From contig NC_134030.1 of the NCBI RefSeq assembly GCF_964204645.1, positions 2,398,778 to 2,462,777 on the forward strand: DNA of 64,000 bases. The letters are read 5' to 3'. The translations under genes were made by a program, and so were the position numbers. The notes under the pieces are model-generated. The model did not search any database and was not told where the DNA came from. It saw only the letters and a program-made list of their open reading frames with translations. The stretch comes from Tubulanus polymorphus. Lineage: Eukaryota; Animalia; Nemertea. Shown one piece after another: positions 1 to 64,000 of the stretch. Position 1 is the first letter of the stretch. The number at the start of each line of letters is the position of its first letter.

Positions 1-3000
1 GTATTTCGCGGCAAAAAAAAATTGCTTCGAAAAAAAGAAACGCCCTTTTGGAATACGAAACGCAATAATGAATCGACGTTTCTGCATCGTGCGTGTACTG
101 TTATAGTTCCATATATCATTCAAGTAGATAAAAAATGAATTTCTATATACAGAATCAATTTGTTCGGTATCCACATATATATACACATAGATTTAAAAAA
201 ATACTTTCTCATCTGATAGGTAGCTATGAGTTCTTGAAACTTGAAAATTTAATTAGATAAAGAAAAACAAAGAAAATTAAAATTCAAAAAAATTTAAAAC
301 TCTTTTGAAACAAGATTCGCTGCCCATTCTTACAACGAAATCGATAGAAAATCCCTGTCATACACTTTCCGAATAAATTTGAATTCGAACTTGATACTTG
401 AAAAAAGATTCGCTACGCATTCTTACAACGAAAATTGATTCACGGGAAATCGTGTGTCAATCAGTAAAAAAAAAGCGAACTATAACTTGTCCCTGAATTA
501 TCTGGTAACAAACCTGTCATCCCAGACACACGATACTGCGCCTTCCCGAAGAGAATCCACGTCCGATATCTGATGGTCCTCTGTAAGATTGTTGGTGACA
601 TTGACACATGTGTTTATCTATCGAGTTGTTTCCCACAAAACAGAACAAGTCGTAAATACATAAATCGTTGAGGACCTTACAGAAAATGGAGAGAAATCGA
701 ACGACAACAATATTCCGTCGTCCCCGCTCTCAATACGACGCATATCATATTGACTTTTTTTTAGTGACCGCTTCGCGTCAGAGCGACAGATACATGTGAT
801 TTACTGAGCTCTTCGGGTCCTGTTCCGAAAACGCTTTTGATGATGTCATTTATAACTGACGGATCGGATATGTTTACACAGATTTGTGATTGTTTTTACA
901 TCGATCGTCAGCACAAGATTTCTAAGGCTAAAAAATGATACCTTGTTGTTTTTCATTTATGCCGAGTTTAAAAGTTCACTCGACCGGCCGCCTATCTCTA
1001 CCCTTACTTTTATAGGAATCACGATCAAGCTAGCAATAACAGACCCGGCAGTTATAGAAAAAATGAACTAATTACAAATTATATTGCGGTTTACATGATG
1101 ATCCCGGCCGATCAGTAATAATAAGGTATAGCTGAAAATAACGATATAAATTCGATCATCTTGCACTCATTTTTTTAAACAAAGCCTCATTAAAATGAAC
1201 GCGTTTTTCGATACCTATTTTTTCAAATTATTGGCAGAAATTAATAGGCATCTTTTTCGATAATGCTTTATACATGCAGCTTATATTGGTCGGCTCCTAC
1301 GAATGCGTCAGGGCGTTTATTTCAGATTGAAATTGCATCAGTTGATTTCTAAAAAGTTGTCCAATAAAAACACTTTACATCGTTTCCATTCGATCATTGT
1401 TCAGGCGCGGAGTCTTGTGGGCTTTGTACAAGACCTTCAACTTGTCCATTGCTTAATGAACTCTTATTCCAGATTATTACTGTTTTATGTAACTTATTAA
1501 CTTCCCTCGTTGGTAAGGACAAATTCATACTTGGAAATGCTGTAAAATGCATCCTATCCATCCACACATTTTCAAATACGTTGCCTTAATCGCTCATACG
1601 CCTCCAAATATGCCTTTGAAATCATCAAAAGTGCCGTCAAATGCGTCACAAGACCTTCCAAAGTATTACTTAGCTCCCCCTGAGATCGGATACACCAGTT
1701 ATGGCTTAGATTTAATATCAGTCTAAGGTCCACATAGTTCTACCGCCAATTAAGAGAACTTTTCGATTTAAGTCACGACGACCGTGGAACTGGGTTATTT
1801 ACTTCATCGCGAAGGGGATGAAGTTTACAACATCGAGTCTCGATTCGACCATAATCGTTTTATTTATTTTGCTGAGAATGAGAGATGAAGGTGTAGAAGT
1901 ATTAATAGGTTACGTAGATGATTATCTGGCAGACGTAAAGCGCACTTGCTGACTTGATTAACTATTGGAGTAAGCATTAGGATTCACACTTGAAACACCA
2001 GTCGCAATCAATTCAGCTTCGTTATGATGAAGTAAATATTAGCTTAATTAAGTATATATATATATACAAACATGTCTTCTTATATGCGCGGTCTGTAACC
2101 GGCTGGTGCCGTCGTTTATCATATTTACCGAATTGCCCATATGTTGTGTCCACACAATTGACTATTGAAATTCCCCGTCAAAGGGCCCCGCGAGGCTTGT
2201 GTAAGATAACGGTCACGCGATTCGACTTATATCTTAACGTGGTTGGGTTTGAATACTGAATTATCATCAGGAATCAAACTACGAAACTGCGGAACTGGGT
2301 TCAGAACTGTAGTGTGTAATCATGATAAAACGCGCAGGGCCAGTTTTATAGACTAGTAGGCCTAATATCTTAAATCCGAAGTTCACTGAATTCATTTCAG
2401 TTGATTAGCCCCTGGTTTAAACAAAATATATACCAGTCTATCAAACTGGCGTCGGGAGCCTGAAAACAGGAGGAGTTTTGAAAGGCTGGTATTATCTTTG
2501 ACTCGGGGCTAACTCGAATCTTTGCAATTGATAAGCCCTAAATTAAAGTTTACACCAGTTGAAACCGGGTGTAGGACTCAATTCCACAGTCAATTGACGT
2601 TAGCCTTAAAAACGTAGGATATGAACCTATAACTGCTATCTCATATAGTTAAACTGAACCGGTGACTGTTAAAGCGGGTTCAGCGGGATCAACGTTTTCT
2701 AAATTCAGAATGTCACACGAGACGATCATGGACCACGTGTTTATCTGGGTGAAAACGTGACGACATGTCTAAACCAGCTGGCTACAGGTAGACTCCTCCA
2801 ACTACATCTATAGCCGCAATCACAGACCCGAGTGCATTCACACTGCGCTGTCAATAGCCGCCATTAAACGGAGACTATTTGGGCCCGGGTCAAACCGGCC
2901 CGGATCAGAACCGAGTCTAATTTGGCCCGTGCCTAATAAGAGAGCGCGTTCACATCGATCATTTGATACTTCAATGTCACCGAAAAGATGCTGTGGCAAG

Positions 3001-6000
3001 TGAGGTGAATCACTTCCAGAACCAGTTAGCATTCATACGCAATAATTTGACCCCTGCTAAAATTTGTCACGGGCCAACATTTTCCGTCGGCCCAAACTAT
3101 TATCAAACAGGCATTGACCCAGTTGGCACCGTTTTGACCGGCCCATTCGGCTAATACACTTGTGTATCGCCGCACAGAAGGCTCCTCACGTGCCGCGTCC
3201 GTTCCGTGGTCCGTACAGTAAACCGCTTGAATAGATCGATAAATGTCTATTAATCGAGGTGACTTTTCTCACAATAATCGTATCAGTCATGACTGTGTTG
3301 TCGTATAATTGATCCTGTTGCTCGACTAACCGGTAACTATTTCATGTGTAATTCAACAGATTGTCGTTTGGTTTTTTTCTGCGGCCCGTTCTGCGGCGGT
3401 TACAGACGCTTCACATACAATATCATAGTCGAAATGAGAAACCGACACCGTTGAAATATTACCCCTTAATTCAGGGATGCATTTAGGAACCTCCGACGCT
3501 GCTATGGCAATCGAGGATTCCACGTATGGCACGCAAGGATCCGGCAGGCGTTACTCTATTGCGCTGCTGCGTTACAATCGAGGACTCCGGGGATCACCAC
3601 CAGGTGTCACTGGTGTGCTGTAGGACGTTACTAATCAACGAGAAAAATCCCACAATAAATTCAGCCAAAAATGAAAAGTTCTATAGTAAAAAGATATATA
3701 TTTCGACAAACGTTTCGGTAGTAGTTACCCGGTCTACTGGGTTGCGTTCGAAATAACTTTAATTGATCCTGAACATTATCCATTGTCGATCATATTGAGG
3801 GATATGTGTGATCAATAACTTTCAAGTTAGTTTTTTCTAATGAATTCACAATTCGGTTTTTTCATTGTCGGTTTCACATTCGTACCATATTGCACTCGAC
3901 AGTGCTATTTCACGCGTTAAATTCTATTGTAATTTGTAACGCCGCAGTTCTTCACTGATATTTCAGCGTGATGTTTTTTTTCTCTCAAATACACAGGCTT
4001 TTAGATTATCGTAAAACGATATGGTATCGCGTTATAGTAGTTGGGCCGGTATGGCTGTATGTAGCTTACTGAATCCTGAATAAATACAGGCACGGGCGTG
4101 TGTTGAGGATACTTCAATTCATGGTTTGTGTTTGCGTATATACGCTGCTCGCTATAGTGACAATTCGATCTTGACGTCGAGTGCGCTCTTGACTAAAATA
4201 TCAAATCGAATCCGCCATATGATACACGTATAAAGCGAGAATCAGGCAGCAGTCGCCTGAACACAGCTGAAAAAAAACAGTTTTGTTTGCTGTTCTGAAG
4301 AGCAACACGGCAAACAATAAACCATTTTACAGTTCAGTCCATGCGCCATGTTTTTTGGGATGCCCACTGAGTCCGCGTTGTTGATTTCTTTCTAATTGAA
4401 TTCTTCAATTTCGTTCCTATCATAGCCAAGAGTTCGTTACAGTCACGGCTTACATTTTAGATCACATGCTATGACCATCTTAATTCTATAGCCAATCCAA
4501 CAACGAAAAGATCGGTCTTTTGACAATTTTTGAACATAAATCATGACTAACATGCATCTGTACCCACTACTACCTACTGGTCAGAATTACCTGGTGAATG
4601 AATAAATACTAGACTGATAATTGAAATTGTGATCACCAGTTTTTGAAGGCTGATTCCATAGTCGAGATTTTAATCCAATCGATCAGACATTAGGCTGTTT
4701 GATTTGCTGCTGCTGCTATAGAACTGAGATGTTCTTAGACTGGTTTTGTCCTAAGGCCATGATCATAGAATCGGGACTGGTTTTATAGATGAATGAGTAT
4801 ATTCTGATTCGGAGTGTCAGTATACACTGTGGAGTATGCACCAGCGCGGTTTGTACGGCGCTATATCTGTTTTACATGGATACAAACACATGAAACAAAT
4901 TGTAAAAGTAATTGTAATCGGGCGCTAGTTTTTATTTACGTCGTCGCCGGCGCAATTCGCGTCGTGTTAGATTTGGCAGGCTTTAAGCCGTCCTTGATGG
5001 GTACGGATTATTCCCCGGTGAAATAAGCCACAAGTCGAGAGAGAGAGACAAACGCGACAAGAGCGACAACACTCAGTGAGCCTGACGCAATATCATCCAC
5101 ACGCATACAAACGTATACAAAACTGTTTTGTGGGACTAATCTCAAACATGCAACACAATATTCAGGGCGTAAAAATTTTAAGAATTTTTGGGCTCCCGAA
5201 AATATTCTTTTAGGAACCTTCTTCTATCATAAAGGATATATATGTAGACGATTTAACGTATTAAAATCTTTTAAAATCATCTCGTAAATGACAGTGGGGA
5301 ATTCTCTCTGTCTCACCGTGCTCGAATTGTTTCATCGACGACCTGAGATTTCCGTACCGGTCACCATGTTTGGTCCAGTTAATCTTCAAGAACCTTAGTT
5401 TTCTGATGTACCGCAGAGCGACGGAGATCACTGTGGATACAACCACTTCCAGGACTGGATGAAGTTTTTTTTCACACATTCAGATCGGGAAAATGCCGTT
5501 TTCACAATCGTGGAAATTTTTCATAACTTCGGGTATGATAATTTGGTAAGGTTTGGTAATGTTCTGAAATATTGCGTTGTTATGTATCTGTTTTCAAAAT
5601 TCTCTAGCTCAATCCGGGAGACTAATTGAATTCGATTCATATTCCGTGATTCGTGCGCGTGTTGATATTGACTGCGGATAGTTATATTCGAATTTTAAGT
5701 CAACAGAAGAGTGTGAAACGGTGCCCTGGGAAAAACGCTCATTAACTATCATCATATTAACATCATTTTCAACAACGTGTTTGTTTTTTATATAGTATTT
5801 TCAAATAACTTTCGTAACGTCATTCACCAGTACTGTATAATTACTTATATATTGTGAAGGGTTCTTCTTTACGGTTCGTTTCGTGGTTCTTCGATATCTG
5901 ATATTTTCTTCTTTTTTTCTTTACTTGAAAACATCAGTTCTATCAGTTGTTAAAAAGACGCTGTTTGAAGTATTAGTAAATTAGTAAACTTTCACGTCGT

Positions 6001-7077
6001 ATTTCGATAAGACTGCGCGACGAACAATGGAAGCCGATCATGGTATTTCACATATAGGCTACACCGTACGCGCCACGTGTAGGCGTTTATGCAGTAAAGT
6101 CGCTTAATTAGCACTCTCTCATTCACTTAACTTATTAGTTCTAAAATACTTGTAGCGAGCGTATTGATCTCCAACGTGCTTCCCAGAAACATCATCAGAC
6201 CTATACGCGTATATATATATATATACAGATATGCGTTCAAAGCGATACATATTAAAGGTGCTGACGATGAGCCTGCGAACGGGTGAAGTTTGTCTATTTG
6301 TCTACGGTGAAGATATCGCTGGGAATTGCGGATCTAATTGGTATACAGGTATGAGAATTGGGTATTAATGGAACGCACCGAGTCAACATACTCTGAAATA
6401 CCGTAGAAATGATAAGATAGAGAGAGAGAAAGAGAGAAGAACTCATCGTGGAATATTGCGAGCTGGTTGTTAATTATCGGCCGTATTTTCGACCAATAGA
6501 CCACAGCAGATACATCTACGTATACGGGTTGATTCCTGGTTATTAATTAACCGAAGATTAATGATGAATACCGAACAAAATAACGTGATTTGCCCGTCGT
6601 TGATTGAGTTACTGGTCAACATAGCTCCGGGCTCCAGTCGCTCTGCAGTCATTGACTTACGTCACTAATAAGTGCAACTTCGCAACTCGCCTCATAGTTT
6701 GAAGCCGCCGTAAAGAATTATCCCAGAACTAATGTATATATATAAACGTTCGAGGTTCAATGTATTGTTTTTATAAATGGCTTTGCTTACAATGTTTACA
6801 ATGGTTTGTGTATATTCTGTCTCAGGTAAGAATGTGGTGCGAGTCTTTCAACTTCACTTTCGTCCAGCGTCTCATTTTTCAATATTTTCTATTAACCTAT
6901 ATACGTACTTCCTTTTGTAAATTATTTCGTCAATAAAATATGATGATGATCATTATAAGACTGATCTCAAAGCTAAGCCCTGAAGCCTGTAATTTGACCC
7001 GGGGCTGTTATAGTTGTGGGGTCAACATTTTGTCCCATGCGTCAGTTGCATAGTCAATGCTTAACCGTAAAACCTGT

Positions 7078-7209
7078 CTAAGACCTTCTTAGTTCTATAG
7101 CCAATTTAACAACCATGGCCATAGTTCGAGACTGAAGTCACATAGTGGTCTTAAATCTGAAGACTGGTCGAAAATTGTTAGATTGATTATAGAACTAAGT
7201 TGGGTTTAG
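7078..7209. mobile_element. Fold-back element built from the same ~46-bp unit as the 38.8-39.2 kb satellite; relatives at ~4470-4750 and ~21440-21580
   Basis: CTTAGTTCTATAGCCAATTTAACAA pairs imperfectly with TTGTTAGATTGATTATAGAACTAAG. Confidence 0.55.
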
Positions 7210-9588
7210 ACTGGTCTTATGACTATTTATGGTCATCACAGTACAATCGTGTGTCGCAGAAGTTTTGTTTTTTAACTAACCAGGTACAAGCAGCACATAC
7301 ACAATATCGACACTACCGTATATACATATACATAGAATCCTTCAGTTTGTAAGTTGCAACATGTGCAACTTATTGACGGAAATATCTTTGTTAAAACAAT
7401 TGATGCACACGATGACATTACAACTGTCTGCCCCTCTTCCTGTGTATACTTTATTGGGATATACGTATGTTCCCTCTCACTCTCTTTCTCTCTCTCTCTC
7501 TCTCCCTATACCTGTGCTTTATCTCGGATGAATGTATTTTCCCTCTCACTCTCTCTCTCTCTCTCATCATCTTCTTTCCCCACTCGCTCTCTCTGTCCTT
7601 CTCTCGCCTCTCTTCTCCCCCACCATATCTCTCCTCTCCCCCACCCTATCTCTCTTCATTCCCCTTCTCACTCCCTATCTGACCCCCTGTCTACAGGCCT
7701 ACATCATAAGTCGTAAAAACAGGGATATTCAATTATTGAAACATAAGCTACTTCAGTTTTCAAACATATTACATGTAAAAATGTCCTGGAACAAGTTAAT
7801 TGAGATATTGAGATATTCGACTGATTTTCATATTTCCAGCCCCAGTGTTTTATCATGTATAGGTTCTGTAGTGCTTTGCGCAGCCGTTGAAAATTTTAGA
7901 TGAACAAATAAATGAAATAGGCTATTATTGAGTCACGTGACTAAGTTAGGATCGAAACTTCGCTATATACGCAGACAAGTCAAATATAGGAAAATCACGT
8001 GACCGCTAGGATGGGGTCTCGTCCTCGTGTTGTACTTTTGAAGAAGTAACGCTCCGAAAATATCCAATTTTCGAAAGTATCAATGTCGACAAATTTGACT
8101 TTTTAACGATCTGTGCCTTGACAAAAAATTCAACCTCAACCGCGTGAAGGCTGCGAGGCTCCGGAATCCGAGCGAGTTTAACCCGTGATAGATTTGCAAG
8201 CAGCAAAAACAGAAAGTTCAGACTTTACGTCAAAATTATGATGAATCAAACAGTTTCCTAAGAATCTTTGAATGTAAGCTTTTTCTTTGCATATCCGAAA
8301 ATGAGTTTTCTTCAATGTGAGGGATCGGGTTGCCCTTTTAATTGTAATAATGTACCCTATTTGGGGGAGGGGTGTAGCCCTACCTAACCGTGGACCCTAG
8401 ATCCACCTCTGCCGTCGTCATACATTCAAACTATTTTTTCAGACGGCTCAATTCCGCGTTGGTTAAATCAAGATTTTCTATACAAAACGCGCTGATTTGT
8501 CTGAAACACGCGAGTGAACCATACAGACAACAATGAACCTTTTAACTTTCTACTGTTTTCAGAGAGATTAGAAATCTAAAAATATTCCGACTTACCGAAT
8601 TCTGTCGTGATGTGTTTTTTTTTTTAAATCCAACAAAATACAACTAGAAATCAGCGTCAAATCTTTCTCTAATTCATAACGTAATATTCTCGATTTCGAG
8701 CCCCTGAGACAACATCGGATTCAACGCCGCGCACGATTGAGTTTAGTTGTGAAACTGATGCTGAATTCAAACGGGTATCGTTCGCTCGCGCCGTCGCTTT
8801 CCGGATGAGGTTCGCTTGCGTTGTGATGATTGGTCGATCGAGTCAGCGAGAGTGGTAAGTAACATCTGTAACAGTCGTGCTAGCGGCGGCGGCGGCGGCG
8901 AGGTGAGTGTAGCGACCAGCTCGCCCGACTCGCTTAGCCGTGAAAAATGCTTCGTCCTTGTGAACGTTCTAAACGCGTGAAGAATCTCTCAACAAAATTA
9001 GATCCCGGAAAAATTTCTCGATTTTTTTTTAAATTTTCATTCATCGTAATTGAAATGACGTATTTCTGCGACGATCCAATTCTATTCTGTTGCGAGTTAA
9101 CTTTCACTTAAAATTATTTCCACTAAGTCAAATCTTAACCCACAACTATTGAACCGGATCCTGATTCTAACTAACAATATTATGAAGCTTTTCCCAGGAT
9201 CCTGCTCCTCAGTCTCCAATGAGTGAGTTATCTTTGATTCGAATTGAAAACTCACAACTGTGGAACTGGGTTGCTGAATATCATCTCCAAGAATTAGTTG
9301 TTCTAGAATTCTATTTCGAAACGAAATTATATAAAGATCCCACTAATCGGAAATGAAAGTAAAACTTAATTTTTTTTAACCATAGATTTTATTTTCTTTA
9401 TACATAATCATACTTGATAACGTGACAAATTCTAATTCTCCACAAATCGTCCAAGGACATTATATGTGGTTGAAATAATGAAACTAGTTGTCAGTTAGAA
9501 CGTGACTTCGATAAACATTGGAAATGACCTAATCTTTTTTATTCTAAGAGTTAAATTCGTAGAGTAGCCGTGTTAACCAGGTTTAAAA

Positions 9589-9766
9589 TAAGTAACGAGA
9601 CGAGTAGTGCTGTATAGGTTAACTATTTATTTGACGCACGAGCTTTCGCTTCTAATGAATAGAAGTCATGAGTCATTCACCTGATGAAGCTTCTATTCAT
9701 TAGAAGCGAAAGCTCGTGCGTCAAATAAATAGTTAACCTATACAGCACTACTCGTCTCGTTACTTA
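9589..9766. mobile_element. Perfect 77-bp inverted repeat (arms 9589-9665 and 9690-9766, 24-nt spacer); probable remnant of a Penelope-like element with inverted pLTRs
   Basis: The arms are exact reverse complements. The right half has a hammerhead core followed by AATAAA. Confidence 0.65.
9678..9718 (+). ncRNA. Minimal type I hammerhead ribozyme-like motif
   Basis: cac-CTGATGA-a-GCTTCTA-ttcat-TAGAAGC-GAAA-gc-TC-gtg: stem I cac/gtg, 7-bp stem II, palindromic AGCT stem III, predicted cleavage after C9715. Confidence 0.6.
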
Positions 9767-10459
9767 AGAGTCAAATTGTCAACCTGTCAAACAGTGAGAA
9801 GATAATTTCAAATTCAAGGTTAGACAATCATCTTATTCATATTTGAATATGTGATCCCTCAACATCTATCATGAAAAAACAAATGTCTTTAAGACATCGT
9901 GAACTGTTCGTTCGAGTTCAAACTTAATCCGATAATCCAATTTATGTATATATATACACGAAAGAGCAATTATAAAGCAAACTCATTAAACAGACGAAAA
10001 ACGATCCTCCTGTAGCCCCTGTACTTGATGAACCCTACGGGGTTTTTTAGTGCTCACCACGGCGTCACTTGTCGCGCAGAATTAACAATAACACGAGAAG
10101 ATATGCTCTAAATTCTAATCAAGATCGCGAGCGAATTTATGAGTTCGAAAAATTCGGTAATTTCAGATGTAAAACTGTAATGAAAGATATGAAATTTCGC
10201 CTCGTTACTCGGGATTCAAGTCATTCGCTATCGTGAATAAAACTCAGCGAACCCAAAATTAACCGCGATCCATTAAACCAGAATCCAGTTCTTCGGATGT
10301 CAGTTGAAATTAGCGCATGTTCTTTAATTCGAATCTTCAGTCAAAATTAAAGAAAGAATCAGAAATCCATTCTACAGTTCAGAGTTGCAGTTAGAATTAG
10401 TTCATTTTCAATGTTTCAACTCCACACGCATAGATTCTCACCGACAGGAGTTACTCGGT

Positions 10460-10565
10460 ATCCAGTTCCACAGTTCCTAGTTAAGATTTTACTATGAGTT
10501 AACTCATTGAAAATGGAGTTACTTTAACTCAGAGTTAACTCAAACTCACGAATGTGGAACTGGAT
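10460..10565. mobile_element. Short palindromic MITE-like repeat with ATCCAGTTCCACA TIRs. Degenerate relatives near 1785, 2575, 9255, 10660-10720, 13155-13317, 21360-21410, 30400-30482
   Basis: Perfect 13-bp terminal inverted repeat; the CTGTGGAACTGG motif recurs many times in the window. Confidence 0.65.
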
Positions 10566-12154
10566 CCGGAATCACAATATTCCCAATTAGTTAACTTGCG
10601 CTTTTTGAGTCAAAATCAAATTTTGAATTTGGATCCACAACCGATTTGAACTGGATACTGTGGAACTTGACCAAGAACTGGATTCAGAACTGTTAAACTG
10701 GATCCACAACTGTGGAAATAGGGTCAAAATTATTTCTCGTAGACGTTAATGAGAAAAGACTATTCGATACTGGTTGGAGATGTTGGAATGTCTGTTCAGG
10801 TCAATGGAATTTCTCTTAGAGACAGAAATCTCTGTGACTGAAGAGTTTATTTGTAGCTTCATTATTAGAATATCTGCCAAATGTCATCGTTCAGCAGAGA
10901 AAATTGAGATTAAGTCTCTGTTATTGACCTCTGTTGGGCTCCATTCAAACTGTCGACGTTTGATTTGTGAGATGTTTGCACGGACTCGTATTTCTGTTTA
11001 TCTGATTTTGCAGGCGACCGCGAGGAGAGATTTCTGAATAACTTGTCGTCTCGGTGAACAGGTCGAACGGTGCGGATGATGATTCCACACACCTGCAGTT
11101 ACAGGTTCCCGGGAATATAATTATGAACTGATGGAGCAATTAAGAGCTCCAACGGTTAAAACAGCAACCCTATATATCAACCTCCTTTTTGTCAGACATT
11201 AAGTATATTCATTTCTAGTCAAAAATCTTTTTATGATTGTAATCAAACTATATGAAGCAGTTACCCAGTGAATGAGTGCAGCCCACACAGCACAATAACA
11301 GTAACATAACACCCTAAGTCATCAGTATACATTAAACAAAGTTTAGCTTAATTCATAGTACCAAAACTGAGGAGAGATCTTAGCAAATATAATTCGAAGA
11401 AAGTTTTTCCAACAAATCCATTTCAATATAAGCGGCCATGTTTGTTCACGTGCGATTTTGATTAAATCACGCTTGAAACGTGAGAGCGAAATTTCAAATC
11501 ACTAAGCAAAACATGTTATTCATGCCTTGATGTCGCGAGGCGGAAAGAAAACTGAAAAGCAATCGGACTGGGAACTGTGGTTCTGGAATCAGGTTGAACG
11601 CGATATTTTTGCTTATCTATATAAGGAATACAGTATTCTATGGTGGCTGGTGTCTGATTCGTGCTACGCCGAGATTTTTCGACCAAATTTCATCGAAAAT
11701 CTGAAAACAAAGATATCATAGCGAGAAAACGAATCAGCCACTGTGGTATTCTGCGTTTTGAGGACTTTTAAAGATGGACTTATGTCGACGCGTTTTAGTG
11801 TGAAGTTCATCCTGTATCTATGCGAAAACTGCAGCTGAAAAAGTATGTCTATTGTGAAACGAAGCCTTGGTTCGGTTGTATTCAGGGTCGTTTTTCTTTC
11901 ACAACACTCAACGCGTACTCGAATCACTGATGTATGAAATATTGTGAATTTTAGAAAATGAACTCAATTCAATACAAAGTTCGTGCGCACTAGTTCAAAA
12001 ACTGCGTAAATCAGCGAATTTTATCAATAGAAAAATAACGCTCTCTGTGACAGAAATCATGGGAATTTTACCACCTGAATTTGATTGATAGTTGGTTTCA
12101 AGATTTGTTGCCTGATCACTTATTTTAACGAGCATGTTATTGGCTCAGTGTCCG

Positions 12155-12410
12155 CAATCTGCTGTCTGTACCCTGCACCCTCTCAGACAATTTGCTGTTT
12201 GTACCCGGCACCCCTCAGACAATCTGCTGTCTGTACCCGGCACCCCTCAGACAATCTGCTGTCTGTGTCCTGCACCCTCTCAGACAATCTGCTGTCTGTA
12301 CCCTACACCCTCTCAGACAATCTGCTGTCTGTACACTGCACCCTCTCAGACAATCTGCTGTCTGTACCCTGCACCCTCTCAGACAATTTGCTGTTTGTAC
12401 CCGGCACCCC
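12155..12410 (+). repeat. 33-bp minisatellite (CAATCTGCTGTCTGTACCCTGCACCCTCTCAGA), ~8 copies
   Basis: Direct inspection; some units are 32 bp. Confidence 0.95.
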
Positions 12411-14928
12411 TGTCAGGCAATTACCATTTGATGGATGACTTCTGGACGATCTGATTCGCATGCTCGCTGATAAGAAAGAAGTCTATGTCTGTGAAAATTC
12501 ATTTTCAAATAGAAATGCCTCGGGTACTATCTGCGAGAGCTAGTATTGCAGTAATAAGGTCTTGATGATCAGTTATTGTAAAGATGATGTACTACGGGAG
12601 TGGTTGCGGACATTAGATTGATACCTGCATTAACGCAAATCCGTGTTGAAATCCTCGCCTTAGACAGACGAAGGTCCAGACGCGCCGGCGAATTTATAAA
12701 TTGCATTTGATGCGACCGAAAATACGTCGCTGACATTCTGCGATAAATAAATGGACAGATGATATTGACGTTCGGCGCAGTGGTCAGTTCATTACAACCC
12801 CACAGTCCAATCATAGATTGCTTATCAAAATTGACTTGCACCCGATCAACTCTGAGTAACTCTCAGTAAGACCGCTTCTTCTACACTCAGTGCTATATTG
12901 TTATTATATATTGTACGGCTGTCATCAGCAATTTGCCAAAAATACAGCTTTTAGCGATCACCTGGATCCAGGCCAGTTTTCGTAAATGTAGTTTCTTGTG
13001 TGTCAATTTCAATTTAAAAAAAAATGCATTGTTTACAAATTTATAAATTAAAAGCGAAATTATCTATTAAAAAAAAATCAAAAATCAGAAATTATAGACA
13101 GGATTATAGACACTTTAAACACCTGATTTTATTGACTGTTATCACCTTTAACATGGACCCAATTCCACAGTAATGTTGTGAGCTTAGATATCACTCTAGA
13201 GTTTGACTCATCGAAAATGTACCGATTTTTTAAACTCATCGTTAATTAACTCTTACTCTTATCATTATTCTATTCAACTCATAGTTAATTCTTACTCGTG
13301 ACTGTGGTATTGGATCGTGGACTCAAACTCAAATTCAATGAATTAGCTCCCGGGCTGATAAAAGTTTAAATTGGTCCCATAAATATAGCCACGGGGTTAA
13401 AAATGTATAAGTCTACTATAGCTAAGTATACCCACCCGGGGACAGTCTAGAATCTAGAAAGGTAAACCGAAAGAAACGATTATAACAATATTGTATAGTT
13501 TTAGAGATTGAAATACCTGAACACAAACGCATGAACCGTTTGTAAACTGGACGATAGTATGAAGTATCTGTCCTCACAATAATCAGTTCAATCTCCGGTC
13601 AATGCTATACCTATTATGACTAGTGTGCACTATTTTAGTGGAAAACCTAGAATTTTGATTTTATAATAGATTTTAAGTTTTTGATATTTCACCTTTTCGG
13701 CTTTCTGATTGTAGGACTTGGATCTATAGGAATGTCAAGCGTTAGTATGGTGTGAATGGCACATTGGTATAGAGCGTTTAGCTGACAAGCGAAGCGCCCG
13801 GAGAACGAATCTCGGTGGGGGACACACAATTTTTTTGTTTTTACGCTTTTGTGTTCTAAATCGCTTAGTCAATTTTCATCGGCCATTCGCGGCTAAATAA
13901 TCATTCCGATAACATCTTATAGTGTTTCTAATACGATACAAATATTAACAACCTCACACATCTCTGGAGAAATAGACTGACACCCGCTGAAACAACCACC
14001 TTACGTCTTTATGCGATAGATTTATTATTCCCGGGCGTCAACAGCATTTCACTAAACTTTTTCCACATTTTGATGCGGTTCAAATACAATAACGATACAT
14101 GATCAGAAACGTCATCGATTCTATGAGAAAATTCCGTTACGATTTTAAATCAATTTATGTGATTCGATTTTTGAATTCCACTGAAAACTGTTCTCAATCC
14201 GAATGTTCGCGGAGCCTATACTTTCACAGATGGAAAAACCGGAAATATGATTTACTTTTTCAAGAAGAGAAAAATCAACCAGACAATGAACTTATTTATT
14301 CAAACACGTCGCAAAATAAATAGACAGATCATCATACTCGGTGTTAGGAAAAATGGGGACCGTGGACACGACACGCATTTCAAATCAGCCGAAATAAGAC
14401 TCGAAATTCGATCAGGCGACTTCATAGAAATGATTGTAAATTATTCACCATGGCAATCAACACAACAATCAACTCTGTTTGTTTGCAGCCGATATTTGAG
14501 ACGGTTCAGACGCGCTCTAGACTCGGTCCCGTCGATCGGAGATCGTTCGATTTTAAAATTCGATGAAATATTTTGATGATTGACGCTCATCGAAATTATA
14601 TCGCCTCTTTCGCATCGAAGCACGTGTTTGTTTTCATGGATTTTGGTAATTGACTCATATTGATTTTGTTGCATCCAATTCCGATTCGGCGCCAGTCTGA
14701 GAACCCGGAGCGGTAACCCGAACATCGCCGAACGCTCTCCAAACTCTCGAGAATTGTTTGACATTAACGTAAATAGATCATCGTTGAAAGTTCGTTTTTT
14801 ATCGAAAACCTATTTCACTGATGGTTTTTCAAAAAGGCTAATAATTATGCAAAGGTTGTTCTTCTGAAATATTGATTATTATTTTTTAAATAGTACTTCG
14901 GGTGCGATCATGTATAGGACTAATTAGA

Positions 14929-15140
14929 GGCGCCATGGAGACCGATCGGTCTAAGCTGTAATAATGGTCTCGTCAATCTAGGGTTCATGGGTTCGAATCC
15001 CAATGGCGGCAGAGCTTTTTTGCCAGCTTGTGGTAGTAATCTCAATCTATCAACGGCTGGACTCATTTTCACAGGGAATCAATGTACTCTTCTATATCGT
15101 GAACGCCTGATGATGGCTTTAAGACGAAAGCCGAATCGAA
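14929..15140 (+). mobile_element. tRNA-derived SINE-like remnant
   Basis: B-box GGTTCGAATCC at 14990-15000, A-box-like TGGAGACCGATCGG, and acceptor-like pairing CGCCAT/ATGGCG. It does not form a clean cloverleaf. Confidence 0.5.
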
Positions 15141-15412
15141 TCAGTGCAGGAGTTTCGTCTTTTTTATTTCATGAAAAATGTCCTCCGAGAAACCTAAATT
15201 CAAATTGTATCTATTCTCTAAAGTGCAATGACTCGTTGTTCTTAACGATACATGGATAAAGAACTTGAAATGAATAAAACAAATTCTAACGCGAATTCTA
15301 ACCAGTAAAAGCGTCACTAAACCGAATTACAGGAAGCCTCGAGAAAAACTGGGACCAGCAATATTAGTCCGAGGTAAACCAGGTCTGTGTTCAGGATAGG
15401 AAAATCCCATAA

Positions 15413-15579
15413 GGGGTCATTCATTTATTACGTACGCATTAAGGGAGGGGGAGGGGTCAGTGCAATGGCGTACTGTACAAAATGCTTAATGTATATGAAT
15501 AAATGGCTGATTTTGCGTACAGAGGGGGAGGGGGGTTGAAAATTCAAATTTTATGCGTACGTAATTAATGAATGATCCC
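15413..15579. mobile_element. 167-bp PIF/Harbinger (Tourist-like) MITE
   Basis: 27-bp TIRs GGGGTCATTCATTTATTACGTACGCAT / ATGCGTACGTAATTAATGAATGATCCC (2 mismatches), flanked by TAA at 15410-15412 and 15580-15582. Confidence 0.8.
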
Positions 15580-17024
15580 TAAGAAGTTTTAAAAAAACAA
15601 TTCAATTGTTTTTTGAGTGACTTAGTCAAAAGTGCGAGTAACGGATTACTGTAGTCCCGTGCCATCTCGATCTGTTCTCGTATAATCTTTATTTCTACGA
15701 ATATTTCAACTCGATCAGAGCTATATAGACATTCATTGATTCAACACGCAGCACGAAGCCCTCGGGGCTTTAGCGTTCGACAACCGTCGAGCCGTTTCGT
15801 AAAAGGCGCCGAGTTTAATAATCAATTTCAATTCGTTATCTTTACAATCGGCACAGAATGAAATATCCGCCTCAATTCACAGATAATTCTGATCATTAAT
15901 TACATAACCGCATCGACGAATTCAGCCGATTATGCGTCACCACATTTTTTTAACTTGTCGGTTAACTAGAAATCCCTGGGAACTTACAAAGTTTCGCTAA
16001 GATAATCGAGTTTGTTTTTCGACTTGTTATCATTGTAATAACTTGTTGTTTTTGATGAAAATGAGAGAAGATTTGCTTCGATTTATAGATTTTATTTTGT
16101 TACGATTGCGTAGATTGGAATAGAATGTAAGTTCAAAGTCGTTGAAAATGAGAATGTATTCCTCAATTGATACGTAATGATGATATTACGGAATTTTTGT
16201 CAAAGTTATTTAATTGTTTTTAGGAATTTCGCTGAGTAGAGAATAAGAATTTAGCTCCACAGTGTTGTGAGCTAAGATCATTTACTAGATGGTCATAACT
16301 TATTTCATATCTAGAGACAAACAAAACCGACCGGGTATACTACTATTACTGGGTTCGAACCCGGGACACGCCTATTAGAACGATAACCACACTCAAACGT
16401 GGTGAACGGATAATAAGATAAAATCCCACTATTTACAGATTAAAAGAATTTCAAAACAAGAATTTATTTATTAAATCTAAAATATTTAAAAGACACGACG
16501 TTTCGATCTCACCCTAGAGATCATCGTCTGTCTATCAAGGACCACTTTGAATCAGTATCAGTAATCACTACCGGTACCATTCTTACTGAGTTCGAACCCA
16601 GAACGGGGAAATGATCAACGTTGATCAGAAATCGACGTGTCTGGAGCGGCGCGATGACTTCTAATGGAAGTATTACTAATTATCGACGTTCATCATTGAT
16701 CTTTCGTCGTCATGAAATATTTTTACGCTCAAATCCACAAAATCCAATTCGTTCAGTTGTTTTCAATCTTTTGTTACCAGTCACGGTATGATATCTTGTG
16801 ACAAAACTTGCCGGCATAATAACCCGATATTAGCGCTGTTCGTATGAAACACTCGGTACAAGCTTTTATCAACAGTCGATGACAAATTGAAAGTTTTTTC
16901 GTCGTCGAACCGTCGAAATCAGACATTCTCTGAGCGTAAAGAATCGCTGAACCGTCGCATGGAACGCGCCGTGATAAACTTCTATATACACGTTAGTCTA
17001 TCATAGATATTTAATGACAACCTG

Positions 17025-17305
17025 TCTCTCTCTTCCCTCTCTCTACCTCTCTCCCTCCCCTCTCCCTCTCCTTCCTCTATCTCTCTTCCTTCGCTCCCTC
17101 TCTCTCCCTCTCCCTGGCCCGCCCCTCTCTCTCCCTCCCCTCTCCCTCTCCCTCTCCTTCCTCTATCTCTCCCTCCTTCGCTCCCTCTCTCTCTCCCTTT
17201 CCCTGGCCCTCTCCCTCTCTCTAACTCTCCCTTTCCCTCCCCTCTCCCTCTCCCTGGCCTTCTCCCTCTCTCCCTTCCCCTTACCCTCCCTCTCTTCTTC
17301 TCCCT
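17025..17305 (+). repeat. CT-rich polypyrimidine low-complexity tract (similar tracts at 7470-7690 and 41748-41815)
   Basis: Direct inspection. Confidence 0.95.
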
Positions 17306-17649
17306 CGCTGCTGATCAGCTTAACACAATAAAGACCCTTCCTTCAAATGCTTATGGTTCCGGCTTTCATACATAACTATATATCTTCATCTATTGCGCTT
17401 TTGGCAAACGGAAGATTCGGCGAAGATTGAACATGCTTTAACATGGTTTATCTTCTGTCAAGCTATAAACGAAACAAGACGATAAAATGCTTTTGAACAA
17501 GAAAACAATTTCCTCACTTCAAACGCTATATACAGAGAACGGGGTTTGAAAGGATATCTCGTTTGTTTTTAGGTCTTTGGGAGATGTTCATAGCGTTTAA
17601 CTTGCGGCCAGCGCTCAGGGGTTTCTGATTGCGATCACACAAAGACGAT

Positions 17650-17940
17650 TTCGCCCGGATCAGACTCGAGTCTAATATGGCCCCTTTATTAGAGAGCGCG
17701 TTCACACGTAAACCACTCACTCGTTACTGAAAACTGAAATGTTATCAAATCGATGCTGTGGCAAGTTAGGTGACTCACTTTCGGAATCAGTAACCATTTA
17801 TACGAAATTACCTGGCCCGTGCTAGAACTTGGCATAGGTCTAAGATGTCTTCTTCGGCCAAATTTGGCCCGTGTCAAACGAGACCATTTATCACCTGTAT
17901 GAACGGTTGACCCGGGTCTAATCTGGCACGGGCCAAAGAA
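17650..17940 (+). repeat. Dispersed repeat family; other copies at ~2880-3080 and ~26435-26560 (continuing after 26828)
   Basis: Shared blocks CGAGTCTAAT, AGAGAGCGCGTTCACA and GATGCTG(T/C)GGCAAG appear in the same order. Confidence 0.75.
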
Positions 17941-19762
17941 GGCGTTCGTGTGATCACGGCGCCGATATTCTCACGCAAGGTATCACGACTAAAACCCTGT
18001 TCGCCGATTCAAGTCACGAAATATCATTAACTATAGAACACCGTGAGGAGGACTTCATTGCGTATCGTGTGACACCACCGCGCTCTCTCGAAGCGGCGTG
18101 TGTAGGCTCAGTTCAGTTACTCGTAACTAGATATTCGTTTTAAAGCGTCACTTGTTGAGACCTCGTTGAAGAGGTTGAGTAAATTAACAGTCGCCGACAT
18201 TTGGTTGCAATTTCGAGTCGATGCTGGTTTTTATGTAGCGACACTATCTTGAGAATAAGAAGTACTATTTTCACGGTGCGCGCGTGTTGATGTGAGTGAG
18301 TCTGATTGTGTTAAGATGCAGTTTTCGCTTCTGTTGGTGAACGAGTTTTTTTTCTAGTCGATCGAGAAGTTTTCGCTTCGTGCGTAAAAAGGACGCAACT
18401 TTCTAGGTTTTTTCGCCGGTTCTGCGCTAACTGGAATCGACAACGAGAGACATTTTGATGTCGAATATTGAAAACTAGTTGACCAAATAAATATCAATTT
18501 ACGTAAACTCGAAATCCTAAGTGTGACACCAGCGGCGGATCCAGGATCCAATTTTGATTACCTCATCAAAGAAAGAGGGCAATTTTTTTTTCAAAAAGGC
18601 GCGTTGTAAGAATCGACCACCAAACCACCCAACCTTATTTCTGTAAAAGAATAAATTAATATTTATATTTCTACAAACAACTATCAGTCTACGTGATTAC
18701 TGATTGAAAAAAATCCAGGCCGCGCCACTGAATTCGACAGTTTGACTACGAGTATCTGGATGTCCAATGGATTAAGTGAACTCCACTATGAGTGAAACAA
18801 GGCTGAATTCTGATTAACACTTGGAGTAGAAGCGGAGTTTAGATGTCAAATGCAGTATTGGTTATTAATTGAAAATCAGTAACAGATTTTAATATCACTG
18901 AGATATTTGTAATATAATCGTGTTGGTGACGTCGTGTTTCTGTCAGACTCGACGTGTCGCGAGGAACTGTTTATCACCATTCAATTCAAACCGTTCGTTA
19001 GATAGAGATCAATTAATAGTAATTTAATCACAGAAATGTTGCATTCGCAGAAACAGGCTGCAACAGGCTGCAGTATCCCCCTGTCCTCATAAACTTCAGG
19101 CTCCGATTCACAGGATCATTGACATTTCATTTTAAACAAATGGAACTTTAATTTCGGCTGCATTTTCTTTTCAAAATTAGATTCAACTACAGCTTATTTT
19201 TTTACATCGAGGACATTATTCATTCTTCTCGAATTAGTCTTGTTTACGTCTTTTATCCTCATTTGGGACAAAAAGATTCGACGAACAATTTCTTAGTAAG
19301 TAATCAGAGGAACGCTTGACGACAGTTCCAGTGTCAGTTTAGTTTATTGCTCCGCAAGTTATAGTAACATTGCGCAGTGCAAAATAACACAGGAATTGCA
19401 TAAATTTCAATAAAGCGGAATGATAGAAAGTTGACGAGATCAGAAATAGAATAAACAGAAGCAATGTATCAGTCATTTTAGGGTGTTATATTATTAAGTA
19501 AATGATTTGATACCTATTTTGATGAATGTCGTCAGATTGAGCAAAGTTTTAACTCTCGAACAAGGCTATTTTCATCGGGATGCCGCACGAAGTATGACCT
19601 CAGGCGTTTGAAAAATCGTAACGCATGAAAGGACCATGTTTCAACTCGCATTTCACCGAATATTAAGCACAGTTTCTACTAGCCTACTTCAACTGATTCG
19701 GGCCACGACGAGATTTTTCGAGCACGACAAATTTGATCTAGAAAACAAATATAAACACGATG

Positions 19763-19857
19763 AAACAAAAAATAACGCGAGAAAACAAATCGGCCGAGAA
19801 AACAAACCATTTTTTTTCTCGGCCGAAATATTTGTTTTCTCGCGTTATTTTTTGTTT
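19763..19857. repeat. Hairpin with perfect 28-bp outer arms and 12-bp inner arms
   Basis: 19763-19790 pairs with 19830-19857; CGGCCGAGAAAA (19791-19802) pairs with TTTTCTCGGCCG (19814-19825). Confidence 0.85.
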
Positions 19858-22800
19858 TCGTGGGGCGAGAAAACAAACTTTTGTTTTGGCGAGAGACTTG
19901 CATGGGTATAAAAACTGACTGAAAATATTTGCACCGATCCCTGGTGAAACAATGAGAGTAAGTTCCGTTTGAACCTTTCGACCTTTCTGCGATTCTGATT
20001 CATATTCGAGGCGTAATTTCGATAAAAGCTTTATTGACATCCACCGGTTTTTGGCGCCATACTTTTAATTGCAGCGCGGTGACGAAAGTTGTCAGATTTC
20101 ATTTGCCTCAGCGTTCAGTGACAACCGTCGGGGGCTACTGTGAAAACGATTCTTTTTTTCCGACGAAAGTTTTTCGTACACGGAATAAATCAGTTTTCTT
20201 TCGGAAAACTTTTCGATGATGTCACATAGATTGATTTCATACTAGGAAAGTTAGATGCTTTGTAATATAACGTAATAATACATATTCGCCATGTGTATAT
20301 GCCGTATAAATAATAGGTGATTAAAAACGAGGAAAGACATACACTTAGTTACATTTACATACGAGACTGGATGCTTGGAAAGCCATAAGATGCTGTTAGA
20401 TCCAAACATCCAGAAAAAAAAATCGAAAATTAATGAAAGTAAATGAAAATGAATGTAAATTTTCAAGAACAACTAATTCAAATCTGAAACCAAACTCGTG
20501 AGCTCGGATTTCGGTTGACACTCGAGTCGATTTTGCCGTTACTGTAGTTTGTCAATCCTTATTCGTGGCACGTATAAGATTTCTGCATTAGCTCTCAATA
20601 AATATCCGATGAAAGTATTTAGTGATATACATCGGGTTGGACGTATAGGTCCCCGTGGTAATGTAAGTCGTTACCAAAACCAACCACAGCGCGGAGTTTC
20701 TCTCTTTAACTTTACCCCAGAGGTAAAAACGGATAATGCAATAGAAATATTAGCGAAACGATTTATCGTAGCTGAAAATGGGTTTTACAGTCGCCGCCAG
20801 TTGACCGTTCCGTTATTGACCTCATAGCGGTAAACACGCCGTCGGGATGTGTCGCCGTGTGCACGGCGCACAATGCAATTAATCGCGGCGAAGACCGAGT
20901 AATCACGGGCTAATAACAAGCCATCAGGCTCGCGTCGCCGCGGGGTTTATAAACGCTAGAAACCGGCCGAATTACCGGACCACATCACTCAACAAAGGGA
21001 CTCTAAATCTGCGGGCTTTTTGACGGTTTCCCTTCTCCGGAGAATAGCGAATATTTGCGTTCGATAATTGCCGAGGAAAAGCGCCAGTGCAATTGCAGGA
21101 TGCGTGTGACCCGGCAAGCAAACACGATATGCACACATATACCGCACTGGAATGTATGGAAAAAATGATGGCTTTTGACGACTATAAATCAAGGTGAATA
21201 CGTCGCGATAACTATCGTGCAACCATGAAGGAAAACAACCACGATATAATGTGCCTTGGATAGAGTTTGAGGCCCTGTCCACATATATTTCCAATTGCAC
21301 TTCACTTAAGGTTGATCCATAGCTATCCCTTTGGTTTATGTGTCTGGTCCGCTTTTTTGTTCCACAGTTCCACCCGGTTCCACAGAAATAGATTCAGTTC
21401 CACAGTTCGGACCAGTAGCAGCCTATTCATTTTGAGACTAACGTTAGCATTTTGGTTCTTAAGCAACCGATGACCAGTCTAAGCTCATTTTGGTTCTATA
21501 ACCTAGGACAACTTAGGACCAGTATAAGACCGTTTTTGGTTCCATAGCCGAATAAACAACTTAAGACCAGTCTAAACACTAGTTCTCTTTTTGAATTGAG
21601 CCATGGCTGAAAGACATTGGGTCCTGGGTTGATATTTAAACTGTTTTTAGCTCCACACACTGCAGCTTTTATCGATGCACCTTATTCTCGTATTATTTTC
21701 TGACATTTATAGAAACGTCTGCGCGCCGATAGAATAAATCATTTTCGCCATTAATTGGCTGAGAATTCGCGGCAATTTTATTCCCAAGATGATAATTTGC
21801 TCGCAAAGATAATAATCATAATGCCCGATTATAGCAGCGAGCCAGTCTGCAGAGATGGAGCTATATCGGGTGTGGTTCTCTCGACTCAACATGACCGTGG
21901 GCTGAATTCATAACAACAACAATCAAGCACACTATTGGCCTATTTAGTTCGTCGGTAAACGGTGGTTCCCCAATTCGGTTATGAATCGAAAATATAGGTT
22001 TATTCAAAACAAACGATAAAATGATTAAATTTAGAATCTTAATATATACTTTGCCCGATGTTCTTTCTGTGGTTCTTCTGCGAGCTCTCCACCATTACGG
22101 ATCATTTTGAAACACCAAAATTGATGACGTAGTGCACATATAGATTCACAAACTACCCCCCTAAACAACGATGAAAGCGAAAGGTGGTAATTTCTAATAA
22201 AATCAGTTTACAAACGTCAGTCTACCTAATCACTACCTGTCTTCGGAAAAAAAATCTAAATCTTACGAAGCAGAAATTGATTTCGATTATAGAAATAACA
22301 AGATTATAATTCTTGTTGTTCTTTTTGATATTTCACACACGCTGTAAAAGCGGTAATCCGTGTAAAAACAAATTCGATACGACTTTCTGATGTATAGCGA
22401 AATAGCATCTTGGGTGTGGAGCGTGGTACGAGTATAAATTGCTTTACAATTCATGTGAAAAATTGATTGATATTCCATATACGATTATTGTATTACGATT
22501 ACTTCCAGCGAGCGCTCAAACACACACTCCTCGTAGACGACTCCGGATCCTGTCGCAGCCGTCTGGAAACAGAAATAGTAAATGTTCACCAGGGACGTGA
22601 TATTCCATAAAGGGATCAGAATGAACACAGGCGGAACTATATATGTCATACTTTACACCTTTCTGAATCCTTGAAATTTTTTGAATGTTTTTAAATAGTC
22701 TTAATTTTGAAATTCGAAGCTTGAGAGGGGCGTTTTCGGAACCTTCGAAGTGAAATATTCAAGAAATCTCCGGTATTTGATAAACAAAATTTAGAAATAA

Positions 22801-25625
22801 AGGCAATACGGAACTTGAATTTACAAAGGGGATCGAACCCGCCTGGTGATGCCCCTTTTGTACACGGCTCTCCACATCACAGGTAAGGTGATACATCCTC
22901 GTGGGGTGATATTCCCTTATTCAGGCTGTACTTAATTATCAACATATATTTAATTTCAAGATTCGATTACATTAAAAGATCGAAGATTGGCCGTTTTAGA
23001 ACAGTTTTAGCGAGGAATGTTGAGCTTTAGTAAACAACCACACAGGTCTTCGCTGATCTTACAGCCGAGGTCAGAAGGGTCAGTCAGAAGTGCTATTGCT
23101 GACGACGCTGTTGCTATTGCTGAATATTCTCTTTTAGTTTGCCGTCGCCTTGGAGTAATCATCGATTACACCAAGCTGTCACTGACTTTCCGGTTCACAA
23201 GTATGACAAATTGCGAGACGCTGTCCGATACAGCAGTCCAAAGATGTCCATATAGCTGCCCAAAAATACAATAACCTGGCCTGTCTGGACTACCACACGA
23301 CTGTAAAATTAGACCTAAATCATCTTAATACATACATACATCAGCCATTTGTCTGGCGAGGGTTTGAGAGGGTGTATTGTATGAAGCGACTTGTTGCCGT
23401 TTTCTTTCACGCTCTTTGTCTAGTTTGACACCCTCGATTTATATATGGCCGTCGTATATACAATTTCAGTAAGCCTTGTCTCATTATACAGTCAGACCTT
23501 TCTCTCTCTATTCCTAAGGCAGACCAGTAATTGAACATTTCTTGTACTTATATCGCTATGTTTTTCTCGGTCACTTGACCACATATACTGACGGCCGTTC
23601 ACTGGTTTAAGTAATTGTTATTTCTCGCACTTACTGGGTAAATGGCGTATTTTGATAATGAGAGCGCGTGTTAAGCGTGGAGCGAGTGGCAGTCAGTGAG
23701 TGTCGTCGGTTAGTCATGCGGACATTGATGGACCGAATGTGTCTAGACGTGTGACGTCACGGGTATTCGTGCCGTCGCATTAGAAAACATCAGGAATTGA
23801 TCATGTTGACGTTTGATTGCGTCTCTCACTACTGTAGAATACAACGAGATATAACGGGGACCAGTTTTAGACGAATGTAGCGTGGTTGTTTGTTCAGAGT
23901 ACTATACTTTGAATCGGAAAATTGGAATCTAACCAATTAATTTCAGTAGAGTCAAACTTAGAAGTTCGTCTATCGATGTTTTAACATCACATGCTGACCT
24001 AAGGTTGGCTGGAAGATTGTTTAAACGAACCGGAACCAAGATTTCCAATGGGATACCGGCAACACCAGATGGCGCAACAAATCACTGGGTTACTCGTAGT
24101 GAAAATCAGTTCATTTTCAATGAAATTTGAACATTATTTTTAGGCTTTCAAATCCGGAAATTATCAAACGAGTCATCGAACTGATATAAGATTTCCTTTC
24201 TCACTCAGTGTGTGGTATTGATTTCACTGAAAATTCATTGAATAATCAGAAAATTTGACTCGAAGTTTATTGAAATGTAGAAGAAATTGAAGCGCGGTAA
24301 CCCAGTGCCACTAGCGATCCTGGCGGATTATCGCTGAATCCTCGCTTCCCTCAGTAACCTTGCCGGTATCCCATTATGTACTTCGACAATAAATTCTGTA
24401 AACTCGATCGCCATTACATCTGTACTTCGATTTCCGATTTCAAAATCAAATCCCCAGGGACACCAAATCAAACGATATCTACCAATCGAAAATAATAATA
24501 GGGTCAATCCCTATACATCAAACCTTAGTTCAAATATGTTATTTTTCAATGGAATAAGGTTGAAGTTACAAGTATAAAAGTGTTTTTCTAAGCGATAAAA
24601 TTCGTTTTTCGAGAGAACATCTTTAGAACAGAAATAACTATTCACTTTTCGTTTGCCACGGAAAAAACCGTCGTTTCCCGCAGCACACGCGAAACTTTGA
24701 TCTTAAACTTCGCCGCGAAACGAAAGATTGATCATGAATTTTACATCGGGTCCCGGTGAGCATAAAACCATACCGCGCGCATTACAGCAAAAACACCTCA
24801 AAAACCTTTCGCGTTCTGCGATAAATAAACCATATAACGAATTTACATTTTCCCGAGAGAAACCACGGCGCTTATAGCCCTAATCAGCAACGACATTCTC
24901 TCTACACGCTCTACGCTTATTGTTTTTTTCGACTTCAAAGACGTGAAATTGCAGCGGCAACCGTCGTGTTATTTATAATGAATACCGGGGCGATTTTTGA
25001 CAGTTTTAACAAACGCCTCCGGCGCGATAGAGATCAAAGACTTTTGCCTCGATTCGCTGCGAGAAAGGTCATTACTTTTGAGTTTATTTCCTCGGTCTTT
25101 TCGACCTCGAGCTTTAAGATGGAAGTGTTGAATGTTCTCCTGTGTGTTGTTTACCACGTAGCACGCCCTTGGTTTGAAACAGGGACCACTTTACACTCGT
25201 CGTAAGTATTACATAGTGCAGCAGTTATCTGATATCCTGAAGTGTCGCTGGCTTAGATTTCAAATAAACGTTCACCACCGCCACGGCACTCGGTACACAC
25301 TGTACGGAATACTAATCCTCCGTCTCATTTTCGATCAAAACCGTGGATGCCGAGATTTTTTTAATGGAAAATTTGCCCTTTTAAAAACTAGCACCCTCGT
25401 AATAAGAAATTACTCGACGTAATAAGAAATTGCTCGCAATGAGCCGGATGACGATAAGCTTAGATATTCAGCGAATGATGTAGGGTTTGTCTTATCAGTG
25501 AATGGAGCATTTTGATAACCAATCATACCACAGCTCAATGGTCACCACACCGGCCTGACAAATTTCTGAACCAAATGTAGAATCACAACTGTAGACCTGC
25601 ATAGTCTGAACTGAATGGTCAGCTA

Positions 25626-25683
25626 TTTTTTTAAGCTACTTTTAAGTCAGTCTTAAGTTCGACTTAAAAGTAGCTTAAAAAAA
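25626..25683. repeat. Perfect 23-bp inverted repeat with a 12-nt loop
   Basis: TTTTTTTAAGCTACTTTTAAGTC / GACTTAAAAGTAGCTTAAAAAAA. Confidence 0.9.
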
Positions 25684-25932
25684 ATTCTTCATGGCTTTAG
25701 TGAGACTAGTGCTGAGAACTGTCCCTGCAACAAGACAAACTTGAACCAAATAAGTGCCTAAACCATCCTCGCTTGCCACCAGCGGAACGGCTTTAGCTTA
25801 GTAAGTTCGAATCTCTTTACGGGTTAAGATGCGCTAAGACCAACTGACTCGGTCATAATTTAGAGTCACCACCGCGCAACCGACCTCAGGACTAAATACG
25901 GATGATTATTGAACAGTAAGGTGTAATTAAAC

Positions 25933-26245
<313 letters not shown>

Positions 26246-26561
26246 GAAGTGATGACACGATTTTACAATATTACACTATATACTGGGTAATTAATGAACT
26301 CAGTTTAATTAATGAAGTGCGCGTTTCACAATCCAATCAACTGAAATACGACAACACGATCGTGAATTCTCTGCACGTGAATATAGCGTGTCCATCGTGG
26401 AATACGGAGATAAGCCGCGATCTCACGGAGACGATTTGACCCGAGTCTAATTTCGCCGACCCGCGTGCTTCATTAGAGAGCGCGTTCACACGTAAATCAT
26501 TCGCTCGTTACTGGAATTTCTATCGAAACGATGCTGCGGCAAGCGAGGTCATTTCTAGAAC

Positions 26562-26827
26562 CAGAGCCGTCGGAAGGAATATTTCAGTGGCGAGGCTTAT
26601 TTCTGAAGGGGGTCTGGGGCCCTTCCCTAGAAACATTTTGAAAATTCAATCGCCGGAGATGCGTTTTGGGGCCTCATACACAGAAGCACGAGAAGCCGTG
26701 AGCCAACCACCTAGTACAGAGAACGACGAGCTGCTACGCGGTTCAGCGTGCTCTTGAAAAAAATTTTGTTAAGCAAAAAAGTGGGGCGGCTTTGCCCAGC
26801 CCTGCCGCCCCTGTCCCGACGGCCCTG
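26562..26827. mobile_element. MITE with CAG(A/G)GCCGTCGG TIRs, inserted into another dispersed repeat
   Basis: 12-bp TIR with 1 mismatch; AGAAC direct repeat on both sides; the interior matches 32772-33019 in reverse orientation. Confidence 0.75.
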
Positions 26828-26993
26828 AGAACTGCAGTTGTTAGCAATCACACGCATTAAATAACCCGCGCTGTTGGGCCTGGTCCGACGTTTTTGGTCG
26901 GGCCAAACCTTGAATAGGCACGTGTGTGACATTCGTAAACAGAACCTCAATAGGTGCTCACAAAAGCTATAAACTGGTTGATGATCCAGGGAC

Positions 26994-27036
26994 CCTAATC
27001 TTAATCCTAATCCTTATCCTAATCCTAATCCTTATT
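26994..27036 (+). repeat. (CCTAAT)n hexamer tract, ~7 degenerate copies
   Basis: Direct inspection. Confidence 0.85.
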
Positions 27037-27279
27037 CTTCATTGTAATCAAGTCTTTCCGCGATGGCCCGGGTTAAATTTGGCCCGGAACAACTGTTCAC
27101 ACTGGTCTCGAATGAGCCCGTGCCCGTGACCAAAAACGTCGGACCAGACTCGAGCCAAATTTTAGCACGGGGCAAATGATTGCGTTCGTCTCTCCACAGG
27201 TTCCAAAAAAATGACTAAACTCGCTTTGTTTAAGCATTGTTTAGTATCGAGTGAGTGGTTTGCGCGTAAAATTCGGCTC

Positions 27280-27341
27280 GGGCCTGATCCGTGCCAATAT
27301 TGCCCGGGCCTGATCCGTGCCAATATTGCCCGGGCCTGATC
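27280..27341 (+). repeat. 26-bp tandem repeat, ~2.4 copies
   Basis: GGGCCTGATCCGTGCCAATATTGCCC repeated. Confidence 0.9.
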
Positions 27342-28603
27342 GTCTCGGTGTGATCGCGGTTATACGTCATGTAGGGCTGCACAGCTGTGCAGAAACGAAT
27401 CTTCGCCATACAACATAATTCAATCATAACAAAACATATGTTCATCCAATCTAATCTTGCGCGATCTCTACAATCAAATCATTCTGGCATTGTCGGGAAA
27501 AATCCTTCTTAAACCAACTGTCAAACCCCGAGAAACCGTTTAAATCGGCTTCGTTTCGCGATGAAATTAGCACGAAACGCGGCGAACAGGATCAAGTGTA
27601 AGAGACGGCGGAGGAGTTTACGTTGACTAGCCGTGACTAAGATACAATCACTGGCGATCACATGGATCAAATCAGATCAGCTACTTACATTCGCAGACAG
27701 GTCACAACCGAATCTACGTCAATATTTATACAGTTTTCACGAGCATAGTTTTGACGCGTAATTTCCGATAAAACGTTCACATCAGGCATCACCCGAACGT
27801 TCATACGCGTCGGCAATCGCCTCCGCGTCGACGTCATCAATTATTCAAATTGCTATTGACAACCGGGGGATCACGTGATCGTTATGACCGACAGCAAGTA
27901 TTTTTGACGAATATTTTCACCGTCGCAAATTATGACGCCAAATTCATTCGAAGGGGAAACTCGGAAATGACCTTTGCGTCAACTCGAGGCTTCTGACAGT
28001 TTCGTAATTATATTTTCCTGCCTAATATTCTCAGTTTGGCCGCGGTGTCTTCTGTCACAACAGCAGCAGGTGCTACTGCTGCTGCTGCTGCTGCTGCTGA
28101 CCTTGGGGAAGCTGGTCATCGGTAGCAATGAATACAACAACGACACGTCACTGACCGGAAGAATTGATCCGAAATTCAATAAAGGAAGCATTACGAAGTA
28201 GACATTTCCGTTGAATAATTCACGATCGGCGAAGACTTTGAATTTTGCCATTGGAGAAAAAAAACCCATAATAAACAATGAAATGAAAAAACTTCTATAG
28301 CACAACTTTTCGACTCGAGTCTTTTCGAACCTATTTTCGAAAGTGAATTCTGGACTAACATCGGTTTCTGTGAAATTGAAAATTAGGCAGAAGCAAAGAC
28401 AACTGAAGAAAGAAACCACAATATTATGAAGTGAAACTTAGAACATGGCGATGTTTTGCATCAGGAGCCATTTTCAGTTTTGGAAATGGCACGGAGTTGA
28501 AAGCTCTTAGTTTTTATGTCTAGAATGTGGCTTTTTCTCCAATTCACGTTTAGACCGTCACTTGTTTATGGAAACTGATCAATACAAACCGACAAAATGA
28601 AGA

Positions 28604-28992
28604 AAAACTAAGAGAGTAGTAACGTTTAGACTCAATTCTATGAGCTATTTTCAAAACTAAGAGAGTAGTGACGTTTAGACTTAATTCTATGAGCTATTTT
28701 CAAAACTAAGAGAGTAGTGACGTCTGGACTCAATTCTATGAGACATTCTGAAAACTAAGCGAGCAGTGACGTTTAGACCTAATTCTATGAAACATTTTCA
28801 AAACCTAAGAGAGTTGTGACGTTTAGACTCAATTCTATGAGCCATTCAGAAAACTAAGCAAGTAGTGACGTTTAGACTTAATTCTATGAGACATTTTCAA
28901 AACCTAAGAGAGTTGTGACGTTTAGACTCAATTCTATGAGCCATTTTCAAAACTAAGAAAGTAGTGACGTTTAGACTCAATTTTTATGAGCC
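28604..28992 (+). repeat. 49-bp minisatellite (AAAACTAAGAGAGTAGTGACGTTTAGACTCAATTCTATGAGCTATTTTC), ~8 copies
   Basis: Direct inspection; period 49-50 bp. Confidence 0.95.
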
Positions 28993-29620
28993 GTAATCAA
29001 AATCAACTGCTAACTGATTACTGAATCGTCAAAATACTCTCGGAGTTTTTCTACATATTGTGGGTTTTTTATTCGATATACCCTGTGCTCACTATTACTG
29101 ACGGGTAGTTCCTCGCATTCACCTCTTTGTCGCTGTTTTAATTAGTATAATTACTAACACTGCCATCGCGTTCAAAACAGATGAAAAAAAACTTATCGCG
29201 CGTCGTTTAGAAGGAGACTTTTAATTAAAGTTGATTCTTGGCTGAATTCTCGACGCGTTGATTGACATTTCTGATATCATTGCTTCGTACTCCGCACCCG
29301 CAAATGTATCGTGCTTGATATTGATTTGAGATAACACGCTCCGAGGGCATCGGCTGGCTTTATTGATAAATAATGTATCGCTTAGAGATGAGATGTTCGT
29401 ATAGTTGAATCATTAAACATTTTTAAGACCGATAGCACTTTGAAGTTTAACTAATTCTTATCGTAAGTATGACTTTTCGCTACAGTAGCTTCATCGGGTA
29501 AATGAGTGAAGAGGTAGTCACTGTGTGTAGGAAGATTCTATTAGAAATTAAAAGCTTTCGCTACGAAAAGTACCTTCTTCAGATAAATGATTAAAGTCAA
29601 TGGAGAAACAACAGTATTTT

Positions 29621-29621
<1 letters not shown>

Positions 29622-29669
<48 letters not shown>
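29622..29669 (+). repeat. (GA)n microsatellite
   Basis: Direct inspection. Confidence 0.97.
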
Positions 29670-29672
<3 letters not shown>

Positions 29673-29679
29673 CAGTAGA

Positions 29680-29850
29680 GTGAGCAGAGTGAAAAAATGT
29701 TTGAATATTGGCCCCGATTCGAGCCCAACGCGAAGTCGCTCGGGCACACTGCACCGTGAAATGCATCTTCACCCGTCAAGGGATTCGAACCCACTACGCT
29801 AAAGCTGTTCCCCGAACCCCTTGACCTCACGAGTCTAGCCGACCAGAATC
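29680..29850 (-). mobile_element. tRNA-derived SINE-like remnant ending next to a (GA)n tract
   Basis: Minus-strand B-box GGTTCGAATCC (plus strand GGATTCGAACC at 29781-29791); boundaries uncertain. Confidence 0.4.
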
Positions 29851-30723
29851 CGGTCGTACCAATCACAGCGCTCGTAACAAACCGTCAGTAGACTTCTTTT
29901 GGTTTTCCCGTTAAATTGACCAATCAGCGAACGTTTTAGCGAACAAGGAAGTATTTCGTTAATCGATATATGACGTCACGCACAACAGTGCCGGTAATGA
30001 AATCGCGCGTCGTGAGGCCAGGGGGCTGGTGGAAGCGAGTTCGGGAGTGATACCGGACCCCTGGCAAGCGAGGATGCGTGAAATGCTGCCGCTATAGGCT
30101 TATCGACAGCGGAACATACACTGGCAATCAATGTGTCCTGCTTCACTGCCTTTCATATAACTATCATGAGCCGACTGTAGTGGTACTATTTATTTCACGC
30201 TTCTATGATGCAAGGTCAAGATGATGTATTGTAGTTTTGAAATGAAAAAATTTCAACTTGTCAGAATGCGCTTATATTAATGTGTGAAAAATACGCTAAC
30301 GAGCTAACGATTAGCATAGCGGCAGCACTGTACGGTACCGTGTGACCCAGTTGTGAAATGTAATGAAAACTTTCAAATTTCTCTGATTATAAACAGCTAG
30401 AACTCCCACGGTTGCGAGTAAGAGTGTCGGAGTTATTTTCAATTTGAATTAAATATTAACTCTGAATATGCGGAACTGGAGCCAGGTTTCTCAAACACAT
30501 ACGCGACCGATCTGCAGTAGATTCATTGAATTAACGACGTGTGATTTTAATTAAACACAGTATTTACGTCATCAACGTCGACAACGTTTGTTTGACGTCG
30601 TCGAAACCGTGACAAACTGATAACGCTAGGACGACTCCGACAACACGTCATTTGATTCGTTTTGATTACATCGGGTGCGAGTAAATTCATTGTATAAGGA
30701 AGAAAAAATAAAAGATCGTCATC

Positions 30724-32241
30724 GGTGGTGGTGGTGGTAGTGGTAGTGGTGGTGGTAGTGGTAGTGGTGGTGGTAGTGATAATCGTTAGCTCGTGGCGGT
30801 AACAGTGGTGCCGGTGTTAATGGTGGTGGTGGTGGTGAAGTTAGTGGTGTTGGGGTAGTGGAGGAGGTGGTGGTGTTAGTGGTGGTGGTGCTAGTGGTGG
30901 TGGTGGTATAAGTGGTGGTGTAAGTGATGGTGGGGTAGTGGAGGAGATGGTGGTGTAAGTGGTGGTGTAAGTGGTGGTGGTGTAAGTGGTGTTGGGGTAG
31001 TGGTGGTGGTATAAGTGGTGGTGTAAGTGGTGGTGGTGTAAGTGATGGTGGGGTAGTGGAGGAGGTGGTGGTGTAAGTGGTGGTGGTGCTAGTGGTGGTG
31101 GTGGTATAAGTGGTGGTGTAAGTGATGGTGGGGTAGTGAAGGAGGTGGTGGTGTAAGTGGTGGTGGTGCTAGTGGTGGTGGTGGTATAAGTGGTGGTGTA
31201 AGTGATGGTGGGGTAGTGAAGGAGGTGGTGGTGTAAGTGGTGGTGGTGCTAGTGGTGGTGGTATAAGTGGTGGTGTAAGTGATGGTGGGGTAGTGGAGGA
31301 GGAGGTGGTGTAAGTGATGGTGTAAGTGGTGGTGGTGTAAGTGGTGTTGGGGTAGTGGTGGTGGTATAAGTGGTGGTGTAAGTGGTGGTGGTGTAAGTGA
31401 TGGTGGGGTAGTGGAGGAGGTGGTGGTGTAAGTGGTGGTGGTGCTAGTGGTGGTAGTGGAGGAGATGGTGGTGTAAGTGATGGTGGGGTAGTGAAGGAGG
31501 TGGTGGTGTAAGTGGTGGTGTAAGTGGTGGTGGTGTAAGTGGTGTTGGGGTAGTGGTGGTGGTATAAGTGGTGGTGTAAGTGGTGGTGGTGTAAGTGATG
31601 GTGGGGTAGTGGAGGAGGTGGTGGTGTAAGTGGTGGTGGTGCTAGTGGTGGTGGTGGTATAAGTGGTGGTGTAAGTGATGGTGGGGTAGTGGAGGAGGTG
31701 GTGGTGTAAGTGGTGGTGGTGCTAGTGGTGGTGGTGGTATAAGTGGTGGTGTAAGTGATGGTGGGGTAGTGGAGGAGGTGGTGGTGTAAGTGGTGGTGGT
31801 GCTAGTGGTGGTGGTGTAAGTGGTGGTGGTGCTAGTGGTGGTGGTGTAAGTGGTGGTGGGGTAGTGGAGGAGGAGGTGGTGGTGATAGCGGTGATGGGGG
31901 TGGTAGTGTAAGTGGTGGTGGTGGTGGTGGCGGCGGCGGCGGCGGCGGCGGTGGTGGTGTAAGTTGTGGTGGTGGTGGTGGTGTAAGTGGTGGTGCTAGT
32001 GGTGGTGAGGTAGTGGAGGAGGAGGTAGTGGAGGAGGAGGAGGTGGTGGTGGTATGTGGTGATAGCGGTGGTGGTGGTGTAAGTGGTGGTGAGGTAGTGG
32101 AGGTGGAGGTGGTGGTGGTGGTGGTGGTGGTGGTGGTGGTGGTGGTGGTGGTGGTGGTGGTGGTGGTGGTGGTGGTGTAAGTGGTGGTGAGGTAGTGGAG
32201 GAGGAGGTGGTGGTGGTATGTGGTGATAGCGGTGGTGGTGG
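30724..32241 (+). repeat. (GGT)n-derived 1.5-kb low-complexity satellite with an ~80-bp higher-order unit
   Basis: GGT runs punctuated by GTAAGT, GCTAGT and GGGGTAGTGGAGGAG; an 80-bp period is visible at 31621-31780. Confidence 0.95.
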
Positions 32242-32771
32242 TATACTCGTAGATGCCGCAGAATCAGTGAAGCGGAGATGATTAAAATGCTAACTACAGA
32301 CGTCAACATCTCAGTCATTCTCGCTTCAAGCATTCCAATACCTAATCACAAATCGAATGGTTACGGCATCCCCGACTGTGAGAGGTTTTACCAATTATTT
32401 CCTAGTTTCAGGGCAGCGCTTTTTCACTTTCTATTTTCGCTTTCTCTTGTTCAGTTCGTCGTCTCGCGGAAGATAAACGGTTATATGATAAAGTTCAGGT
32501 GGGTATCGATCATTGAATTGACTGATGGACCCTACGTGACACCCGCCAGTGAGAGGTTACCCTTATATAACCAATGATGAAACAGTCCGTGCTGTTACTA
32601 GGTATAATACTGAATCTCGCACTATTAAATGTTTCCTTGAGTTTACAAACCTGAAGATGACTTTTTTTCATCGTGTTGGTAGTTAATTAAACAAACCTGA
32701 AGTTGACTTTTAGGATCGGGACGAGTTATTGCATTGAGCTAGTAGTTCATTCAAACGTTTCATCTTCATCA

Positions 32772-33019
32772 CAGAGCCGTCGGAATGGGGGCGGCAGGGA
32801 CGGCCAAAGTTGCCCCACTTTTTTGCTTAACAAAATTTTTTTATGCTTTTCTCAAAAGCACGCTGTATCGCGTAGCAGCTCGTCGTTCTCTGTACTAGGT
32901 GGTTGGCTCACGACTTCTCGTGCTTCTGTGAATGAGACCGTGAAATGGCCCCGAAACGCATCTCCGGCGCCCGATTGAATTTTCAAAATTTTTCACAAAA
33001 ATCCCCTCTGACGGCTCTG
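32772..33019. mobile_element. Second copy (inverted) of the CAGAGCCGTC-TIR MITE
   Basis: CAGAGCCGTC...GACGGCTCTG ends; shares CCCCACTTTTTTGCTTAACAAAATTTTTTT and TCGTTCTCTGTACTAGGTGGTTGGCTCACG blocks with the reverse complement of 26562-26827. Confidence 0.75.
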
Positions 33020-33945
33020 TCCTAGTATTGTGGTGTTTATGAATACAATGCAGTATTCGTGCAGATGAATATTAGGCATATACGTAATAAGGTTATATCA
33101 GTTTAACGTGCGACATGAACGTAACGTCGAATAAACTATTTGCTCAAGGAATATTTAGGACTGGTTACATTCGATGCGCGCTGCAACAACGCAGACACAA
33201 TTTCCTCAATTTGGATTCTGTGATTTTAGCTTCCATACCTAAAATGTTTCCTTGAAGTTGATATGTATCTGAAGGTGACTAAAATGATATAAACAAAACG
33301 TCATAAGCTGAATGATACATGATTCAGACTCTCTATTTCTTATTCCTATCGTAGGATTTTATATAAAGAGTTCACGCACTCTTGACAGCGGGTGTGACTC
33401 GACGTCAATCCCCGCCAGCGGTGGTATGCGAAAATCAGCATCATCATTTTCACGACATTTCCTCTGCCAGATAAACGCTCGAATTATATCGGTTTAAGCG
33501 CTATTTCGCCTGGTGAAAGAGACGCGAACAATTCAATATGAATTTTCAGCGGCAATTCGAGCTTTCAAAAACGTCAAAAACCTGAATATAATAGATATTC
33601 ATGATTGTGGATGCGTCTTCAAACTGACGGCCTGATAGCAACAATCTTTTCTTGTAGGCAAAATCCATTTTAGAGTGAACTCGAAAATAAGTAAATACGA
33701 AAAGGTCATTCATCACTTTTTTTAAATGTGAATGTAGTCAAATTGAATAGGTCCTTGTCTAACGCTACTGTGGCAAGCGAGTATCCACCAGGCGTCGCTC
33801 GGTTGGTTACTCGGTCTCCAGCGTTGAATTTCTTCAACGTTTCGCTTAAAATCGAATGAAGCCCCGAAATTTCTAATCATCGTCTTCGATTTAATTAAAA
33901 AATACTGTAGCTTCGACCACCGATCACACAACTATATATGGACTT

Positions 33946-34070
33946 CGATTTTCGATTTCAAATTTAAACCCCTGTTTCGCTCCCGGCGGGTGTGTTATGG
34001 GTTTTTATGGGACATCAATCAAATCATAACAAACGAATTAACCAACCAAATGAATAACAGGGTCAATCCA
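33946..34070 (+). repeat. Dispersed repeat; relatives at ~24428-24510 and ~37966-38090
   Basis: Shared CGATTTNCGATTTCAAA start and GGGNCAAT end. Confidence 0.55.
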
Positions 34071-34597
34071 TATTTTAAGACGAAAAAAAAATCGAATGAA
34101 GCTAAATCAATCGATTGATAAGAAAAATGAATTTAATATTCGGTGATTTGATTGACTAGATAAAGTCGGTTGATTAACATAATTAAAGTTGCGCTGTACT
34201 TTAACAATATCATGGCCTTCACCTTCACCGACTAATCAACGATCTAGTTCATTAAAACGTTGATTATGTGATTGCGGATTCCCGTTGTAACGCGGCCTAC
34301 ACATCATTAACGCCTTTAAATCTCCGCGGGATACTCGTGTTTTAATTACGTCTACACACATTTATTTACATGGTTGAGATCGTTTGGTTTGAATTGAAGT
34401 TTTTTTCGGGTAATCAATTTAACGGTAAACATTGTTTTCGACTTGCGTGGAATTGCGATGGAGGATGAATTTCATTTTACGAAGGCGATCGATGATAATT
34501 AGAATTAGTGAGATTTGTCGCGGTGTCTGACATTTACGTATATCCGTTTTTCAGCCTCGCCGAGTATGAAGTGAAATGTAAACTATTCCTTACTCTC

Positions 34598-35473
34598 TAG
34601 CGTTGAAACTGCTGTAAATATTTCACCGAGTTGAGAATCAGGGAACTCAGTAGTGTTGAGACTGCTGTAAATATTTCACCGAGTTGAGAATCAGGGAACT
34701 CGGTAGCGTTGAAACTGCTGTAAATATTTCACCGAGTTGAGAATCAGGGAACTCAGTAGAATTGAGACTGCTGTAGATATTTCACCGAGTTGAGAATCAG
34801 GGAACTCGGTAGCGTTGAAACTGCTGTAAATATTTCACCGAGTTGAGAATCAGGGAACTCGGTAGCGTTGAAACTGCTGTAAATATTTCACCGAGTTGAG
34901 AATCAGGGAACTCTGTAGTGTTGAGACTGCTGTAAATATTTCACCGAGTTGAGAATCAGGGAACTCGGTAGCGTTGAGACTGCTGTAGATATTTCACCGA
35001 GTTGAGAATCAGGGAACTCGGTAGCGTTGAGACTGCTGTAGATATTTCACCGAGTTGATAATCAGGGAACTCGGTAGCGTTGAGACTGCTGTAGATATTT
35101 CACCGAGTTGAGAATCAGGGAACTCGGTAGCGTCGAGACTGCTGTAAATATTTCACCGAGTTGAGAATCAGGGAACTCGGTAGCGTTGGGACTGCTGTAA
35201 ATATTTCACCGAGTTGAGAATCAGGGAACTCGGTAGAGTTGAGACTGCTGTAAATATTTCACTGAGTTGAGAACCAGGGAACTCGGTAGCGTTGAGACTG
35301 CTGTAAATATTTCACCGAGTTGAGAATCAGGGAACTCGGTAGCGTTGAAACTGCTGCAAATATTTCACCGAGTTGAGAATCAGGGAACTCGGTAGCGTTG
35401 AGACTGCTGTAAATATTTCACCGAGTTGAGAATCAGGGAACTCGGTAGGGTTGGGACTGCTGTAAATATTTCA
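34598..35473 (+). repeat. 53-bp minisatellite (TAGCGTTGAGACTGCTGTAAATATTTCACCGAGTTGAGAATCAGGGAACTCGG), ~16.5 copies
   Basis: Direct inspection; highly homogeneous, with no unique spacers. Confidence 0.97.
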
Positions 35474-36877
35474 TTTAGTTGGAAAGGTTTTATTGACATT
35501 GGTTTCCGTTGCAGGGTCAATCTGATGATCGGTATCGGCTCAGGTCGGGCCTGTTGTATTAACAGCTCCTCCTACAGTTGCAGTGACATTTCTAGGTCAC
35601 CTCGTGACGTATACAGTGCCTGGAATGAAATGACATCGTTCCCCGCGGTGAACAGATATCAAGATTTCCGCCGAACAAATTCTAATTAAAATTTTACGAA
35701 AGGTTTCTCTTCATGTAGCGCGCTCGCTCAAGGGACCAGTTTTAAAGGGAAAAGTAGTAAAACCCGACGTAGACGGCGCAGTGTATCCGTGCTTCCCCAC
35801 GTGGAGGTCGAGCGCCTGAGGGCAACTCAACCACGTATCATTACCGAATAGCTGAACCGCAAACCTCGAAATATATATAAATTTCTTCTCGTTAACTGAT
35901 TGTATTACATACACGCGACATCGTGTCTGTTCTAGTCGCCAACCGAAACTCCTTTTGGAATATGAATATGAGAAATATGAGAAAATTGTCGATACGTAAA
36001 CGGATGGATGAATCTCTGTCCTTTTGTCCATTTTTGTCATCTCCATCGTCGCAAAAACTGTTGAATATCACGCGGTTTATTGTCGAACGACTATACCGCA
36101 TGAACTGTGCTGCAGTCCCTGGGAATTGGAACGATCAGGTGTCGGTCGGACTACATGCAGTGTATATAGCGCAACTACCTGCTAACTTACCACTCCGTTG
36201 GGACTCGATAGACAAGTACCAAATCGATAAGAAACTCTCACCATAAAGACCGCTACCAAGGCCACTGTCTAGGATACAACGCAACCATTAATGAAACACT
36301 CTGTCCTGGCGTCACACACACACGAATGAAAAATAATGTTTCCTTGAGCTAAACTGTTTCTACCTAATCCAAATAGTTATCTCCAGGAATTCCTGACTGG
36401 GATACACGATAATATTGATACGAATGACGCACAAAAACACGATGACACCTTCCTTAATCTCATAATACACGCTTTCTAACGCTTCAATAGCTGGGCGAGA
36501 TATATGTTGAATTTGGTGGTTGTTTCCTCCTTTTACGGTTACGCTAAGTCTTATCAAGTCAATAAGTCATGAACTTATCTTTTAGTAATTCTTATGTCAT
36601 TCGTGGATCTAGAAAAAAAGTCTACTAGAAACCGGCAGTAATTATTATCGGGTTTCGAGGATGTTTTCAAACGGACTCTGTTTGCCTCGGATCTCGCATG
36701 ATCTATCGAAAAGAAGATCTTAAAAAGCACGTGCTGAAAAGACAACTTAGTTGACTTTTAATTTATTCTTTTCAACCAATATTCTTTTTTCAACCAATTT
36801 GTTCTGTGGCCCGAATCAGCTACAATTTATGCCTCATTTTTTCTCGTTTGAATCTCACTGTACGGCGCTACTGTTTT

Positions 36878-36979
36878 CACCAGCAGCGCACCAGCAGCAC
36901 CATCAGCACCAGCAGCACCAGCAGCACCATCAGCACCAGAGCACCATCAGCACCAGCAGCACCAGCAGCGACCCAGCAG
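36878..36979 (+). repeat. CAG/CAC/CAT trinucleotide-derived repeat
   Basis: Direct inspection. Confidence 0.9.
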
Positions 36980-38789
36980 CCCGTGGTGCATATTTACGGC
37001 TTTTATCATCCTTCACCGCGAGTCATTTAGGTGGAAAAAAACGCATCACTCTCCTGCCAAATGGCGCGCACATTTTTATGTAATTTTTCCATGTTTATGA
37101 GATTGTAATGGAGATGTATTTTCTGACGGTGAAGAAAAGCGGCGCGTGTGGCATATTTTTTCGTCGCTTTCCAATTCGTCATCGCGGACTGAAATTAGTT
37201 AATGAGAAACAAATGGAAAAATACACGTAGAATCGAGGGACAGTTTCATCGCATTACGCCGCGCTATTCCTGCATATTATGTTACATCGCTAAAAACAAA
37301 ACCCGCCGTTCACACAGTTATATCTGTATTCTTATATGGCTATATAGTTTATTTTCAAGTGAAATTATAACAGATAGTCATACATAACATTTTATATAAA
37401 TACGAATACAACAAGATGTTATAATAGTGAATGTTAGAACCAATAGAAAGCAGGAATACTTGTTTGAAGCACCTATTCGAACTAAAATTATTGTTTTTGG
37501 AATATTTCAGAAAATAACTGGCTTATTAAATGATTATATCTTAATCAAGCTGTTATCATAGTTTACTTTGATTGCATTTTGTGTGTTAAGGGTTGACTGT
37601 GTGCATATTATTTTCTTTATTGCATTTCTCTTTTTTTCTTTTCTCTTTTGAGGGACCTGTTTTATACAAACTATTCCTTAGTTTCTACAGGCCCCTCCAG
37701 GTCTAATTTACTGTATTTTGTATTAGGCTTTGTACACTATGCTGTAAATTATATTTGAAAAATAAAGTGTTCAAATCAAATCAAAATCACCTTAAAACTT
37801 CACCAAGAACCTTAGCGTCTGATTTACCACTGTTGGTTACACGATAGGATCGTAGAGCGACGGACAACCACTGCCAGGACTGGGTGAATTTCAAACACAC
37901 ACAATCACGCATCATTCGTTCCCCTCGCATACAGATTCATACAGCAAGCATCATTTTCATGCCTCGATTTGCGATTTCAAAATCAAGCCCCTTGTTTTCC
38001 TTCCGGCAGGTGTAGTGGGTTTATAAGGGACTTTACTGAAATTAGATCAAAATTGATCAATCACTCGTGTAAAAAAGTGGGACAATTCCGTAGTATATCA
38101 TACAGTGTAGCGGAATATGAGTGGAAAATTAGGGACAATTAACTGGTGAAATTCAATATCTGCGGACATTTTTTTCCGAGTTTGGGATTTTTATATCGTT
38201 CGATTCATCAATTTTCGATAAAACTAGACCGACAACATCTTGAACTGACGTAACAATTAACGATTAGAATAACGTCGAAATGACATTCAAACAACTCGAA
38301 TTGGCATCCGTTTATAATGACAACTATAAGAATCGAGGTTCATCTCGGAATTGTCAGTAAATAAAGGCGCTTTCTTCAATGATGCTCAACTCTGTCACTC
38401 GGTCGCAGTATTATACATATTTCTATCGATCTGATTTTCCAGCGAGCCGATGCGTTAATCGTTAACGTCATTAATCAATATATGAATGTTATTTAAACTT
38501 GACGAGTTGATGTTTATCTTTCGTGTCGCATTCATGACAAATCTACCTTTTCTATATCCGCATACACAGCTGGTCATATGGAAATGTTTTGACTCGATTA
38601 TTTTCGGCTGAAGTTTCGGGCATGACACGAGAGATAAATGGTCGACTATAGACATTGCTCGTTCGCGAGGTAAACTGTAGTTGTAGATTACGGTCCCACA
38701 TTCGATAATTTACGAGAAATTTCTATACATTTTGTTAACAGCCGAGATTATGCATATTTATATAGTTGCGACCTGTAAAATGGTCCCAG

Positions 38790-39165
38790 GACTGGTCTAA
38801 AGTTGTTCAATTGGTTATAGAACCTAAATGAGCTCAGACTGGTCTTAAGTTATAAGATTAGCTATAAAACCAAAATGAGCTTAGACTGATCTCAAGTTGT
38901 TAGATTAGCTATAGTACCAAAATCAGCTAAGACTGGTCTCAGATTGTTCAATTGGTTATAGAATGAGCTGAAACTGATCTTAAGCTGTTAGATTGGCTAT
39001 AGAACCAAGATGAGCTGACTGATCTCAAGTTGTTAGATTGATTATAGAACCAAAATCAGCTAAGACTGGTCTCAGATTGTTCAATTGGTTATAGAACCAA
39101 GATGAGCTGACTGATCTCAAGTTGTTAGATTGATTATAGAATCAAAATAGCTTTTAGACTGGTCC
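38790..39165 (+). repeat. Degenerate ~45-48-bp satellite (AGACTGGTCTTAAGTTGTTAGATTGGCTATAGAACCAAAATGAGCT-like), ~8 copies
   Basis: Recurring GACTG(G/A)TCT and TATAGAACC motifs. Confidence 0.85.
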
Positions 39166-40579
39166 TATGTAAGTAGTTAAATCGCTGTGCTTTCAGTTTG
39201 ATAAAACTAACAGATTTATTTCTCGCACGATTTCAGTTTAAGACTAATATTCTACTATTATTTGACTTTATCCATCATGCTAGAAAATGCTTACTAGAAA
39301 TACCCAGAAAATTGTATAGGGCGGTAAAGTGTATTTGAATTATCAGATAGGAAACCGAAGTTCATTGTTAACTTTTTAACACCGATTGGATGACGCTGAT
39401 TCTTTTTAGTATAATCATTCCATCAAAATGATTACTTCAAGCTGAGATAAAAATCCTCTGCTTGTTTTTAATATTTTATCAACTACGGCGTTATCGAACC
39501 ATCCTTGTCATCAAAATACGATTATAACGCGAGTTATCATCAACAGTGCGGCGAAGCTTATTGAAGAAATTCGATAGATTAGATTTTTTTTTTGAATTCA
39601 AAGAATTTTCCCTTCGGAGCTCGAGATGATGCAGCTTCTCATCGACGCGTTATCTTTAAGTATATGAGCGAGGATTACAGAGTTGCGACGTGCTTGTAAT
39701 TTGTTGTTTGTTAATAATACGTTACGTTGGATACGAGGGTCTCCTGTGAGATCGAAGTTACGTCTTTAAAAACCTACGATAAGCCGTTGATGAAAGGATA
39801 GCTACGCAAAAAAAAAACGTCGCGATAACAATTCCAAGGTGGTTATTTTGCGAGGTAGATTCGTCAGTCACGCAACCAGATCAGTTTTCTACGTCATGCG
39901 TCAGTTTAGTATGTTAAGAAAAAAAAATATCAGTGACAAATCGCACATAATGACGACGTATGATGAACGTGCAGTAATTTCAATTTGGCAACTTCCGCTA
40001 TAACGGTCACTCATCACTTATGAACCGATAATGAGATTGATCCTATTTACGTGATTCAATCGATCAAGAAAATGAACAGATAAGGTGAACTGACATACAA
40101 ATTATACTAGTAATACATCTTGCATTGTCATCATTATCATTCAACCATTTATATACTCTTCAGGGTTGGATCCAAGGAGTTTTAGGGGTCTCGACTCGAA
40201 TATTTTCTCGTAGCATTATCAATCATATTAATGATAGTTGTTTCGGCGGCGTCTGCCAGAAATTACTGTAGGTAATTCACGAATTTTAATTAATGCATTT
40301 TCAATGAAATACAGATGAAATCACACGTATCTGAGAAAACCCTGCGCTTGACCCCCCTCTGCTCAAATGTTTGGTTCCGTCCCTAACACTTCCTAAACTG
40401 TATTAATTCTTAACGGTAAATGATAACCATTGACTGTCTGTGATAGGACAATTTATACTTGACCTTTAATATCTACCTTTCGACTCGTATTTCGAACTGT
40501 TTTCCATTGTTAATGCTGTGGATGTACTTGTATTTTTCATACAGGTCTTTTTTGAAAGTAGCGAATTTTTGAATCTAGA

Positions 40580-41293
40580 ATGCGGGGATACGTGATTGCC
40601 GGTGCTGTATGTTTCGTCGCAGCTCCTTTTGTTCTACCAGCGATTGGTTTTACAGCTGCTGGAATCACTGCTGGATCCATTGCGTCGTCGATGATGTCAA
40701 CAGCTGCAGTGGCTAACGGTGGTGCAGTAGCTGCGGGAAGTACGGTAGCCGTTCTTCAGTCGGCTGGTGCAGCAGGTACGTGATGCGCTTAATCAAGACT
40801 GTACCTAGCATTTGAATTTTGTGGAGGGGGCAGTGAATGGGGCAGTCTATTGGATATATGTAGCAATAATATTTGCAAAAATGGCACCTAACCAGAATTT
40901 CTGGGGGCAATTCCTCCCCACGTCCCCCACTATGTACGGCCCTGTTAATGATAATATAATCTTCAAAAGATATCATATAAAGTATATCCCATGGAAATCA
41001 TAGCAAGTTATTGGGATTGTGCATCTGCAGTAGTAAAATCTATTGCTGATTTGAGTCATGACTTAAGATCTCGATCGCAGAAACAATTCTAAACAATTAC
41101 GTTGTCATAGGATATGAGAATATTTCTAAATGTTGAACCTTCTATTGCAATTTAGTCATCGATCTCTTATGTTGCTTATAATGTTTTTCGTTTGTTTTCA
41201 GGTCTTGGTTTAGGGACTAAATTGACGGCTGGTGCTGTCGGCGTAGGTGCTGTTAAAGCTGTTAAGGTTGCACGGAAGGCACTGAGACGATAG
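40580..41293 (+). CDS. IFI27: ISG12/IFI27-like (IFI6/IFI27 family) protein, divergent paralogue A; exons 40580-40775 + 41202-41293; 95 aa ending [30 protein letters not shown]
   Basis: Exon 1 has the ISG12 signature [48 protein letters not shown]. Donor GCAG|GTACGT is at 40776, acceptor TTTTCAG ends at 41201, the phase-1 splice keeps the frame, and TAG is at 41291-41293. Family recognised from the motif; orthology to a specific vertebrate gene is not implied. Confidence 0.9.
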
Positions 41294-42313
41294 TGTTTGA
41301 CACTCGTGAATTCATTGACGACGAACTTCTGATAACAAATCGTTTCTGCAATGTATTTCTTTCCATAAACATGTACACATATTCTGCGTATATTGTAACC
41401 TAATTGGCCTCTACCAAATTGGATTAAAAATGTGATTTAAATATCATCATAGAGTTGTTATAAACGTTTCGAGTTAAACCTCTCTAAAGAACTGTCTGGA
41501 ATTAGCACAGACACCAAGTTCTTAATGAATTTATATACTTTTAAATCTTGGTCGGTTGGATGAGGGTCGTAGAACCGGGCATAGGAAACAACTACTCCCA
41601 GGACTGAGTGACCGCTAAACCCGTTCAAATGCACACAATTTGGGCTGCAGTATACATTTCAAAAACTCGTCGGAGAGTAGGCCGAGATCTGAATTCTTCT
41701 ATTCGATCAAAGTTTTCTGTTAATAGATATATGAGATTGCCGATTTTCACCCTTCCCTCCCTTCCCTCTCTCCCCTCCCTTACCCTCCCTTCCCCCTCCT
41801 CTCTCTCCCTCCCCTATGTACGCTTTTAGTACATGTCTAAGGACATGTCCCACGAGTACGTACTTAACGTGACAACCCCCGCCCCCCCCCCCCATCCCGA
41901 ATACAATGAAGGATATCATTAGGGTTCGATTAAAACAATGAGACAATGTTATTGAGCTATAAAAGTCATCAGCTAAAGGTTCCAATCCTTGACCTTGTCC
42001 AAATTTGGATAAAAAGAAGGCATTAATATTAAACGAATTATTTGCTCGCGGATAACGCACGTTACGCACACAAACTACGGCAGACAGAAATATTTGTTTA
42101 AATAACATTGCGCTCCCTTAGTAAAAGTACGCTTTAAGTTTATCCCTCCCCTCGTCTGCATTCTTCCTTTTTGTACGGATTCTGAAACCTCATCCCTTCC
42201 TAGAGGCGAACGTGTGGCTTCCTAGACGCCAAATGCCTAGTTACAGCGCAGTACGGTGACAGTACTACGTATGCCTACTGCGCAGCAGTATCAACATGCT
42301 TCAGTTGGATCGC

Positions 42314-42323
42314 GGGATTTCCC
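42314..42323 (+). promoter_or_regulatory. Consensus NF-kB site GGGATTTCCC upstream of B1 (distal module copy)
   Basis: Exact match to GGGRNWYYCC; the proximal module has the variant GAGATTTCCC near 42645. Confidence 0.5.
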
Positions 42324-42649
42324 CAATTCCTCGTATTGAAACTTTCCACACTACCCCATATCATTAAATCCACTGCTTCTTCCCGAGAACTACAGCAGAC
42401 AGAAATATTTGTTAAAATCACATTGTGCCCTCTTTGTAAAGTATGTACGCTTTAAGTTTACCCCTCCCCTCCCCTGCACCCTTTTGCACAGAAACCTCCT
42501 CCCTTCTTAGATGCGAACGTATTTCCTAGAGCCTTGTGACGCTGGCGTATTTATGGCACAGTACTGCATTGAGCGTGACAGTACTGTGTACCTACGCGTG
42601 TATTGTGCAGCAGTATGTTACATATTAGCATCTACTACGATCGCGAGAT

Positions 42650-42765
42650 TTCCCCAATTCTTCGTATCGAAACCTCGCCTTTCCCGATTCCTCGTATCGA
42701 AACCTCGCCTTTCCCGATTACTCGTATCGAAACCTCGCCTTTCCCGATTACTCGTATCGAAACTT
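42650..42765 (+). repeat. 30-bp VNTR (CCCGATTCCTCGTATCGAAACCTCGCCTTT) directly after the kB site; 2-4 copies per module
   Basis: Also at ~46229-46323, 46630-46713, 49861-49941, 53484-53564, 56954-57034, 60421-60501 and 63835-63989. Confidence 0.9.
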
Positions 42766-42819
42766 GCCACGTACCCCATATGATTAAATCAACGGCTTCT
42801 TCCCGAGACGCAATACGTT

Positions 42820-42865
42820 TTAAGACTCATTTCTGTGATTAAACAGCACGAAGTTTAAAATTAAG
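42820..42865 (+). other. Candidate non-coding first exon of B1 (donor AAG|GTAAGA at 42866). Equivalent donors at 46816, 50044, 53667, 57137, 60604
   Basis: Strong donor 555 bp upstream (423 bp in B2) of the TTTCAG acceptor that sits 1 nt before the ATG. An in-frame TAA with no ATG makes it non-coding. Inr-like TCATTT nearby. The 5' boundary is a guess. Confidence 0.55.
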
Positions 42866-43421
42866 GTAAGATAAAAGTTCGGACATTTTCGAAATATACA
42901 CATTGGACAACGGCTCAATCTGTTTGATATTTAAGCGGAGAGCTTTTTAGCCACTTCTTGTCCGTTCACTCAGTTTGACTGTCAGTACCGGTTCGGTGTG
43001 GTCAGACGGTATTAGTTTTAAACACACTATGGACTGTTTTTATATTTGGTTTAGTGTTCATGTTGTAATTTATAACATATTCTATGATTGTGGTGAATTT
43101 CACTGCTAAAATAATAATTCTCTGAATTTGTTTACCATCGTTGAATATGGAAATATGGGTTGGACTGTCAAGCAATTCACATAAGCATCAATGGCTTATG
43201 TGAACCCCTACTGATTGTTACCTGAGATGTCTCGAGGTGTTACTATAACTACATGGTCTCCCGTGCAACGTTTTGATGCCCAATTTTGTTAATAATCAAT
43301 TGTGCTAACTTCGTATATCGTTGATAATGAAAAGAAAAACAAGTTTTTCTGAACAATTTGATAAACGCAGGTCAACTGAACGAAATAACTGATCAAAAAA
43401 TCGCATTCAATTAATTTCAGA

Positions 43422-44127
43422 ATGGAATATATCCTTGGCGGTGTCGTAGCTGTGGTCGCAGCTCCTTTTGTTCTACCAGCGATTGGTTTTACAGCTGCTG
43501 GAATCACTGCTGGGTCCGCCGCTGCATCGATGATGTCAGCAGCTGCAGTGGCTAACGGTGGTGCAGTAGCTGCGGGAAGTACGGTAGCCGTTCTTCAGTC
43601 GGCTGGTGCAGCAGGTACGTATGATTCTAAAAATAATGCATATTAACCGTTACAATACCATTTCAGACTGATTTAATGCTGTTTTAGAAAATCGCGGAAA
43701 TAAAAACTAGTCTGAAACGGTTTCTTATAGTTTCAACTTTTCGATTACTGTTTATAGTCAATCTTAGATATATTCCTGAAGATGACCTTAATAAGCAGGG
43801 TCCGATCTAAGGAATGAAATCCACTTGCCCGGGTGGCAAGCATATCTGAAATTTCGCTTGTTCACAGACAGTCCGATTGGTGGCACTAGGATATAGTCAA
43901 AACTTTGAAAAACGTATACAAAACATTACCTCAGCAATAAAACCTCCGAAGTTCGAAATCGTCGTTTCTTTTGAGTGTGGAATTTATTACGTGAAGACAT
44001 TTTGATTTTAATTTGATATGCATGTTTTTCAGGTCTTGGTTTAGCGGCTAATGCGGTGGCTGGTGTTACCGGTGCATCGGCTGTTAAAGCTGCAGAGCTT
44101 GCTCTGGATATCGTGAATGGTGATTAG
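43422..44127 (+). CDS. IFI27: ISG12/IFI27-like protein copy B1; exons 43422-43614 + 44033-44127; 95 aa ending [31 protein letters not shown]
   Basis: ISG12 motif; GT at 43615, AG at 44031-44032, TAG at 44125-44127; ATG preceded by acceptor-like TTTCAG|A. Confidence 0.9.
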
Positions 44128-44171
44128 TTTAAATGTCTAACACCTGTTATCTTTAACTAGTTTCCTTGTCG

Positions 44172-44440
44172 CAGGGGCGGATTTGATGGTGCTCTCGGGG
44201 ATCCAGACCTCTTTCTTCCCGTTGAGGTTGTTCTTTGTGTCAAGACAAAAAATCTTTCTGCAAATTTGACACTCATTCTCTCAAAAAACTACAATCTTTC
44301 GGACGTATTTCTTCACAAATAAAACCAAGGGCGGAACCACGTGGAACCCCAGTAGAGGCTTTTAACTTCACTGCTTTAAACCAGAAATATGAATTTTCAT
44401 CCGACCCTGTCTTCAAATTATTTTTTAAGATCCGCCCCTG
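44172..44440. mobile_element. 269-bp MITE-like element with CAGGGGCGGAT terminal inverted repeats, 45 bp after the B1 stop. Copies at 47941-48209, 51349-51617, 54973-55241, 58444-58712, 61911-62179
   Basis: GCAGGGGCGGAT...ATCCGCCCCTGC is a perfect 12-bp inverted repeat. CAGGG-type ends resemble hAT non-autonomous elements. No clear 8-bp target site duplication (TSD). Confidence 0.65.
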
Positions 44441-45718
44441 CGTCCATTGAATCATCGGATTAAATCAGCGATGATGAAATAAAATGTAATTAAAAAATCA
44501 CTTTGTACAAATTTAAACTCTAAAAAAATCGAATTCTATTAAATCAAAAGATCATTAAATCGAAAAAAAACACGATTATTAATCCGACCCTCACTATTTA
44601 AAGATCCTTGTCCGTGTATTTCTTATTCATTATAACGTGTAATTTAATTCAATAAATTGAAGCGAACAAAGTGAAATAAAGGTTTTCGATTTAGTTGTAT
44701 CTCAAACCTGTATTCTAAAAACACATCACGTAATTTCTACGAAATATGTCTTAAAGACGTGTCCTGGCCGTGTATCGGCGATCCCCCTTTGAACATACCC
44801 CATATCTGTTCACATCAAACACGACTAAACGAGGAAGTCAATTATGTTTCTCATTTACTGAATGTAATTATAACTACGTATGAAGGATCACGTGATGGAG
44901 AACGGCGAACGCTTGAAACTCGTTTTGTCTTAGTTTACTGAACGGAAAGTCGTCATCATCATCAAATTCACGGACGGAAGGAGGCCTGGTGGTGGCCTAT
45001 TGGTGTCCGGCTCGTTTGTTGATTAGTATTGGTTTAGGTGACAGGGTTTCCATAAAAAGCTCTCTCACTTAATGATATTTCATTACAAATAATTGGTATA
45101 TTTATTCATTACTAAAACAATAAATTGTTTATAGAGTTGATTAGTTGAATTTTATAAAAGTCTGATCAGTCATAATTAACAGTTTTGGCGTAGTTAATTT
45201 GATAAGTCATACACGCTTGATTTCTAGCCATTTTGTAGATTATCTACCAGGAGAAGGTTTTATTCGGTCCATAAATACGAGTGTTATTCGTGTTGTTCGT
45301 GTTGTTCTGAAATGGTAAAGGAAGTGCTTGTGGCCCAAGGTGAACGTATCGGCAACCTCTATGGAGGTACCAGGATGAATCCCGCCGACATTGTACCACG
45401 TTGTATTAAGTCGAATTGAAAATCGCCTGCGGAGTATGCGGGAGTACTTGGCGTTAACGTCCGGCTTTTAGGGGTAACTTGCGTAGGAAATTGTTTGATA
45501 AAAAGTATCCGTAACTTATAGAAGTTTAAAAGTTGCGCTATTGCTATCGCTGTTACTAATAGCCACCGGAATGGTGACGGTTATTTCTTTTTTTTGTCGT
45601 GTAAATCGAATCGTGTACGATGACGGCAAACTGTAAGAAATTCAACACTGACTTTAAAAAATTCAACGCAAACTTTTGAAAAATTCATCTTGGTTATAGA
45701 ATTAAAAACTAACTGTAC

Positions 45719-46070
45719 GATTGTGAGTTGGTTGTAAGATTGTGAGTTGATTGTAAGATTGTGAGTTGGTTGTAAGATTGTGAGTTGGTTGTAAGATTGT
45801 GAGTTGGTTGTAAGATTGCGAGTTGATTGTAAGATTGTGAGTTGGTTGTAAGATTGTGAGTTGGTTGTAAGATTGTGAGTTGATTGTAAGATTGTGAGTT
45901 GGTTGTAAGATTGTGAGTTGGTTGTAAGATTGTGAGTTGGTTGTAAGATTGTGAGTTGGTTGTAAGATTGTGAGTTGATTGTAAGATTGTGAGTTGATTA
46001 TAAGATTGTGAGTTGATTATAAGATTGTGAGTTGGTTGTAAGATTGTGAGTTGGTTGTAAGATTGCGAGT
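45719..46070 (+). repeat. 19-bp minisatellite GATTGTGAGTTGGTTGTAA, 18 units
   Basis: 342 bp from the first unit to the terminal GATTGCGAGT partial unit = 18 x 19. Confidence 0.97.
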
Positions 46071-46220
46071 ACGTTGTTAAAAATGCGATGTAGAGTTTTT
46101 GCTAGGATGGCGTTCCATAAACCCCCTCCCTTCCTAGAGCCTTTAGAACGCCTAGTTATAGCGCAGTACTGTATTGAACGTAATAGTACTATGTGTACTG
46201 TCCAGTTATAGTTCGATCGC

Positions 46221-46230
46221 GGGATTTTCC
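46221..46230 (+). promoter_or_regulatory. Consensus NF-kB site GGGATTTTCC upstream of B2. Identical sites at 49853, 53476, 56946, 60413, 63827
   Basis: Exact match to GGGRNWYYCC in every unit; 191 bp upstream of the candidate exon-1 donor in B3-B6. Confidence 0.55.
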
Positions 46231-47239
46231 CGATTCCTCGTATCGAAACCTCGCCTTTCCCGATTCCTAGTATACATTCCATATTCGGCGCAAAGTTCAA
46301 GTTCAAGTTCCTCCTATCGAAACTTGCCACGTACCCCATATGATTAAATCAACGGCTTCTTCCCGAGAACTACAGCAGACAGAAAAATTTGTTAAAATCA
46401 CATTGTGCCCTCTTTGTAAAGTATGTACGCTTTAAGTTTACCCCTCCCCTCCCCTGCACCCTTTTGCACAGAAACCTCCTCCCTTCTTAGATGCGAACGT
46501 ATTTCCTAGAGCCTTGTGACGCCTGCGTATTTATGGCACAGTACTGCATTGAGCGTGACAGTACTGTGTACCTACGCGTGTATTGTGCAGCAGTATGTTA
46601 CATATTAGCATCTACTACGATCGCGAGATTTCCCCAATTCTTCGTATCGAAACCTCGCCTTTCCCGATTACTCGTATCGAAACCTCGCCTTTCCCGATTC
46701 CTCGTATCGAAACTTGCCACGTACCCCATATGATTAAATCAACGGCTTCTTCCCGAGACGCGATACGTTTTAAGACTCATTTCTGTGATTAAACAGCACG
46801 AAGTTTAAGATTAAGGTAAGATAATAGTTTGGACATTTTCGAAATATACACATTGGACAACGGCTCAATCTGTTTGATATTTAAGCGGAAAGCTTTTTAG
46901 CCACTTCTTGTCCGTTCACTCAGTTTGACTGTCAGTACCGGTTCGGTGTGGTCAGACGGTATTAGTTTTAAACACACTATGGACTGTTTTTATATTTGGT
47001 TTAGTGTTCATGTTGTAATTTATAACTACTGATTGTTACCTGAGATGCCTCGAGGTGTTACTATAACTACATGGTCTCCCGTGCAACGTTTTGATGCCCA
47101 ATTTTGTTAATAATCAATTGTGCTAACTTCGTATATCGTTGATAATGAAAAGAAAAACAAGTTTTTCTGAACAATTTGATAAACGCAGGTCAACTGAACG
47201 AAATAACAGATCAAAAAATCGCATTCAATTAATTTCAGA

Positions 47240-47896
47240 ATGGAATATTTCCTTGGCGGTGTCGTAGCTGTGGTCGCAGCTCCTTTTGTTCTACCAGCGA
47301 TTGGTTTTACAGCTGCTGGAATCACTGCTGGGTCCGCCGCTGCATCGATGATGTCAGCAGCTGCAGTGGCTAACGGTGGTGCAGTAGCTGCGGGAAGTAC
47401 GGTAGCCGTTCTTCAGTCGGCTGGTGCAGCAGGTACGTATGATTCTGAAAATAATGCATATTAACCGTTACAATACCATTTCAGACTGATTTAATGCTGA
47501 TTTAGAAAATCGCGGAAATAAAAACTAGTCTGAAACGGTTTCTTATAGTTTCAACTTTAATAAGCAGGGTCCGATCTAAGGAATGAAATCCACTTGCCCG
47601 GGTGGCAATCATATCTGAAATTTCGCTTGTTCACAGACAGTCCGATTGGTGGCACTAGGATATAGTCAAAACTTTGAAAAACGTATACAAAACATTACCT
47701 CAGCAATAAAACCTCCGAAGTTCGAAATCGTCGTTTCTTTTGAGTGTGGAATTTATTACGTGAAGACATTTTGATTTTAATTTGATATGCATGTTTTTCA
47801 GGTCTTGGTTTAGCGGCTAATGCGGTGGCTGGTGTTACCGGTGCATCGGCTGTTAAAGCTGCAGAGCTTGCTCTGGATATCGTGAATGGTGATTAG
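47240..47896 (+). CDS. IFI27: ISG12/IFI27-like protein copy B2 (Phe at residue 4); exons 47240-47432 + 47802-47896
   Basis: Same exons as B1; coding intron is 49 bp shorter (369 bp) but splice sites are intact. Confidence 0.9.
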
Positions 47897-49483
47897 TTTA
47901 AATGTCTAACACCTGTTATCTTTAACTAGTTTCCTTGTCGCAGGGGCGGATTTGATGGTGCTCTCGGGGATCCAGACCTCTTTCTTCCCGTTGAGGTTGT
48001 TCTTTGTGTCAAGACAAAAAATCTTTCTGCAAATTTGACACTCATTCTCTCAAAAAACTACAATCTTTCGGACGTATTTCTTCACAAATAAAACCAAGGG
48101 CGGAACCACGTGGAACCCCAGTAGAGGCTTTTAACTTCACTGCTTTAAACCAGAAATATGAATTTTCATCCGACCCTGTCTTCAAATTATTTTTTAAGAT
48201 CCGCCCCTGCGTCCATTGAATCATCGGATTAAATCAGCGATGATGAAATAAAATGTAATTAAAAAATCACTTTGTACAAATTTAAACTCTAAAAAAATCG
48301 AATTCTATTAAATCAAAAGATCATTAAATCGAAAAAAAACACGATTATTAATCCGACCCTCACTATTTAAAGATCCTTGTCCGTGTATTTCTTATTCATT
48401 ATAACGTGTAATTTAATTCAATAAATTGAAGCAAACAAAGTGAAATAAAGGTTTTCGATTTAGTTGTATCTCAAACCTGTATTCTAAAAACACATCACGT
48501 AATTTCTACGAAATATGTTTTAAAAACGTGTCCTGGCCGTGTATCAGCGATCCCCCTTTGAACATACCCCATATCTGTTCACATCAAACACGACTAAACG
48601 AGGAAGTCAATTATGTTTCTCATTTACTGAATGTAATTATAACTACGTATGAAGGATCACGTGATGGAGAACGGCGAACGCTTGAAACTCGTTTTGTCTT
48701 AGTTTACTGAACGGAAAGTCGTCATCATCATCAAATTCACGGACGGAAGGAGGCCTGGTGGTGGCCTATTGGTGTCCGGCTCGTTTGTTGATTAGTATTG
48801 GTTTAGGTGACAGGGTTTCCATAAAAAGCTCTCTCACTTTATGATATTTCATTACAAATAATTGGTATATTTATTCATTACTAAAACAATAAATTGTTTA
48901 TAGAGTTGATTAGTTGAATTTTATAAAAGTCTGATCAGTCATAATTAACAGTTTTGGCGTAGTTAATTTGATAAGTCATACACGCTTGATTTCTAGCCAT
49001 TTTGTAGATTATCTACCAGGAGAAGGTTTTATTCGGTCCATAAATACGAGTGTTATTCGTGTTGTTCGTGTTGTTCTGAAAAGGTAAAGGAAGTGCTTGT
49101 GGCCCAAGGTGAACGTATCGGCAACCTCTATGGAGGTACCAGGATGAATCCCGCCGACATTGTACCACGTTGTATTAAGTCGAATTGAAAATCGCCTGCG
49201 GAGTATGCGGGAGTACTTGGCGTTAACGTCCGGCTTTTAGGGGTAACTTGCGTAGGAAATTGTTTGATAAAAAGTATCCGTAACTTATAGAAGTTTAAAA
49301 GTTGCGCTATTGCTATCGCTATTACTAATAGCCACCGGAATGGTGACGGTTATTTCTTTTTTTTGTCGTGTAAATCGAATCGTGTACGATGACGGCAAAC
49401 TGTAAGAAATTCAACACTGACTTCAATTCAACGCAAACTTTTGAAAAATTCATCTTGGTTATAGAATTAAAAACTAACTGTAC

Positions 49484-49702
49484 GATTGTGAGTTGGTTGT
49501 AAGATTGTGAGTTGATTGTAAGATTGTGAGTTGGTTGTAAGATTGTGAGTTGATTGTAAGATTGTGAGTTGGTTGTAAGATTGTGAGTTGGTTGTAAGAT
49601 TGTGAGTTGGTTGTAAGATAGCGAGTTGGTTGTAAGATTGTGAGTTGGTTGTAAGATTGTGAGTTGGTTGTAAGATTGTGAGTTGGTTGTAAGATTGCGA
49701 GT
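49484..49702 (+). repeat. 19-bp minisatellite, 11 units
   Basis: 209 bp = 11 x 19. Confidence 0.97.
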
Positions 49703-50599
49703 ACGTTGTTAAAAATGCGATGTAGAGTTTTTGCTAGGATGGCGTTCCATAAACCCCCTCCCTTCCTAGAGCCTTTAGAACGCCTAGTTATAGCGCAGTA
49801 CTGTATTGAACGTAATAGTACTATGTGTACTGTCCAGTTATAGTTCGATCGCGGGATTTTCCCGATTCCTCGTATCGAAACCTCGCCTTTCCCGATTCCT
49901 CGTATCGAAACCTCGCCTTTCCCGATTCCTCGTATCGAAACTTGCCACGTACCCCATATGATTAAATCAACGGCTTCTTCCCGATACGCAATACGTTTTA
50001 AGACTCATTTCTGTGATTAAACAGCACGAAGTTTAAGATTAAGGTAAGATAAAAGTTTGGACATTTTCGAAATATACACATTGGACAACGGCTCAATCTG
50101 TTTGATATTTAAGCGGAGAGCTTTTTAGCCACTTCTTGTCCGTTCACTCAGTTTGACTGTCAGTACCGGTTCGGTGTGGTCAGACGGTATTAGTTTTAAA
50201 CACACTATGGACTGTTTTTATATTTGGTTTAGTGTTCATGTTGTAATTTATAACATATTCTATGATTGTGGTGAATTTCACTGCTAAAATAATAATTCTC
50301 TGAATTTGTTTACCATCGTTGAATATGGAAATATGGACTGGACTGTCAAGCAATTCACATAAGCATCAATGGTTTCCCTGAACCCCTACTGATTGTTACC
50401 TGAGATGTCTCGAGGTGTTACTATAACTACATGGTCTCCCGTGCAACGTTTTGATGCCCAATTTTGTTAATAATCAATTGTGCTAACTTCGTATATCGTT
50501 GATAATGAAAAGAAAAACAAGTTTTTCTGAACAATTTGATAAACGCAGGTCAACTGAACGAAATAACTGATCAAAAAATCGCATTCAATTAATTTCAGA

Positions 50600-51304
50600 A
50601 TGGAATATTTCCTTGGCGGTGTCGTAGCTGTGGTCGCAGCTCCTTTTGTTCTACCAGCGATTGGTTTTACAGCTGCTGGAATCACTGCTGGGTCCGCCGC
50701 TGCATCGATGATGTCAGCAGCTGCAGTGGCTAACGGTGGTGCAGTAGCTGCGGGAAGTACGGTAGCCGTTCTTCAGTCGGCTGGTGCAGCAGGTACGTAT
50801 GATTCTGAAAATAATGCATATTAACCGTTACAATACCATTTCAGACTGATTTAATGCTGTTTTAGAAAATCGCGGAAATAAAAACTAGTCTGAAACGGTT
50901 TCTTATAGTTTCAACTTTTCGATTACTGTTTATAGTCAATTTTAGAATATTCCTGAAGATGACCTTAATAAGCAGGGTCCGATCTAAGGAATGAAATCCA
51001 CTTGCCCGGGTGGCAAGCATATCTGAAATTTCGCTTGTTCACAGACAGTCCGATTGGTGGCACTAGGATATAGTCAAAACTTTGAAAAACGTATACAAAA
51101 CATTACCTCAGCAATAAAACCTCCGAAGTTCGAAATCGTCGTTTCTTTTGAGTGTGGAATTTATTACGTGAAGACATTTTGATTTTAATTTGATATGCAT
51201 GTTTTTCAGGTCTTGGTTTAGCGGCTAATGCGGTGGCTGGTGTTACCGGTGCATCGGCTGTTAAAGCTGCAGAGCTTGCTCTGGATATCGTGAATGGTGA
51301 TTAG
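50600..51304 (+). CDS. IFI27: ISG12/IFI27-like protein copy B3 (Phe at residue 4); exons 50600-50792 + 51210-51304
   Basis: Near-identical to B1; intact splice sites and stop codon. Confidence 0.9.
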
Positions 51305-52897
51305 TTTAAATGTCTAACACCTGTTATCTTTAACTAGTTTCCTTGTCGCAGGGGCGGATTTGATGGTGCTCTCGGGGATCCAGACCTCTTTCTTCCCGTT
51401 GAGGTTGTTCTTTGTGTCAAGACAAAAAATCTTTCTGCAAATTTGACACTCATTCTCTCAAAAAACTACAATCTTTCGGACGTATTTCTTCACAAATAAA
51501 ACCAAGGGCGGAACCACGTGGAACCCCAGTAGAGGCTTTTAACTTCACTGCTTTAAACCAGAAATATGAATTTTCATCCGACCCTGTCTTCAAATTATTT
51601 TTTAAGATCCGCCCCTGCGTCCATTGAATCATCGGATTAAATCAGCGATGATGAAATAAAATGTAATTAAAAAATCACTTTGTACAAATTTAAACTCTAA
51701 AAAAATCGAATTCTATTAAATCAAAAGATCATTAAATCGAAAAAAAACACGATTATTAATCCGACCCTCACTATTTAAAGATCCTTGTCCGTGTATTTCT
51801 TATTCATTATAACGTGTAATTTAATTCAATAAATTGAAGCGAACAAAGTGAAATAAAGGTTTTCGATTTAGTTGTATCTCAAACCTGTATTCTAAAAACA
51901 CATCACGTAATTTCTACGAAATATGTTTTAAAAACGTGTCCTGGCCGTGTATCAGCGATCCCCCTTTGAACATACCCCATATCTGTTCACATCAAACACG
52001 ACTAAACGAGGAAGTCAATTATGTTTCTCATTTACTGAATGTAATTATAACTACGTATGAAGGATCACGTGATGGAGAACGGCGAACGCTTGAAACTCGT
52101 TTTGTCTTAGTTTACTGAACGGAAAGTCGTCATCATCATCAAATTCACGGACGGAAGGAGGCCTGGTGGTGGCCTATTGGTGTCCGGCTCGTTTGTTGAT
52201 TAGTATTGGTTTAGGTGACAGGGTTTCCATAAAAAGCTCTCTCACTTAATGATATTTCATTACAAATAATTGGTATATTTATTCATTACTAAAACAATAA
52301 ATTGTTTATAGAGTTGATTAGTTGAATTTTATAAAAGTCTGATCAGTCATAATTAACAGTTTTGGCGTAGTTAATTTGATAAGTCATACACGCTTGATTT
52401 CTAGCCATTTTGTAGATTATCTACCAGGAGAAGGTTTTATTCGGTCCATAAATACGAGTGTTATTCGTGTTGTTCGTGTTGTTCTGAAAAGGTAAAGGAA
52501 GTGCTTGTGGCCCAAGGTGAACGTATCGGCAACCTCTATGGAGGTACCAGGATGAATCCCGCCGACATTGTACCACGTTGTATTAAGTCGAATTGAAAAT
52601 CGCCTGCGGAGTATGCGGGAGTACTTGGCGTTTACGTCCGGCTTTTAGGGGTAACTTGCGTAGGAAATTGTTTGATAAAAAGTATCCGTAACTTATAGAA
52701 GTTTAAAAGTTGCGCTATTGCTATCGCTATTACTAATAGCCACCGGAATGGTGACGGTTATTTCTTTTTTTTTTGTCGTGTAAATCGAATCGTGTACGAT
52801 GACGGCAAACTGTAAGAAATTCAACACTGACTTTAAAAAATTCAACGCAAACTTTTGAAAAATTCATCTTGGTTATAGAATTAAAAACTAACTGTAC

Positions 52898-53325
52898 GAT
52901 TGTGAGTTGGTTGTAAGATTGTGAGTTGGTTGTAAGATTGTGAGTTGGTTGTAAGATTGTGAGTTGGTTGTAAGATTGCGAGTTGGTTGTAAGATTGTGA
53001 GTTGGTTGTAAGATAGCGAGTTGGTTGTAAGATTGCGAGTTGGTTGTAAGATTGTGAGTTGGTTGTAAGATTGTGAGTTGATTGTAAGATTGTGAGTTGG
53101 TTGTAAGATTGTGAGTTGGTTGTAAGATTGTGAGTTGATTATAAGATTGTGAGTTGATTATAAGATTGTGAGTTGATTATAAGATTGTGAGTTGGTTGTA
53201 AGATTGTGAGTTGGTTGTAAGATTGTGAGTTGGTTGTAAGATTGTGAGTTGGTTGTAAGATTGTGAGTTGGTTGTAAGATTGTGAGTTGGTTGTAAGATT
53301 GTGAGTTGGTTGTAAGATTGCGAGT
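52898..53325 (+). repeat. 19-bp minisatellite, 22 units
   Basis: 418 bp = 22 x 19. Confidence 0.97.
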
Positions 53326-54222
53326 ACGTTGTTAAAAATGCGATGTAGAGTTTTTGCTAGGATGGCGTTCCATAAACCCCCTCCCTTCCTAGAGCCTTTA
53401 GAACGCCTAGTTATAGCGCAGTACTGTATTGAACGTAATAGTACTATGTGTACTGTCCAGTTATAGTTCGATCGCGGGATTTTCCCGATTCCTCGTATCG
53501 AAACCTCGCCTTTCCCGATTCCTCGTATCGAAACCTCGCCTTTCCCGATTCCTCGTATCGAAACTTGCCACGTACCCCATATGATTAAATCAACGGCTTC
53601 TTCCCGATACGCAATACGTTTTAAGACTCATTTCTGTGATTAAACAGCACGAAGTTTAAGATTAAGGTAAGATAAAAGTTTGGACATTTTCGAAATATAC
53701 ACATTGGACAACGGCTCAATCTGTTTGATATTTAAGCGGAGAGCTTTTTAGCCACTTCTTGTCCGTTCACTCAGTTTGACTGTCAGTACCGGTTCGGTGT
53801 GGTCAGACGGTATTAGTTTTAAACACACTATGGACTGTTTTTATATTTGGTTTAGTGTTCATGTTGTAATTTATAACATATTCTATGATTGTGGTGAATT
53901 TCACTGCTAAAATAATAATTCTCTGAATTTGTTTACCATCGTTGAATATGGAAATATGGGCTGGACTGTCAAGCAATTCACATAAGCATCAATGGTTTCC
54001 CTGAACCCCTACTGATTGTTACCTGAGATGCCTCGAGGTGTTACTATAACTACATGGTCTCCCGTGCAACGTTTTGATGCCCAATTTTGTTAATAATCAA
54101 TTGTGCTAACTTCGTATATCGTTGATAATGAAAAGAAAAACAAGTTTTTCTGAACAATTTGATAAACGCAGGTCAACTGAACGAAATAACTGATCAAAAA
54201 ATCGCATTCAATTAATTTCAGA

Positions 54223-54928
54223 ATGGAATATATCCTTGGCGGTGTCGTAGCTGTGGTCGCAGCTCCTTTTGTTCTACCAGCGATTGGTTTTACAGCTGCT
54301 GGAATCACTGCTGGGTCCGCCGCTGCATCGATGATGTCAGCAGCTGCAGTGGCTAACGGTGGTGCAGTAGCTGCGGGAAGTACGGTAGCCGTTCTTCAGT
54401 CGGCTGGTGCAGCAGGTACGTATGATTCTGAAAATAATGCATATTAACCGTTACAATACCATTTCAGACTGATTTAATGCTGTTTTAGAAAATCGCGGAA
54501 ATAAAAACTAGTCTGAAACGGTTTCTTATAGTTTCAACTTTTCGATTACTCTTTATAGTCAATCTTAGATATATTCCTGAAGATGACCTTAATAAGCAGG
54601 GTCCGATCTAAGGAATGAAATCCACTTGCCCGGGTGGCAATCATATCTGAAATTTCGCTTGTTCACAGACAGTCCGATTGGTGGCACTAGGATATAGTCA
54701 AAACTTTGAAAAACGTATACAAAACATTACCTCAGCAATAAAACCTCCGAAGTTCGAAATCGTCGTTTCTTTTGAGTGTGGAATTTATTACGTGAAGACA
54801 TTTTGATTTTAATTTGATATGCATGTTTTTCAGGTCTTGGTTTAGCGGCTAATGCGGTGGCTGGTGTTACCGGTGCATCGGCTGTTAAAGCTGCAGAGCT
54901 TGCTCTGGATATCGTGAATGGTGATTAG
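54223..54928 (+). CDS. IFI27: ISG12/IFI27-like protein copy B4; exons 54223-54415 + 54834-54928
   Basis: Near-identical to B1; intact splice sites and stop codon. Confidence 0.9.
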
Positions 54929-56519
54929 TTTAAATGTCTAACACCTGTTATCTTTAACTAGTTTCCTTGTCGCAGGGGCGGATTTGATGGTGCTCTCGGG
55001 GATCCAGACCTCTTTCTTCCCGTTGAGGTTGTTCTTTGTGTCAAGACAAAAAATCTTTCTGCAAATTTGACACTCATTCTCTCAAAAAACTACAATCTTT
55101 CGGACGTATTTCTTCACAAATAAAACCAAGGGCGGAACCACGTGGAACCCCAGTAGAGGCTTTTAACTTCACTGCTTTAAACCAGAAATATGAATTCTCA
55201 TCCGACCCTGTCTTCAAATTATTTTTTAAGATCCGCCCCTGCGTCCATTGAATCATCGGATTAAATCAGCGATGATGAAATAAAATGTAATTAAAAAATC
55301 ACTTTGTACAAATTTAAACTCTAAAAAAATCGAATTCTATTAAATCAAAAGATCATTAAATCGAAAAAAAACACGATTATTAATCCGACCCTCACTATTT
55401 AAAGATCCTTGTCCGTGTATTTCTTATTCATTATAACGTGTAATTTAATTCAATAAATTGAAGCAAACAAAGTGAAATAAAGGTTTTCGATTTAGTTGTA
55501 TCTCAAACCTGTATTCTAAAAACACATCACGTAATTTCTACGAAATATGTTTTAAAAACGTGTCCTGGCCGTGTATCAGCGATCTCCCTTTGAACATACC
55601 CCATATCTGTTCACATCAAACACGACTAAACGAGGAAGTCAATTATGTTTCTCATTTACTGAATGTAATTATAACTACGTATGAAGGATCACGTGATGGA
55701 GAACGGCGAACGCTTGAAACTCGTTTTGTCTTAGTTTACTGAACGGAAAGTCGTCATCATCATCAAATTCACGGACGGAAGGAGGCCTGGTGGTGGCCTA
55801 TTGGTGTCCGGCTCGTTTGTTGATTAGTATTGGTTTAGGTGACAGGGTTTCCATAAAAAGCTCTCTCACTTAATGATATTTCATTACAAATAATTGGTAT
55901 ATTTATTCATTACTAAAACAATAAATTGTTTATAGAGTTGATTAGTTGAATTTTATAAAAGTCTGATCAGTCATAATTAACAGTTTTGGCGTAGTTAATT
56001 TGATAAGTCATACACGCTTGATTTCTAGCCATTTTGTAGATTATCTACCAGGAGAAGGTTTTATTCGGTCCATAAATACGAGTGTTATTCGTGTTGTTCG
56101 TGTTGTTCTGAAAAGGTAAAGGAAGTGCTTGTGGCCCAAGGTGAACGTATCGGCAACCTCTATGGAGGTACCAGGATGAATCCCGCCGACATTGTACCAC
56201 GTTGTATTAAGTCGAATTGAAAATCGCCTGCGGAGTATGCGGGAGTACTTGGCGTTAACGTCCGGCTTTTAGGGGTAACTTGCGTAGGAAATTGTTTGAT
56301 AAAAAGTATCCGTAACTTATAGAAGTTTAAAAGTTGCGCTATTGCTATCGCTATTACTAATAGCCACCGGAATGGTGACGGTTATTTCTTTTTTTTGTCG
56401 TGTAAATCGAATCGTGTACGATGACGGCAAACTGTAAGAAATTCAACACTGACTTTAAAAAATTCAACGCAAACTTTTGAAAAATTCATCTTGGTTATAG
56501 AATTAAAAACTAACTGTAC

Positions 56520-56795
56520 GATTGTGAGTTGGTTGTAAGATTGTGAGTTGATTGTAAGATTGTGAGTTGGTTGTAAGATTGTGAGTTGATTGTAAGATTG
56601 TGAGTTGGTTGTAAGATTGTGAGTTGGTTGTAAGATTGTGAGTTGATTGTAAGATTGTGAGTTGATTGTAAGATTGTGAGTTGGTTGTAAGATTGTGAGT
56701 TGGTTGTAAGATAGCGAGTTGGTTGTAAGATTGTGAGTTGGTTGTAAGATTGTGAGTTGGTTGTAAGATTGTGAGTTGGTTGTAAGATTGCGAGT
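56520..56795 (+). repeat. 19-bp minisatellite, 14 units
   Basis: 266 bp = 14 x 19. Confidence 0.97.
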
Positions 56796-57692
56796 ACGTT
56801 GTTAAAAATGCGATGTAGAGTTTTTGCTAGGATGGCGTTCCATAAACCCCCTCCCTTCCTAGAGCCTTTAGAACGCCTAGTTATAGCGCAGTACTGTATT
56901 GAACGTAATAGTACTATGTGTACTGTCCAGTTATAGTTCGATCGCGGGATTTTCCCGATTCCTCGTATCGAAACCTCGCCTTTCCCGATTCCTCGTATCG
57001 AAACCTCGCCTTTCCCGATTCCTCGTATCGAAACTTGCCACGTACCCCATATGATTAAATCAACGGCTTCTTCCCGAGACGCAATACGTTTTAAGACTCA
57101 TTTCTGTGATTAAACAGCACGAAGTTTAAGATTAAGGTAAGATAAAAGTTTGGACATTTTCGAAATATACACATTGGACAACGGCTCAATCTGTTTGATA
57201 TTTAAGCGGAGAGCTTTTTAGCCACTTCTTGTCCGTTCACTCAGTTTGACTGTCAGTACCGGTTCGGTGTGGTCAGACGGTATTAGTTTTAAACACACTA
57301 TGGACTGTTTTTATATTTGGTTTAGTGTTCATGTTGTAATTTATAACATATTCTATGATTGTGGTGAATTTCACTGCTAAAATAATAATTCTCTGAATTT
57401 GTTTACCATCGTTGAATATGGAAATATGGACTGGACTGTCAAGCAATTCACATAAGCATCAATGGTTTCCCTGAACCCCTACTGATTGTTACCTGAGATG
57501 TCTCGAGGTGTTACTATAACTACATGGTCTCCCGTGCAACGTTTTGATGCCCAATTTTGTTAATAATCAATTGTGCTAACTTCGTATATCGTTGATAATG
57601 AAAAGAAAAACAAGTTTTTCTGAACAATTTGATAAACGCAGGTCAACTGAACGAAATAACAGATCAAAAAATCGCATTCAATTAATTTCAGA

Positions 57693-58399
57693 ATGGAATA
57701 TATCCTTGGCGGTGTCGTAGCTGTGGTCGCAGCTCCTTTTGTTCTACCAGCGATTGGTTTTACAGCTGCTGGAATCACTGCTGGGTCCGCCGCTGCATCG
57801 ATGATGTCAGCAGCTGCAGTGGCTAACGGTGGTGCTGTAGCTGCAGGAAGTACGGTAGCCGTTCTTCAGTCGGCTGGTGCAGCAGGTACGTATGATTCTG
57901 AAAATAATGCATATTAACCGTTACAATACCATTTCAGACTGATTTAATGCTGATTTAGAAAATCGCGGAAATAAAAACTAGTCTGAAACGGTTTCTTATA
58001 GTTTCAACTTTTCGATTCGATTTATTATAGTCAATCTTAGAATATTCCTGAAGATGACCTTAATAAGCAGGGTCCGATCTAAGGAATGAAATCCACTTGC
58101 CCGGGTGGCAAGCATATCTGAAATTTCGCTTGTTCACAGACAGTCCGATTGGTGGCACTAGGATATAGTCAAAACTTTGAAAAACGTATACAAAACATTA
58201 CCTCAGCAATAAAACCTCCGAAGTTCGAAATCGTCGTTTCTTTTGAGTGTGGAATTTATTACGTGAAGACATTTTGATTTTAATTTGATATGCATGTTTT
58301 TCAGGTCTTGGTTTAGCGGCTAATGCGGTGGCTGGTGTTACCGGTGCATCGGCTGTTAAAGCTGCAGAGCTTGCTCTGGATATCGTGAATGGTGATTAG
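57693..58399 (+). CDS. IFI27: ISG12/IFI27-like protein copy B5; exons 57693-57885 + 58305-58399
   Basis: Near-identical to B1 with two synonymous Ala changes; intact splice sites and stop codon. Confidence 0.9.
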
Positions 58400-59988
58400 T
58401 TTAAATGTCTAACACCTGTTATCTTTAACTAGTTTCCTTGTCGCAGGGGCGGATTTGATGGTGCTCTCGGGGATCCAGACCTCTTTCTTCCCGTTGAGGT
58501 TGTTCTTTGTGTCAAGACAAAAAATCTTTCTGCAAATTTGACACTCATTCTCTCAAAAAACTACAATCTTTCGGACGTATTTCTTCACAAATAAAACCAA
58601 GGGCGGAACCACGTGGAACCCCAGTAGAGGCTTTTAGCTTCACTGCTTTAAACCAGAAATATGAATTTTCATCCGACCCTGTCTTCAAATTATTTTTTAA
58701 GATCCGCCCCTGCGTCCATTGAATCATCGGATTAAATCAGCGATGATGAAATAAAATGTAATTAAAAAATCACTTTGTACAAATTTAAACTCTAAAAAAA
58801 TCGAATTCTATTAAATCAAAAGATCATTAAATCGAAAAAAAACACGATTATTAATCCGACCCTCACTATTTAAAGATCCTTGTCCGTGTATTTCTTATTC
58901 ATTATAACGTGTAATTTAATTCAATAAATTGAAGCAAACAAAGTGAAATAAAGGTTTTCGATTTAGTTGTATCTCAAACCTGTATTCTAAAAACACATCA
59001 CGTAATTTCTACGAAATATGTTTTAAAAACGTGTCCTGGCCGTGTATCAGCGATCCCCCTTTGAACATACCCCATATCTGTTCACATCAAACACGACTAA
59101 ACGAGGAAGTCAATTATGTTTCTCATTTACTGAATGTAATTATAACTACGTATGAAGGATCACGTGATGGAGAACGGCGAACGCTTGAAACTCGTTTTGT
59201 CTTAGTTTACTGAACGGAAAGTCGTCATCATCATCAAATTCACGGACGGAAGGAGGCCTGGTGGTGGCCTATTGGTGTCCGGCTCGTTTGTTGATTAGTA
59301 TTGGTTTAGGTGACAGGGTTTCCATAAAAAGCTCTCTCACTTAATGATATTTCATTACAAATAATTGGTATATTTATTCATTACTAAAACAATAAATTGT
59401 TTATAGAGTTGATTAGTTGAATTTTATAAAAGTCTGATCAGTCATAATTAACAGTTTTGGCGTAGTTAATTTGATAAGTCATACACGCTTGATTTCTAGC
59501 CATTTTGTAGATTATCTACCAGGAGAAGGTTTTATTCGGTCCATAAATACGAGTGTTATTCGTGTTGTTCGTGTTGTTCTGAAAAGGTAAAGGAAGTGCT
59601 TGTGGCCCAAGGTGAACGTATCGGCAACCTCTATGGAGGTACCAGGATGAATCCCGCCGACATTGTACCACGTTGTATTAAGTCGAATTGAAAATCGCCT
59701 GCGGAGTATGCGGGAGTACTTGGCGTTAACGTCCGGCTTTTAGGGGTAACTTGCGTAGGAAATTGTTTGATAAAAAGTATCCGTAACTTATAGAAGTTTA
59801 AAAGTTGCGCTATTGCTATCGCTATTACTAATAGCCACCGGAATGGTGACGGTTATTTCTTTTTTTTGTCGTGTAAATCGAATCGTGTACGATGACGGCA
59901 AACTGTAAGAAATTCAACACTGACTTTAAAAAATTCAACGCACTTTTGAAAAATTCATCTTGGTTATAGAATTAAAAACTAACTGTAC

Positions 59989-60264
59989 GATTGTGAGTTG
60001 GTTGTAAGATTGTGAGTTGATTGTAAGATTGTGAGTTGGTTGTAAGATTGTGAGTTGGTTGTAAGATTGTGAGTTGGTTATAAGATTGCGAGTTGATTGT
60101 AAGATTGTGAGTTGGTTGTAAGATTGTGAGTTGGTTGTAAGATTGTGAGTTGGTTGTAAGATTGTGAGTTGATTGTAAGATTGTGAGTTGATTATAAGAT
60201 TGTGAGTTGATTATAAGATTGTGAGTTGGTTGTAAGATTGTGAGTTGGTTGTAAGATTGCGAGT
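59989..60264 (+). repeat. 19-bp minisatellite, 14 units
   Basis: 266 bp = 14 x 19. Confidence 0.97.
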
Positions 60265-61159
60265 ACGTTGTTAAAAATGCGATGTAGAGTTTTTGCTAGG
60301 ATGGCGTTCCATAAACCCTCCCTTCCTAGAGCCTTTAGAACGCCTAGTTATAGCGCAGTACTGTATTGAACGTAATAGTACTATGTGTACTGTCCAGTTA
60401 TAGTTCGATCGCGGGATTTTCCCGATTCCTCGTATCGAAACCTCGCCTTTCCCGATTCCTCGTATCGAAACCTCGCCTTTCCCGATTCCTCGTATCGAAA
60501 CTTGCCACGTACCCCATATGATTAAATCAACGGCTTCTTCCCGAGACGCAATACCTTTTAAGACTCATTTCTGTGATTAAACAGCACGAAGTTTAAGATT
60601 AAGGTAAGATAAAAGTTTGGACATTTTCGAAATATACACATTGGACAACGGCTCAATCTGTTTGATATTTAAGCGGAGAGCTTTTTAGCCACTTCTTGTC
60701 CGTTCACTCAGTTTGACTGTCAGTACCGGTTCGGTGTGGTCAGACGGTATTAGTTTTAAACACACTATGGACTGTTTTTATATTTGGTTTAGTGTTCATG
60801 TTGTAATTTATAACATATTCTATGATTGTGGTGAATTTCACTGCTAAAATAATAATTCTCTGAATTTGTTCACCATCGTTGAATATGGAAATATGGGCTG
60901 GACTGTCAAGCAATTCACATAAGCATCAATGGCTTATGTGAACCCCTACTGATTGTTACCTGAGATGTCTCGAGGTGTTACTATAACTACATGGTCTCCC
61001 GTGCAACGTTTTGATGCCCAATTTTGTTAATAATCAATTGTGCTAACTTCGTATATCGTTGATAATGAAAAGAAAAACAAGTTTTTCTGAACAATTTGAT
61101 AAACGCAGGTCAACTGAACGAAATAACTGATCAAAAAATCGCATTCAATTAATTTCAGA

Positions 61160-61866
61160 ATGGAATATATCCTTGGCGGTGTCGTAGCTGTGGTCGCAGC
61201 TCCTTTTGTTCTACCAGCGATTGGTTTTACAGCTGCTGGAATCACTGCTGGGTCCGCCGCTGCATCGATGATGTCAGCAGCTGCAGTGGCTAACGGTGGT
61301 GCTGTAGCTGCGGGAAGTACGGTAGCCGTTCTTCAGTCGGCTGGTGCAGCAGGTACGTATGATTCTGAAAATAATGCATATTAACCGTTACAATACCATT
61401 TCAGACTGATTTAATGCTGATTTAGAAAATCGCGGAAATAAAAACTAGTCTGAAACGGTTTCTTATAGTTTCAACTTTTCGATTACTCTTTATAGTCAAT
61501 CTTAGATATATTCCTGAAGATGACCTTAATAAGCAGGGTCCGATCTAGGGAATGAAATACCACTTGCCCGGGTGGCAAGCATATCTGAAATTTCGCTTGT
61601 TCACAGACAGTCCGATTGGTGGCACTAGGATATAGTCAAAACTTTGAAAAACGTATACAAAACATTACCTCAGCAATAAAACCTCCGAAGTTCGAAATCG
61701 TCGTTTCTTTTGAGTGTGGAATTTATTACGTGAAGACATTTTGATTTTAATTTGATATGCATGTTTTTCAGGTCTTGGTTTAGCGGCTAATGCGGTGGCT
61801 GGTGTTACCGGTGCATCGGCTGTTAAAGCTGCAGAGCTTGCTCTGGATATCGTGAATGGTGATTAG
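61160..61866 (+). CDS. IFI27: ISG12/IFI27-like protein copy B6; exons 61160-61352 + 61772-61866
   Basis: Near-identical to B1 with one synonymous Ala change; intact splice sites and stop codon. Confidence 0.9.
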
Positions 61867-63457
61867 TTTAAATGTCTAACACCTGTTATCTTTAACTAGT
61901 TTCCTTGTCGCAGGGGCGGATTTGATGGTGCTCTCGGGGATCCAGACCTCTTTCTTCCCGTTGAGGTTGTTCTTTGTGTCAAGACAAAAAATCTTTCTGC
62001 AAATTTGACACTCATTCTCTCAAAAAACTACAATCTTTCGGACGTATTTCTTCACAAATAAAACCAAGGGCGGAACCACGTGGAACCCCAGTAGAGGCTT
62101 TTAACTTCACTGCTTTAAACCAGAAATATGAATTTTCATCCGACCCTGTCTTCAAATTATTTTTTAAGATCCGCCCCTGCGTCCATTGAATCATCGGATT
62201 AAATCAGCGATGATGAAATAAAATGTAATTAAAAAATCACTTTGTACAAATTTAAACTCTAAAAAAATCGAATTCTATTAAATCAAAAGATCATTAAATC
62301 GAAAAAAAACACGATTATTAATCCGACCCTCACTATTTAAAGATCCTTGTCCGTGTATTTCTTATTCATTATAACGTGTAATTTAATTCAATAAATTGAA
62401 GCAAACAAAGTGAAATAAAGGTTTTCGATTTAGTTGTATCTCAAACCTGTATTCTAAAAACACATCACGTAATTTCTACGAAATATGTTTTAAAAACGTG
62501 TCCTGGCCGTGTATCAGCGATCCCCCTTTGAACATACCCCATATCTGTTCACATCAAACACGACTAAACGAGGAAGTCAATTATGTTTCTAATTTACTGA
62601 ATGTAATTATAACTACGTATGAAGGATCACGTGATGGAGAACGGCGAACGCTTGAAACTCGTTTTGTCTTAGTTTACTGAACGGAAAGTCGTCATCATCA
62701 TCAAATTCACGGACGGAAGGAGGCCTGGTGGTGGCCTATTGGTGTCCGGCTCGTTTGTTGATTAGTATTGGTTTAGGTGACAGGGTTTCCATAAAAAGCT
62801 CTCTCACTTAATGATATTTCATTACAAATAATTGGTATATTTATTCATTACTAAAACAATAAATTGTTTATAGAGTTGATTAGTTGAATTTTATAAAAGT
62901 CTGATCAGTCATAATTAACAGTTTTGGCGTAGTTAATTTGATAAGTCATACACGCTTGATTTCTAGCCATTTTGTAGATTATCTACCAGGAGAAGGTTTT
63001 ATTCGGTCCATAAATACGAGTGTTATTCGTGTTGCTCGTGTTGTTCTGAAAAGGTAAAGGAAGTGCTTGTGGCCCAAGGTGAACGTATCGGCAACCTCTA
63101 TGGAGGTACCAGGATGAATCCCGCCGACATTGTACCACGTTGTATTAAGTCGAATTGAAAATCGCCTGCGGAGTATGCGGGAGTACTTGGCGTTAACGTC
63201 CGGCTTTTAGGGGTAACTTGCGTAGGAAATTGTTTGATAAAAAGTATCCGTAACTTATAGAAGTTTAAAAGTTGCGCTATTGCTATCGCTATTACTAATA
63301 GCCACCGGAATGGTGACGGTTATTTCTTTTTTTTGTTGTGTAAATCGAATCGTGTACGATGACGGCAAACTGTAAGAAATTCAACACTGACTTTAAAAAA
63401 TTCAACGCAAACTTTTGAAAAATTCATCTTGGTTATAGAATTAAAAACTAACTGTAC

Positions 63458-63676
63458 GATTGTGAGTTGGTTGTAAGATTGTGAGTTGATTGTAAGATTG
63501 TGAGTTGGTTGTAAGATTGTGAGTTGGTTGTAAGATTGTGAGTTGGTTGTAAGATAGCGAGTTGGTTGTAAGATTGTGAGTTGGTTGTAAGAGTGTGAGT
63601 TGGTTGTAAGATTGTGAGTTGGTTGTAAGATTGTGAGTTGGTTGTAAGATTGTGAGTTGGTTGTAAGATTGCGAGT
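63458..63676 (+). repeat. 19-bp minisatellite, 11 units
   Basis: 209 bp = 11 x 19. Confidence 0.97.
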
Positions 63677-64000
63677 ACGTTGTTAAAAATGCGATGTAGA
63701 GTTTTTGCTAGGATGGCGTTCCATAAACCCCCTCCCTTCCTAGAGCCTTTAGAACGCCTAGTTATAGCGCAGTACTGTATTGAACGTAATAGTACTATGT
63801 GTACTGTCCAGTTATAGTTCGATCGCGGGATTTTCCCGATTCCTCGTATCGAAACCTCGCCTTTCCCGATTCCTCGTATCGAAACCTCGCCTTTCCCGAT
63901 TCCTCGTATCGAAACCTCGCCTTTCCCGATTCCTAGTATACATTCCATATTCGGCGCAAAGTTCAAGTTCAAGTTCCTCCTATCGAAACTTGCCACGTAC

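Follow-up and report, generated by a model that had tools for sequence, protein, structure and literature searches.

Why a ribbon worm should carry a row of almost indistinguishable genes of an innate-immune family, and what keeps them alike, are the questions raised by the 64-kb stretch of DNA analysed here (the window). Self-BLAST of one unit and Tandem Repeats Finder revealed seven head-to-tail units of 3.2–3.9 kb, each with one ISG12/IFI27-like gene (B). The array extends from approximately 42.1–42.3 kb to approximately 66.9 kb, its right end lying 2.9 kb beyond the window, so that six B genes are inside the window and one is past its end. Together with a further gene (A) the cluster totals eight family genes (Table 1). 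The initial annotation had counted at least seven genes in an array continuing off-window; A and the six B genes account for that number, and the continuation amounts to one gene more, unit homology in the seventh unit stopping at approximately 66909 (window numbering). The locus is a lineage-specific tandem cluster of the Ifi-6-16 (ISG12/IFI27/IFI6) family in a palaeonemertean ribbon worm, Tubulanus or a near relative. The host was placed through an intronless HSP70 of this genome, which shares 94 % identity with a Tubulanus polymorphus protein and no more than 81 % with any other hit listed, in line with the invertebrate origin suggested in the initial annotation; mitochondrial COX1 provided no such marker, the assembly containing no PF00115 match.

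Table 1. Coordinates of the Ifi-6-16 cluster and of the repeats within its units (window numbering; U, unit)
Feature	Position	Strand	Remarks
Gene A coding exon 1	40580..40775	+	196 nt, phase-1 donor GTACGT; Pfam Ifi-6-16 81.3 bits
A/B common tract	40616..40785	+	94.7 % over 170 nt, reaching 10 nt into the intron
Gene A coding exon 2	41202..41293	+	TAG stop included; basic C-terminal tail
Long 5' block (~400 bp) before unit 1	42327..42679	+	again at 46226-46628 (U2) and 63892-64294 (U7)
Unit 1 (U1)	42680..46628	+	B exons 43422-43614, 44033-44127; then long 5' block of unit 2
Unit 2 (U2)	46629..49857	+	B exons 47240-47432, 47802-47896; residue 4 = F
Unit 3 (U3)	49858..53480	+	B exons 50600-50792, 51210-51304; residue 4 = F
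Unit 4 (U4), reference unit	53481..56950	+	B exons 54223-54415, 54834-54928
Unit 5 (U5)	56951..60417	+	B exons 57693-57885, 58305-58399
Unit 6 (U6)	60418..63831	+	B exons 61160-61352, 61772-61866
Unit 7 (U7), start	63832..64000	+	crosses window end; off-window exons 64912-65104, 65523-65617
30-bp minisatellite, unit junction	53481..53564	.	2.4 to 3.6 copies; Tandem Repeats Finder; elsewhere 42662-42763, 46642-46713, 49858-49941, 56951-57034, 60418-60501, 63832-63939
461-bp dispersed repeat, U4 spacer	55748..56208	.	flanked by 6-bp AAGTCG duplication; same insertion in U1 44947-45407, U2 48716-49176, U3 52124-52584, U5 59219-59679, U6 62686-63146
19-bp minisatellite, U4 3' end	56515..56795	.	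Tandem Repeats Finder; 3' ends of other units 45714-46070, 49479-49702, 52893-53325, 59984-60264, 63453-63676

Exon 1 and exon 2 were searched separately, the exons being joined only for translation and codon counts. Exon 1 of B matched the Pfam profile PF06140 (Ifi-6-16) with 85.3 bits, the curated cut-off being 29.1 bits, and the exon 1 matches span profile positions 3–63 of 84; no Pfam match was obtained with the 30 residues of exon 2 by themselves. With exon 1 of A likewise far over the cut-off, the membership in the ISG12/IFI27 family that had been proposed for these genes is confirmed. A whole-genome profile census gave nine Ifi-6-16 loci, all at 84–92 bits, of which eight are in the cluster and the ninth (lone copy C) stands alone on another contig, C9. 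Every one of the 88 matches of a word search contains PF06140, and IFI27-like is the name given to many of them; the named relatives come from fishes, reptiles, a prawn and a coral and have core identities of 63–92 %, and none of the 88 matches the window's proteins at 100 %. One close database relative (P0005) comes from metagenome contigs with two family genes, and none of the closest database proteins belongs to the worm's own species. No Pfam domain was found in the window's other long open frames or in an 88-codon frame inside the unit, and scans of the full 64 kb for Rfam families and tRNAs were negative. Open frames over the 19-bp minisatellite were dismissed as repeat by-products, and a 101-codon frame antisense to exon 1 as a by-product of Gly/Ala codon composition.

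In every unit the B gene consists of two exons and 95 codons. In unit 4 exon 1 is followed by a GTACGT donor, an intron of approximately 418 nt, an acceptor (...TTTTTCAG) and exon 2; the B intron is of phase 1 and lies after codon 64, splitting the Ifi-6-16 domain. Open frame and both splice sites are intact in all seven copies, in agreement with what had been reported for those in the window. Coding variation is confined to three sites, one replacement (54232 in U4 coordinates) and two silent (54366 and 54375), and the predicted proteins differ, as claimed earlier and now with U7 included, at residue 4 alone (I in U1, U4, U5, U6 and U7; F in U2 and U3). The residues A, G, V, L and I make up 70–73 % of the predicted B protein; over the predicted proteins of A, B and C this fraction is 0.65–0.73, and hydropathy has a positive mean and reaches at most 2.6 in a 15-residue window. 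At 95 codons each, all three fall within the size expected of this hydrophobic, Gly/Ala-rich family (approximately 90–130 residues). An acidic C-terminal end such as that of B is uncommon in the family but not unique: 6 of 62 relatives have a net tail charge of -2 or below. Since A, B and C all have an acceptor-like ...YAG a single base ahead of the ATG, the coding exon is probably preceded by an untranslated exon.

Gene A, also of 95 codons and with 8 K+R and 0 D+E over the whole model, is a diverged, older paralogue directly upstream of the B array, and is the one divergent gene recognised in the initial annotation. Its exon 1 core is identical to that of B at 148 of 156 nt, including uninterrupted matches of 56 and 74 nt, whereas in exon 2 the agreement drops to 57 of 90 nt. 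Compared with lone copy C, both A and B show synonymous differences at 12 of 52 codons. The tract common to A and B is probably a gene-conversion tract, in which sequence may have passed from B to A or the reverse.

The near-identity described for the units does hold through introns and spacers; their uniformity does not, for 5' blocks, indels and minisatellite length all vary. The long 5' block is present in U1, U2 and U7 and absent before U3–U6, and an older copy of it (~71 %) lies at 42073–42342. U2 has a 131-bp upstream deletion and a 51-bp intron deletion; U7 has lost 96 bp in one deletion, gained 273 bp in one insertion and is without the 461-bp repeat. This repeat, a non-autonomous element with many copies of 80–93 % identity on other contigs, shows only three singleton differences across U1–U6. 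The copy number of the 19-bp minisatellite ranges from 11.8 to 22.8 by unit, and related sequence occurs elsewhere in the genome.

The upstream regions were scanned for immune response elements. The 1.2 kb upstream of A and of B contained no ISRE/IRF-E (GAAANNGAAA), but if there is an untranslated first exon the true promoter may be farther upstream; one GAAANNGAAA lies at -90 of lone copy C. Two GAS-like sites (TTCNNNGAA) and one kappaB-like site were found upstream of B and two GAS-like sites upstream of A, with approximately 0.35 expected, and both GAS-like sites of B fall in the stretch deleted from unit 2. These motifs are weak candidates for induction signals. The same genome contains at least four IRF-domain loci and one STAT locus. 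In shrimp, LvIFI6-16 is induced by WSSV in an IRF- and STAT-dependent manner and is protective (PMC9144789), and Ifi-6-16 genes in invertebrates lacking interferon are therefore no paradox. Clam family members respond to pathogens or their molecular patterns, and one clam IFI27-like gene declines after challenge, so that induction is not guaranteed by membership in the family (PMC7430831).

Substitutions between units were counted over 2.7–2.9 kb, minisatellites being left out. Pairwise values for U1–U6 are 0.35–0.84 % (mean 0.56 %), and U7 differs from these six by 1.2–1.8 %. Such low values, together with an element insertion common to U1–U6 that has gathered so few differences in 461 bp, are what a one-off burst of very recent duplication would leave if there had been no later exchange and all differences were mutations since the burst. 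However, the variants are not distributed in that way. Half of the informative site pairs (33/66) are incompatible by the four-gamete test, and while recurrent mutation accounts for a few sites, it does not account for so many among so few. Long and short 5' blocks are out of step with unit order. None of the 19 private substitutions of U7 falls inside 54092–55735 (U4 coordinates; p = 0.0017), and U7 reads as a mosaic, homogenised over 1.6 kb in its middle and older on either flank; A and B, finally, have the converted exon 1 core in common. A burst of this kind is thus unlikely, and of the very recent amplification proposed in the initial annotation the low divergence stands and the single clean burst does not. 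It is still less credible, indeed very improbable, that one or two true copies were inflated to seven during assembly. Near-identical 3.5-kb repeats are hard for assemblers and nothing speaks directly for such an artefact, but assemblers tend to collapse arrays of this kind and not to expand them, the units can each be told apart by a signature drawn from private substitutions (7 in U1, 3 in U6, 19 in U7), indels, minisatellite length and type of 5' block, and the array sits in a 23-Mb contig of a genome assembled in 77 contigs. The mosaic sites, the mosaic U7 and the A/B tract together indicate that copies are being exchanged, and the low divergence consequently dates the last homogenisation and not the origin of the array. 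Both the head-to-tail units alike in their non-coding DNA and the mosaic variants with conversion tracts that mark concerted evolution are found here, and recent duplication together with exchange between copies keeps the seven near-identical genes alike.

The reading that we favour, and consider likely as a whole, is that of a tandem Ifi-6-16 cluster which arose by unequal crossing-over, undergoes concerted evolution and specifies infection-inducible membrane proteins. The units arose through unequal crossing-over with junctions in the 19-bp and 30-bp minisatellites; exchange still proceeds among units and, within exon 1, between B and A; and the repeat element inserted in one unit and later spread to six of the seven. 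The predicted 95-residue, very hydrophobic, Gly/Ala-rich protein may, judging from its family, be inserted in an internal membrane (ER or mitochondrion). By analogy with shrimp IFI6-16 the B genes are likely to be induced on infection through IRF/STAT-type signalling, so that seven identical copies would chiefly increase the amount of product available quickly. A possible though doubtful alternative is that the array is neutral and merely reflects the recombination-prone, minisatellite-rich nature of this DNA, the protein having a constitutive membrane or mitochondrial role and the copy number being non-adaptive. The unit junctions do lie within minisatellites, the surrounding 40 kb are repeat-rich with no other recognisable domain, no upstream ISRE was found, and no difference in constraint is detectable between coding and non-coding DNA (variable sites 3/285 versus 28/2408, Fisher p = 1, with just three coding sites). 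Against this stand the strong responses of the shrimp and clam members to pathogens or to pathogen-derived molecular patterns (PMC9144789, PMC7430831) and, as weak evidence given their young age, the open frames and intact splice sites of all seven copies. A bolder proposal sees in the B array a dosage amplification driven by pathogens and polymorphic in copy number, the amplified gene being an acidic-ended ISG12 variant in an animal without interferon, while the basic-ended A keeps its own termini in spite of repeated conversion of the common membrane core. This strikes us as improbable; if true, it would mean that selection maintains two forms of opposite charge that either differ in membrane target or work together as partners.

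The pattern is real yet ordinary for the ISG12/IFI27 family, and knowledge of the family is unchanged by it, tandem clusters and interferon-independent induction both having been described earlier. What the locus does offer is documentation of the family in Nemertea, a phylum in which innate immunity is almost unstudied, and a compact, well-resolved case of a small immune-type gene that has been amplified and homogenised. Since it combines identical copies, a paralogue of opposite charge with a converted core, and a datable repeat-element insertion, it is a convenient place in which to ask whether effector copy number varies with the pathogen pressure on a marine invertebrate, and what portions of the protein can diverge freely.

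The human ISG12/FAM14 cluster comprises IFI27, IFI27L1, IFI27L2 and IFI6. Vertebrate clusters of this kind share with that of the worm the Pfam Ifi-6-16 domain, a size of approximately 90–130 residues, a hydrophobic Gly/Ala-rich composition and lineage-specific tandem duplication. In contrast, the worm copies are more than 99 % alike, spacers included, while named vertebrate paralogues are far less so; the worm protein is little more than the domain, without an N-terminal extension or signal peptide; and the worm is without known interferon. Tandem gene arrays in concerted evolution are homogenised by unequal crossing-over and gene conversion, and the worm array resembles them in its mosaic variants, its edge units more diverged than the inner ones and its repeat-rich junctions, although with only seven units it is small for this comparison. 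In zebrafish eight isg12 genes stand in tandem, six of which are induced by interferon and CHIKV (bioRxiv 10.1101/693333). Among invertebrate members, LvIFI6-16 of the shrimp Litopenaeus vannamei is comparable in that IRF and STAT loci are also present in the worm genome, but it is described as one gene only, whose 136-residue product has a predicted signal peptide, against seven identical 95-residue genes known from sequence in the worm. A contig of the octocoral Paramuricea clavata carries three to four same-strand family genes within 10 kb, a tandem Ifi-6-16 cluster in a non-bilaterian, and the C-terminal end of the coral protein is likewise acidic. The coral copies, however, are 73–88 % identical and hence old duplicates, unlike the near-identical B copies, and each has a separate signal-peptide exon and its domain within one exon, where that of the worm is split by a phase-1 intron.

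The B gene carried by each tandem unit and gene A, the diverged paralogue upstream of the first unit, belong to the Ifi-6-16 family (PF06140), as the initial annotation had proposed: exon 1 alone scored 85.3 bits for B and 81.3 bits for A against a cut-off of 29.1 bits, and exon 2 alone (30 residues) gave no Pfam match. All 88 proteins recovered by a word search with exon 1 contained PF06140. Searching the entire genome (267.8 Mb, 77 contigs) in all six frames revealed nine PF06140 loci, namely A, the seven copies of B and a lone gene, C, on contig C9. The assembly yielded no mitochondrial COX1, but the product of an intronless HSP70 gene shares 94% identity with a Tubulanus polymorphus protein and 81% or less with every other protein listed; the host is accordingly taken as Tubulanus or a near relative, and the contig is not human. 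The exons were joined solely for translation and codon counts; profile and word searches used separate exons.

The B gene, like gene C, has 95 codons; a Gly codon is split by the intron in phase 1, and the intron of C is placed as in A and B. The same two-exon structure is intact and open in all seven units (U1–U7), and the predicted proteins vary at residue 4 only (I in U1, U4, U5, U6 and U7; F in U2 and U3), so that both earlier descriptions, of intact frames and splice sites and of an I/F difference at this residue alone, are sustained. Two silent coding sites also vary among the units. In all three genes an acceptor-like sequence ends one base 5′ of the ATG (TCTAG in A, TTTCAG in B and TTTTCAG in C), which suggests that each is preceded by a conserved untranslated first exon lying outside the gene models. 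A pyrimidine tract and AG stand before the start codon at window positions 40579 (A) and 54222 (B), and on the minus strand of the C locus.

Features of the genes and of the repeated unit (U4 is the reference unit)
Feature	Position	Strand	Remarks
B gene, U4, exon 1	54223–54415	+	ATG at 54223; GTACGT donor
B gene, U4, intron	~418 nt	+	GTACGT donor; TTTTTCAG acceptor
B gene, U4, exon 2	54834–54928	+	TAG stop at end
Gene A	40580–40775 and 41202–41293	+	Length and intron position as in B
Dispersed element	unit positions 2271–2720; 55748–56208 in U4		~455–461 bp

The proteins comprise little beyond the Ifi-6-16 domain, A, G, V, L and I making up 70–73% of their residues. Gene A encodes a strongly basic product (8 K+R, no D+E), B an acidic one (1 K+R, 4 D+E) and C a mildly basic one (+4). 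Only a minority of family members have an acidic tail (6 of 62 relatives). The charge of A and B is confined to the first residues and the exon 2 tail and, unlike these charged ends, the exon 1 membrane core is homogenised between the two.

Tandem Repeats Finder located 19-, 21- and 30-bp short repeats returning every 3.2–3.9 kb throughout the window from 42.6 kb onwards. BLAST of the reference unit (53481–56950) against the window gave full-length copies starting at 42680, 46629, 49858, 53481, 56951 and 60418, with 99.0–99.1% identity including gaps. U7 starts at 63832 and its remainder lies in the 10 kb directly downstream, where homology to the unit stops at ~66909 (window numbering extended), past a 273-bp insertion (66595–66867). 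The array is therefore ~24.6 kb long, has seven units and goes no further; it does continue off the window, as first noted, but by this one unit only. The insertion in U7 is CT-rich and resembles simple-repeat tracts upstream in the window. A ~400-bp 5′ block precedes U1, U2 and U7 and is missing before U3–U6. The 19-bp minisatellite, to which related sequence occurs elsewhere in the genome, ranges from 11.8 to 22.8 copies depending on the unit. The unit junctions fall within the minisatellite-rich stretch, a plausible substrate for misaligned exchange.

Over 2.1–2.9 kb of alignable columns, minisatellites excluded, U1–U6 differ pairwise by 0.35–0.84% (mean 0.56%), which confirms near-identity reaching into introns and spacers; U7 differs from the other units by 1.2–1.8%. 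Variable sites are equally frequent in coding (3/285) and non-coding (28/2408) sequence (Fisher p = 1), the copies being too young for constraint to be visible. Low divergence among U1–U6 is what a very recent amplification, the original interpretation, would leave. However, all four combinations were present in 33 of the 66 pairs of 12 informative sites (four-gamete test), and the history of the units is non-tree-like. The 19 private substitutions of U7 all lie in its flanks, with none in the gene-holding 1.64 kb (54092–55735 in U4 coordinates); the comparison of gene body and outside is 0/654 vs 19/1475 (p = 0.0017), some of the last few substitutions perhaps being alignment edge effects. 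Over the final 52 codons of exon 1, A and B agree at 148 of 156 nucleotides, including uninterrupted matches of 56 and 74 nt, as against 57 of 90 in exon 2; their first 12 codons show no relationship, and their introns are unalignable. Within the same 52 codons C shows 12 silent codon differences from both A and B. The mosaic sites, the distribution of the 5′ block, the U7 flanks and the A/B core are signatures of unequal crossing-over and gene conversion. The low divergence therefore dates the last homogenisation, and the origin of the array is not necessarily that young.

A relative clock is provided by the element at 55748–56208, whose many matches on other contigs (80–93% identity) mark it as a dispersed non-autonomous element. 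A 6-bp target duplication (AAGTCG) borders the element, which looks SINE-like; a (TCA)n run stands at one end. U1–U6 carry it at the identical site and U7 has a clean empty site, indicating entry into one unit and subsequent spread of that unit type to six positions. The six copies show three singleton differences in 461 bp.

The 40 kb upstream and 7 kb downstream of the array are simple-repeat-rich, and no open frame in them contains a recognisable domain; neither Rfam families nor tRNAs were found in the window. Just upstream of gene A (38790–39152) is a tandem repeat with a period of 47 bp (also 92 and 133 bp), present in ~8 copies of 75–89% identity. The block at 30000–32400, probably a minisatellite, has an extreme GC skew (0.68) and, on the minus strand, His/Thr/Pro-rich open frames of at least 200 codons. 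At 25870–26440, 16980–17370 and 7340–7900 lie long simple-repeat tracts of the (GA/CT)n and related types.

In humans, IFI6 and IFI27 are proteins of internal membranes that work at the ER or mitochondria, and six of the eight tandem isg12 genes of zebrafish are strongly induced (bioRxiv 10.1101/693333). WSSV infection raises shrimp LvIFI6-16 by as much as 434-fold; the gene is dependent on both IRF and STAT, and knocking it down leads to higher viral load and mortality (PMC9144789). In the present genome, IRF domains occur at four or more loci and STAT at one. The upstream sequence of B contains a kappaB-like decamer (−747) and two GAS-like palindromes (−304 and −226), and that of A two GAS-like sites; a motif scan of 1.2 kb found no ISRE upstream of either gene. 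Two GAS-like sites, where ~0.35 are expected, are weak promoter evidence, and both B sites sit in a stretch deleted from U2. The best reading, from homology, is that B would be a pathogen-responsive membrane effector, its output multiplied by copy number.

Tandem clusters are normal for the Ifi-6-16 family. A metagenome contig carries two family genes, and a contig of the octocoral Paramuricea clavata has, as in the ribbon worm, a tandem arrangement, with three to four same-strand genes of 73–88% identity. In the coral genes the domain occupies one intronless exon and the signal peptide has an exon of its own, whereas the ribbon-worm genes are split by an intron; three to four domain exons and no fewer than four signal-peptide exons stand in tandem at 541–15333. 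The coral array specifies secreted or signal-anchored family members. What is new here is the phylum, the degree of copy identity and the clear traces of exchange.
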